DNA of 64,000 bases from Daphnia carinata (lineage: Eukaryota), in the NCBI RefSeq assembly GCF_022539665.2, contig NC_081334.1, positions 1,302,001-1,366,000 of the forward strand, in the 5' to 3' direction. The translations under genes were made by a program, and so were the position numbers. The notes beneath the pieces were generated by a model. That model saw only the letters and a list, made by a program, of their open reading frames with translations. It was not told the origin of the DNA and did not search any database. Shown piece after piece: positions 1-64,000 of the stretch (positions are counted from its first letter, which is position 1; the number at the start of each line of letters is the position of its first letter).

Positions 1-3000
1 GGGGTGGCAAGGCAGCACTGAACGTGCACTCTACACCCATTGTGAGCACAAAATGCATTAAGTACCTCCTGAACAGACAGGGAACAGGAAAAGAAAAAAA
101 AAAAGGGAAAATCAATTAATGAAACGTAGGTTTTCCCACGATGTCAAAGGTCGTGTGGGTCTTTACTGATCGCACCGGAGAACCGAGGGGGCTTCTTAAT
201 TTTTTTTTTTTTTTCGAATGCAGTTTGTATGTATGTACGTATCGACGGATGCGGTTGCAAATGAAGCAAACGGATTTTGCGGATGAGCTTTTTTTTTTTT
301 TCTTTCAGAGTTTGATGAGCTTCGGCTTTTTTTGGAATAAAGGGGAAAATTGTGTGGACACACACACATCTCGATTGGACAGATAAAGGGGGTAGACAAA
401 CGTAGGAAACGGATGAAGAATGAAGGAAGGGAGGGTTAGAGACTAGGCAATTGGGAGGAACCACAGAAGATGATGATGATGATGAAGAAAAAAAAAAAAA
501 GAAGAAGAGATGGATATATAGAAAAGAAAGAGAGGGAGAGACCTGCCGGATGATGAACAACTGATTAAAGAGATGCCGCCCTTAATGATCGATTATAGTG
601 CGCTGATGGGCCGAGGGGATCTTTCCCCAGTGGAGGAGGAAAAAAGAAACAACTGCTCGAGAGTAAAAAGAAAAAAAAAGAATAAAGATGATGAAGGTAA
701 GTAGAAAACCAATTCTTACTTTTTACAGGTGGAGTGGGGGGGGGGGGGTGCAGCAGAGAAGATGTGGTCTCTATGCGCACCGTGCGCCGCCATTGTTTCT
801 AAAGGACGAATCAAACAAAAGAAAACAACACACAAAAATTGAGTAGAAAAGAACATAATCATGGTAATAAAAGATCAACACAACACACACAATGTTATTC
901 CCAACGAAAACTCAAAAAGAATTTCGAAAGCAAACAAAACATTGGAAACGAGGGAAGAAGAGCCGAGAAAAATGTAGGCCTTTTTTTTTTTCTTTTTTTT
1001 TTTTGAGTGCTGCGTCAACGTAACACGGAAACCAATCAATACTGCCAGATTGCACCGTATCGTGCTCGTCATATCTTTTTTCTTTTTTTTTTTTTTTTCT
1101 GAAATTGAACCCTGCCTCGGTTGTTTGACGTCGTGTAAAGCAAGTCACCTACCACCCAAAAGCAAAAAACTGGCCCGTTCAAGTGGCGGCGGAGTCCGAT
1201 ACAAGATCAAAAGGAAAAAAAAAAAAAAAAAAAAAAACTGGGAGGGAGGGGGGGGAGGGTTGTGAAAACAAAAAATAAAAAAATCGCTGTGCGTGACAAT
1301 GGAGAATGCAACTAATATAACAAGCCTCCAATCAATGGGCGGCATGTATTTTATAGCTCCACTGGGCTATGGGCCCAACAAACAAACGTCGGTTGTTTTT
1401 TTTGTTTTTTTTTTTTTGCCCGGCTTTGATGCTTTTATCGTTTCAAGAAAAAACAAAAAAAAAAAAAACAGAAAGAAAAACTGGCCGCATCTTATATGGA
1501 TTTTGGGGAACTCTGATGCTATTATAGCTGATACACTTAGTGCTTTGCGTCAATCAACAAATCACGCGACTAGGTAAATGCTTTTTTAAAAGCCTCCATT
1601 TTTAAACCTTCTAAAAAAAAAAAAAAAAAAAAAAAGCTGCAAATCTTATGAATTTTTCCTCTTTCGTTTTTCTTGTTTTGTGTTTTTTTTTTTTTAATGA
1701 GCAAAAATTTTTCATAGGCAGGGAGATGGATGGATGGGCTCGCGCCCAATCAGCAATCTGCCAAAACTGCGTGACATTGTGCGCGTGTTGCGATGTTTCT
1801 TCGCCCAACGCAAAATCTTGTTTGACGGTCGCTATCCAAAAGGGAATGAGAAACTCTCTCACTATACTCTTATTGTATATAGCCGCCGATGTTCTTTTGT
1901 TTGTTTTTTTTTCACGTGCGTGTGCGCGCGCTTGTTGTATAAACCTTTTCAAAGCTAAACATTCATAGAGCACGTAGTGAGAAAAGAAAATAAAGAAGGA
2001 CGAGGCATTGGCTGATCGGGAAAAAAAACAAAAAACAAAAAAAAAACAAGACAAAAAGACGTGAGGAAGATGGACGTTGTAAGGCACGTCCAAAAAGAAC
2101 GGACCCATACGCGTTGCCAATGAAAGACTAGCGAAAACGGGCAAAACGGGCGAGTTCTCTTTTTTTCTTTCTTTTATCCAATTCGAAAATGCAGTAGGGA
2201 TTGAAGAGGAGAAGCAGGGCCAGAAAGGACACGCACACAAAGAGAGAGAGAGAGAGAGAAAAGGTAGGGGAGTAGGATATATCAAAGGCGCCGCTTGTTT
2301 ACATAATAGTGGATTGCGGTCGGTCGACAAACAAGCCGCCCATCAGCGTTGCCTTTTACCTTTCGGCTCCTAGCAAAGCACGTAGAAACACTCTTGTCTT
2401 TTATTCTCTCTCTCTCTCTCTCTCTCTTTTTCTCTGCTGGTTCCCTTTTATTTTTTTTTCTCTCTCTTCTTCTCTCCTTTTCATTTATTGTTTTCTTCTT
2501 TTTTATTCCATTTCTGCTCTCGTCTCTCTCTCTCTCTTGTTCGCTGCGCACACAGACAACAGAGAGAGAGAGAGAGAGAGACACGCACACGCACAATATA
2601 TAGACACGCATGCGAACACACGACGTTACCCGTGCACATAGATACGTAGCATAGCGTAGCATTCAAACGAAAAATTTGCATACATTTCAACTGTTCAACG
2701 TATAGACTATGAGCACGTAACCGGCATGGCACATTCCAGCCGGCCCCATATTCAACAGGTATCTTTAACTATATATATATAGCCGAAACCCCTATATGTG
2801 AATGAGGAACTTTGAGCCCGGCGTCTCTTCTATGGCCAACACTTCCGCAGTTCTTTCGCATTTCCGCCACCTCATTTCGTTTCTCTGTTTTGTCTCTTTT
2901 GAACGCAAAATTTTCATTCGGCCATTTTCTTTTTTTTTTTTAGATTTTATTTGTTTTGGACGTTTTATATAAAAAAAATAAAAGTCCATTCGATTTTCTT

Positions 3001-3710
3001 GGAAAGCGGCCGATTGGCTCCGCTCGCAGATGTGTTGACGCAAATGGATGAAGCCGCGCACGAACGTTGCGTTGGGACTTTTTGGTATTGAAATTTGTTC
3101 AAGTCTGATGGCGTCCCGTCTTTTTATGTTGATCCTTCTCCCCCTTTTCAACCCGAATCGCGATGTTTATCAGGACGCAGACATCAGCGTATGCAAGAGA
3201 CTTATTCGGATCAAGTACATCGGGCCATCGATTTGGATTGCACCGTTGGCCAAGCTGCTGATGTCCCGTCTCGGCTCGCCCGTTTCCTGTTTCAGAAACA
3301 TTGGCCGAATGCTGATTTTTGTCGGATGCATGTCGTGCATGCGTGAACGTCTTGAGCTATAAGCTGCGCGTCTTTCCATTCGATTGTTCATCTCTTATCC
3401 GGGCGAATGCAAAGCCACCCTCAACATATACTTAATGCACGCGCTCGCAAAAAAAAAAAAAAAAAAAACCAAAAAACCAAAACAAAAGAAAACAGAAAAG
3501 CCAAAATGATAAAGAAGAAACCAAAGTCCCAGGGTAGACGAGGGGCCACACTTGAATTCGTTATCCTTCATTGCGTATTTGAATACTCCAAGTCGGAGAG
3601 AGAGACACGCACCAATACATGGCTGTTGTGTGTGTGTTTTTTTCTTTTCTGATATTGTGCAACGTGCCGGCGAAGAAATTAAGTTTGTCTGTGTCTGAGT
3701 TCACATCTAG

Positions 3711-3742
<32 letters not shown>

Positions 3743-6700
3743 GTTTGACTCTCTCGCCCTACATTACGTTCAAACGTACAGGGAAATCAAAATGTGTGTG
3801 TGACCCTGGTCGGAAAGAAAGTATAGGAAAGCAACAACAACATTGCAAAATGCTCAGAGATGTTGTGCAGGGGCGAGAGTGTTAATCACATAATCGTATG
3901 AAATCATGTGCTAGTCGATCATCATCATTCAAACATTTTGGCCCCGACAAACACACACACACGGGTCGTGATTCTTGATTCAAATGACCATCCCTCCTCT
4001 CTCTCTCTCTCTCGCTCTCACTCAAAGAAATGGAGACAAGAGGTTGAGGGCGGACTTCTTTACTTCCACCCTTCCATTTTCTTCATATATATATTTTTTT
4101 TTTTTTTTTTTTTTTTTGCTCTTAGACTGAAATGGCAGCCCCAAGTTTTTCTTTTTCTTTTTCTTTTTTTTTTTTGGCTGAAAAAAAAAAAAGAATCGCT
4201 TCCCCCCCTCAAACGCTGCGCCCTTTTAGAGGCTCTTTAGAAATCGGTTTCCTTTTGGCTGGCTCGAAGAGAGCGCACACCGTGCGCTGCAAACGACTTG
4301 GTCGGAGAGAGAGAAGGTGGGACGAAGGAGGGGGGGGGGGAGAGATCCAATAGCTGTCACTCACCTTCCCATTCAACAGTGCGTTTTCTTTTCTTTTTTC
4401 TACGTCTTTTGAAAATGCTTTTTGCTGCTGCTGCTGCCCTTTGCGGTAGTGTACGATTTTGAAACTGAAGAAGTGCCACACAAGCAATAGCGCAAAAGGT
4501 ATTAGTACCGTGTGTGCCAGCACCCGCCTAATATAACAAGCGAGAGAGAGAGAGAGAGTATGCATAAAAAGGGGCGGAGGAAAATGAAAAAAAGAACTTG
4601 GGTTATTCAAAAATAAAATAAAATAAAATACTGCCGACACTGGTTCTATAGTCAGCTGTACGTGTGTGTGTGTACGATGGGTATGACTGGTGCCCGTGCC
4701 GCCAATGATGCCGCGCATCCGCCACCATGAACGTTATACTATGTTCGAATCCTATAAATATATGAGGGCGAAGAACAAAAGAAGCGAACAAGTTTTTCAT
4801 TTTTTTTTTTTTTCAAGTGGAAAGCTGGGCGGTAGCAAAAAAAAAAAAAAAAAAAAAACGGGTGCGGCTATCTGGGCGCATTTTCTGGAAGCCGATCTTA
4901 AAAGGGTGGGCTAAAAAAAAAAAAATAAGAAAGAAAAAAGTATAAGACATGAAAGGTATTTTTTTTTGTGTGTGTGTGTGTTTTGTTTTGTTTGGTGGGT
5001 TCCAGGTGCTACTACAACTACTACTACTACTACTACCCACTATTAGCATTACTACTTCAATTGATGCTCGTTGTTATACGCCTGCTTCTGCACCCAACGT
5101 CAGCTCCCTTTTTTTTTTTTTTTCTTTTTTTTTTTTTTTTTGCTTTCTATAATGTTAACTCGTCCTATACAAACGTGTGCGTGTGTTTCCAAAGCCTTTG
5201 CGCAAGTCCTCAAGCGAGCGTGCTGAGCGTTATTGCCTCTCTCTCTCTCGCTCTCTGTGGCGCTCGTTATCATTTAGATTTATCATCTCGGCAGTGAGTT
5301 GGAATGAGAGTATTAAGCAAACAATAGGAGCAAGCGAAGCGCATTTTTTTTTTTTTTTTTTTTTATAACGCGGCCATTAGTTTTCCGGTCTGAACCGTAT
5401 AACCTCATCACCTCTCTCTCTCTCATTCTCTGTCTGCTTTCGGAAGGTGTGTTTCTTCCTCTTATTTTTTTTATCAACGATCCCACCACCAGCCATAAGC
5501 TCGTTGGCTATGCCAGGTGAAAATGCTTTGCTTTTGCCTAATACGGGGGGAAGCTGATGTTATTCGCCCTTCTCCTTTATAAGCGCACCATTGTGTGTCT
5601 CGTACACAGATAGTGCTACCTCACCTTACGACCCATGACCTACATGCTTTTTTTATTTATTTTTTTTTTTCCTCACACTTCCTCCAACTACCTGCCTTGT
5701 CGAATTATGGTTACAGTGAGAACGTCGCCATTACGTGTATTTCCTTTTTTAAAAAGGACTTTATTTTTATTTTTTATTTTTGCAAATCAACTCTAGTAGA
5801 GGGTAGGCTAGACCGGTAAGGCACTGCGTGCGAAGAACAAGGTAGATGAATCGAAACGCAGTTGATTAACGTTGCCAGTTCTTAAACAGCAAACGATTTT
5901 CACTTTGAATCTTCTTCTTCTTCGTACGAAAACGCAATACGTTTAAACGGATGGCACATACCTACATGTGTGTTTCACGTATTGGCAAATGCAATATGCG
6001 ATTGTGTACCTGGCAGTTGGACAACACCAACTGCTGAATGGTGAAAGACTTTCTCATGCACATTAGCAGCGGTACTCTTGGCTCTAAAATGATCTTTCAA
6101 CTTATCTCTCGTACATTCCCAACCAACGTTTTCTCTTTACATCTGTTCTCTTATTCTCGTTTTTTTTTTTTTTTGTTTCTTATAATACCGCGACTGCTGT
6201 TGAAAAAAAAAAATAAAAATAAAAACGTGCATACAGTTTTCTTTTTTCTTTTTTTTTTGAAGAGAAACGGTTGAGAGACCAAGATCCAGCCGGACCAAAT
6301 GGCTGAACGCTGTCGGCTCGGCCTCAGCATCGGCAGGGGGTCCACGTTTGTGGTTTGCCTATATACCTCGGCATTATTTATTTAAGGAGCGGAGCTTGTC
6401 GGCGGCACTGCGACTCCGCCGGAGCAAGCGGCCAGCCCCGCTTGGCGGCAAGCGGACGTGCATACATACACATCCACGACACACACACACACACACGCAC
6501 AAAATGAATGGCGGGACACACAGCCTCTGTCCGTTTTCTCTTCTCTATCCCAAAGATGCCTGCTTACTGATACACGCGTATTGTAGGCCTATATGGAAGA
6601 AGCATCTTGTTACACACATCCGTCATGGCATTGAATTCGTTTTTTTTCTTTTCTTTTTTGTGTTAGACGTTAGTCAGTTATCGTAGCTTTCCATGTTGGA

Positions 6701-9700
6701 AGATGCGTGACGGATAGGCAGGATGACTGGCCCCTGTAATAGAAAATAATGCTCAATAAATGTTGGACTTGTTTTTAGAAAGCATTTCAAAAGCCTCGGT
6801 AGATCGTTTTCAAGTGCTGATGGAGCATAGGACAAGAAGGGGGGGGGGCAAATGTTAGTGTGAGGGACGATAGCGGGTTAGCGAGGACTGGTGATGGGCA
6901 ATTCACTTTCTTGGGTCGTTTTTGCCATTAACCAAGTTCTTCAAACTATGTCTGGCCTATTTTTTAAAGGATATTTATATACAGTATATATATATACGTA
7001 TGTACATAGTATACCTACTATCGGGCTATCTATAGTGCCAATTACTGCCAATAACGCGCATCGTAAAAGCCTAAAAGATAGAGCCTGTTTATGTATCGAT
7101 AGACAATAAGGCATAATTTACGGCCTACAGTTATTAGCTGGCCCTTCCGATAGGGGTCCCCTTACTTCGAGAATAGTTCATCAAAATGGCATTCAAACTA
7201 TTTATGATGGCACTATAAGCTGTATACATAGCCTATATATACAATATATATGTACTCATTATGGCCGTAGACTTTGGTCCATGCGTGATAGACGCAGTAA
7301 ATGACAAGCAAGTGTTTACTACTTGTCCCTGCTATTAAAGCTGTCAGTCATAATGCAATTTAAACAACTAGGATAAACCCGGCCGAAAGAATGTTTGGAG
7401 TTTCCGGGCCGGATGATAACGTAACAACGGTGTCAGAAATGTTTCAAAAAAAAAAAAAAAAAAAAAAGAAAAAGGTCCAAAATTTAAGGAAGTTTTGTAC
7501 GCAGCGTAATGTAGGAATGTGTGTGTGGAAGAGCTTAGGCGGTGGCCGAGTTGAAGTGATATACATACCACTTTGGCCAAAGAAGCACTGGCATCCTCCC
7601 TACATCTCGATATTCGATCGGTTGGGATGATGTTATCTTGGTAGCGACATTGCGATGCCGAGTGTGCCTTGCGGGCCCATCATCTGCATCAGACGTCTGG
7701 CAGTCTGTATATATATATTACACGTCAAGTTCGATTGCGGCTCTTACCCGTACCTCATCTCGTTCTCCAAACATCTCTGGCTGCCACCCATCTGCCCCTC
7801 TGGATTGTGACCGTAGTCGCCTAAGATGAGGGACGGAAGAGAGTCGAAAGGAAGAACTATAGAAAGTTATATAGGAATAGTTTGGTATCTAGCCAAAGCG
7901 TTCGCAGCTGATGCGTCTGCCTTTTTAGTTCGTCGCATATCCTCGACGTTCCATGTACAAGTGGCATGGTCTCAAATAATAAAAAAAAAAAAAAATGCAT
8001 TCGATTCAAACGGTGGTTTCCCTTTATATTTTTCAGTTCGATAGGCGACTCGCTGCGTCCCGTTTCGAACGGTCTCGCAGCTCAAAGAGATTCACATCTG
8101 ACCATCGCGGAGTGGGGGCGCTAAGATGACGACCATCACTAATGTTGGGGATGTCCCAAAGATGAGCCCTTCTCTATTATTGATAGGCTTACAACTTTGG
8201 AATTTAAAAAAAACAAACAAAATACGATGACATCCATTTTGCCTTTCTTTCTTCTTCTCCCCCCCCTACCAGCCGTGGCTAAGGGTGATATGAAACTCAA
8301 ATAAAATAATAATAACAGAACATAAATTTACAACAACAACAACAAAAAAAAAAATTCAAGAAAAGAAAAGGATAAAAAAGGAAAAAAAACAAACAAAAAA
8401 AGAACAAACAAAAGAGGATAGAAAAACAAACAATAGATGGGGGGAAGGAGAAATTCTATCGTACGCCACGAAGGTTATGGTGCCCAGCACTCGCGCGTCG
8501 AATGTGTAGCCCATACATTATTCTTGTCGTTAAAAAAAATAAAAAAAAATGCCGACAAAACATCTACAGTTCGATGTAAAGACAAGAGAATAAGAAGAAG
8601 AAGAGGGAGAAATGGGGAAATAACAAAACAAAAAGATATGGACAGTGCTATATAAGCTTTTGGCCTTTTGGCTGCTGGCCTGCTGAAAACGGGCTGGGAC
8701 GTTTTTGAGACGGTTTGCTGGCCGCCCAATCCCCCCACCCCCCTGCTGTTTTTTTTGTTTTTTTTTCTTGTCTCTCAGTCTACATGCATGTATAGGCTTT
8801 TTACATGTCTGTGCCGTACGTGCATATGTGTATGTGTTCAGACTAAAATCGTTTTTCCAGTTTATCTATATCTACAGCAATTATCTATCGTTTGCGCTAC
8901 GAGTTGCTGTACCACCATCGTTCATTCGCTATAGGAACTGGCAAAACGATCCATTCGGACCGCATTCCAAAGATCGTTCGAAACGAACAATGCCATTACT
9001 TGTGCAGATGAATTGGGACACACACACACACACACACACAGTGAGAGTTCCTATAAGAAAAAAAAAAAGAACGATAGCAAGCTTAGATAAAAAAAACTTG
9101 TATGGTAAGCCATTTACTATAAGATAGGTCCCCCTCTGTGTAGCTAACAGGTTGCCCCCCTTTTTTATTTTCTCATTCAAGAATTCGATGTCACTCTTGA
9201 ACTGCCCTTTGCGATGTTTCAGGTCAGTCTAATCGAATAAAGTAGGCCAGACGCAGTTGGCTGCACAGCCAAATGAGTCCACGTTGTGTTGCGTTAAAGA
9301 AATCGTCAGTTAACAAGAGAATGTGTTGTGTTCTACCACCGGAAACAGAAACGCAACTCGTTCATTATCCCAATTTTTTTTTTTTTTTTTTTTTTTAAGG
9401 AAGGGGGGGGGGGCAGCCGGAAGTAAAGCATTAATTCAGGAGGGCAGGCGGCGAGCAGGCAACAGCAGGCGATGCATACGCATATATATATATATATATA
9501 TCCAGCAGAGTGAGGAGCACACACAACTGAAAAAAAAAAAAAAATGGGGAAGCATCAACCAACTGCACAAGAAGCGGAGGCAATTCACAAACGACCTACT
9601 TGCCTCCGGCCGACAGCCACGTCCCGTCTGGGGCTTTTGTGTCACAGTCATATCTCATAATAAAGAGGCGGCCCCAACATTAGAACGTATACAAAACCGG

Positions 9701-10822
9701 GGGGGAAAAAAAAAAAAAAGAAGAAGAAGAAGTATAGTACACAAGCATCAGCAGTAACAGCTGCAAAAAGAAAAGAGTAACCTTTAAAAAAAATATATAT
9801 ATATAAGGACCCAAATTTCGAAAGGTATATATATACATATACGATCAATAGCAGTTTATATGCCTTAACATTTCTTGTCATCAGCCCAGAAGGGACAACA
9901 TTTTCCACATTCCTGGACAGTCCATATACTTGCAGGTACACACAGTCAATAGCTTCAGAAATTGTCCGACTAGCCAACAAATAAAAATAAAAGATAAATA
10001 AATAATATTAGTAATAAAAAAAAATAAATAAATAAATGAACATAAGTATAAGGATAGCCCTGTTGTAGATTAAGATCAGAGGAAAGGAAAAGAAAAAGAG
10101 AGAGAGAGAGAGAGAGAAACGCTTTCCATTCAGACGAGAGTCTGTGATGGGGACAGGGCGCCATATAACACAACAACTCTGGATTTCCTGGACATGTTCT
10201 AAAAAAAAAAAAAAAAAAGAAAAAAGGTCAGCGCTAAATGGTTTCAACGTTTAAGGATAGCAATCCGAAAGCAAGAAGCAAAGTATTAAAGAGCATTTCC
10301 GGATGGTATAAAAACGTTAGACAAGGTCGCCGTTCTTCTCAGACATTCGAATTGTACGAGAAAGTGAGAAAAACAAAATTAAAAAAAAAAAAAAAGGGCC
10401 CCCGGATCCGAACGCGCACCGGAATGGACTTGTTGAACATTTTATTACACAGCGTTTTTACAGGTTGTGCAGGCCGTACATAATCGCATCACCGTCTTCG
10501 CCATCGAGCGGTGCCATTGAGAATCCAGCGAACAAAAAATGAGGAGGAAGAAAGAAGAAGAAGAAGAAAATCATCATCATCATCATAACAATAAAAACTC
10601 GGCACGGTTTCTCAGCGGCTCATTCGGACATTATAAAAACATGCACCATCCTTTTCGGTGTTTAGCAGGTTTACCTCCCCCCCCCCCCCTACACCCACCT
10701 ATGATGTTTTCCACGAAAAAAAAACAAAAAACAAAAAAAAAAAAACAACAGACGCATTTATAAGATGGCGAGTCGGAACCAACGGAGCCTATAGCCATCA
10801 AATTGAAATATGTACGAAAACA

Positions 10823-10862
<40 letters not shown>

Positions 10863-13800
10863 TGTAGTGTAAAACGAGTTTCGCTCGTTTAACCATGCCG
10901 GACATTAGGGAAAAGTTTCAAGCATGCATGTCATGTCGTTAACTTGCTGACCGTGAAGTTCATTGGAGACATTTCCCCTTCCCTTATGCCTGTTGTGTGT
11001 AGACCCTGGGCCCAGTCAACTGTAATCGGCCTTTTTACCTTTCAACTGCACCGTATGGGCTCAAACTATACGTCCTTTTTTTTTTATTATTATTATTTTT
11101 CTTTTTCTTTTTCCCCATTTCTCATTTTTTTTTCTTTTTTTTTTTTTTTTTTTTGAGGGTCCAACCGTTTTTGGCCGAAAGAGTGGGAGGGGGATATCCT
11201 TGATATACGGGCTAGTTAAACGTTCACGATGGAGAGGGAAGGAGTGGGAGGGAAAACGAAAGAGCTTTGGGAAGATGGTCGGTCGAGATGTGGGAAGTTT
11301 TGCAGAAGCCGGCAGAGAAAAAGGGTGGGGGGGGGGGGGGAATAAAAGTTTTAAAGAAAAGAAATTGAATTTTATTTCGCTTCGCTTCGATGCGGCCTGT
11401 CACACCCTCAGTTTTCACGGTTTGCGGACATCAAAAAGAAGAAAGGGAATGAATTTTCAAAAAGGAGGGGGGGGGGGGGAATCATCAAATCCTTACTTCC
11501 TCACGACCGACACCGTAGCCAGTTAGTAAGCGACAAAAAAGGCTAAACCAGGTGGAACTGAGGCCCCCCCCCCTTCTTTTTTTTTTTTTTCTTTCAATAT
11601 TACGTGTCCATTTTTCGCATTTTTTTTTTTTTGCGTTCCGACATTTCGTCGTGGACGTTCTCCATTTTGCATCGAAAATAGAATTTTGTATATAGTTTGA
11701 TTGGCTTAATATGTTTCATGTAGCTACAGATGAGTCATTGGCTTTCATAGCTGCGTCATGATAGATACAAAGCAGCAGGGCAGCACTTAGTCTTTTACTG
11801 GTATATACAGTATAATTGATCGATGCCATACGCATGAGTGGCACGTTTCAAATGGCAATCGGACAATCTCGCAGAGTTGAAAGAATTAAACACTAAAAGC
11901 GTCAGCATCATCAATGCTAAGTTTATAACACAACCAAAACCCCTTCCAAAATTCAAAAAGGATGTAGAAGAAGGAGTGGCCAACCACTTGAAATCTATTA
12001 GCGAGCGGTCGACAAAGTAAAAGGCACACTGTCTGTTTATGATCCGTTCGTGTCTTCTTTCTTTCATCCGGTGTGGTCAGTTTTGACGGGTTTCACGAGT
12101 GGCCGTCATTGAAATTATTCAGAGAGCTGGAGAGGGAGCTCACATCCTTAAAAAAAAAAAAACATGCCAACGAAATGAGTATGCGCCAAGACGACAGGCC
12201 TTAGTCGTCAATCTGCACGGTGCGTGCTGCGCATTCTGCAGTCACGGCGTGAAATCACGAAACGCGGCGACCGGACCACACGCGAGCAAAACGAAATACG
12301 AAACAGTGATTAAAAGATCAATAAATAAGTCGGACCCTATTTAATGACGCGTATGCAAATAAAGCGATTGATAAGGAGCGAAAATGGTCGGGAAGCGAGA
12401 CAAAAAAACAAAACAAACAAAACAAAACAAAACAGGTATGTTTAAAACACACTCATAACAAAAGACAAATAAGCCAACAATAAACAAAACAAGAAAGGTG
12501 GCGCCACGTCCCCACAGCTCAAACAATAAAACATAACGACAAACAAAACAAAAAGCAAAAGGAACAACAAAAAAAAAATAATAAAATAAATTAAAATAAA
12601 ATAAAAAATAATAATAACAATAATAATACCAGCAAAACAAAATACAAATAGTGGCGCCACTTTGTTTCGTTTTTTCTTTTTTAAATCTTTATCTTATTCG
12701 TTCCGTTTTTCTTTCTGTCCGTTTTTCTTTTTTGTTTTTTTGTTTTCGGTGCGTCCTTTTGTAGTACGTCCTTGCCGAACACACACACACACACAGCACA
12801 CCCCACATGGGCAAACACAACACTCGTGCTGAGCGCTGGCACGCAGCAAACCGGTATGTAACACGTTAATGGACAAAAGGCGACGTTCTTTTTCGAAAGG
12901 TCCTCACATTCTTCCTCTCATACAAGTGAAAAGCCAACAGACAAGTTATTAGTAAAAGTAATTATGATTTTTCTGAATGCCAGCCGCATAGGTCCAAAAA
13001 AACAAATCATAGGCCTTAGATCTGAGCGTGTACGCCGGTCACGTTGGCACGCATTTGCGTTCATAACCAAGTGGCAAAGAGGAAAGGGCGCATTTTCGGC
13101 TGTCACCTACAAAAATGAGTGGAGTTTTTTTGGTTTTTTTTTTTTTCGTTAGCTGCGGAGCCCCCCACCCACAACAGAGTCCTCGTTTTTCAAGTTTGGA
13201 TTTCCTTTCTCCTTACCCTCCCACGGTCTCCTATTTTGTATTTCCTTTTTGAATGATTCTTGGGAAACAGCAAAAAGGAGAACCGCCGCTCGCTGCGACA
13301 GCCGGAGAAAAAGGAAGTTTTTTTTTTGTTTTTTTTTTTTGTTTTTTTCAGTGCCGACGTCAAGTGCCGCTTAATTGAAACACTAATGACAGCAGTAACT
13401 GTATCCTCCTCCACTTGACTCGCCCGTCCTCCCTCCTCCTCCCTTCCCTCCATGAATCCAGCGGAGCGCTATGCAGCATGGCCACTCGGGGCTTCCAGTT
13501 CCCATACACAATGTCTCCAGCAAAAACAGCCTACTTTTTACTCCACCCTTCCATCCACCCCATCGCCCCAACTCCGCCCACTACTCAGCGACGTTGATGG
13601 GTTCCAGTCAAAAGTGTTTCTCTCGCTCCAGTGAACCCTAAACCTCCTCATGTCCTTTCTCCTCCGTCTTCCCATTTTATTATTATTCGAAAAGAAAATT
13701 TGGAAGGAAAAAAAAAAAGCTAATCCGAAAAGTACATTCTGATGCATTTTCAATATGAACGGAGTTACACCCCAAAAAAAGAAAAAGAAAAGATTGGCCG

Positions 13801-16800
13801 TTAATAGTCCTAGGAATATAAGGTTTTTTTTTTCTATCTTTAATTGCTGCTAGTATAGAACCACTCGGGGACGCTTGTTTTAAATAGGTCCTTAGTGGCA
13901 GTTAAACGACACGAGTGCATTGACGTATAGACAGTACGTATAAGATGTGCAGAGGAGAGACAAGCCCAATGTCGCAGACATAATAAGGTACATGGAGGAT
14001 ATGTGATTAAATGATGGTGTGCGATGGATGTGTATATTCAGCCGTCTTTTTGCAATGCAATCAGACGTAGTGGACAATCAAACGAAGTACTGCGGGGATG
14101 CATCCAGAGCAACAATCAAACAAGGTAGTAGCTTTGGCCATGATCGGCCTGACGTGATTACAGGCTGCAACAGCAGCAGGTAACGAATGGCAAGCACGAA
14201 GCAAGCGTTTGCTTTTCTGCAAGGCTATGCGAAATGAAGTAGGGCATCTTTGCAAATCTGGTTTTTCAAAAATGTAAACATCTCGCAGCTCCTCCATATC
14301 CAGGAATGAACGAACGAAATGTAGTGGCGTATTTAATCCGAGTTATTGCGTCAAAATGCAGCTGCGAATGACGCACCGTTTGAATACCAAAATTTCCATA
14401 TGAATCCGTCTTTTTTTTTTTTTTTTTTCGGCTCAATGATCAGCTTTTGATCTAAAAAGAAACTTGATGTCGTCTAATCTCCATATCATACATGCGTTTC
14501 GACAATTTATTTATTTATTTATTCGTTTTATCTACCCGTCGTTTTCGATTGTTGCTCGCCTTCGGTTACTGGAATCTCCACATACCAGCAGAGCGCGGCG
14601 AAGTCTAGTAAATTAAGAACGAGTCGATTTTAATTGCACCTTATCAGTTGGTTGTGCTTCTCTACGAGCCCCCCCCCCCCTTTTCGTTTGCCGCTGCCTC
14701 CGCCGCACTTGCCGCCGGCTCGTTTTTTTTTTTCTACCTATAAAAGATTGACAGTAAATGCATGAGCGGCTTGGCAGTCGGGCGCGCACTGTGTCTAAAA
14801 AGAATCAAATTTATACGAATGGAAAAATGTACTCTTACACACAAAAATCTATTTGAAAAAAAAAGGGAAAATTCAAGAACATCAATGGGAATTGTAAAAA
14901 AAAAAAAAAAAAAAAGAAATATTTTGCTGCATGACTTCTCCGATGCTAAGCGGCCAGAGGTCGGTTCTCATGCGTACGTACGTATTCATCATCGTGATCA
15001 ATGCGCTTCCCTTTAAAATCCCGATGAATGATGAATTAGCTGTGCGTGCCGCTCCTCTATGGATAAATCCAAACAACACACACACACATTTGCGCACACA
15101 CAAAAGAAAGGGCCTCGAGCTGGTTCCTCCCTTTCGCTCTCTCTCTCTCTCTCTCTTTATCAGTGGCAGCAGGTAAATGTACTCGCGCATGTAGCTTTAT
15201 TTTTTTTTTTTCTTTAACGCATTGATATATACATATATATATTTCGTTCTTTTCGTCTTGTATTGCAGCTCTGTTTTTCTTATGCCTGCCTGTTCTTTTT
15301 TTTTTCTGGTGGTTGATCGCGCACAAAAAAAAAAACGAGAGAAAAGAGAGGGAAATCAGAAAAGAAAAAGAAAAAAGAGGGCGGAGGAGAAGGAGGAGGC
15401 CGGAGCTCCTTCAAAACGATGAACACCTGCCGAGGTCTCTGACTTCAAAGGAGCCGATCGGTCCAGGTTAAATTACGTCCAATTAAGGAAGACTGTCAAT
15501 AGCCGCAAGGTTTCGTTTCGTCCTTCTCTTTTTTTTTTCTTATTTCTTTACATTTTTTTTTCTTGTCTTTCTTTCGGGGCTTAGCTCTACAGAGAGATCC
15601 GCGCTGCTGCTGGCTCACGTCTCTCGTCATACAGGCCCACATAGAAAGAGCCCCGTCACTCTAGAGTATATAGAGGGCCTATGGGCCCAATCTTCTTCAA
15701 TTGATTTGGCTCGAGCTGATCTCGTATAGGAGCATTCGGAGGTGATCTTGAGCAATGCACCTCGAGCGCAGATTGATGCGCGATGGCCATTAGCCTAGCT
15801 ATGTTAGGCTAGAGGAGGGGGAACTATAAAAAAAAAAAAAAAAAAAAAACGATGAAGAAGAACGAGAAGGCTGGAACACCTGGGCGCCATTAGGGTCATC
15901 AGAAGACCTAGCATCCATCGGGATTGCACCCAACGCTGCTGTTGGTGTCCATCTGTAAAAAAATGCGGAGATCATATACCAGCCGTATACGCTTCATCGT
16001 ACCGGCTTTCTAACATTTTATTATTATTCATTTGAATTCTTTCCTTTTGAATTTCCCGCTTCTAAAAAAAGGCGAAACAGATTCTCTCGTTGATGGTGTT
16101 TTTAGTAGCCTCCTTTCTATTGGGTTCTATCGCTCGTTTTCGTTCATTTATCATCAACAGTGGACGGAGGTGGACAAACAAATAATTGTTTTCAAATTGC
16201 CTAACGATCACGACTATCTTTTATCGATGATGATCGTGAGACGAGAGAAACATCGATGAGCGTGGCAGTTGGAAAAACAAATAAGAATAAGAAACATGAA
16301 ATGGAGCAAACGAGCCTCGGCCCGCGTGATGTTTGAGCGTAATGGCGGATAGCCCTGTCCTCCGATTTCCTTTCGTTTCCTCCCCGTCCTCCCCCCCTCC
16401 CAACCTTAAACTTTTCTTTACGCCATGTGTGTAGGGCAACAAAAATATGAGGCTGTACAAATTATACAAACGAGCCGCTTTTGAAATCCGATATACAACA
16501 TACGATAGGAAATCGATATATGGGAGAGAGAGCGAGAGAGGGAGAGGACAAGCGTGCAATGGGCCAATAGAGTCGGTATTCCAGTCGGGAACAAATAGCG
16601 AAGTATGTGGAGTTTTATTTTATTTATTTATTTATTTATTTTTGTTCCTTCGTAGCCTACAAGCGCAAAGCCACAACTGCCATTTGCCTACACGCATGTT
16701 TTTGTTTTTAATCAAAGCTATAGAGTTTTTCCTGATTGGAAACATGTCGGGAATTAGTTCAAGAAACGCAGGGAAAGCTTTATTGTTTTTTTTTTTAGCA

Positions 16801-17100
16801 TAAAGGTTTGGCCCCACCAGCAATTTGAGAAGGTGAGTAAAACTTAAAACGGTGTGAGAAAATAGAACAATGAATTTTGTCATTGTCTGATTCCCGATGC
16901 GTATGGAATACGATTGTTCTAATAACAAAAAGAAACTTCACTTTGGTTTTTGGAGCTTTTTTTTTTCATCAGTTTGTCTTTTTTTGACGATTTGTTTATT
17001 AGCATTGGTTTCAGTTGACTTTCAATCTCGTTGTTTAAAAGTTGCCGCCGTTGCCAATAATGTTGCGGGCAGTGGTCGGTAGGGGCGCTGCCTTAAAGCG
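1..17100. other. Low-complexity non-coding tract (poly-A/T, (GA)n, (CA)n, (TA)n), probably a large intergenic or intronic regulatory region
   Basis: Long homopolymers or dinucleotide repeats occur every 100-200 bp. ORFs here are mostly poly-F/poly-K/RE artefacts, and no recognisable protein domain was seen. Confidence 0.75.
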
Positions 17101-18179
17101 AAGGGTGTCAGGGCGGAGCGTTGAAGATGGGCCCACGTTGAACGGAAAAAGATGGCGCTTTCGTCTGCTGGCTTTTCCGAACAGTTGGCCAACTCCTTAA
17201 TTCGTATGTGAGGTCATAGCTCAGACATTCTAATTTACAAATGATGTTAATTCTTGGACTTTTTGATTTGTTTTTAATTGTTTGATTATTCCAGTGGTGT
17301 CCACGTTTGTTCGTCATAGCTTAAAGGGTATTTTGATTAATCAAAAATCAACAAAAATTTATCGGTACATCATATGTTTTTAGGTCGTACACCATGGCAT
17401 GCTGATCAGCATGGTGGAAATCTTCTTGACTGAGCTTAAATTCGCACATGTCTCGATTGAGAAAGTTTATGTCAACAAAATTTTGCAAAAGAGGTATTCT
17501 AGGTAAAATGGCAGAAAGTATTCACAAATCAGTTCACTAAATAGTTAAGTATATTTTGTATCAGAAACTGCCGTAATTCATTCTCTGTGATATTTGTGAA
17601 ATTCCTGGGAGTAGTAATGTGAACCAGTGGATGATATCAAGCTTAAAAAAAAAACAAGAAAAACAATCAACCCAGGAACTGAGGCAGATGAAAAACTAAA
17701 CTTTAGATGCTGTACTGTAAAGCAAAATGAAACACAACGAAAACGTTCAGAAACAACATAATGCAAACACTGCTTTTAAAATGGTAGTCTTGTACATTTC
17801 TGGTTGCAAACTTTATTCTACTAATTATTTCTACACTTTGTCATTTTTAATGTCAAATGCAGGGGCATCTTATTCATTACTATAAGGACCAAAGTTTGGA
17901 TGTTACATTGCTTTTTAAAAAAACTTTCATTTTCTTTTCCATCCTCTCAAGTAATTCAGTTGCCAGTATGATGAACATTCAAGCTCCCGTTCCGTTCAAG
18001 CCATTCCGTAAAAAGTGGGAAGGCTATACTCTTCCCAGTTTTTCATTTTTTGTAAAATTTTTTTTTTTTTTTTTTTTCACCAAGACTGTCGGGAACTTCG
18101 CGAACATCTGTAGCCGTTGAGTTTACAGCGAAAAATTTCTTATCTTGGATTAGGACCCACCCGGCTGTTCAAGAAGTTA

Positions 18180-18430
18180 CCTACGATGCGTAACTAAGAA
18201 GTAACTAGATGGCGTTAGAAGCACAGAAGCCTACGATGCCTAACTAGCAAGCAACTAGATGGCGTTAGAAGCACGGAAGCCTACGATGCCTACCTAGCAA
18301 GCAACTAGATGGCGTTAGAAGCACGAAAGCCTACGATGCCTAACTAGCAAGCAACTAGATGGCGTTAGAAGCACGGAAGCCTACTATGCCTATATAGCAA
18401 GTAACCAGATGGCGTTATAAGTACGGAAGC
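18180..18430 (+). repeat. Tandem array, 5 x 50 bp (CCTACGATGCCTAACTAGCAAGCAACTAGATGGCGTTAGAAGCACGGAAG)
   Basis: 50-bp periodicity is directly visible, with few substitutions. Each unit contains ACYAGATGGCG. Confidence 0.95.
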
Positions 18431-19688
18431 ACCAGGGGCGTGGTTAAAATGGTTAACTGGATGAAAACGAGTCTTGGTAATGGACAAATGGTAGACGCAC
18501 GACATTTTGTTTTTCATCTGTGTCGTCGAGTTAATTTTCTGCATGCCATCAACTGAAAGCGCTCGCCATTTTGGTCTTCCCTCATGCAGGCTGAACTGTC
18601 TTCATGATTTGGTAAATTGTAACAGATTTCAACAGAATTATTATTATGGTCGCTGTTATATGAAATTTTTAGGTCTCCTTTTTCTGCCATAAAATGGCAG
18701 AAAATTAATGGAAATCAATTTCGTTTATTAAGAACAAAAGATTTAGGTACCTGTTAGTTTAGTTTATGTTCATATTTATGTATTAATGAATTATTAAAAA
18801 TTCTTCACATAATATCTTTTCTTCTATAGTAATCCTTGGCATAATAAAAACCAAAAAATGATTTGGAAGCATCTGGAGTTTACGGAAGGAATTGCTGCCT
18901 GTGTTTAGTTTTGCTTGAGTATTGTCACAACCCTCATGGTATGGCAGAGATAATCATGGTAAAATTGATAAAGAAAATTCTTTTTTCCCCATAAACTTGG
19001 CAGTAACACAAACTAATGGAGGTCATGAAGTATAGCCCTAAGGTTGGTAAAGCTATATACAAGGATAGCAAAAAACAAACAAAGGTGTCAAAGGCATGTT
19101 AAGTCATACACAGAGCATTTTTTAAAAATTATTTCTCAGAGTAGTAGTTGATTCATCAACTATGCCAAAAGATTCATTTCAACACAAACATCAAAGGTAT
19201 GTATACTTCAGAAATTATTAACGTAACCAAAAAAAAACCATAAATGACATTTCATTTATAGGTATGTTGTGCAGTGGAGCCATTGGGTTGGTAGTGTCTA
19301 TCAGAGTGACATCAAGTTGTACAAAATAGTAGAACAGAATTGTCAGAGTATAGTCGAGCTCTCTGTGACCATGGCAGAAAATCGTAGCATTTGCCGTCAG
19401 CTGCAATTTACATTGTCCATCAGCTTTCAGCTAAGGATAAACTATCAACGTATTCCGCACTTTGGCCTGTATATCCGTAAATTTCGATTGGTCGTAAGTT
19501 TGTGCAAATTTTTAGAAGTCAATCACAATTTAAAATTAATTATTGAAAATTTTACAAATTAATTATCGTTATTACAGACCTGTAGAAGTTGAAAGCATCA
19601 GGTAATTAGAACCGTGTCCTTTTTTGAATGCTCAAAAAACTAGATCAACATTTTTATTGTCTATTGTCTTGTAAAAGCTAACTACAAC

Positions 19689-20404
19689 ATCAAGCTGCTG
19701 TCTTGGCTGTTATCTTTTATTGATAGCTGGAAAGACCGCTGGTGTACCGATGGACTCGTCCGAGTACTATGTCACATGTGCGACACGCCACAACGTTCGT
19801 TGCTCTCACATACTTCTCTACCGGGATACCAGATTGCTACAAAATGAAAAAATACAACATAACCACGTATGCCACTTCCAACTACTGCACTGAAGTTTCT
19901 AAATACTAATTTAGTACTATATAGAAACTCGGGTTTACCGCATTTTAATGTATGCCTCACCAAGCTACATTACCAATTCATCCGAGTACTACACGACTAA
20001 ACCTGTGTATTGCACAACGACTTGTGTTACGTTAACATATTCTACCAAAGCCTCGAAATATCACCCTTCACTGGTTTACTACACCGACGCTGCCCAATCT
20101 TATTACGTCGTGTCCAACTACTACGCGTCAACTTATGCCGCTTCAGTTTACTACACTGAAGATCTGAAATGAAAGTCGGTTGGAGTCTACTTTGCTGAGG
20201 TTTCTTTTTACTATATTACTTCGTTTATCTCGCGTTGCTCTTAAACTAAGGCCACAGAATACTACATCACAAATGCTGACAATTACTATATTACCGCATT
20301 GCACACATCTCATTTCCGGAATCTTACCCTTCCAGAAGGTGGAATACCATACTACAACCCGAGTTACTATACCGAGAGCAAAAGTTTTTACACCGAATGC
20401 ATAA
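19689..20404 (+). pseudogene. Degenerate secreted Tyr/Thr-rich repeat protein gene (YYT-repeat family)
   Basis: Frameshifted pieces read IKLLSWLLS / LIAGKTAGVPMDSSEYY (signal-peptide-like), ITTYATSNYCTEVSKY*, SSEYYTTKP and STYAASVYYTEDLK*. There is no ATG, and there are several stops and frameshifts. The family resemblance is recalled, not searched. Confidence 0.65.
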
Positions 20405-21022
20405 AGGCATAATGCACGTAGATAATCCATAATTAAAAATATGGAAAATTGCTCACGTGCATGTATTGTGTCGTTATGACCTGCACGTCTATAGTTCAAA
20501 AGATTTTGGGCCCATCTCTCCTGATGCTTGGCGATTGAAATTTTGGTGAAGTTATATAATCAAAATTCATTATTGTGAAAAGTAATGGTTACTGATCACA
20601 TTCATCAACTTGGAATTGATCAAGTGATTGATGTAGTATCCTCATTTATACCCAATTTAGTCCGTATTTTTATTTGTGTGTATTTCGCGATCACTTTACC
20701 ATATTTGAATTCATGCAGTAGCCATGAAGTAGAACGGCGTAGTCACGGCTGCGGAACTAGTTGAGCTACGTTTGTTGCGGCTCAGAGATGGCGTTGTCTC
20801 TACCAATTCCAGTACAATCCGATATTTGAAATTTTTGCCCCGCTGTTGTGCTTCACATGTTAACATTAGTTTAATGATGCATCATATCGTACCTTGCAAT
20901 TTATGTGAAGTAGAAGCATGGATCATTTCTTGTTTGAGATACATAATATTGTCTAATATGGTTAACTATCTAAAAGTTAACGCTTTTTACTATGATCTTG
21001 TAGTGTAAGCTACACATGTTAA

Positions 21023-21170
21023 GCTCCAGAGATGGCGTACAAATTGCCAGTATGCTCCGGTATTTGACAGTTTCGACCGCCAGAGTGCTCTGGAGAATTG
21101 ATATGTTAATAGCTAGGCCCTATTAACATCGGAGCCTACTGGCAATTTGGTGTTATGCTATCTGTGGAGC
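21023..21170. repeat. Imperfect inverted repeat, ~45-bp arms
   Basis: CAAATTGCCAGTATGCTCCG (21040-21059) matches the reverse complement of 21130-21149 at 19/20. Outer GCTCCA...TGGAGC also pair. Confidence 0.8.
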
Positions 21171-24062
21171 CTAATGTCGTCTGTCATGTCTGCTGCTTGA
21201 AATGTAAACTGCTAAATTCGTTTTTTCTTAACTCCGCTTGCTGTTTTCCCGTACACGTTAGCGTAGTCCTGAGCACGTACTGAACTCCACGCTGACAGTC
21301 CTTGAAAAAACTTAGAAGTGCCGTGTAGCACGTGGATCAGAAATATCGGGATTCGACTGACATTCGTAGGTATGAATTTTTTTTTCAACTCCCAATTGTC
21401 CACAGTAATCAGTTATTCTTGGCTTGCAAATCAATAGATAATCTTAATATCTGATTAATTTAGAGATGGACAAATTTTGTTTGTCTTCGAAAAGATTAAG
21501 ATTTTAGTATTGAAATTAAACATCTGCCTTCGTTTTGATCTCTATATAATCTAAATAATAGACTGTTTTGTTCTGATATGAATTTTTCTGTCCAGGTTAC
21601 TTTATGTTGATGGACTTCGATTACAGCTGTAAAACTATACCTAGTACTTTAAGCATTTACAACACAAGAGCAATATTGAAGTTTCTATAAAAAATGCACC
21701 AGCATTCACAAGGGAGTGGGTTCACAGACTGACTAATGTTTTGATTTTGCCCTTGATCTACATAAGTTGTCTTTCAAACGGTAATATGATGTTTTATGGG
21801 CACCGTGTATAAAAGATCTTCATCAGCATTCCAGAAACTTCTTCACCGCAGCAGTTATCCTTTGGTAATAATCAGAAATTCTATGCATTTACGGAAAGAT
21901 CGAGGAATGATTGCTACAGGAACATGTATGAACCCTCAAAATCAGGTGTGATTTTGATCTCAACTCCTTTGGCCCTACGTTACCAACATCCTTTGGGTTA
22001 AAAAGCTACGCCTGAGAAATTTCATTAAGGAAAGATCAAATGTATTACTTTCTTTCGTTTGCAATCGGTTTCTCACTTCTAAGGTGCCACCAGCAAACTC
22101 AACAACCAGAGGAGTGCTAGGCATTTGCGGGTGAACGTGAAAATAGTTGACCGCCTGTTAATTGTAATTCCGAATTTTGCTTAAATTTTTATTTTCAATG
22201 GTGCATATACATAGTTGAGTTGCTGGTAATTGTAATAGCCATCATCCTCTGTTAAGTCCTTCAAAAATCGTAAGACCTATCAAGGTATAATTTTTCTGAG
22301 AACATTAAGAACCATCTTTGTTTCCTTCTAATATTTTTCTTCTCTCTAGGTTATTTCATGTTGAAAATTTACATTACGCCGAAAAATACACCAGCAGTCA
22401 GCCACCAGACAGTAGGTTTAAGAGGACTACCTTGCCTTGCTGAAAGTGTTAGGTTTCCCTAGGATCTGCGTCATCCGAAACATTCGACTGACTGTCTCCG
22501 ATTACGTATCTGCTGAAAGTTAATATGTCGTTGTATCGGGCAAGCAAGCTAAAGAAATAAAGTAAGATAAAACGGGGGGGGGGGGGGTTATAAATTATAA
22601 AACATGCTTCTCTGTTTGGGCCGATGCGACTTTTCTTTATTCGACGGAACATGCCATTTCAGTTGTGCCGATGGTTCGTGTTTGTGGTAAAACTGGCGCA
22701 TATTAGCTGATTACCATTCTTCCTTAGACAATGTCTTGTTTGTCACTCGTCCTTTATTTCTCGCAATCCCTTTCGGACAGCATCTTGCATGAGAAACTTT
22801 CACAGGGGAAATAGATTATCCGCTAATTTCTCTGGGATACTTTCAGCGTGTTTTATACTCTTTATATTTTATCGTTTGACTGTAAGGACTGGCGCGGAAA
22901 ACTAATGTCGTTCTTTTTTTTTTGTCATTTTCTTTGTTAAATTGTTATAAGCGCAAAGGGCACACAGGTGTACGCAATACCGGACCGCTTAGGTTTTAAA
23001 TGAAAATTACTATGTCCTGTGGTTTGGAATCATTATATGGCCGCGTATTCTATGTTGTATTTTCATTGGAATACCTAGGTTTTTGAATAAACAACCTGTT
23101 CCCTAATTCCTTTTGATTCGTTTTTATTGTGGTTGTAAACAAAAAAACTAGATGTCGCAGGTGTGGTTCCAAAATGGTGTTGTGATTACGTGTGACAGTG
23201 ATGTGAGCAGTGAAATCTGTGTTTGAAAGTTTTTGTTAAAAATGTTTTATTCCAGTGGGAAGTTATAAAAAAACTAACTACTATTAAGTGTTCTATTCCC
23301 TGTGAAGTTTTTGGAAGTGAAGCACACTAAATAGTTCATTTTTTATGTAACAGGCAATCTTGCAAGCTACCAATTCCAAACAGTGACAGATTGCTCTGCT
23401 ACAAAACTATGACCTTAGCATTCCAACGTGCTACTCTGTTGCTCTTTTTAGAGGTATTTTACTTTACATGGCCCTTAGTATACCATTTGGCATGATTCCG
23501 ACTTTAAGATCTAGCTTGTGAAACTTACAACAGGAAAAATGCTAACCAAGAGGAAGTACACCAACGAAGTGAATTCTTGGAATCATTACACCACTGTCCA
23601 ATTCGACTACCCTTTGCCCTAGTCATAAGAATCAGTTTTATTGTGGTAAATGCATCATGTTGCTCTTTGTTTGGTTTCCAATGAGTAACCACTACCAATC
23701 AACACACACAGACATGGACATCAAAACCAATCCCTTTTGGTATTTTATCTTGGAGGTTTATTTAGTATTGCTTTTTTAAAATTTATTTTCCCATTGTAGG
23801 GCTGCCAAGCTTTCAAGTTCTTCAGCCGAAATTACCAGCCCTTCAACTTTTGCAGTCTTCGAACAACAGGCTTAAGTAATTGTGTTCCCTGTTATAATTA
23901 CACCAATAATCTTATATTCCACATGTAGTCACACGTTTGTTTTCATATTCATTACTTAGAACTATGCCATCGTCTTCATTCTCACGCAAAATTGAAACAA
24001 AAATTCTAAGTTTTGCCCGTTCTTCGCTCCTTCATACGTCGTCACCAGGCTTTTCGCCCTGT

Positions 24063-24256
24063 CCGTCGCCCAGTCTTCGCCTCGCCCGTCGCCCCGTCTT
24101 CGCCTCGCCCGTTGCCCCGTCTTCGCCTCGCCCGTCGCCCCGTCTTCGCCTCGCCCGTCGCCCCGTCTTCGCCTCGCCCATCGCCCCATCTTCGCCTCGC
24201 CCGTCGCCCCATCTTCGTCTCGCCCGTCATCCTGTCGTCGCCGCGTCCGTTGCCCC
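24063..24256 (+). repeat. GC-rich minisatellite, ~8 x 23 bp (GCCCCGTCTTCGCCTCGCCCGTC)
   Basis: The tandem units are directly visible. Confidence 0.95.
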
Positions 24257-24314
24257 TTGGTCATCTTATCTGTGTGGTATGGTTATGTTTTGTAATGTAT
24301 GTAATGTATAATGT

Positions 24315-24633
24315 AAACTAACCCGTTGGCTGCCACCCACCTTTTATCCCCTTTTTTTTTTAGCTTGACAGGGACGGGCCGCGCTGTTCTGCTCCATGGT
24401 CTATCTGCCATGGGGTGGAGCAGCGCCACTGCCCAAGATTGGCCGAAAGGCCTGTAGGCAATGCACCACAGGGATTCCCTTGATCGATGCGCTTGATGAG
24501 ACCTGGGGTGTGCATTCCCGTAAAGGTCTCATCATCGTGTCAGCCCGGCCCCCCTGGCCCCCTTTATCGCTATCCCTAAGATAGCGATGTAGCGACTGTA
24601 GTTAAGATGGCGTGGCAGCCAACGGGTTAGTTT
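24315..24633 (+). ncRNA. Candidate structured RNA/ssDNA module A, enclosed by a perfect 22-bp inverted repeat
   Basis: IR 24315-24336/24612-24633. A 19-bp stem 24381-24399/24408-24426 has 4 G.U pairs on the + strand. Also a GGCC-GAAA-GGCC tetraloop, an 11-bp stem 24494-24504/24524-24534, and loop-loop complementarity AATGCAC/GTGCATT. Confidence 0.6.
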
Positions 24634-24763
24634 TAAGTGTATGTATGTATGTATGTATTGTATGTGTATTATGTAAAGTGGTGGATTTGAGGGTGGAAGG
24701 AGGGAAAATAAAAAGATTTTTAATTATTTATATTTGTATTTATTTTATTATATGGTGAATGAT

Positions 24764-24822
24764 TTGGGGATCGAACCCAAGGAATCTCACACGCTTATCA
24801 CGTGCTTTACCATCAATCTAAC
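24764..24822 (-). pseudogene. tRNA-like repeat (degenerate A box and B box)
   Basis: Minus strand reads TAGATTGATGGTAAAGCA...GGGTTCGATCCCC. There is no intact cloverleaf. Confidence 0.55.
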
Positions 24823-24918
24823 AACTATTCATTATCTATGAAAAAGCTATCCCATAATAACCTTGTATAGAACTCATTTCAACATACCCATAAAAATCTA
24901 AAGTTAGGTATGTAAGAA

Positions 24919-24988
24919 CAGTGATGGTACAAAGGTAGTGTGCTGGACTGTAGTGTTGAAGGTCTGTGGTTCAACTCCCAGGCCGGGT
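24919..24988 (+). pseudogene. tRNA-like repeat
   Basis: TGGTACAAAGGTAG...GGACTGTAG...GGTTCAACTCC has tRNA-type A/B-box spacing, but the stems are broken. Confidence 0.5.
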
Positions 24989-25127
24989 GCTATTGCTTGA
25001 CCGCCGATAAGCGCCCTAAAAGTTTCTGGAATGACGGAATCTGCATGAAGCCATCCGATCGTCGAGGAGAAAGAATTTCGTTATTTTGACATTTAAGGGC
25101 GTTTTGTGAAAAATATCGTGTCATATC

Positions 25128-25195
25128 GACTCTAAGTATTGAACCCTTAACCTTCGGATTCTGAAGCCGATGCTCTACCACTGAGCCATTTCACG
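25128..25195 (-). pseudogene. tRNA-like repeat (GAGCATCGGC type)
   Basis: Minus strand reads TGGCTCAGTGGTAGAGCATCGGCTTCAGAATCCGAAGGTTAAGGGTTCAATAC. Confidence 0.65.
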
Positions 25196-28100
25196 TATTT
25201 TAGTATTACTGTTACTAATAGCGAATGTAGGAGTAAGATTTGGACTTAGAAAAATAAAAGCAAACTGCCCTTTCGTTCACGGTCCATACACTGGCTCACT
25301 ACGCTGAACGCTTACCTTCCTTTGCCTGTACATTGCTTGGCTCGGAAGATCGTAGCCAGAACCCAGGCCCCTTGCCCAATGTGACAGACGTTTTTCAATT
25401 TTATCAGATATTGTACATGAGTTACAGAAAAATCCTAAATTTTTCTCTAGGGTATTTTCTACAGTACCGACAGCCCTTTTTCGTTTCTTCTGTCATTCGC
25501 CTGTGACGATGCTGACAAATTTTTCGTCGACAGAAAATTTGTGCATTTGACATGAAATTACAAATACAGCAAACAGAAAATAACCGTCTTATTCGTTATT
25601 TTCTATTTTTTTACAACCAAACCCACACAGATGTTGTATCTGTACATATAATTTGACTATATACACATGGCTTAGAATGGGAGACAACAATGAGATGTAA
25701 ATATAAATAATGTGTTCTACTTAGCTCTCAATTTCAGAAGAATGGAAGAAAAGAAAAAAATTACTGATTACTCACACGCGCAAAAAAAGAAGTCGTTTCC
25801 AGAGCAATTCTAGTTGTAAGCAACACCCTATTCCTGATGTGATGATTGCAGCAAAGCTCAGAAAAGGATCCATAGCATAACTCCAGACTGCAATCAAATT
25901 CACTGCTACTCACTTTCTGATCATTAATCACAAAAGTCGACTGTTGTTGAATGCAATAGGACAAATGCTGCAGGTGGAACTCAGTAACAACTGGAAGTGG
26001 AATAAAATGAACACACCAGTAGCTAGTACAGAAACACATGTAGCATATTCAAGTTGGTGAGGTGCATAAATTATTTGTTGCACACTAGTCAATGGTAGGT
26101 GCACTAATAGATTATCACTTGAAGAGGCTAAGCCTTTAACAAATCCTAAAGCCAAATGACATAACTTTAGACTAATAAACCATACTTCCATATAATGATT
26201 AAATAATACTTGCCTTTCTTACTCTTAGTTTCACACCATTATTGATATTGTCCTAAACCTTTTTCATCAATACCTTCCACACTTTTACCGCTGATGTAAA
26301 GTTGCTGACGAAGTCAGGAAAAATTCCAAGATCCACATTTATACGGATCTGATTTAATCACAGCATCACATGCACTCTGGTTTCAGCAATGAGAACAAAC
26401 CTATAAATCATTCTTGGCGTAAACATTCTCTGAATTCCTACTTTCTTTTTGCAGTGTTCTACAAAATACAACAAATGTTTTACTAAAATTAGAAAAGTAA
26501 ACTAACTTCGAGGAAAGCACTTGCCGTATACAACATCTTCAACGGCAAACAATAATCCTGAAGTCCCGGGACGCCTAGATGGTAAAATCCTATCCATCAG
26601 ATTTATTTGTATGGGATATACATTCAGATCTATGTCTACCGTCACGTCTGTCATGCATTTTCCACTGCACACGTGATTGGGAATAGCAGCTGTACAAACT
26701 TTGTAAGACTAATCGAATATGGGCTAGCTGTTGTTTTTGATGAGGGATCTCAATCACGAAGCTGACTCTTGCTTGCAGATGTGTTTGTCTATTTGAAGGA
26801 TTACAAATTTAATTGATTAGACGCAACGAGGTCGTCTACTTACCGAAAGCTGATTTACTAGCATTTTGCCTCGGAAATCACCCTTTTTCACACCGAGTCG
26901 CCCGACACAGCTGTTCTAATTTTCCCAACAAGAGATTGACAAAACCAAATTAATTTAAGTATGAAATATACAGCCATAACAATCCAGGTCTGCCAGATTT
27001 CGTATAAAAATCAAAATCTTACCTTTGAAATGCAAACTAAGAACGAAATGAATAGATAGAAAATTCGATTTTGAAGACCACTTTTGTTCGTGTCTGTCAG
27101 TACCGAATAGTTATTCATATCACTGTAAAGCCTTTAAATATTTCTGTAACCATGTGACTTCTTTAAACTACCTTAAGTTAGAACTCTGCAGAAAAACTTC
27201 TTCAATTACCTATACAGCAGTTCCTTCACATGTTTAAGGGAATTGCATTTCCTGCAAAGGCAAAAAGCATTAATGTAAAATTTTTACTTATCCGTTCTAG
27301 TAAAAATAAATTACTTTCAAGCAACTCCTTTGGGCATACATGCACTGGTTAAAATCATCCACCATTTTCACCGACCATAGACAATTTCAATTCAATTGGT
27401 ATGTCAATGCAAGTATCACAAATTCACCTGGGATAAATGGTATGCTCAGAAACCCCTTGAACAGTCTATGTAGTATCAGTCTCTCATACCTAAATACCAC
27501 AAAAGAAGTATCTCACAGCACATAGGCAATTCTTTAGGCATACATCCACAGGTTAAAAATTATTTGCATTTTAACAACCCAAAGCCAATTTTATTCAGGA
27601 GTGTATGTATGTCAAGGAAAAGATCACAAGAATCTCCACTTTACCTGGAAATAAACAATATGCTGGTCATTTCTCATTCACTGCAACATAATACATTTGA
27701 TGGTATTATAGATTGACTACCTGTATAAGGCATTACATTACAAATGTTGCTAGAAAACAATGATAACCTAAGAAATAGTATTTCATTCAAGTTACTATGA
27801 GAGTTCTATTAGTATGCAACTCACCTTAAGGAATTAAATACTTTAATGTTGCACAGCCAGCGCTATGTTTCACCACAACAATATCCAACAAGTAATTGTA
27901 CCTGAAAGACCACAAAACAGATGGAAAGTTGTAAACTACAGTACAGGTGATTTTTCCCACATCAATTACTTACAGAAGTAGTGTCCCTGTGGTTTACTAC
28001 ACGAGTCAAGAGGAAATTAGCTTACAAGTTCAAGCATTAACTTTAATTGTTAAGTAAAAATACCAAGATGTGTGGAAGTGAAATTATCCATGTCACAGCT

Positions 28101-28426
28101 GCTAGAACTTTCTGAACATCCAACTCTTACGCAAAACATTTTTCAATTCATTATCTTTCTTCATTTAACCTATATCGAGAAAATTAAACAAAGATCAGTC
28201 TAGAAAACGTTTGCTTGTCTAAGTTAATATATACCCGTAGAATTCATCGAATGCCAAGAATTTCTGACGAGCTTAAGGTAGCAGGCAACGCCACGTAACG
28301 GACATACCCAGTGAGGCTTGCAAGGAAATCTGTTGGCTATCAGGGTAAGTTGGATCTGAGCACCATACATCTGAGCACCATATATTGGTAGATTCGCACA
28401 CCACCTGTTGGAAAACAGCCCAAACA

Positions 28427-28654
28427 CCATCCAGTGGACGAAAAGGGAAGTAGCTTGCTTCCATCTAGTGGACGAAAAGGGGAGTAGCTTGCTTGCCATC
28501 TAGTGGACGAAAAGCGAAGTAACTTGCTCGCCATCTAGTGGACGAAAAGGGGAGTAGCTTGCTTGCCATCTAGTGGAAGAAAAGGCAACGAAAAGGGAAA
28601 TAGCTTGTTCGCCATCTAGTGGACGAAAAGGGAAGTAGCTTGCTTACCATCTAC
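28427..28654 (-). repeat. Tandem array, ~6 x 35 bp (CCATCTAGTGGACGAAAAGGGAAGTAGCTTGCTTG)
   Basis: Units start at 28427, 28461, 28496, 28531, 28566, 28612 and 28647. The minus strand reads CCACTAGATGGCR in most units. Confidence 0.95.
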
Positions 28655-31033
28655 GAGTTAAACAAACTTAATATTAAAATCATACTAGTTACAAGAAAAA
28701 TATTGCCTTGTTACCTTTCACGTACGCCACTTTCACCACCACCTCACTATTATCTGTTTGCGATTCTTGGAACAAGCAAACCAAGCTATGTAATAATAAA
28801 ATATCTTTGTTAATTAGCTAGCAGATTGACAGTAACCTGGAATAAATCACCAAAGTAAATGTTATTTTACTAAATAAGGAATATCATTCAATATTTGTGT
28901 GAACGTAGAACACAAATGTCAAAAAAACAAAAAGTTGGGTTAATGCACCCATAATCACCCATAACTAAAGCAGTATTATTTGCTATCAATTCTGGGACAG
29001 GCTAACAAAGCTATGTAGCTACATTATATTTTATGATCAGCTAGCAAAGACTGGCAGCAATCTGAAATAAAATATGAAAATTAATTTTGTTCTACTTTAA
29101 CATTAACACAATAGGACATAAAACTCAGAAAAACAAATAGTTGCTTAATTGATCCTTACTTTAACATTTTAGCAGTGACTTGCCCTTGATTGCTGATATT
29201 TGAAACCTAGTTTTCAACAAAAAGAAAGTTATGATTTATGCAGACTCAGATAAAATCTGCTGAACGTACTTTAATATGTTGAAAATTTGATGTCCTGCAA
29301 TTTCATTGCCCACTGGCTGTGATACTGTTTAGTCCTAAATAAGTGAAAAGAAATTTTCTTTTACACACATGCTTTAAAAATCAAATTATAAATACAAAAT
29401 CTAACGAATTAATTCAATTACAGTCATCATGGTACATACCGAAAGTCCCACATCCGCCGCAGTTAAAGAAACGCTGTTAAAAACTTCACAAGGTATACTA
29501 TCTGACGAAGAATTCCAGGGGTAGTGACGGCTGCATAAACCCGTGGGCCTGCACGTGTTACGATCTAGTGGCTCATCAGTACCCTAAAACTGACCATTTC
29601 GGTATATCACCATTTTACAGCGCCTGAGTGTTCAACTAGCTGTAACTGGTTTTTTACCACACTGGCATCCCAAGACACTTTCTCTTCTTCAATGCATTGT
29701 CGTATGAGCGTAGAATAACAGTAACGCTACCTAACCGTGACTCCCACTCACAGCCATGCGCGGCATCTAGTGGTGATTCACATCCGCAGCACATTTAATG
29801 AGATGACTAGCGGCAGCGCCAGCTTTTTATTATATGGTGGTCTAAAATTTTGAATACTGTTTGCGTATGGACATTTTCACAGAAACATCTCTGGACGTGG
29901 AACTGCACTTCTTTTCCAGCACTGTCTCCTGATATAAGTACCAAGTATCTAAAATGTAATAAATACCAAACCATCATCATTAGATGTTTCTTCATTTTCG
30001 GTTGCGACATTTAACATTGCAAACCCTTAAGGAAATCCATGGACATCCTAATTAACACCAGTACATATTTTCTGGCCATCTTCAATTGTCTTTATTGGGT
30101 AATTATTATGCTCTTCCTTCAACAAACAAAAATGAGGTTTTGTTCTGTAGTACTTACAAAAAAAAATGCTAACAAATAAAACTAAGTTAATAGCTAGTGA
30201 GTAGAACTAAATCTGCCATACCTTGTGTAAATGAGTGCACACAACATTCCATCCATGCTGCCAATAAATGGCATTTCTAGCACAACTGGAAATAGCCTGA
30301 AACTTGAAAAATTTTCTTGCTCAAATTATTGATTACATTTTAAAAACCAACTCCTATAACCTCTTACATTTTTTTAGTAACATTTTAAAAAACTTCAATT
30401 AAAAAATAACAACTGTATCAAACTTCAGCATCAATACCTGTTTAACTTAGGCAGATAAGACAAAATAACCAAATTGTGCCAATGTCAATAACTTTCAACT
30501 TCACATTTCAATACTTCATTGTTGGATAGGGCATAGGAGTTAGTCGATTAAAAGGTTTGGCACTTTGTAATACCACTCTGTGCAGGAAATGTGCCTTGCT
30601 GTCCCCAAGATAAAAAAAACCATTTTAAAATACAAAGTTTAAATGCTGATTTTCTTTGAGTGCCAGAAAAAAAAAAGAAAAGAAGCATATTAACGAATTG
30701 AACTAACTTCAATCTTTTACCTTTTTCGGAGATATTACACTCGTCAGTGTCTTTTAATAACTTCAGCTTTCCGGTGTTCAAAAGCTTCCTGTTCAAATTA
30801 GGATACCCAATTTTCGCAACATACGTGTGCAGTTGTAAAATTTCAATTTCTAGTATTATCAACGATTTTTTTTTTGCTTCCCATAGAATCTTATCGTTGA
30901 CGTTCATGGCACGGTTAAAAAAAATATGGAATGGTGATGAAGAGAGCGTGGCGTAGGCTTTAAGATGTTTCTGAACTCTTAAGCTCTGAACACGTTGGCC
31001 GCCATGTTGAAACTACGAGTCTAACGCTGTAAC

Positions 31034-32812
31034 CAGTGTTTCCACTTTCCGCAAAGGTATCCCTAGAACGTTGCCAGACTTTAAAAAAATAAAATCCCCA
31101 GAAAAATCCCTGTTACTTTCATGGCATACTCACATGGCCTACTATAATAACGGCCTGCAAGCGGCCTGCAGCGCCCTGCAGCCTAAAACTGCATTGTAAC
31201 ACCCCAAACTTAAACACTGTTTGGTAACGAATTTTCCGGAAATGGGAAACGAAAAACAGTGGAAAGTGGAACCTAGCACCGGTGTTAGATACAAAAACTT
31301 ACGGGTAGCGAATTGGGTCACATATCCCGATGATAAGCTGCCTGCATCCACGAGCCGTCTTTCAGGCCGTGGGGAGGCTAACGAACAGCCTACGTTCAAC
31401 GCTCACCTTTTCTCTACCTTTCAGCTTGTGGTTCGATCTTCAAGGTAGTACAGTACTACAGATCGATTTTTAGCCTGGCAAGGCTATTTTTGCCAATTTT
31501 AGCCTGGCAAGGCTTTTTTTTGGTGTGCCATTTAGCCCCTTTATAGTAGGCATGGCTCTTCTTTTTTCTCTTTTCTTTTCTCTCTTCTATTTTTCTTTCT
31601 TCTTGTTTTCTCTTCTTTTTTCTCTTTTCTTTTTTCTCTCTTCTTTTTTTTTTTCTTGAAGGCTTAGAATCTTGCGTCTTGATCTGTTGTAGAAGCTTGC
31701 GTAATCCGATGAATCTTGCGTATCTTGAATGAAGATTTGGAGGGAAAGGGAGGGGGGGAAATTGGCGGTGTCGGGACTTGAACCCGGGGCCTTCAGAATG
31801 CGAAGCGAAGGTGGTAACCACTGTGCCAGGACCGCACACCTCAAACAAATTTATTTTTCATCGACCTTCGTTCTAATACCGGAACTATATAATATGTGAC
31901 TAATAGTGGTGTCGCGCTGTGATAGGGCGCTGTGGTATAGCACTGAGATCATACGTCGACTGTCCGTGTTCGGTTCTTATAGACGCCATTGCTTCAAAAA
32001 TTTTTTTATTATTTTTATAAATGTAAATAAAAAAAATAAAATAACCCATTTTATTTATTTTAGAACAGTATTAAAAAAACACATTTTTAAAGCAATTAAC
32101 CAGTGTCCGTCAAAGCCAAACAAGTTACCAGAAAAATTTAAATTGGCTATGGAAATAAAACCATCGGATTGCCCCATCATATTTGTTTAGTTAAGCAATA
32201 AAGATATGGTTTTTTCCAAAAATAATTGTCATCGAACTTTCAACGTTATAAAGCCTCAAGAGAATCACAGCGTTTCCCAATGAACAGTGTGTTGCTCACC
32301 TAGATAACAAAATTGTGTGAGAGGCCTCGGGTTCATCATGTCTCAACAACACATTGTTCATCATGGTTGAACAAAATAGATTCGTAATTCCTACGTATAT
32401 ATTCAAGGAACTCTCCCCAGCTTTTGCAATTGGGTCAAGTGCTTGTCAGAAATTCAGTCGGAGACTTGAGTCTTAAAAAATTCGGCGTGCGATATGTTTG
32501 GCACAGACGTTTGGAGGATCAAATGGAGTTCGTGGTGTATCCTAGTCAGTGTTACTTTCTGAAAAGCGTACCGTTCACCATTGTCCGCTTGGTGGCTCTT
32601 ATTGAGGAACATTTTACTTTTGACGTTGCATAGAAGCGCCAAAAGCAACAGCGGTTTGGCCAAAAATCTCAAAATCCCGAGAAATCCCCAGAAAATTAAA
32701 TAGGCCCTGGATAATCCCGGAAACCCTAGATTTCCATAACTGCACCCTAGATTCCAAAAATTTTCCTTAAATCCCCCTAAATAGGGTAATATCCCTAGAA
32801 GTGGAATGGCTG
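31034..32812. mobile_element. Non-autonomous cut-and-paste DNA transposon (hAT- or P-type)
   Basis: 8-bp TSD GCTGTAAC at 31026-31033 and 32813-32820. Imperfect 14-bp TIRs CAGTGTTTCCACTT / CAGCCATTCCACTT. Subterminal ATCCCTAGA/AAATCCCCAGA motifs occur at both ends. No transposase ORF. Confidence 0.8.
31763..31835 (-). pseudogene. tRNA pseudogene / tRNA-derived repeat (CGC anticodon-like loop)
   Basis: 73 nt GCGGTCCTGGCACAGTGGTTACCACCTTCGCTTCGCATTCTGAAGGCCCCGGGTTCAAGTCCCGACACCGCCA. A and B boxes are present; acceptor and anticodon stems are mismatched. Confidence 0.7.
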
Positions 32813-32934
32813 GCTGTAACGTACCAGTGAGGTAAAATTAACTCCTGATTTGCTGGCATTTAGCAGTGTTGCACTTCTACTGAAACTGAAAACTCAACCA
32901 AATAAATTAAATACTTTAAAAATAAATTTGTTTT

Positions 32935-32983
32935 CATTAGAGCATGGCCTAATATAATCATTATAGTAGGCCATGCATTAGAG
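32935..32983. mobile_element. 33-bp transposon footprint (two fused 16-bp TIR stubs) with 8-bp TSD
   Basis: CATTAGAG-[CATGGCCTAATATAAT C ATTATAGTAGGCCATG]-CATTAGAG. Confidence 0.8.
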
Positions 32984-34628
32984 ACTAAGACGAGTCACCA
33001 CCCACCATTTCATTAATTAGAAAATATTTCGATGTGGCAATGTTGTCGGTGTTGATTGTCAATTTGAATACTGCCACCTTTATTCCTTTTAATCCTTTTC
33101 CTAGAAAAGCAAAAAATATTATTTATTAATTTATGGCACGAACAACGTTTTGTTTAAGTTTTTTTTTATTTTTAGTTTCAAAACGAAAAATTACAATGGA
33201 AGTATCAAAATTTCAATGACAACAAAATGGTTGGATAGAAATAGTTCACTAATTAGCGGAAAAACTGCTTTTTCCAAAACGCAGGTGATGGCAGAGAGAT
33301 AGCCATTCAAAGTGGTATTTTATGTAGGCAATTCAACTATTCATTTTCTTACCTTTATTTGTGCTTTGAGCCTACATTCATTTTCAAAGACTGAATGATT
33401 TCTCTGCTAGATTGGGCAGAATCACATGTTTGTTATTCTGCGGCTGATGTTTGGTTGGCTTTGTAAATTCATTTCATTTACTTAATGTTCCAGGCTTCAT
33501 TGATTCTGTTAAGCGGATGAATAGCCTAGCTGTTATTAAAGGCTATAAATGGATAGAAAGTAAAGCTAATGAGGCTTGTTTAGCTGTCCACTAAGTTACC
33601 AAAATTTCCCAGTGATAAATTCATGTGCTGGAAAATCAAATTAATTTACTTTATAATTTGGTTTCAGGTTTTATGTTTTATTCTTGATTTGATTCAAAAA
33701 TCCACTAACTGTTTGCTGACCAACTCTTTCAGGCACAACCTATCAAAGATTTCACAGCCACACACATTTAAAAGCATTGTGGCAAATAACAAATGATCTA
33801 CATCAGCAAAAGCAGTGTGCTGTATTCTAACAACACCATTCAAAGATTTCATGAACATAATGAAAATCTGTTTTTCAGTCTTCATCGGAAATGACATGAC
33901 AGCAGAAATTGAAAGGGAACTTTTACCTTTTTATTGGTCGTAAAGAAAGGTTTAGTTGTAAAATGCATCCACAGTAGGTGTACCACAAAGTTTTCATATT
34001 AAGTTAAACTAATACTACATAAAAAAGATTTGTATAATTTCCCTTACTTTACCAGCAGGCAACGCGTTAATCTGTCACGAAGTTGTCCCATGGTCGCTTT
34101 TTAATTGTACATAATTTAAAATGCCTTTACATTATGAATTTGAAATTTAAAAATTCATTTAAGAGACAAGACACGGACTTATTTCGACTGAACACACTAG
34201 GAGCAGAGCAGGAAACAAGAATGCAGTCTAGCGGAAGAATAAATGACACGAGTAACGTTTCCAGAAATTCAAAACGATTTCTCAATTTTGATTTAATTTT
34301 ATGTCTGGTTACAAATTCATGATTTCGATTGAAAATTTAAAGAAAATCACTCAAATCTATGACAATAGGACGAATAGGTTCACAGCACGCCAGTCACAAA
34401 TTTGCGAGACAGACCACGTTTAGGATTTAACACAAAAAAAGGAAAAGGAAAAAACCCCTAACCTCCTCTTACTTCTTTAATTCGTACTCCGCCTATTGAA
34501 CTTGGGTTTATTTCATTTGGAAAGTGAAAATAATATTTTTTTTTATGTTGTGTTATATTGAGACGAAACATTTACACGTATTTATATTGTGAGTATTGTT
34601 GTAGGTATACAATTTGTTCGTGAAGAAT

Positions 34629-36297
34629 TCATTTGAAGGATTTGAATGGACGAGATGAGGAAGATGTGAAATGCAGTGGGTCCACATGAATTTGCTGATG
34701 TTGTTGTATTAACATGTCGGTTGTTAGTTGTTGTTGAATAGACTGCCAAAAGAAGACGTGATCCACCAAACGGGGGTTTAATTGAGGTATGGGGCAACTT
34801 CCTTCCACGGGCTCTTGTGTTGTGGAAGCAGAAAATATTGGATTAACTTTGTTATCTTGTGAATCTGAATGTTTCTCCGCTCGATCAGCTTTAGTTTCAA
34901 GTTGACAGGAGTTTGATTCGGGATGAGTTCGCAGGTGTGCTCTTAAGTTGCAGGCTAAGGCAAAACACTTTCCACAGCGCAAACAATTGTGTGGTTTTTT
35001 TCCTGTAAACCAAACAGTCAATAAAGGACAAAAGGGAAAACAATTTACAAAAAGCTTACCAGTATGAAGAAAAAGATGATTCCGCAAATTGGTCTGCTTG
35101 CTAAAACCCCGCTTGCATACATGGCACTGGAAAGGCCAACTACCGTTGTGGACGTACATGTGAGATTTCAAATCTCCCGGCGTGGGGAATGATTTATTGC
35201 ACATCGTACATTTGTGGGGCTTTTCCTGGAACAAAAATAAAAACTGAATTAACGCATCCTCCGATATACGTCAACAGATTGGAGATGTACAGATATATTC
35301 TATTGTTGGTGACCACAAATGTACTTGCCACTTTTCCTTGCAAGGCATGATGTTGTGGTACGCGGTATACCAATCATGTAGTTACCCGACTAACATTTAG
35401 CCTATTAACCATAGCTTACCTTTACGTGAGTCATTCTATGATAATAAAGGTTGGATGAAGCCGTAAATCGTTTTCCGCAGATGGGGCACTGATGTGGTTT
35501 CTCGCCACTATGAATTCTTCGATGAGTATTCAACGAGCTTGAAGTGGAAAACCCTTTTCCGCAAACATCACACACATGCGGTTTTTCACCTGAAATCAGA
35601 TATGCAGAAGAATAGCTATTAGACTATCAATGTTGTAATTCAGGCCTACATTATTTACCAGTGTGCGTGCGTATGTGACGTTTCAGCAACGATGGACGAT
35701 CAAATGCTTTACCGCACACTTGACAGGGCAAAAGAGTCCTTTCACGGTTTCTCCTCGGCATCGGTTGATGACTTGCCGTAACTGACATGACACGGCTATC
35801 GTTCCCTGAAGAGTGAAGATCCTTGGTGGAAACATCTCCTTCGTGAGGAGAAGGGATGTCGTCGTCGGAATCTGTATCGTACAGCGAAACAGTTCTCGAT
35901 TCAGCACTGGTACTGTCAGGACTTAATGCTTTCCTAGGCAGTAAGTCCTGAGTTTTCCGCAATGGGCACGATGAGGCGAGAGGCATAGGCGATACAGTAA
36001 GATCAGCATCACTTTTGAAGCCCAATTGATTGTGAGCACCGACTGAAGGTACAACGTCTCCTGTTAAAATTTGGTTATTTGAAAATTGCTTGCATTCTTT
36101 TGGTTTATAGCTCAAATCCAACGGAAGATCTACAAAATAAGTTTAAAAAACGAATAAAAATTTTCTCATTAGTTTTATATAATTTATGTTTTGTTTTTTA
36201 GCATATTAAAATCAAAGCCTGTTTATACTGTACCATTGGTAGGCGTGACAGAAAAATTGTTTTGCGAAAGAGGAATGTAGAAACAGCTGCCAAACAT
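34629..36297 (-). CDS. Six-finger C2H2 zinc-finger transcription factor with PLDLS motif (5 exons)
   Basis: Exons 36297-36234, 36129-35659, 35589-35420, 35225-35060 and 35002-34629 splice in frame with GT-AG. Translation includes [54 protein letters not shown]. Confidence 0.92.
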
Positions 36298-39200
36298 TTT
36301 AACTTCCACTTTTTTAGGTATATCAAAATGGCTACCGGTTGTAGTGGTTGAAAAGTTCTAATAATCTTGTCTTACCGATGGCTCAACCACAACTGACCGA
36401 TCACCATGAACGATCCATCCTCAAAATATTAAAAAAAAAAAAAATTCACAATGCCCTGGAAAATGGAATCATAACAGCCGCAGCGATATCTCGGGGGTTA
36501 CGCACACAAAAGCGGGACCTCATGCGTCGCAGTGGTAGCGGCCAAGGAAAGAAAAAAAAAAGGAAGGCATCCCAGCTGCTGGTATTGGTCAAACCTTGGC
36601 GATCAAACCTGTGATGTCATTTCTTTTTTTGCTAGCGTGAGCCAATCGTCGTCAAGCTAATCAAGAGCACCTATTCTTATTGGTCTACACCTGTGCTGCA
36701 TTGTCTCTTTTCAGTACACTCGACCATCGAAAAACATGTTCAACAACCAACACAAAGAGAAGCCGTTCTTCTCCGCTTTTTTGTGTGTGATGTGTCCTTT
36801 TCCCACTTTTCTTTCAAGGGACATTCGTCGCGTATATAGGCTACACGTCTTTTACACAATCGATTCCCATTATTGTGATTATTATTATCATGCCCTTTTT
36901 TAATATCACGCTGCCGGTTAGGAATTTGAAATTTGTATGGGACAACAATGGAATTGGTATTGCATCGTCATCTAGCTACTGGTTGTAACAGGACAATCGA
37001 ATCCTATATTTCCTACTTGCTGATGGCTTCTACTTGTACAGTTTGTAGATAACGTTATGTAGTAGTCTACTGTATCCTTTTATATGTGCATAATAGCAGC
37101 AAGTATCGACAAAATATATCAAGAAATAATCAACTAGTGTAAAAATTTTCATTTCAGTTTCAACCATGCTGCATTTTTAGAAACATCATGTAAGAAGAAC
37201 AAACCATAAAGCAATGGAGGTTCTGCCAAATCACATACGTCTGTTCAGCAGATGGTGTTATGCATTAAAAACTGCAATGAAAATTACTAAATCACATCCC
37301 AAATATGCTTTAACTGCTACATTGCTAAGGGTCCTAGTCTAGAAAAAAAAACGAACGCTTAAAAATTCACGTACCAGTTGCTGACATTTAAGATGGTTGG
37401 TCTTAAACAACGTCCAATCATTTCATACCAAGTGTGTCTGTGTTTCTAATTACAGGTGATCTCTGTTTAGTCTTATTTCACAAGTAACCAAGGTGGCATG
37501 AAAAGTACTGCTATTTCAGGATCTGTAGCTCAAAGTCAAAGACAGGAAGTAAACCTGTACAAAGTGGATCAGAGACGCAAGAAAAAAAACCGATGAAACA
37601 AAAATCTAAATCGATTTGGATCCGTTCATAATTGTATGACAGCAAAGGGCCGCCACAATCTCATTTTGTTGTTACCGACTTTCCCAACAAAAAAGGAAAG
37701 AAAAACTAAAAAAAAAAGAGGGCGACTTGCGATAGTTGCCGCCTCACTATATGATGCCAGATCATCGGCAATGGCGGCAGACAATCGATGAGGTGGAAGA
37801 AGGTAAAAGGGCAATATCACTACGGCATCATTAAGGTCTGAAAATAAGAAAAGCCATGAAACGGAAAAAGATAGGTACGTGTTATTGCCTGCTGGGACAA
37901 AGAGAGACCGTTGCAGCACTCTACTTCGGGACGCTTTAAAAAGCGTACCGCCTCGATTCCAAACGACGGACAAGTCCATGATGTCGCACCAAGCAATGTG
38001 AAATCACAACAATGGCTTTGTTTTGGAGACGGCACTTCCGCGAAAAAAGCTTCCATTAAACTATGGGGCTCATTGTTATTTTTAGATCATCGATAAACGC
38101 ATGAAAGAGGGTCAGTTAGTTATTTTTCTTGTCGGTTAACCGTTGCGTTCAGGCAAAAACGTAATGAGCTCGACGAGGTGGTGTTAAAGTTCTTCCAACA
38201 AAAGTTGCAGAAATTGAACACGATTCGGTTATCGAATTGCGATGTATAGTCCTACATGAGATTGCATCTTATACATGCAATGTTGTGTTCCATTACTTGG
38301 CTTGAATTTATTTTTAATTTTGGGATGATTATAAGGTATTCTAGTAGATCATTCTGCCCTGGAGGTCACTTAAACAAGCCTGTAGCCGACAGTTAACCGT
38401 AGCAATAACAACCAGCCATATGGGAAGCAAGCGGAATCGACCAACTACGGGCGACCTTTTTTCTTTGAACATGAAGAAAACCCCCCAGCGCGGGCAATGA
38501 CTAATGACTATCCAGTGTTTTGAAATTCAACAGCTTGATCATAAATAAAGTTATTGTGTCCACGTAGGCTACTCCAATCTATCCTAGCATTAACTTATGT
38601 GGAATCACCATTATGAAAATAGTTAAATGCCCTTTAGATTTGTGGAACTCTGTACAAATACAATTTTACGTAACAAAAACTATTGCACAACGATTGCGAT
38701 AGCCTAGACATTTATAGCAATTACATAAGGGCATTGAAACAAATCTCTTGTTAAACTGGTGCTTTCTTGGAAATGCGAAACAATGTTTTTTGTCTACACA
38801 GAAATTGGATTTTGTTTTTAGACGCATTGCTGCCCGAATTACTTCCATCCTTGACTATAAGAAAACTAATTATTCAAACTGAGGTTGGAGTGTATGGGTA
38901 TTAGTATGCTGGTACTGTGAAGAAAAGATAAATTAACGACTTTTTTGCTAGTGGGGATAATACACCTGCCCCGATTGGTTCCATCCTCGCCTTTGAAAAC
39001 GCCTCCCACTACCTATTGGTCTTCTATTGTATTTCCACAAAAATATCAGGAAGAGTCTTTCGTGTCAAAGAATGAAAACCATTTATCACTTTTCTTTCTG
39101 TACTGCCATCCCTGTTTTTTACCCCCAGTTGGTTTTGTCTATTTTGTTGTTTGTGCCTCCCTTCTTTCGTTTCTCGTTCTACATTAGTAGCTTCATGAAA

Positions 39201-40557
39201 GTATTATGCATAGAGAGAGGTCATCACTTTTTGTTCATCTTTTAGTGGCGAATACAACTACTAAACATATTCAACGCAAAGTAATGACCGTATTAAATTG
39301 GATCAGGTTACCAAGGTTACCGAAAAACGCCTCAAAACACGACATGTTTGCCTAACCATGAATAACTGGGATGGTAACTTCGCGAAAAGAAAAGCCAAAT
39401 GTTATAAATCCCCCAAAAACGCAATTAAAAGGTGCTGATTAACACTTAAATCCATCTCCACCAAAGAATCTTGAGTGCAAAAAGGTGCAATCAACGTTAC
39501 AGCGTAAGTGGACATACAATGACGCATCAGTAAGATATTACAATGTGATCCATTTGCATTACGCGATTTTTCAGCAGAAAAGAGAAATAGAAATGAGACG
39601 GAAGTACTGGAAGCTACTTTCAGCTGCAAACGTGATTCTGCTGGGGTAACCTAAAATCTGTGAATGTACGATCCTGTGTTCGTCGTAACTACATAGTACT
39701 GAGGTATATAATTTCGCATCCGTGCCCGTTAAATTTAAGTCACACAAAACACGAATGATAAGCAAAATTTCACCACGTACAGGTTTAAAAAATCCTTGCA
39801 AAAGTTGGGACCAAAAAAGTATTTTTCTGTAGTTGCACGTTAAAACTACTGAGCACAAGGTTTACGTCTTGTTTTTAATAAAGAAAAAGCTCTTACCTTG
39901 CTATCGACCTGAATTCTTCTCCACTTGAGATGTCCATGTTTCACACACCCCTTTCGTTTCGACCGCGTGGTGAGCTCGTAAGTTTACTCCTTACAATTTT
40001 CTACTTTTCCCTTCACCATCTACTCCTTAATCAGCCTTAATTTGCTTGGGTTCCATACATTATCGACATCGTTTTATCTATTATTGAGGATAAACAAAAA
40101 TTGTAATGCGAAATCAAATATGTAACATTATCCATAATTACGCACATCTTAGCATATGCTGTTATCCCAGCGACAGAAACAGGAGCAAAATGGGACGTGG
40201 GCGAATTGCACTGATCAGTTTCCTCAGTTTAGCAACTCTGCAAGTTGGCACTGGGCCACTGGCAGCAAATCACAGTAAAACAATTGTTGCCCTATTATTT
40301 TTGCTCCATAATTTATTAAACATATTTTTTAATGTTTTATTTTAGTAACTTTTATGTCGCAGTGTCAGCGAATACGCTACTCATACAAATCCTAAAAAAG
40401 TACAGTTTACGTTCTAATTAACCGTTCCCATTCTATCCGCCAGATGGCTTTTTATTTAAAATTGGCATTACCGCCAAAATGGTAAAGTATCATGAAATGT
40501 CAACTGGAAGACGAGTGTGAGTGAATGTTACATCGCTGAAGATATTCTATTATTGGT

Positions 40558-43500
40558 ATGGGGGAATTTAAAATCCACCACGCCGTCAGCGAGTTAATTG
40601 ATTCTTTGGGGTAAGTATTTTCTTTCAAACTCAACTTAAAGAAAATACATGCCACTAAGTAGAATCATTTATTGCATCCTTGCAGGCTTACCGATTTGGT
40701 TGCACCTGAGAAGTTTGTAAAAAACTTAGTGACATCTCCTTCCCAAGTGCAAATATCAAACACGAGAGAAATTGTCCAGTCTTTAGCTGCTGTAAGCTCA
40801 AATCCAGCTGAAATAATCAGCAAATATGAAGAACTTCGAGACAAAAAGTATAATTGGGTTTATTTGTTGTAGTAACTGAAGTGTATGGTTATAGTTGATT
40901 TCTATTTTAAGCTATGCTGAGCTGGATCCATTTGTCTTGATACTCTCCAAGATGAAAGAGTCAAAGACAATGACCCGTTCAGTTAGGGCTGGTTTGCCAA
41001 AAGAATCAGCAAAAAACTATTGTACCAGCACCGATAGCAACCAAGGATCTGGTATGACAGTTTTAATTGTTCTTTAGATGTAAATAATTAGCTGTGTTTT
41101 AATTTAGGGCCATCAACGTCTACTCCAATTGTGGTTGGTGGTGTGAAATTGAAGGAATTGAAAAGTAGATTGCAGACTGCAAGTGAAGGCTCAGTGGGTC
41201 ATCAAATCATTGAACTAGCAGAAAAGAGATGCACAACCAATGAAATCATACAAAGGAATCCTAAATGGTTTCTCTCCAGACCTTTCCTGTCCTGGGACTA
41301 TCCTGTTGCTGGGTTATTAGATTCCCAGTTACTTCAAATAGCTCCTCTGGGGAATGTGCCTGTAGGAGATCAAGAAAGAATTCTTCTAGAAGAGCTTTTG
41401 TACGTCCTTAGTGGGTTTGATGGCGACTACATACGCGCACTCCCCTTGTCATCAAATATCGACGAGAGAAAATTCGAAATCGATGAAAGTAATACTATTC
41501 CTTTCTCTAATTTCCGTCATGAATCACTTAATATTATTTTTAGGTGTTGACGATTCCCTAAAAGAAATGGTTCGGCGATTCTTTCCAATTTTGGCTTCCT
41601 ATTCTATAATTGAGCGTTTCTACGAAAGTCGTTCAGGATTCGATTACGGAATGGTCAACGATGCTCTAGCAGCGGCTATTGGCAACTTGGTTCATGACTA
41701 CCGAATATTTATTTGTCAACTGGAAAGCTTGTTGCTCAAAACCGAATTAAGTTTCCAGAAAGCTTGGTATCTGCTCCAGCCTAATGTTACAACATTACAT
41801 CAATTGCATCATGTCACACTCTCTTTGATGAGAGCTAAAGCTCAAGGTGGTCAAGTTTTGTCTGTGTTGCACCAACAGACAATGGAAGCTATGGGAAACG
41901 ATAAGCAGCAAAAACTTTTGCTCTCTCTAACTCGTTCTGCTGCCCAGCCATACTGGGACATTTTGCAAAAGTGGATTTATCAAGGTTCAGTTGAAGATCC
42001 GTATTTAGAATTCATGGTTGAAGATCATCAAGTAGTGTCGATGGATAAGCTCTCACCAACGGCTTACAGTGACGACTATTGGGAGAAGCGATACACACTA
42101 CGACGAGATCGAGTACCCTCATTTCTGCTCCCTCTTACCGACCAAATACTTCGTACAGGAAAATATCTCAACGTCATCAAGCAGTGCGGTAATAAGCGAT
42201 TTCTTCTTATAATACTCTGAAAAAATTACTTTATCTCTTGACATTATGCATAGGAATGAAAGTTAAACCACCAAAAGTGGATGATTTGCGTTACACGCTT
42301 GATGGCTCAGGTTACAAAGAAGCAATTGAAAAAGCTTACAGCTATGCATCTGAAACACTCTTGCACGTGCTTATGCAGGATTATGATCTTCTTGGGCGAC
42401 TCAAGTAATATGTTCTAACTGCTCTACTCTGCTGTGCAACTTAGTTTACTTAATACTTATGGCTGGCACGTTTATTAGGTCCGTGAAATATTACTTTTTC
42501 CTGAACGCGGGAGATTTTATCTTACATTTCCTCTCGCTGTGTGGAGCCGAATTGGTAAAGAACGTTGACGATGTAATGCCGAGCAGATTGGAATCTTTGC
42601 TTGAATTGGCACTTCGAACTTCCACAGCTAACGCTGACCCTTTTAAAGACGACCTCGGACTTGAATTACTCTCGTACGACCTTACTTCCCAGATGGTTCG
42701 CATTCTGTCTATTCAAACCCAAGAAGAACGAGGTAATTCCATTGATAATTTTCTATTTCATGAGATTAATTTTGTTTTCTATACGTTTGATTCCCGTCTT
42801 CATATATAGTGGATGGAAACCACTCAATGGACCATGTACGGTTGACGGGCTTGGAAGCCTTCTCCTTTATGTACCGTGTCCGATGGCCCGTTTCACTTGT
42901 ATTCACAACCAAAGTCATGGCGTGCTATCAGATGATTTTCCGTCACCTTTTTCTGACCAAATATGTAGAAAATCTCCTGGGGCGGTAAAATCTTTTTCTT
43001 GGAATCAAATAATTAACCATAAAAATGAACAATCACAACAAAATCAATGGGTATATTGTTAAATTCTTCTAGGGTTTGGATTTCCCACAAAATCGTGCGC
43101 AACTACGCTTTCCCAACTAGCCAGTGGTACAACAATGCCTTCGCTCTTCGACATCGCATGCTGCATTTTATTCAAAATTTGCTGTATTACATTACTGTAG
43201 AAGTTCTTGAGCCTTCCTGGCAAGTTTTTGTTGAAAAAATCAGAAAAGTGGACAACGTAGATCAGGTATGCTTCTATTATTTTACGCTGAGAAATAATTC
43301 TAAAGTACGGCATATTTCAGGTCATCTCAACTCATATGGAACTTCTGAACATCTGCATGAAAGAGTCTATGTTAACGGATCCTGCCCTTCTGCAAACAGC
43401 GACCAAGCTGATTAAACTCTGCGAAGCATTTGCTCATTTTATTCTTGTGAGTGGCTAATTATTTTTTATTTATTTCTTATTAAATGTTTTTGACATAAAA

Positions 43501-44007
43501 TACGTAGTAATTTTATGCTGGTATTTCATTCATAGAAGATGCATCGCCATGCTAAAGAAGCTGAAATGGGATTGAGCAGCCTTGCAAATGTAACATCTCT
43601 GAGCGAAGTGCTTCTAACTTCTCCAGGGGACGTCTTCCTTCAAGTATGTTGATGTTTTACCAAGAAAAAACTTTTATCTTAATAGTATTTCTATCATAGG
43701 AAAACAGTGATACGTTCGACCAAAACGTTGCGCGCATGGAGTTACAATTTACCACACTGCTCGCCGACTTATTACATAGGATTGCTGAAATGGGCCATGA
43801 AAGCTATGATTCTCATATGTTAACCTTATTGAACCGGTAAATCATCAACTACAATTGACGATCGCAGCAATCATCGTGTTTACATTATAAATTAATTTTC
43901 AATATTTATGCGTTGCCAATAGGTTGGATTTTAACAACTATTATACAGAGAAAGTGATTCAGTTCACCATGAAATCGAATCAAACGGATGAGACAATTTC
44001 TGGATAG
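40558..44007 (+). CDS. TUBGCP2: Gamma-tubulin complex component 2 (multi-exon)
   Basis: N-terminus MGEFKIHHAVSELI; internal QERILLEELLYVLSGFDGDYI, DPYLEFMVE, DDYWEKRYT, ILRTGKYLNVIKQCG, RLESLLELALRTS; C-terminal RLDFNNYY. Confidence 0.95.
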
Positions 44008-44398
44008 TGCATACCAGTGATTCTTTTTCCCCCGATCCATAGCTTGTATTAAAATCGAGGAGTTCCCATGAAATCAATAAAATTCCCAGGTATTCTAGTA
44101 GAACATGAAATATCAACATTATTGCGCGAAAGCTTTTGGAACATTATTTCAAAGCTCCCATTTAAAATTTAACATGTTTGCACGCCGGGGTCCTGGCTGT
44201 GGCTGTTGCCATATTCAGCGCCAGAAAATTTTTGAAATTTGGCATTACTGTTCGGGATTTGTTTGGCAGACGAATTCGCCAATTAAGAAGAATAGTAAGA
44301 ATTTTTAGATTCCTGAGTATCCCTCTATCCCCTAATACCTCGTAGAATCTGATAAAATCGCAATTTTTTTTGTTGGCAATTTCTCCATTTCGTGCAAT

Positions 44399-46140
<1,742 letters not shown>

Positions 46141-46236
46141 GTTGCACTGTATTGACCGTAAAGATTACATTAAATAGTTGAAGATGTTATATTGTTCTTA
46201 TTCGCGCTGTCGTCATCATAAAAAAAAATACATTTG

Positions 46237-46577
46237 ATGGCCATACGAGTTGCAGATTTCAGGTAGTTAAATACCAGTTTATTCTTAAATTGCATTGTTC
46301 CAGGGCGGCATCTGCGCCTGGACGACTACCGGTGCTTACACTATTCACGAAAGATGAGTGCTCGCTCTGTGATGATGCTAAAATGGTTCTTATGAAATCA
46401 AGTTTGTGGAATCGATTCCTTTTTCAAGAAGTGGATATCCGACGTCCAGAAAACCGGAAATGGTTTGGAATGTACCGCTATGAAATTCCCGTTTTTCACT
46501 TAAATGGGCAATTTTTGATGAAGCATCGTGTTGATTTAAAAGTTTTAGAAGAAAAACTTAATGCCACAGAATTGTAA
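46237..46577 (+). CDS. Glutaredoxin-like protein, C5orf63/YDR286C family
   Basis: LPVLTLFTKDECSLCDDAK...EVDI...YRYEIPVFHLNGQFLMKHRVD. The start is uncertain: ATG 46237 needs a 41-nt intron (46263-46303). Confidence 0.85.
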
Positions 46578-47117
46578 ATTGCAATCTGGCTTAAGCAAAA
46601 TTAAGTTATCGATATATTTTTTAAATGATATCATAATAAAGACTACATCCAAAAATATAACTGCATTTAAACAGCACTATAAGTTCAATACCGTGATACA
46701 TCAAATGGAATTCTCAAAAACAAAACCATTAAAGAGGTTGAAACTACACTAATAGGTTGCTGTTTAGGAGGTCTATGGTCTTACTTGGTGATACCTTTTG
46801 CATCTGTCATCTGTATCTACTCGGTTTCGTTGTCGCTGGAGTGCTCCTAACTTGTATTAGGATTCTGTTATTTAAAGTACGATTTTTCCCAGAAAGTAAT
46901 TGAATTTATTCACTGTTAAATGCTGCTTTTCATTCTTTAAGTAAAAGGTCATAATACTATAATGCAAGTGCTGCAATTAAAACATCCATCAAGCTCACTG
47001 CTAGGAATATGCAATACTATTTTCTCAATTAATAATTTCTATTTTTATGTTACAGGAAGAAAAACTTGAAGTGAAACATTTTGAAACTGATCTGTGGTGA
47101 TAACTGCCTATTTACCA

Positions 47118-49255
47118 ATGTCAGGATCAGGGACAGGACAAACTCACAAATTTCGATACAAAAATGCAGCTCTTGATTCTCAGGAACTCAGACGCAGAAG
47201 AGAAGAGGAAGGAGTTCAGCTGCGTAAACAGAAAAGAGAAGAACAGCTGTTCAAACGAAGGAATGTAGTTAATGGTTGGTGTTTTAACTTAAAATTGGGA
47301 TACTCCTTTATTTTTACAATCACCATTTAGCTCTGTTTTATTAATATTTTATCATTTTCTCTAATTGCGTTTTTTTTTAGCTGGAAATGTTCAGGATGAA
47401 GAAGTTAGTAGTTCTTTACAAGAAGATCTGATGAGTGTGGCTGCACAGCAAGGCAGCATTACTCAAGAAATGTGCCAAGCACTGTACAATCCTGATATCA
47501 ATGTGCAATTATCAGCTACCCAGAAATTTCGTAAAATTCTGTCACGAGAACCAAATCCTCCTATTGATGAAGTGATTCAATGTGGAATAGTTCCTCGTTT
47601 TGTGGAATTTCTGGCTAACAACAGCAACTATACACTGCAATTTGAAGCAGCCTGGGTTCTCACTAACATTGCCTCTGGAACTTCTGCTCAGACTCGTTGT
47701 GTCATTGAAGCTGGCGCCGTCCCGATCTTCATTGACCTACTTGGTTCTCAATACGAAGATGTTCAAGAACAAGCAGTTTGGGCCCTTGGTAACATTGCTG
47801 GTGATTCTCCTGAATGTCGGGATTTTGAAATCGATGCAGGCATCCTTCCCTCTTTACTACAGTAAATACTAAACAAACAACAAAACTTGATTTTTTGATA
47901 GATAGTTACCTATCAGGTCCCGTTTTCAAACAGGCTGTTGAGTAAATCAAGTCGGTTGTCAATGATTCGCAACGGAGTTTGGGCCTTATCAAACTTGTGT
48001 CGTGGTAAAAATCCTCCTCCAAATTTCTCGAAGGTAAAATTTTGCACGTTTTTGCGCAACTTTAGTTAATCTTGATGTTAATGCAATTTTCTGTTTAGGT
48101 TTCACCATGTCTTCCCGTCCTCGCTCGTTTACTTTTTCATGCGGATCCGGATGTTTTAGCTGATGCATGTTGGGCTCTTTCCTACTTATCTGATGGACCA
48201 AATGACAAGATTCAAGCCGTCATCGACGCTGGTGTTTGCCGGCGCCTAGTTGAGCTGCTCATGTAGAGTTACCGTCGTTATATGTTAAACGACAGCGTTA
48301 AAGAAAATATATTTAACTAGGCATACTACACCCAGCGTTGTGCAAGGAGCGTTGCGAGCTGTCGGAAACATTGTCACTGGAGACGACGTCCAAACCCAAG
48401 TGGTTTTGAATTGCTCTGTTATGCATTGCTTACTGCATCTTCTAACTTCACCAAAAGAATCAATTCGCAAAGAAGCATGCTGGACGATTTCAAACATCAC
48501 GGCAGGCAACCGCCAGCAAATACAGGTAGCCTCCTTTTTTTTCCTGGGGTTGTTTACTTTTTAACCAGTTTTTTTACGTTATAGGCCGTTATAGATGCAA
48601 ACATCTTCCCTGTTCTCATCGATATACTTGGCAAAGCAGAGTTCAAAACTCGAAAGGAAGCCGCTTGGGCCATTACAAACGCAACATCGGGTGGCACGGC
48701 GGAGCAAATTCGTTTCCTTGTTAATTTGGTATGAACGTTGATTTGCTTTTGCCTAGCTTTCATAACTACTGGGACATGTAAAGATTCAATAGTCTTGTAC
48801 ATCACAGGGGTGCATTCATCCATTATGCGAGTTACTTACCGTGATGGATGCCAAAATTATCCAAGTTGCTCTAAGTGGACTGGAAAACATCCTTCGATTG
48901 GGTCAGCAAGAAGCGCAAACTCGCTCCGGGCCCAACGCTTATGCTATTTTGATCGAGGAGTGCTATGGTAAGTACCTAGATAATTTGAAAAAATTCATTT
49001 ATGCAGTAATGTGTAACTCTTCTCATTTCTAATTCATTCCTGCTTATTTTTTTCGTTGCAGGGTTGGACAAAATTGAGTTTTTACAGTCCCACGAAAACA
49101 TGGAAATTTACCAAAAAGCTTTTGATATCATTGAAACCTACTTTGGTTCGGAAGAAGAAGATACTAAATTGGCACCGTCTGTTGATGCCCAAGGTCAGCA
49201 GTTCAACTTCAATCCCGATCAACAACAGCAACCATCTCAGGGCTTTGAATTTTGA
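47118..49255 (+). CDS. Importin subunit alpha, alpha-1 subfamily (KPNA1/5/6-like)
   Basis: IBB domain [31 protein letters not shown] repeats [40 protein letters not shown]-terminal [21 protein letters not shown]. Confidence 0.97.
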
Positions 49256-50482
49256 ACTTGTATTTGCAGAGATTTGGGAGCAGGGGATGGGAAGAGAAAG
49301 GTAGTTTGCTGCAAGAGTGGTTCTCTGCAATTCTTCACTTTTCATGAAATATTGGAATTGATAATTATATTTAGGAGTGATTTATTTCTTTGAAGAAGCT
49401 GACCTCTTTCTCTTTTTTTTTTGTAACACCTTTCTCATATTTTCAATAAGGTTACATTATATTCTCCAAAGGATCTAAAGCTATTCCTTTGCTTGTCACG
49501 AAATTGACCCAACAATCTTTTCTTTTTGTTTTCTTCGCGCTATGGATTTGAGCAAGAGTATTCAGAAGATTTGCTTGTTTTTTTCACCTTTCCTCTGTAT
49601 CATATATGAAAGAAATATGCCGCCGATTTTATAGATACGGCATTAAAGGACACAAAATAAAATAACTATATGAATAATTCGACGGTGCGAGGATAGGCGA
49701 TTCTGTAACATACCGCATATGCAAATCGACAAATAAAGTTGAGGTAGTGATACTAAATACAAGGGGCTTTCGATCAAACTACCATGCACTTCTTGAGTTT
49801 TCCCAGAAAGTAACCACACAAATTTAACCTAAACAATATTTCATCTAAAACGCCAAAAAAAAAATGCAAGTTTACAGGCAGAATAAAGTGCTTTTAAAAT
49901 TAATTGAGATAATAAAGGCTTGTTCGGATGAATATTCTTGTTCTAAATGTACGATTTATTTATTATTTTTTTTAGGTGGAAAGTTTGTGAATAAAAATCT
50001 TCCAAATGAAGGAAAACTACACTTGTAATACTATCGAAAGAAAGTAAGAAACTACTACGCCATTTGAACAAGCGATCGATTTTTTCCGCAGCTATTACAG
50101 AGAGAGAATTATTCAGGTATTACTAAATTTTCATATTTTAAAAATCCAAATTAGGAAATACCAAGAAACAATCAACGAACGCAGCGTGTGGAAATAAAGC
50201 GTTAAAATGTGCCAACTTCTAAGTTGTCCTGGCACTATGACTGGTAGTCTGGTGCCACTAGTGGTCATAGCTGACCAAGCCCTTCTTCGAACGGTATATC
50301 CTGTTTAGACTATAGCCTGCCTAGCTGTCAAAATCGAGAAAAAATTGGGACATTCTGTCAATGTTCGGAGGGTAGTTGACAAATCAACTAGTGGCGAGGA
50401 ATGCATTAGTAGAGTATAGCTATACTGACGTATTCTTTGAGATACGTTTCCGGGATTTTTTCACATTCTAAATGTCACAAAA

Positions 50483-51916
50483 ATGGAAAATATTGAAAAG
50501 AACGTGGTTCTTCTGTTGAATGGAAAAGATGCGGAAGAACCTCAAGATTTCTGTGATTTTACACTTGAAGATCAAAATGAAGCTGCCAGTAAGTTTTCTT
50601 TAATGATCATTGTATTGCTGAATATGTGTTAATAACAGTAAAAATGGACTAATAAGTTTTAAACAAACAATTAGTACAATGTGAGATCTTGTGATAAACA
50701 AATTAAAAGTATGTGTTAAACTTGTTCAATGATTTTTTTTTAGTTTCTAAAGGTTTAGCACCTTCTGCACCTCCAGACTTTGTTCCAGTCTTGAGGCAAT
50801 CTGTGTGCTACGTGGTTATGGCTGTTATCATAAATGAGAAAAATGAGATCTTGATGATGCAGGAAGCAAAAAGTTCTTGTGCAGGGCAATGGTATCTGCC
50901 TGCTGGGAGAGTTGAACCTAATGAGAGCATAATGGTAAGCAAAATCTAGATTTTAATACAAAACCTAAATAAAAGTGATGAAGTTTGTAACACTTTACTG
51001 CAGGATGCATTTAAGAGAGAAGTCTTAGAAGAAACTGGTTTGACGGCTGAACCCTCAACTTTGTTAATGGTGGAATCAGGTATTGCTATACAAAAACAGT
51101 GATTCCAATCATGAAGATGAATGTTCATATTGCATGTTTTTGCAGCTGCTGGATCCTGGTACCGGTTTGTTCTTGCTGGAAATGTGACAGGTGGCTCAAT
51201 TAAACAACCCTCACAAGCAGATTCTGAATCTTTGCAAGCCAAATGGGTTCAGAATTTAGCTGACTTAAGCCTAAGAGCAGGCGATATCTTATCTATTGTT
51301 GAACATGCAAGATCCTTTAAAGTCCACCTTGATACCCATCAAGCGTTCCATCCTTCCCTCCTTCCTACTCCGCGGTCATACACAAAGTTATTTTTAAGAT
51401 TGATCATTTGTGCCCGAAGAAAAACAAAGTACTGAGCTTTTAATTTGTTTCTATGTCTGATACTTAATGGGCAATTTTTATCTGCCTAGTAATAAGGTAC
51501 ACGTTCTAGTATCGGAAAAGACAGCTGCGCATCTGCCAGTATGCGAAATTCATCCTGGACGAAGTTTACACGCAATCCTTAAGAAATTTATGACGGTATT
51601 TAAACGAATCCAAGTTTATATTTTTTGTTGAAAACTAAGATAGACTCAACATTTATTGTTATCATAGGAAATGTTTGGTGCCGACTTACCCTCGCACAGG
51701 CCACATGGAGTATTAGCTTTGGGTCATCATTGTCAGCAACGACCAAAAATCACGGATGGCCTGTGTCTTACTTTGTTAGTTTCTGTCCGACTTCCGTTGG
51801 AAGAAGTTGGACTGATTGATAAATATTCCTGGTTTCAAGTGAATTTGGAAGTGGCTGGTACCCTTCTGTCACGAATGGGGAAATTCCGCACTGTTCCCCT
51901 CAACGTCGTACGGTAA
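50483..51916 (+). CDS. NUDT18: Nudix hydrolase, 8-oxo-dGDP phosphatase NUDT18-like
   Basis: ILMMQEAKSSCAGQWYLPAGRVEPNE...REVLEETG Nudix box; WYRFVLAGNVTGG...ADSESLQAKW; DGLCLTLLV. Confidence 0.9.
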
Positions 51917-52283
51917 GCATCCGGTAAGCTGGTTCATCTCAACTTGTTGAAATCTACCAACCCTCTACCGGCCTAATATTAGAATGCCACGTTCAGCTAT
52001 ATGCTAGCTTACAAAATTTTATTTGTCGATTTTGGCAGGACTTCAGAATCTGATGCCTGAATCTACTTCAAGATCTTCCAACATTTGTTAATGTATTGGC
52101 ACACTAACCATAGAGATAAGAAGAATAATCCAATATTTGAATATATTTATTTTATTGTTATCGGCGAGACACATTTTAATGTTCTTACCATTATTCCGTC
52201 CATTGGAATGCACACATTCTGTTTGTTTTTATTCCATGTAGTATGACTTACATTTACTGATGAATGTGAAAATACACCATTTG

Positions 52284-53061
52284 TTATCTTCCTTCTAATT
52301 GTTTGTCTCTTACAATGACTGATTCGTCAAACTTGATCATATATGTTGTTCCTTTGTGCCAGTGGGCTGTGACTTTTGCAGGCTGGAATTAATTAAATTA
52401 CAATAAAATTCTTCTGTTGTAGGGAATTGAGAAATACTCACAAAATTGCTAGTATTCAAGATTCCTTCAATGATACCAGCACTAAAGGCAGCACAGTTGA
52501 GGTTTCCTTTATCCTTGGGGACAGAAATAAATCTGTTCACTAATGATTCTTTTTCAATAAGGTAATAAGTATGATCATCATCGTTGGCATGTTCAAGTTT
52601 ATCTGCTTCTTTCCCGAACAATGACTAATAAGAAAATTATTAGTAGGAATAGCTACTGCATACCATATTTTAAAATTTTCACAATATTTTTTCTGGATTA
52701 GTTACCTTCCACACAGTTGATTTAATGAAAATCAAAATTTGCAGTAATTTTATCTCTCGTTTGCCACTCTTTTCTCTGACAATTAGCAAATCAAGCATCC
52801 GGACTCCAACTTGTTGACCAAATTCTGAAAGCCTGCAATTGTTCCCAACAAAATATTATACGAAATAGGGAGCTACATCAATTCAAAGTGATAGAAACAC
52901 ACCACTTACTTGGCCTGTAGCTCAGGTACAGTGGATACCCTGTTTTGGCAATATTGTACGATTTCTGAGAATAATAGAGCAAATCCATTCAAACTGACTT
53001 CGTTTTTCCCTTTACTGATAGATCGATCAAGAATGGTAGTTTTCAGTTTGAGGGATGACAT
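52284..53061 (-). CDS. TRAPPC5: Trafficking protein particle complex subunit 5
   Basis: ILDRSISKGKNEVSLNGFALLFSEIVQYCQNRV; FGKEADKLEHANDD; LVNRFISVPKDKGNLNCAAFSAGIIE; AKVTAHWHKGTTYMIKFDESVI. Confidence 0.96.
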
Positions 53062-53132
53062 ACTTTTCCACTGTAAAATAACCAGTCAGTCAAAACAGAA
53101 GCATCGCAGCGCCATCTACTATGACTGAAAGA

Positions 53133-53198
53133 AATTTTAAGCCCGACGAAGTAAGCCCGAATAAAGTCGGGCTTATTTATCAGTCGGGCTTAAAAATT
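53133..53198. repeat. Short nested palindrome of TAAGCCCGA units (2 direct, 2 inverted)
   Basis: TTTTAAGCCCGAC-GAAG-TAAGCCCGA-ATAAAG-TCGGGCTTA-TTTATCA-GTCGGGCTTAAAA. Confidence 0.85.
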
Positions 53199-53460
53199 TT
53201 TTCGGCAAAAACTGACACTCATCGGAAAACGTTGAATATCACAGGATATTATGGCAATCCGTTTTACATAAAAAAAAAAAAAAAAAAATGGCGGAAAAAA
53301 AATTAAAAATCGCACTTTTTTCTTTTTTTCCGACACGTAGCCATCTACCGCTCAGACTCATTATTACTGGCGTAGGCAATTTCAGTCCATTGGATGCCAT
53401 TCGCAGTTAGTTCAGTAGCGTGGATGGAGAATAACGCGTGGCTGGAGGAACAATTGAAAA

Positions 53461-54058
53461 ATGGATAAGATAATACAACAAAAGGATGGTAAGTATAAAC
53501 ATTATTATATTTGCTTTTATTCATTTGTGTTTTGTAGCTCAAAGTTTGAGTCTACAAGCTCAGCTAGGGGAAAAGAACAAATTGGAACGGAACAGTTTCC
53601 AAACAGTGAAGGAGGTTTTTCCAAACTCAAACCTAACTGAACATGAGGATGAATTGGCATTAGGCGAACACAGTCAGGTACCTAAACTTTTCAAATAAGA
53701 ATTCCAAATAAGTATAGAATTTTAACAAACAATTATTTATTGTTTAGTTATTCAGTCTACCACCTGACAGTGTGTTAAATTTAAATTCTGTTAGTGCTGC
53801 ACAAAAAGAATCGTTAGTAATAAGCCCATGCAGTGAAGGAAGTGAACAATTGTGGGACCGTATTTGGGCCGAAAATGGGTGTGGTACGGAAACCAAGATA
53901 TGGCACAAGTTCAACATGAAACATGGATTAGGTACTTTTCGGTTTTATGTCTATTGAAAAAGTATTTTTAATGTTATTATTTTGCATTCACAGAATTTAA
54001 TGGGGGATCAAATCAAGTCTGGAAGTGTTACAGGATGGAAGAGTCAGCCTACAGATGA
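53461..54058 (+). CDS. Orphan spliced ORF in left arm (lacks one exon relative to right arm); may be a pseudogene
   Basis: MDKIIQQKD|AQSLSLQAQLGEK...|LFSLPPDS...WDRIWAENGCGTETKIWHKF...|EFNGG...YR* joined by GT-AG introns. No domain was recognised. Confidence 0.45.
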
Positions 54059-54800
54059 AAAAACACTGAGAGTGCATTACCATTAAGGTATGAGGTAAAG
54101 TAATAGAGTATGCACATTGTCTAATGAGAAGTACCATCTTGTGTTAATAAATCCAGTACAACAGCAATCCTTTATAGTTCTGTCACAGCTAGAAACCTCA
54201 AATAATTCTGCTTCTCTGTCTAAAGAATAACTTGTCCTTTACGTTCAGAGTGTTGGTGAAACTGGGTACTTAAATGGCCCTAAAGATGTTTTAATTTTGC
54301 TGCCATTGCAGAGATGAACATCATACATGGACTCTTTAGGTATGAAAGGATTTTTCTTCAAATAGTTTTGAATTTATGACGAAGAATTTCTCCTCCTTTT
54401 TGCCAACCAGGTCTAATCTACCAAAAAAAAAATTATCCAATAGGAAAGGATTTTCATGTACTGGGAACACAACTATCAACAATGCAACATTGTACAGGTG
54501 CTAGTTTATCATTCAAGAGCCTTATACAATGATGTTAATCTGCAATTTGTATGTCCTTCCCCAAGCTTCCACCAGAAGTTGAATCTATGAGTCATGTAAG
54601 TTACATGATCAACAGTTGATATGTTTAACGGTGTTGTTTTTCTTTTCTCAATATAGGTTAATAGTAACATTGGATCTGAAAAAATTCTTGGTTGGGGCAA
54701 GACACTGAATAAATTGTATTGATTGGATGGATGACATGACATTTCTATACTTAATTCGGATTCCCCAGACGGTATTTGATATTTAAAAAATTGAAGTGCA

Positions 54801-55135
54801 TATCTGGGCTCCCTTCTTTTCTGAAGCCCCGTTTCCCCTTGACTCGTAATAAGCCCGTAGGGGGTCATGCCCCTACTGTACGGTATATATAAAAACAACA
54901 TATACCGAGGTTTGGAGGGCTCTGGCCGGAAAGGGGACGTGGGGTGCCGCTTAGTCCGATGATGTGTTCACGGAGGGCTCTGTGGCTACCCACAAATCCG
55001 AACTAAAGGTTAATCGCTCCTGTAAAAATGTTCCAAATCTTCAGCTCTTCTTCCGGCTTCTCTTAGCCAATCACCGGGTAATCTCCCCGGTGGGTCAACA
55101 AGGCAGTGTCTCCCCCTGCCTGGGTTGACGGCAAC
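54801..55135 (+). ncRNA. Candidate structured RNA/ssDNA module B, copy 1
   Basis: Stem 54826-54840/54931-54945 has 14/15 pairs with 3 G.U on +. Hairpins lie at 54857-54876, 54881-54907, 55072-55092 and 55094-55129. It is a GC-rich island in AT-rich DNA. Confidence 0.55.
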
Positions 55136-55460
55136 TTTTGAAAGGGTTATTGTGCCTTTTTAAAGTTGCAAAAATAATTGTAATGTGCAGAGAATTGTCA
55201 ATAAATTTTTTTTTATAAAATTTTTTTGCAAAATTTGTTTCCTTCATTGTCTGTGTTCACACATTACATTTATCAACTTTTTTTTTATTCAGCTTGCGCA
55301 ATTCAATTTTATTGTTTTTGCCACCGTTGTATCGTTTATCTGTAAGTATTCAATTATTATTTATTACACTTTTTGAATCCATGAACTTAGACAAGGAACA
55401 ACGTGTAATACCTTGATATTTTCTGAAGTAATTTTGTATTTGTATATTGTTTTACTGGTA

Positions 55461-55868
55461 CGGGAATCGATCCTCAGACATTCAGCGTGCAACGCCGATG
55501 CTCGAACATTGAGCCACGAGATATATATAAATTTTTTATTATCGCATATCATATGTTATCGTCTAGGATGTTTATGCAGTCTTTCACAACTATATGTTTA
55601 TCTTTGTATCGCTTTTATAATGTCCATAGCTCTGTGGTAGAGCATTCAGCTGCGATAACTGTTACCCTGGGTTCAAACCTTACTAGATGTATAAAAATCT
55701 ACATCTAAATGGAGAAAATAATATTGCAGTATTGCATTTCAGTTTTATTCAAAGTGTAAATGCAAGTCCGCAAGTGACTAGAAAAAAGCCAACTTGACAT
55801 CATATGATTCATGGCTCATTGGTAAAGCATCGGCGCGGAATGCCGAACATCTAGGGTTCGATCCCTGG
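55461..55868. repeat. Cluster of three tRNA-like repeats in the palindrome spacer (55461-55519 -, 55625-55685 +, 55810-55868 +)
   Basis: A-box-like TGGCTCAATGT/TAGCTCTGTGG/TGGCTCATTGG and B-box-like GGATCGATTCC/GGTTCAAACCT/GGTTCGATCCC occur at tRNA spacing. Confidence 0.7.
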
Positions 55869-56117
55869 ATAATAATTGAATGCTTACAGATAAACTATGC
55901 TTACAGGAAACAATGCTTACCATTAAACGTGGCATAAACAATAAAATTGAATTGCGCAAGCTGAATAAAAAAAAAGTTGATAAATGTAATGTGTGAACAC
56001 AGACAATGAAGGAAACAAATTTTGCAAAAAAATTTTATAAAAAAAAATTTATTGACAATTCTCTGCACATTACAATTATTTTTGCAACTTTAAAAAGGCA
56101 CAATAACCCTTTCAAAA

Positions 56118-56452
56118 GTTGCCGTCAACCCAGGCAGGGGGAGACACTGCCTTGTTGACCCACCGGGGAGATTACCCGGTGATTGGCTAAGAGAAGCCGG
56201 AAGAAGAGCTGAAGATTTGGAACATTTTTACAGGAGCGATTAACCTTTAGTTCGGATTTGTGGGTAGCCACAGAGCCCTCCGTGAACACATCATCGGACT
56301 AAGCGGCACCCCACGTCCCCTTTCCGGCCAGAGCCCTCCAAACCTCGGTATATGTTGTTTTTATATATACCGTACAGTAGGGGCATGACCCCCTACGGGC
56401 TTATTACGAGTCAAGGGGAAACGGGGCTTCAGAAAAGAAGGGAGCCCAGATA
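56118..56452 (-). ncRNA. Structured module B, mirror copy in right arm
   Basis: Reverse complement of 54801-55135. Confidence 0.55.
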
Positions 56453-57194
56453 TGCACTTCAATTTTTTAAATATCAAATACCGTCTGGGGAATCCGAATT
56501 AAGTATAGAAATGTCATGTCATCCATCCAATCAATACAATTTATTCAGTGTCTTGCCCCAACCAAGAATTTTTTCAGATCCAATGTTACTATTAACCTAT
56601 ATTGAGAAAAGAAAAACAACACCGTTAAACATATCAACTGTTGATCATGTAACTTACATGACTCATAGATTCAACTTCTGGTGGAAGCTTGGGGAAGGAC
56701 ATACAAATTGCAGATTAACATCATTGTATAAGGCTCTTGAATGATAAACTAGCACCTGTACAATGTTGCATTGTTGATAGTTGTGTTCCCAGTACATGAA
56801 AATCCTTTCCTTTTGGATAAAATTTTTTTTGGTAGATTAGACCTGGTTGGCAAAAAGGAGGAGAAATTCTTCGTCATAAATTCAAAATTATCTGAAGAAA
56901 AATCCTTTCATACCTAAAGAGTCTATGTATGATGTTCATCTCTGCAATGGCAGCAAAATTAAAACATCTTTAGGGCCATTTAAGTACCCAGTTTCACCAA
57001 CACTCTGAACGTAAAGGACAAGTTATTCTTTAGACAGAGAAGCAGAATTATTTGAGGTTTCTAGCTGTGACAGAACTATAAAGGATTGCTGTTGTACTGG
57101 ATTTATTAACACAAGATGGTACTTCTCATTAGACAATGTGCATACTCTATTACTTTACCTCATACCTTAATGGTAATGCACTCTCAGTGTTTTT

Positions 57195-57926
57195 TCATCT
57201 GTAGGCTGACTCTTCCATCCTGTAACACTTCCAGACTTGATTTGATCCCCCATTAAATTCTGTGAATGCAAAATAATAACATTAAAAATACTTTTTCAAT
57301 AGACATAAAACCGAAAAGTACCTAATCCATGTTTCATGTTGAACTTGTGCCATATCTTGGTTTCCGTACCACACCCATTTTCGGCCCAAATACGGTCCCA
57401 CAATTGTTCACTTCCTTCACTGCATGGGCTTATTACTAACGATTCTTTTTGTGCAGCACTAACAGAATTTAAATTTAACACACTGTCAGGTGGTAGACTG
57501 AATAACTAAACAATAAATAATTGTTTGTTAAAATTCTATACTTATTTGGAATTCTTATTTGAAAAGTTTAGGTACCTGACTGTGTTCGCCTAATGCCAAT
57601 TCATCCTCATGTTCAGTTAGGTTTGAGTTTGGAAAAACCTCCTTCACTGTTTGGAAACTGTTCCGTTCCAATTTGTTCTTTTCCCCTAGCTGAGCTTGTA
57701 GACTCAAACTTTGAGCTACAAAACACAAATGAATAAAAGCAAATAAATAGAATCATTATGTATTAGGCCTTACCATCCTTAGCTTTGCTGTTATCTAATA
57801 TTTTGTGCTGTTGCAATAATTGAGCCTGCAGGTCCATAATTTGATCTAATAAACAATAATTAATAATTCAAAACAAATATAATAATGTTTATACTTACCA
57901 TCCTTTTGTTGTATTATCTTATCCAT
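57195..57926 (-). CDS. Orphan spliced ORF in right arm (5 exons, coiled-coil-like N-terminus); may be a pseudogene
   Basis: MDKIIQQKD|DQIMDLQAQLLQQHKILDNSKAKD|AQSLSLQAQL..., with in-frame GT-AG introns. Confidence 0.45.
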
Positions 57927-59060
57927 TTTTCAATTGTTCCACCAGCCACGCGTTATTCTCCATCCACGCTACTGAACTAACTGCGAATGGCATCCAATGG
58001 ACTGAAATTGCCTACGCCAGTAATAATGAGTCTGAGCGGTAGATGGCTACGTGTCGGAAAAAAAGAAAAAAGTGCGATTTTTAATTTTTTTTCCGCCATT
58101 TTTTTTTATTTTTTTTATGTAAAACGGATTGCCATACATATCCCTGTCCTCTCAAAAGCGATGTGGCCAACACTATGCACTCCATCCATGAGTATTCAAG
58201 GTATCTATTTTTACGGTGTGGTAAAAAGGCTAGGTTTTTAACTTGTGTATTGATACATTTCTAAACAGGATTAGTTGCAAGTTGGTAGATCGCGTCTTGT
58301 ATGCTAACTTGCTAACAGCCATGGATCTAGGTAATTTTTTTGGAATTTACTAGTAGTATTCAGGCCATAGATTTCCATATGTTTACCATATAGGTATGAG
58401 CAACCACAAAGGCTTGGGACACTGGTTACATGTTGTTTTGGTGCATACCTAAAAAAAGTGGAATTTATGAGCTGTTTGACATGACTGTTCTCTGTTAGCA
58501 AACTTGGTTTTTATGTACATCAAAACTTAATACCATTTAACTCAGATATAGCCATCACAGTTTAATTTAAATATTTTTTATTATCATTTTTAGCTCAAGT
58601 GAAAACAAGGATGATGGTTGTTGGAATAATTTTTGCAACAGCTGCGTTTCTGAAAGTGAATGAAGTGTCTGTTTGTTTGGTAAGAAGCAGTGTTTTTAAT
58701 TTGTGTTATTTATCTTGACTGGTACTCGTTAATGATCACTTTCAATATTCTAAGTAGAAATCCGTTTGAAGCCTTTCCCAGCAACAGTCCATATGACGCA
58801 CGCGAAGTAAAGTACAGGAAACAATATGTCGGAGTATCAGGCAGTATCAAGTGGTCTATTTTACCAAGCATTAGCATCATCTAAAACTCAAACACTATTT
58901 GATTTTGCTAAAGATAGTGTATGGAAGAAGATATGGGAAAGTGTATTGATGGATGCATGCTGCCAAAAAAAATTATATTAGATGAAAGGACGACCGAAGA
59001 TCTCCGGATTCATTCATTTTCTCCAATGTTATGGTATTTAAATTAATATATTTCAGTGTA

Positions 59061-59374
59061 TATCTGGGCTCCCTTCTTTTCTGTGGCCCCGTTTCCCCTT
59101 GACTTGTGATAAGCCCGTAGGGGGTCATGCCCCTACTGTGATCAGCAGTAACGGTTGTGAGTGCGCTGTCCGGAAAGGGGACGTGGGGGTCCCCATGGTT
59201 CGATGATATCATTGGAGGGCTGTGGGGCTACCCAAAAATCCGAATTAACGGTTAATCGCTCACGTAAAAGCTTGTCCGCAACCTTCGCTCTTCTTCCGGC
59301 TTCTCTTAGCCACGCACTGGGTAATCTCCCCGGTGGGTCAACTGAGGCAGTGTCTCCCCCTGCCTTGATTGACC
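59061..59374 (+). ncRNA. Structured module B, diverged copy
   Basis: Clearly homologous to 54801-55135. The main stems are retained, internal segments are replaced, and the flanks align only weakly. Confidence 0.55.
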
Positions 59375-59542
59375 GTATTATCTCATGTGTACTGAGATCT
59401 CAATAAAAGAAATAGAAAATAAAAAACGTTTGTAACTACTGACTTACGTAAATTGTAATTATTACGCTGAGGAATCGTGTCTTGAACATTGAAATTTTGA
59501 TAGCTGATAGTGTAATGTTAATCAAGGTTACTACTACCTGTA

Positions 59543-59860
59543 GGTGGGACTCGAACCACCAACGAGATTTTACCATCACAACGCTCGTGAATCTTAACTG
59601 GAAATCATCACACATTACACATTACAATTCAACTCATTTGGGATTCGAACCCTAGACTTTCGACTTACGACGCCGATGCTCAACCACTGAGCCTTGAGTT
59701 TTGTTTGTTTGTGAATATTTCTCTATGTCACCAAAAAACGAGTGATTACTTAAAAAAGTACTGGAAGATACAAAAGTCAACGATATTAGGGGAGGATAGA
59801 TAGCTCAGTGATAGAGTATTGGCTTGATAAGTTAAATGTCGAGTGTTCAAACCGCAGTTT
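59543..59860. repeat. Cluster of tRNA-like repeats (B box 59543-59560 -, 59640-59697 -, 59800-59860 +)
   Basis: Minus strand GGCTCAGTGGTTGAGCATCGGCGTCGTAAGTCGAAAGTCTAGGGTTCGAATCCC; plus strand TAGCTCAGTGATAGAGTATTGGC...TGTTCAAACC. Confidence 0.7.
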
Positions 59861-60600
59861 GGTGAAATGAAGGGGAAAAAGATTTTAGTATTGCACGAAT
59901 TATTCATTGGTGAACGTATCTTAAGAAGTTGTTATAACTAGAAAGTTTAAAACTGATTTCATTGCCGGTACATCAGATAACATTCGGTTTAGCCACGAAT
60001 TACTGAAATAAGCGGTCAACTTACGAAAAATAGAAAAAAAAAGGTGGGTCAAAAGACATTTAGTAGTCCTGTAGTCAATTGATCAATGAAGAAAACAGAT
60101 GATGTTCAATAAGGATGTGTATATCCGATAATTTTCTGTACCGACAATACTGAAATATATTAGGTAAGTACAAAATAGGTGGAAGGATACTCAAAAAGAA
60201 ATTTACCCGTAGGCTTCCAAATGGATTGTGTGCGACAAATATACATAAAAATAGCAGACAGCTGATCAGGTAAACATTCTGGAAGTGGGCAATTAGAAAA
60301 ATCCACTATAAAATTTACAAATTCAATTAGAGCTTCTCATTTCATATAACTTGTTGGGTTTTCTTTTGTAAGTAATACATGGGGAGCTAAAAGGACCATA
60401 GCCGGAACCTAAAGTGAACAGCAACACTGATCACATTCACCTCGTACTAACACACAACAGTACGGCTAAATTACAACCGAATTGTTTATGAAGAATTTAA
60501 ATTAGAGATTTTTCCGTTTAACCTCTGCCTTACTTCCCATCATGAGCAGTGATAATCAAGGCGGTAGGTAACAAAACCGTGATGATGAAAGCAAATCAAA

Positions 60601-63023
60601 TCACAGCTCCCGGACACCGGTTCCATAGTTGGCTCCGCCCGCTTTGTGGACGGCTTCACGGAAGAACTCGTAGTTGAGCTCATCAGGCGACTCAATCTGC
60701 AGCTCGACAGCAAAATTCTATATGAAAAAAAAAGTTTAAGTAAAACAGTCATTACACAACTCTTGCCGCCATCATTTGCAGTTGATCAAGGAAGCATTAA
60801 TGAAAAGAAACCTACAAACCCAACTGGTATAATGCAAAAAACTATTGTCATAATCTAACTATTTAAAAAAAAAAAGAACATTATAATCTTTGTTTAGGTT
60901 CTTTCTCATCAACCGTTGCTATAACATCGACTATTTGAACTGTTTTGATCATCTCTAGCAATAACTCAAACGATTGTTTATTTAATTAATACCATTATAA
61001 TTTCTTTGACGAGGGCCTTGTCGCTGCTGAGACGGGCGCGCTTCATGGTACTGACGTTGGGCCCCAACCAAGTTACAAACAGAAATTTGGTTCGCTTGCT
61101 CATCTCATCACCACTCTGAAATTCAGAAAGAACAAACAACAATGTAAGGGATCTGGCATTCCCGACTTCCCTAGAAGTGGACAGCTGCCAAAATGACAAC
61201 GAATAATCACTGAAGCACAATAACCTGAATACGAACAAATCCAAAAGCCCGTTCATCATCGACGAATTGAGTTCGGAAGTCGGCGAAATCGCTTCCTACC
61301 GCCTTGCTGCAGATTTGGTTGCCTTCAAATTGGAAAACAGCCCTAAGTGAGATATTCCAATGTTAGTTTGGTGATAGTAAGGCATACATATTCTTTTGTG
61401 TGGACAGATTTTTGCATAGAGGACAAGACTTATCTTGTCTCATTAATTACAGAAGAAGAGATTGGTACTGGTTAACAACGGTTTGCTTGAATTCAGGTTG
61501 TTGACTAAGACTTCACTGAGAAAAGAACAGAGGAGTTGAGTTTATTACGATTACATCTACCTCAAGATAAGCCTTGCCAAATCATTGCGGTATTAAATTT
61601 TTATCGAGAACTAGAACCGTCTTGTGTTTCTCTTTCTTCACAGGTTAACCTATGCTATGGGATCCGATGGACTTCAATTGTTTTGAAAACTAGATGGAAG
61701 TCAATGAGCATGTATCCGCGGCGTAATGAATATAGGAACGAGAAAATTCGAGCGAAGGAACAATTTAAAATGGAATAAAATACCAATTCGTTTCGGAGAA
61801 ATCGGAACGGACATCATTGTAAGACTCCCGAACACTCTGGCGATCGATGTGCGTCTCCAGGGTCTGAAACGATAAGAAAAAACAAAACAATGATACAAAT
61901 ATTAAATATGACCGCTTTTAGCAAAACAATTCGAAATAGGATGTAGTATGCATAAAATCAGCAAAGCAACATTGTTATCTATCCCCCCACTGTACCTTAT
62001 GTACACTTTAAGTCGTCGAACAATCACGCACGTTGCTTTTACTTATTTAACCCAATAAAGAAAACGGGTGAATAAGATACACGTCGTGTTCACAAGGTTC
62101 GGTTGTCAACAAACTAGAAGAACAGTTGTGCGAAAACAAAGCCAGGACATGCAACCAGCATCCGTAATAGCTATCAGAACTACCGGCGTAGATTAGCTCA
62201 TGTAGGACCGTATGTGCAGCAAAACGAGTCACGACTATAACGATAACCGTTCTAAAATAAAAAATAAGGAAAAAAGTGGAAGAAAAATATGTTGGACTAG
62301 CGGAATGTTGTTCAGGAACGGAATATTCTAATTACATATTAATCTAAGTCGGCCATAAAACGTGATATTAAACTTCGATGGGGGCAGTATCATTAGGAAG
62401 TGGATGGACCACCTGAGCAACTGCAAGGGAGTCCGCAAAATTCGATAGCAATAAATGAAACGGGATAATGACTTCCTAAAACGACTTCAAGAAACGAGTG
62501 CATTTTTCTCGATGAATGATGCAATCGCCCAAATTGATAAAACGAACAAGATTGCGGTTATTTAAATGGTCTGATTTGTTTTTGTAAAAAAAAAAAAAAA
62601 AAAAAACGTAAATTTTTTTAGTGATATTTACACAGTATTGGAGGTCAATGTTCGTCAAACTGAAATGGTAACTGACAGCCCAACAGTTCGAGGAACTGCA
62701 AAAATAGACTGAGCACGACATACAAGAAATACGATTAAGACATTATCGACCAACAACGGCGGCCATTATAGCACCTAAACACACTACGATCCAATTGTTT
62801 TACATTTTCTCTCGTGCACTCCTTTACCTCTTTTGCAAATTCAGAAACTTTATTGAATCAATCTTAACTCTAATCTAAAACTTCAACATCAGATTGTTAC
62901 AAAGTTAGACACGAAACGCCACCTCTCAAAAATAGAAACGAGCTGTTCAATTTTTATAACAATTCAAATGCTATTTACCTTGTTGCGAAGACTGACTCGG
63001 CTGCTATTTTCTCTGCTGAACAT
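60601..63023 (-). CDS. COTL1: Coactosin-like protein (ADF-H domain)
   Basis: RESYNDVRSDFSETNW|AVFQFEG...DDERAFGFVRIQ|SGDEMSKRTKFLFVTWLGPNVSTMKRARLSSDKALVKEII|NFAVELQ...KAGGANYGTG. The first exon 63023-62979 (CCACCATG context, phase 0) is inferred. Confidence 0.92.
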
Positions 63024-64000
63024 GGTGGACATGCAGTCAAATGTGCTGCACGCGACCCTTTTCTTTGTAACCGGTACAGCAAACTTTAACACACTGTCAA
63101 CCTAAAAGCACTGACTATACTGATGTTTACCAAACAGACAATTGAGAACAAAATAAAGGAATAAAACTATAAAAGCCCCAAGATGCTGTAACACACAGAA
63201 GATATTGGTCGATCCAATTCGTGAACACGCTGGTTCAATCAGAGACTAAGAAAGGCTCAGGATTGTGATATCAAAAAAGACAGAGATAGGGAGGTTTTCC
63301 GAGAGCTAGCTTCAGCGACCATCTGAAAGGTATGCCTAGACGTGTGTGCGAGCCGACTTGAAACATTGTGGTGTGAAATAGCCTAAGGCTAATCGCATTT
63401 GTGAATTGTTGCAAACTTAACATTTGTTTTGGTTTTTTGCAAACGAAAATAAGTTTTTTAAGGCAAGAGTGTTTCCGTTTGCTATGCAAATCGAGTCTTA
63501 TGAGCTGTTTTTTTTAAATTATTTAAATATAATTTTTATTTTTTTGCGAACTTTCCTGGAATCGACAACTCTAGTGTTTTCACTCTCTAAATAATGTCGA
63601 TAACGCATAAAATTCTTCAGAAAAGCTTAGAAATTTAAATTTTTTTAATACCGAACTATTTTTTTTTTAAATGATCTTTTGAATGATTCAAATGCACGGT
63701 CAGATTCCTTTTTTCCCTTCGCAAAAAGCCAGCTTCGTAGAACTCACACCAGAGGCCTTGAACTGACGCACTTGCGTGCATGATTCACCTTCAGTGGCTC
63801 CAGAGTGGCAAAGAATCCTCCCCTCTTTTTTTTCTGCTTGAATTTCGATATTAATCAAACGGTGTGACAGACCTTTTTCTAGCAATGTTAGTCTTTGTTT
63901 GTTCTGCTACTGACATTTTGTTATTTTCAGAACTTGCGTACGTTAATTTAGTTTGGATTCTGCGCAAAGATGCGAGTAGCAAGTTTTTCCCGACATGTCA

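What the first reader, a model, noticed from the sequence alone, without database searches (positions are those of the whole stretch)
23140..59900. Recurrent cassette: spliced orphan unit, then folded RNA-like module, then tRNA-like repeat cluster
Seen in sequence: the same order occurs at ~23.1-25.2 kb (module A), 53.3-55.9 kb (module B, mirrored to 58.1 kb) and ~58.2-59.9 kb (module B). Each has an AT-rich unit without a recognisable domain (splice structure clear at 53.5 kb, only suggestive at the other two), then a ~320-nt GC-rich multi-stem module whose G.U pairs mostly favour the same strand, then three tRNA-like A/B-box repeats in mixed orientation. A tRNA-like type with core AGCATCGGC is shared by all three loci, and TGTAATGT words lie next to each module. 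Modules A and B have no visible sequence similarity but occupy the same slot. Inference: this is a mobile element family with an interchangeable structured RNA (ribozyme, 3' processing/stability element) or ssDNA origin, plus TFIIIC/Pol III-type sites. I cannot assign it to a named superfamily.
Basis: partly seen in the sequence, partly recalled or inferred. Interest (0 to 1): 0.85.

Follow-up and report, generated by a model that had tools for sequence, protein, structure and literature searches.

The report
Water-flea gene cassette with folded tail
In a Daphnia carinata-type water flea, repeated intron-containing genes are transcribed and spliced, end in a conserved segment predicted to fold as RNA and are followed by decayed tRNA-like repeats; together they likely form an apparently undescribed mobile cassette copied as DNA by an enzyme not yet identified.

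Summary
The order unit > module > tRNA-like cluster is real at all three loci: 8 of 9 A/B-box hits in the window lie within 800 bp behind a module. The 53-58 kb unit belongs to a Daphnia carinata multicopy family (15 protein clusters, 96 sequences, at least 8 chromosome-scale contigs) that shares only one ~47-aa exon with a separate D. magna multicopy family. One RNA-like run shows it spliced, with hundreds of divergent contigs, and bridges unit B2 to its module. Module A is also a diverse transcribed family: fixed closing stem, variable interior, one compensatory change. Module B keeps a sense-strand kink-turn with compensatory changes between two copies (too few copies for significance). The tRNA-like units keep both boxes and spacing, mostly not the cloverleaf, and lie beyond the poly(A) signals. 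No ribozyme, Rfam family, transposase, TIR or TSD was found. Best reading (0.45): a non-autonomous DNA-copied cassette with an RNA 3' stability module and a TFIIIC-type boundary. No genome was held, so genome-wide linkage and termini are untested.

The parts
23140..24050 (+). Unit A: AT-rich, candidate small introns, no convincing ORF
   Evidence: sequence; the one frame of 62 aa or more inside it has no Pfam hit; splicing not tested
24053..24256 (+). GC-rich tandem array, 23 bp x 8.4
24315..24633 (+). Module A: multi-branch fold closed by a ~25-bp stem; member of a diverse transcribed family
   Evidence: z -10.6; 73 contigs laid on 24262-26400, 53 under 95% alike; 4 of 5 joints inside the module land at 24607-24609; compensatory pair 24571/24583 in one contig
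24635..24712 (+). TGTA-rich tract and AATAAA (24707): likely poly(A) region
   Evidence: 8 TGTA in 76 nt against about 4.6 per kb; AATAAA position; UGUA/CFIm role recalled
24756..24827 (-). tRNA-like unit
24918..24989 (+). tRNA-like unit, divergent from the previous one
25124..25195 (-). tRNA-like unit, AGCATCGGC type
   Evidence: 2-4 variant contigs that continue into the flank
53127..53203 (.). Nested palindrome between the host TRAPP gene 5' end and the left arm; membership in the element uncertain
   Evidence: z -11.4; no partner at the right end
53243..55324 (+). Left arm: promoter region, spliced gene (ATG 53461, stop ~54057, about 138 aa inferred; a 134-bp deletion removes exon 2), 3' exons, module B1
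54796..55129 (+). Module B1, with a predicted kink-turn at 54958 and two 3' hairpins; AATAAA at 55200
55452..55523 (-). tRNA-like unit, AGCATCGGC type, antisense behind the left arm
55620..55691 (+). tRNA-like unit
55805..55876 (+). tRNA-like unit, AGCATCGGC type, antisense behind the right arm; 71% like the 55452 unit
55929..58147 (-). Right arm: five-exon gene 57926-57195 matching the 162-aa D. carinata protein P0047 (89-100% per exon), 3' exons, module B (56124-56457, kink-turn 56295)
58148..59055 (+). Unit B2: unrelated to the B1 gene, no long ORF, introns 58331-58593 and 58680-58757 skipped in X1
59056..59373 (+). Module B2, predicted kink-turn at 59202; AATAAA at 59402 and 59418
   Evidence: contig 58914-59089 bridges unit and module
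59535..59612 (-). Partial tRNA-like unit (perfect B box and T arm, no A box at the usual spacing)
59630..59701 (-). tRNA-like unit, AGCATCGGC type; the only one that folds as a cloverleaf (1 of 6 folded)
   Evidence: Rfam tRNA 36.3 bits; ARAGORN finds no gene
59794..59865 (+). tRNA-like unit, divergent from the previous one

Best explanation
These loci are likely copies of a non-autonomous mobile cassette that is likely copied as DNA: a spliced passenger gene ends in a conserved module predicted to fold as RNA and likely to stabilise the transcript, and is followed by decayed tRNA-like repeats that likely bind TFIIIC and act as a boundary. Shown: the passenger at 53-58 kb is multicopy, dispersed, intron-containing, transcribed and spliced; module B follows two unrelated units; module A keeps its closing stem across divergent transcribed copies. 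Inferred: Pol II reads the unit through the module and stops at AATAAA; module B's kink-turn binds an L7Ae-family protein such as 15.5K; the tRNA-like cluster, which lies between convergent 3' ends at all three loci, blocks read-through or silencing; a transposase acting in trans moves the whole block, most plausibly a rolling-circle type because no TSD is seen and the cargo is exon-shuffled; 5' cargo is swapped by recombination while the tail is kept.
For: 14 clusters / 95 sequences, all D. carinata, 82-98% identical, on contigs of 8 different lengths from 7.9 to 14.4 Mb; 15 clusters / 96 sequences with the profile. C-termini end anywhere from 102 to 162 aa, as in decaying copies. A D. magna family (6 clusters, 24 sequences) shares only the ~47-aa exon. 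The B block sits between two host genes, TRAPP and a cofilin/ADF-type gene. 881 contigs of X1 lie on 55330-62500, 427 under 95% alike, with GT-AG joints at 7 predicted introns. Introns are kept in the DNA and the cluster lies beyond the poly(A) signals, so an mRNA intermediate would not carry it. Kink-turn pattern at all 3 module B copies and 1 other site in 128 kb; in 46 chosen pairs all 92 cells pair, 2 with changes on both sides.
Against: No TIR, subTIR, TSD or Helitron-type 3' end in the flanks tested. No TE domain in 56 open frames of 62 aa or more. Two B copies cannot give significant covariation (138 of 500 shuffles reach it), and both the structure and the kink-turn pattern were chosen after seeing the sequences. 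Whole module B2 folds no better than shuffles. Spacers between the divergent tRNA-like pairs show no similarity across loci, and A and B share no sequence. Expression rests on contigs of one run, whose depth cannot rank expression. Linkage of modules and clusters is seen at three loci only.
Confidence: 0.45

Rival explanations
1. No transposase: unit plus module spreads by non-allelic gene conversion or circle recombination into pre-existing tRNA-relic clusters, as wtf genes do at dispersed 5S rDNA.
For: The arms are 99.5% identical yet each ends in its own AGCATCGGC-type unit, only 71% alike: new sequence on older tails. No termini found. PMC9562144 passages describe wtf duplication to pre-existing Pol III repeats.
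Against: The tRNA-like units are short and only 42-75% alike, a poor substrate for recombination; clusters lie on one side only; protein clusters of 30 and 39 near-identical sequences look like bursts.
Confidence: 0.2
2. The module is the cis signal for a Penelope-like reverse transcriptase that copies unspliced RNA in trans, keeping introns and making inverted copies.
For: Intron retention, trans-mobilised host genes and inverted copies are PLE traits (PMC3846280 and PMC8557442 passages); the module is pLTR-sized; some PLE clades lack hammerheads.
Against: The module occurs only at the 3' end, not at both ends; no TSD; no hammerhead; the inversion is tail-to-tail around a ~600-bp spacer, whereas head-to-head is the usual form; the cluster lies beyond the poly(A) signal.
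Confidence: 0.15
3. Ordinary parts side by side: a lineage-specific host gene family with a conserved 3' UTR, two unrelated structured repeats, and tRNA pseudogenes or SINE heads that gather in repeat-rich patches.
For: A and B share no sequence; Daphnia genomes are rich in tRNA-derived loci and duplicated orphans (recalled); the arms are one duplication, so only three loci are independent.
Against: 8 of 9 tRNA-like hits lie in 4% of the window, always downstream and with the nearest unit antisense; module B sits behind two unrelated units with identity peaking in the module.
Confidence: 0.15
4. The modules are single-stranded DNA origins or cruciforms.
For: Module A folds almost as well on the minus strand and has a long terminal inverted repeat; B1 folds better on the minus strand.
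Against: Sheared G.A kink-turn and wobble pairs on the transcribed strand; position in a last exon.
Confidence: 0.05

Closest known systems
Non-autonomous Helitrons / Helentrons (HINE, DINE-1; PMC4067079, passages read)
   Same: Interspersed, no coding capacity for movement, can carry gene fragments, internal tandem and microsatellite tracts, no clear TSD
   Different: No subTIRs or 3' stem-loop end found; a 320-nt exonic RNA module and tRNA-like clusters are not in the passages read
Penelope-like elements mobilising intron-containing host genes (PMC3846280, PMC8557442, PMC4209133; passages read)
   Same: Intron retention, variable cargo, a terminal structured segment of a few hundred bases, inverted copies
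   Different: No hammerhead, no repeat at both ends, no TSD; tail-to-tail inversion; tRNA-like cluster beyond the poly(A) signal
wtf gene family beside dispersed 5S rDNA in fission yeasts (PMC9562144, passages read)
   Same: Dispersed, intron-containing, fast-changing multicopy gene next to Pol III-type repeats; sequence homogenised between loci
   Different: Repeats here are decayed tRNA-like units on one side only; no sign of drive; a conserved 3' RNA module
3' stability elements of abundant RNAs (ENE, MALAT1 triple helix plus mascRNA) and box C/D or U4-type kink-turns (recalled)
   Same: Structured element at the 3' end; tRNA-like sequence downstream; kink-turn geometry
   Different: The nearest tRNA-like unit is antisense at every locus, so RNase P trimming as in mascRNA cannot apply; no Rfam match
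tRNA-derived SINEs (recalled)
   Same: A and B boxes at tRNA spacing
   Different: Units differ from each other (42-75%), have no shared body or tail, and T-runs on their strand would stop Pol III before the module

Membership tests
Penelope-like element | RT with GIY-YIG endonuclease, or an autonomous partner sharing the terminal repeat | tested here: inconclusive
   no such domain in 56 frames of the window; genome not held
Penelope-like element | pLTR at both ends, often with a TSD | tested here: not met
   module only at 3' ends; no TSD-like direct repeat at the flanks tested
Penelope-like element | Hammerhead motif in the terminal repeat (absent in some clades) | tested here: not met
   0 hits in 4 regions, both strands; 11 in the whole window (recalled descriptor); no Rfam hit
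Penelope-like element | Introns retained in dispersed copies | tested here: met
Helentron/HINE | 11-15-bp subterminal inverted repeats and a 3' stem-loop | tested here: not met
   no exact 11-bp inverted match in 5 flank comparisons; true ends are unknown, so the test is weak
Helitron | 3' hairpin followed by CTRR; insertion between A and T | tested here: not met
   3 CTRR-T sites in the 3' flanks, none with a stable hairpin (best -3.5 kcal/mol)
Helitron/Helentron | Rep-helicase partner sharing the termini | not testable with these tools
   no genome held
Cut-and-paste DNA transposon (hAT, Mutator/foldback) | TIRs flanked by a TSD | tested here: not met
   the 2.1-kb arms are inverted, but the bases flanking 53243 and 58147 are not duplicated (sequence)
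tRNA gene | Complete cloverleaf with acceptor and T stems | tested here: not met
   ARAGORN 0 genes; pairs kept D 30 of 32, anticodon 31 of 40, T 28 of 40, acceptor 32 of 56; 1 of 6 folds as a cloverleaf
SECIS element | AUGA/GA core followed by an 11-13-bp helix and apical AA (recalled) | tested here: not met
   only 2-3 pairs follow the G.A pairs; no Rfam hit
Standard kink-turn | Helix, 3-nt bulge ending in U, tandem G.A/A.G pairs (recalled) | tested here: met
   54958, 56295, 59202; sequence pattern only, binding not tested
Described Daphnia TE consensus (Repbase/Dfam) | Match to a consensus | not testable with these tools

The most novel reading that the evidence does not exclude
A new class of animal selfish element: an intron-bearing cassette whose constant parts are a protein-binding 3' RNA module (at least two unrelated, interchangeable types) and a built-in cluster of TFIIIC sites, carrying swappable cargo genes and amplifying independently in several Daphnia species by a mechanism outside the named transposon superfamilies.
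Probability: 0.2. Interest if true: 0.85.

Novelty: new variant of a known kind. Interest (0 to 1): 0.62.

Why it matters
Daphnia genomes are known for many young, duplicated genes with no relatives (recalled). A cassette that copies intron-containing, exon-shuffled cargo across chromosomes would explain part of that and would mean some annotated 'uncharacterized' families are passengers. It also offers two structured RNA families absent from Rfam, one with a 3'-UTR kink-turn, and a natural case of tRNA relics possibly kept as boundary sites. All key tests can be run on the public D. carinata and D. magna assemblies.

Tried and rejected
No genome for this window, so no genome-wide BLAST. Cluster look-up could not be made. 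Rfam at E<=1: no module hit. Pattern scans for module B: 0 in viral contigs, 0 in metagenomes. Module A: 1 viral hit, a chance match in a GC-rich phage-like contig; 25 metagenome hits, none extending beyond the pattern (BLAST over all 26 loci, 18 inspected by eye). Family profile in viral contigs: 39 pattern matches, none confirmed. Run search: no RNA holder listed; X1 holds 0.29 of the words and behaves as RNA, X2 laid nothing, which is no evidence either way. Zero cover over the 24756 and 24918 units is likewise not evidence. Pfam on family proteins: nothing above cut-off (one search gave only a fragment of GDC-P, just below cut-off, on the unshared part of P0075). Atlas best score 0.77, chance level; the second Atlas query did not complete. 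AlphaFold models were low confidence (pLDDT 46.6 both); Foldseek found no match; PDB sequences none; the wide fold search had not finished when I submitted. My impression that the D. magna relatives carry a ubiquitin-like domain plus zinc finger is recalled and unconfirmed. Considered and dropped: hammerhead, SECIS with read-through (family C-termini are not conserved), mascRNA-type processing, SINE reading from the minus strand, hAT termini, telomerase-like pseudoknot and triple helix in module A (suggestive pairings only). Earlier scan findings: nothing on this genome or sequence; word hits were unrelated. Paper searches listed no description of this cassette; the library lacks most subscription journals, and no supplements were read.
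Full report
Setting. The window is small-intron animal DNA with host genes for a C2H2 protein, GCP2, a glutaredoxin-like protein, importin alpha and a cofilin/ADF-type protein and a TRAPP subunit at 52.3-52.6 kb. No genome is held. A 61-aa exon at 53748-53930 matches Daphnia carinata proteins at up to 98%, so the source is D. carinata or a very close relative.

Observation. Self-BLAST gives the inverted arms and an 80% match between modules B1 and B2. The arms run 53243-55324 and 58147-55929 with 10 mismatches in 2081 aligned bases and one 134-bp deletion in the left arm. An A/B-box scan finds 9 tRNA-like units, 8 of them in the three clusters and all 8 with 43-nt spacing; shuffles give 0-1. 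These 8 lie in the 4% of the window just behind module ends. At every locus the nearest unit is antisense to the module, and every locus holds a divergent pair about 90 bp apart; the spacers of those pairs are not alike. Modules A and B show no convincing similarity.

The units. The right arm is a five-exon gene matching the 162-aa protein P0047; the left arm lacks exon 2. The family has 14 clusters and 95 sequences in the first search and 15 and 96 with a profile, on contigs of 8 different chromosome-scale lengths. Sequence counts include isoforms and are not locus counts. Members stop anywhere between 102 and 162 aa. A D. magna family (6 clusters, 24 sequences) shares only about 47 residues, one exon, and continues with different sequence. 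A search with that protein found 13 representatives: its own relatives and two members of the D. carinata family. No domain or fold could be assigned. Unit B2 and unit A show no similarity to this gene and no long ORF.

Transcription. One run, X1, labelled 'DNA?', holds the region. It behaves as RNA: a 1268-nt contig skips three introns of the host cofilin-type gene. On 55330-62500, 881 contigs were laid, 427 under 95% alike. Seven joints match GT-AG introns on the unit strand, five in the right arm and two in unit B2. Cover runs through the module and falls near the AATAAA; a contig at 58914-59089 bridges unit B2 and its module. On 24262-26400, 73 contigs were laid, 53 under 95% alike. Four of five joints inside module A jump to the 3' strand of the closing stem, so relatives keep the stem and vary inside. 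A 1117-nt contig carries a module A variant preceded by about 790 bases unlike this locus. Contig depth cannot rank expression, and this is one sample.

The modules. Module A folds at z -10.6. Its first hairpin has 20 pairs, 5 of them G.U on the sense strand. One contig changes both sides of pair 24571/24583 and turns another pair into G.U; of the 13 variant positions checked, 7 are unpaired, 3 keep pairing and 3 break a predicted pair. Module B as a whole is not unusually stable, but its middle arm and 3' hairpins are. The middle arm holds a standard kink-turn pattern in all three copies and at one other place in 128 kb. Between B1 and B2 all 5 variable pairs among 46 chosen stay paired, 2 by double change. 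With two sequences this is not significant (138 of 500 shuffles), and pattern and structure were picked after inspection. There is no Rfam or hammerhead match. The TGTAATGT words sit in TGTA-rich tracts near AATAAA and are most simply UGUA poly(A) enhancers (recalled).

The tRNA-like units. ARAGORN calls none; Rfam scores one above threshold. D stems are nearly intact, acceptor and T stems are decayed, and anticodon loops of the four AGCATCGGC-type units are only 40% alike while their A boxes are 81% alike. They are relics that keep promoter boxes. Each cluster lies between convergent 3' ends: module A and a minus-strand transcript whose contig ends near 25631, the two arms, and module B2 and the host cofilin-type gene. 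Each arm ends in its own AGCATCGGC-type unit, and these two are only 71% alike although the arms are 99.5% alike. Either the arms were homogenised recently or new sequence was copied onto older tails.

Mechanism. Dispersal, bursts of near-identical proteins, ragged stops, exon mosaicism and a position between two host genes point to a mobile cassette. Kept introns and a cluster beyond the poly(A) signal point to copying as DNA. I infer a stabilising RNP role for the module and a TFIIIC boundary role for the cluster; neither was tested. No termini, TSD or mover were found. I give 0.45 to a transposase-moved DNA cassette, 0.2 to wtf-like recombination into tRNA relics, 0.15 to Penelope-type trans-mobilisation, 0.15 to unrelated parts side by side and 0.05 to ssDNA origins.

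Comparison with what is known. I read selected passages, not whole texts, of PMC4067079 (Helentron termini), PMC8557442 and PMC3846280 (PLE structure and intron-containing cargo), PMC4209133 (PLE hammerheads) and PMC9562144 (wtf and 5S rDNA). The cassette works like a cargo-carrying non-autonomous element but fails the terminal tests for each family as far as they could be run. Ten paper searches listed no description of it. Repbase and Dfam could not be consulted, so it may already exist there as an unclassified repeat.

Verdict. Its mobility mechanism and genome-wide coherence remain unproven. Interest 0.62.

Noticed in passing
window 18180-18430 and 28427-28653: Two tandem arrays (50 bp x 5; 35 bp x 6) that each repeat a CTCF-like word (motif recalled), in opposite orientations, bracketing the 18-29 kb patch that holds locus A; the same core occurs at 53112, 53341 and 58046.
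   Followed up: no
window 31559-31835 (minus): tRNA-like head (44-nt box spacing) followed about 100 bp later by an A-rich tail: looks like an ordinary tRNA-derived SINE.
   Followed up: partly
window 25631-26400 (minus): A 1153-nt contig of X1 matches with no differences and skips 68 nt: an apparently spliced, domain-less transcript converging on cluster A.
   Followed up: partly
window 53127-53203: Nested palindrome of AAGCCCGA repeats (z -11.4) upstream of the TRAPP gene; TAAGCCCG also occurs inside every module B.
   Followed up: partly
window 54055-54530: By my reading, past the first TGA the left-arm frame stays free of TAA/TAG across three further predicted exons, stopping only at TGA; it may be a remnant of a longer ORF. 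Family C-termini do not conserve it.
   Followed up: partly
window 55869-55929: Junction of the right arm carries a 16-bp unit x 2.5 and a 27-bp inverted match to 55334-55360, resembling template-switch repair.
   Followed up: partly
window 57774-57926 (minus): Exons 1-3 of the family gene end or begin with near-duplicate sequence, suggesting exon duplication; X1 also shows an alternative acceptor giving a 73-nt first intron.
   Followed up: partly
window 17200-22500 and 26400-34000: Long stretches with intron-like signals, internal near-duplications (27328/27532, 28745/28971) and no Pfam domain: possibly more decayed cargo units.
   Followed up: partly
window 58820-58978: A 53-codon frame in unit B2 that reminded me of an ionotropic-receptor ligand-binding segment; Pfam did not support this.
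   Followed up: yes

Follow-up and report, generated by a model that had tools for sequence, protein, structure and literature searches.

Does a short stretch of Daphnia carinata DNA that folds strongly on paper encode a structured RNA of its own, or is the fold one part of a larger element? Positions 24315-24633 of the window (the whole 64,000-nucleotide stretch analysed here) had been read from the letters alone as a multi-branch fold with a GNRA tetraloop and a possible kissing-loop pseudoknot, perhaps an undescribed RNA class. We refolded this module, compared it with sequencing runs, metagenomes, viral contigs and RNA families, and looked at what surrounds it.

Folding of the module

The module is a real, strongly folded 319-base stretch. 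The plus strand of 24315-24633 has an MFE of -164.3 kcal/mol (z -10.8, equalled by none of 100 shuffles), and the most stable 150-nt interval of the 64 kb lies within it. Its parts, and those of the repeat around it, are as follows.

24063-24256 (+): 23-bp minisatellite, 8.4 copies, upstream and in the same repeat (TRF; joints in run X1)
24297-24363 (+): predicted short intron of 67 nt, alternative donors at 24277 and 24306, enclosing the 5' arm (host-trained PWM, 14.4-14.8)
24315-24336 (+): 5' arm of the 22-bp closing stem, kept in homolog L003 with 3 G.U
24318-24322 (+): CTAAC branch-point-like motif in the 5' arm
24342-24363 (+): polypyrimidine tract and AG, 3' splice-site-like (acceptor score 8.5)
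24376-24434 (+): conserved core hairpin, a 20-bp G.U-rich stem (24381-24426) closed by GGGC/GCCC (folding, comparison with L003)
24441-24452 (+): 4-bp hairpin with GAAA loop; stem ends reciprocally variable in X1, loop unconserved, none in L003
24451-24472 (+): alternative hairpin displaying loop 1 (CAATGCA, 24459-24465), sharing bases of the GNRA stem (folding)
24486-24541 (+): 6+11+4-bp hairpin with loop 2 (TGTGCAT, 24509-24515), subfamily-specific, none in L003
24565-24589 (+): 10-bp hairpin, with a two-sided change at 24571/24583 in one X1 contig
24612-24633 (+): 3' arm of the closing stem
24634-24752 (+): 3' tail with TATG-type repeats, AATAAA at 24707-24712 and a T-rich end that aligns with where the L003 insertion stops
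24753-24829 (-): A/B-box repeat, tRNA-like, with its CCA directly at the aligned end; the plus strand reads TGG..., PBS-like

Most of the stems described in the sequence-only reading are there. The 22-bp arms of the closing inverted repeat match perfectly. The G.U hairpin has 20 bp with five G.U and no A.C pairs, the 19 bp and four G.U given earlier being the same stem minus its last pair. GGCC-GAAA-GGCC forms with a pair probability of 1.0, the 11-bp stem (24494-24534) carries its 6-bp extension with two G.U pairs, and the hairpin given as 9 bp has 9-10 bp. The inner closing stems held up less well: their pair probability is only ~0.5, and the MFE takes GGGCC/GGCCC instead of CGGGC/GCCCG.

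The G.U pairs had also been taken as a sign of selection on a single strand. Each strand's own MFE contains G.U pairs (12 on plus, 10 on minus), and the preference for the plus strand is confined to the two long hairpins (-43.5 vs -29.7 and -28.9 vs -22.0). With DNA parameters it is the minus strand that is slightly more stable (-83.2 vs -78.4). Selection on the plus strand at the single-strand level is plausible from sequence comparison, with 15 of 16 hairpin pairs kept in a diverged homolog (see below), but the minus strand folds almost equally well (MFE -161.7, z -9.1). Cytosine is absent from the plus strand of both flanks (24634-24752 and 24271-24317) and makes up 29% of the paired module.

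A larger repeat with many variants

In one public DNA run (X1), 153 contigs match 23937-24639, covering 18 of 30 bins (23937-24232 and 24270-24639), and 64 lie on the module alone, with many variants. Runs X2, X6, X8 and X10, compared with the region, gave no contig each. Among the ten joints listed for X1, six connect the upstream 23-bp minisatellite with the module; in the other four the 3' arm follows an interior that is shorter or differs. Summed depth, which is not equal to copy number, was ~1000-3200 at 24332-24450 and ~12 at 24553-24603, with ~170-410 across the kissing-loop domain. Judged by its sequence, the module is part of a larger, many-copy, non-coding repeat with an acceptor-like tract and a poly(A) signal, which the sequence-only reading had overlooked. 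No second copy of the module was found within the 64-kb window, and a two-sequence covariance model gave no additional copy in the window or in L003 and no match to repeat family B (described below).

Of the 68 X1 variants we considered 40, and the 37 of these inside the arms were compared with the MFE pairing: 8 keep a pair, 16 are unpaired and 13 break a pair. Two positions among the 13 have a reciprocal change at the partner (24441/24452 and 24571/24583), and three variants disrupt the 11-bp stem, where none of the 40 supplies a change at the partner. Those at 24387 and 24393 convert G.U to G-C in the core hairpin. The commonest variant, 24360 T>G (1848 of 2520 depth, 73%), leaves an acceptor ending in ...TTGTAG, and 24345 T>G creates a branch-like motif outside the arm.

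A diverged homolog

A metagenome scan returned four loci, of which only L003 is a true homolog; L004-L006 (58% GC) are chance 20-base matches. The full-length copies compared are thus two, that of the window and L003. Both arms are conserved in L003, with 17 Watson-Crick, three G.U and no A.C pairs, and all three deviations are G.U on one strand. Also retained in L003 are the pyrimidine tract with its terminal AG, a 16-bp hairpin rich in G.U and the ~120-nt tail, AATAAA included. The interior between the arms is 275 nt in the window copy and ~106 nt in L003, with a homology score of 73 against a shuffle maximum of 62 (0 of 1000 shuffles); the tails are identical in 78 of 121 columns (0 of 2000 shuffles as high). 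The element does not end at its arms, because homology continues ~120 nt past the 3' one, to AATAAA. Upstream, the two copies are unrelated (score 113, shuffle mean 122).

The core hairpin of L003 keeps 15 of its 16 pairs (8 the same, 6 changed on one side, 1 on both sides, 1 broken), and short motifs border it in both copies. Random placement of the nine substitutions leaves at most one broken pair with probability 0.001-0.048, under a null that ignores strand-biased C>T and A>G changes. Such biased mutation is suggested by the window tail, which is C-free (0 of 119, vs 12% C in L003), and most changes between the two hairpins are C/T or A/G. A shuffle control of the kept pairs gave 248 of 500, which is uninformative for two sequences. 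Taken by itself, the L003 hairpin is no more stable than its shuffles (z +0.81).

The GNRA hairpin and both loop hairpins, which the sequence-only reading had singled out, are missing from L003. In X1 the last base of GAAA is T in 640 of 792 depth units (three contigs). With the GNRA loop altered in most X1 depth and the whole domain absent from L003, the ribozyme-like features are subfamily-specific, and on this comparison the GNRA/kissing-loop domain is not the conserved core of the module. AATGCAC and GTGCATT are complementary, as had been claimed, but the ensemble does not place AATGCAC in a hairpin loop (unpaired probability 0.16-1.0). The hairpin that would display loop 1 (24451-24472, -6.4 kcal/mol) competes with the GNRA stem because C24451-C24452 are common to both. 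Just five nucleotides lie inside both loops (ATGCA/TGCAT), and both contain the palindrome UGCA. The chance of a 7-mer match for these given loops is 0.0096, uncorrected for their post hoc choice.

Further scans gave no relatives. Viral contigs yielded two chance matches and 107 matches to the short core motif, none homologous beyond 18-21 bases; further viral-contig scans, prokaryote genome scans and phage BLAST gave no homolog. A prophage-like contig (L114) has a stem of its own, unrelated in sequence to the module: ~21 bp (z -5.2) at 5001-5138, over the start codon of a small secreted-type ORF. We found no paper on the element among titles and abstracts, and Repbase or Dfam may already catalogue the family.

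A predicted intron enclosing the 5' arm

We trained a splice model on 19 host introns from two genes (55-106 nt, median 72), for which leave-one-out scores of true introns were 0.5-17.2. It scored 24297-24363 at 14.4, 24277-24363 at 14.8 and 340-286 of L003 at 15.2; scores of at least 14 occur in 2.3% of 684 non-genic background bins. The intron signal lies at the same place in both copies (55-87 nt), has the 5' arm inside, and would rank in the top third of the 19 host introns. In L003 the predicted unpaired probability of the arm drops from ~0.35 to 0.03-0.08 when the 3' arm is added. For the window copy, the branch motif is predicted to pair with upstream sequence before the 3' arm is made (unpaired 0.03-0.09), which weakens a simple kinetic switch. 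The 3' arm contains a donor-like GTTAGT (24626-24631), the complement of the branch-like motif of the 5' arm; a back-splice from it to 24364 may yield a 262-nt circle.

We see about an even chance that the module is an RNA-level signal in the terminal repeat of a retroelement (LTR or Penelope pseudo-LTR), with a closing stem that would likely set the ratio of unspliced to spliced RNA. Transcription and splicing of the repeat, like its element class, are what we infer rather than observe. Transcribed from the plus strand, the RNA would run from the tandem repeats through the predicted 55-87-nt intron with the 5' arm, the AG, the hairpin domain and the 3' arm to AATAAA and the end. The 22-bp stem would pair the branch region of the intron with the downstream exon; splicing would compete with closure of the stem, and part of the RNA would stay unspliced. 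Splicing would remove the 5' arm and let the RNA refold, while unspliced RNA would keep the closed form and be copied into new insertions. Under this proposal genomic copies retain the intron because the closed unspliced RNA is the template for insertions. The GNRA/loop-loop domain would have been added in one subfamily, where it may serve RNA dimerisation or packaging.

Element class and ends

The L003 copy is a discrete insertion at 62-1008 (947 bp) that starts with TGTAAC and ends in an imperfect inverted copy of its start. It cuts an ORF which we take to be transposase-like (948-1712, with 71 homologs across invertebrates and fish and no Pfam family); homology of P0045, P0048 and P0074 begins at 1011, and the only named close match is a Daphnia magna protein (56% identity), so that the flank of L003 looks cladoceran-like. 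The junction is compatible with a 7-bp exact or a 4-bp imperfect duplication. A length of 947 bp is consistent with Daphnia LTRs, since the D. pulex LTRs reported in PMC2996953 reach 938 bp (gypsy) and 1735 bp (BEL).

The window copy is less well delimited. Its start was not located, its end is non-canonical, and we found no clean TG...CA pair with a target-site duplication (18 AT-rich candidate pairs, none decisive). The 64 kb, with their single module copy, showed no paired LTRs around a PBS, gag-pol and PPT. RT, integrase and GIY-YIG had no Pfam match in 109 frames (at least 62 aa; 17-34 kb and 49.5-64 kb), and neither a linked RT and GIY-YIG ORF nor partial tandem copies, which would point to Penelope, were found in the window. 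Its Pfam matches are a gamma-tubulin complex component, an importin-alpha-like repeat protein and zinc fingers (animal genes with short introns). A cladoceran retroelement likely has this repeat as its terminal repeat, either an LTR or a Penelope pseudo-LTR, and the window may hold a solo or truncated LTR copy. The CCA of the tRNA-like unit at 24753-24829 (-) falls exactly at the aligned end, and the plus strand there resembles a PBS spanning a whole tRNA, possibly by chance.

Family B and other repeats of the window

A second family, B, has three copies in the window: 54771-55129 (+), 56124-56482 (-) and 59033-59373 (+), with B1 and B3 ~80% alike. They show the order of the module, i.e., a short-intron signal ending in TTAG, two hairpins and AATAAA, with intron scores of 12.3 and 11.8 (background 6.7%). 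In sense orientation the two families are not alignable (3 of 200 and 11 of 200 shuffles score as high); in antisense one comparison was matched by 0 of 200 shuffles, at a low score. It seems doubtful, as a model, that both use a new splicing-coupled device, in which a retained intron would close the 22-bp clamp on a modular domain replacing the hammerhead, possibly self-cleaving, in at least two unrelated cladoceran families beside tRNA-like clusters.

The inner ends of an 1822-bp inverted duplication (53503-55324/55929-57749, 99.6% identity) carry family B, and its 604-bp spacer holds three tRNA-like units; it is either a recent inverted insertion or an assembly artefact. The tRNA-like clusters lie at 24756-25198, 55451-55872 and 59629-59864, with a weaker one at 31772-31979. 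Their eight clearest A/B-box repeats are 123-495 bp 3' of a copy of the module or of B, and the first unit of each cluster is on the opposite strand. A profile built from these eight repeats gave only weak extra matches elsewhere, and ARAGORN at low threshold gave noise. The window also contains 50-bp and 35-bp tandem arrays (18180-18430 and 28427-28653), a foldback with 25-bp arms (21040-21149) and a 340-bp inverted pair (53244-53581/57802-58143).

Known RNA classes and alternative explanations

Searching Rfam, as the sequence-only reading had recommended, gave no family at the gathering threshold for the window module or L003; the only matches, both far under threshold, were mir-645 (25.6 of 90 bits) and PAGEV (13.8 of 61.1 bits). 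Hammerhead ribozymes, including the minimal type of Penelope-like elements, have CUGANGA and GAAA boxes flanking helix II and an NUH site. The misfit to them, earlier noticed by eye, is borne out: the sole near-CUGANGA box of the window copy is buried in a Watson-Crick stem, and its GAAA lies upstream without fitting helices. Our own descriptor of an HDV-like fold (a nested double pseudoknot with a catalytic C), run without a positive control, had no match in six of six strands, and Rfam was negative. The 5S-derived, twister, SECIS, Tf1-type self-priming and DIRS ICR classes were dropped by eye against their consensus features, Rfam again being negative. In an ENE triple helix, G-C pairs flank an internal loop whose two strands are both U-rich; here the MFE shows a one-sided pyrimidine tract, interrupted by 24360 T>G in 73% of X1 depth. 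Helenus (TRIMp3) has tRNA-derived A/B boxes within the LTR; here the tRNA-like units start at 24753, beyond the aligned end, and L003 has no tRNA match.

What else could account for the module? An undescribed self-cleaving or tertiary-folded catalytic RNA might, by analogy, take the place of the hammerhead in Penelope pseudo-LTRs and cut near the end of the element. The module would lie after the 3' end of an intron and before AATAAA, like the Penelope hammerhead (PMC4209133), and the Naiad elements of PMC8557442 are described as lacking a canonical hammerhead. The missing Rfam match, the motifs beside the core hairpin in both copies and the complementary loops fit as well. Yet L003 keeps the arms and one hairpin only, with neither GAAA nor a CUGANGA-like box on its sense strand, the GNRA loop is not kept in X1, and the kissing hairpin competes with the GNRA stem; with the only CUGANGA-like word of the window copy buried, we consider such a ribozyme decidedly unlikely. 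A MITE nested in the larger repeat, its arms being TIRs read by a transposase and its interior variable filler, would explain the perfect arms with TA near both outer ends, the differing interiors (four of ten listed joints in X1; 275 nt vs ~106 nt in L003) and the nearly equal folding of both strands. A MITE would, however, end at its arms, whereas here the flanks are shared on both sides (the 3' one homologous in L003, the 5' minisatellite linked in X1), the arm deviations of L003 are all G.U on one strand, and the interior hairpin and acceptor are kept. This makes a MITE unlikely, although the closing stem could have originated from one.

The hairpins might instead be dsRNA substrates, for Dicer/Drosha small RNAs or for editing, with the G.U excess arising from strand-biased mutation or editing. 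The 20-bp stem with its 6-nt loop, the mir-645 match, the prevalence of C/T or A/G changes between copies and the C-free tail agree with this. It accounts for neither AATAAA nor the conserved acceptor, nor for the position of an arm within a predicted intron, and the mir-645 match is far under its threshold; we hold it quite unlikely. A single-stranded-DNA element of the Helentron/HINE kind, the arms being its subterminal inverted repeats, appears highly improbable. Short inverted repeats do adjoin a microsatellite, the minus-strand DNA folds slightly better, and the arm core presumably resembles DINE-1 subterminal repeats. But Helentrons and HINEs have a stem-loop just 3' of the last subterminal repeat; within ~80 nt outside either arm we found no terminal stem-loop (four of four flanks no better than shuffles, in both copies), and homology extends to AATAAA. 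The preferred reading remains a signal in a retroelement terminal repeat.

Comparison with known systems

Several systems share single features with the module. The ENE of the LTR retrotransposon Evade, as described in PMC12501189, also has a tract rich in U that lies upstream of the poly(A) signal within a structured 3' region, but the module has a single U tract, interrupted in most X1 depth and C-rich in L003. Helenus/TRIMp3 (PMC10886601) is likewise a non-coding LTR-type repeat with tRNA-like A/B-box sequence nearby; the units here are outside the aligned end, in both orientations, with none in the 947 bp of L003, and the first part of that paper's Results lists no crustacean family. The 5' RNA dimerisation signals of Ty1 (PAL palindromes, SL1-SL4), as presented in PMC6844567, resemble the palindromic, mutually complementary hairpin loops of the module in a terminal region. 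In that study the palindromes mattered, whereas the proposed SL1-SL4 kissing loop was unsupported by its own data. The likeness is one of structure, and the loop domain of the module is subfamily-specific.

Closer is the solo or 5' LTR of a Daphnia Gypsy or BEL/Pao element (PMC2996953): L003 has the TG start, the imperfect inverted end and the 947-bp length, and there are tandem repeats upstream, AATAAA ~40 nt before a T-rich end, and TGG after the aligned end of the window copy. Unlike for these LTRs, neither a partner LTR nor internal genes were found for the module, nor a clean target-site duplication, and we found no literature report of an intron-spanning closing stem in Gypsy or BEL LTRs. 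The pLTR of Penelope carries a 75-bp intron that genomic copies retain and most transcripts have spliced out (PMC2377424), and it ends at helix I of the hammerhead (PMC4209133). The module shares with this pseudo-LTR (also PMC8557442) a terminal repeat in which a short retained intron, here predicted, abuts a structured RNA; inverted duplication, often seen in Penelope-like elements, also occurs with family B in the window. It differs in having no hammerhead core or RT/GIY-YIG ORF, in a 22-bp stem that spans the acceptor, and in the LTR-like ends of L003.

In its working, the module would by analogy come closest to the intron-plus-structured-RNA unit of Penelope pseudo-LTRs or to a structured LTR R region. 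[quoted passage not shown] If the module is only the structured LTR of one water-flea repeat, the gain for repeat annotation would be modest; if this mechanism is true, the stem becomes a candidate stand-in for the hammerhead in terminal repeats that have none.
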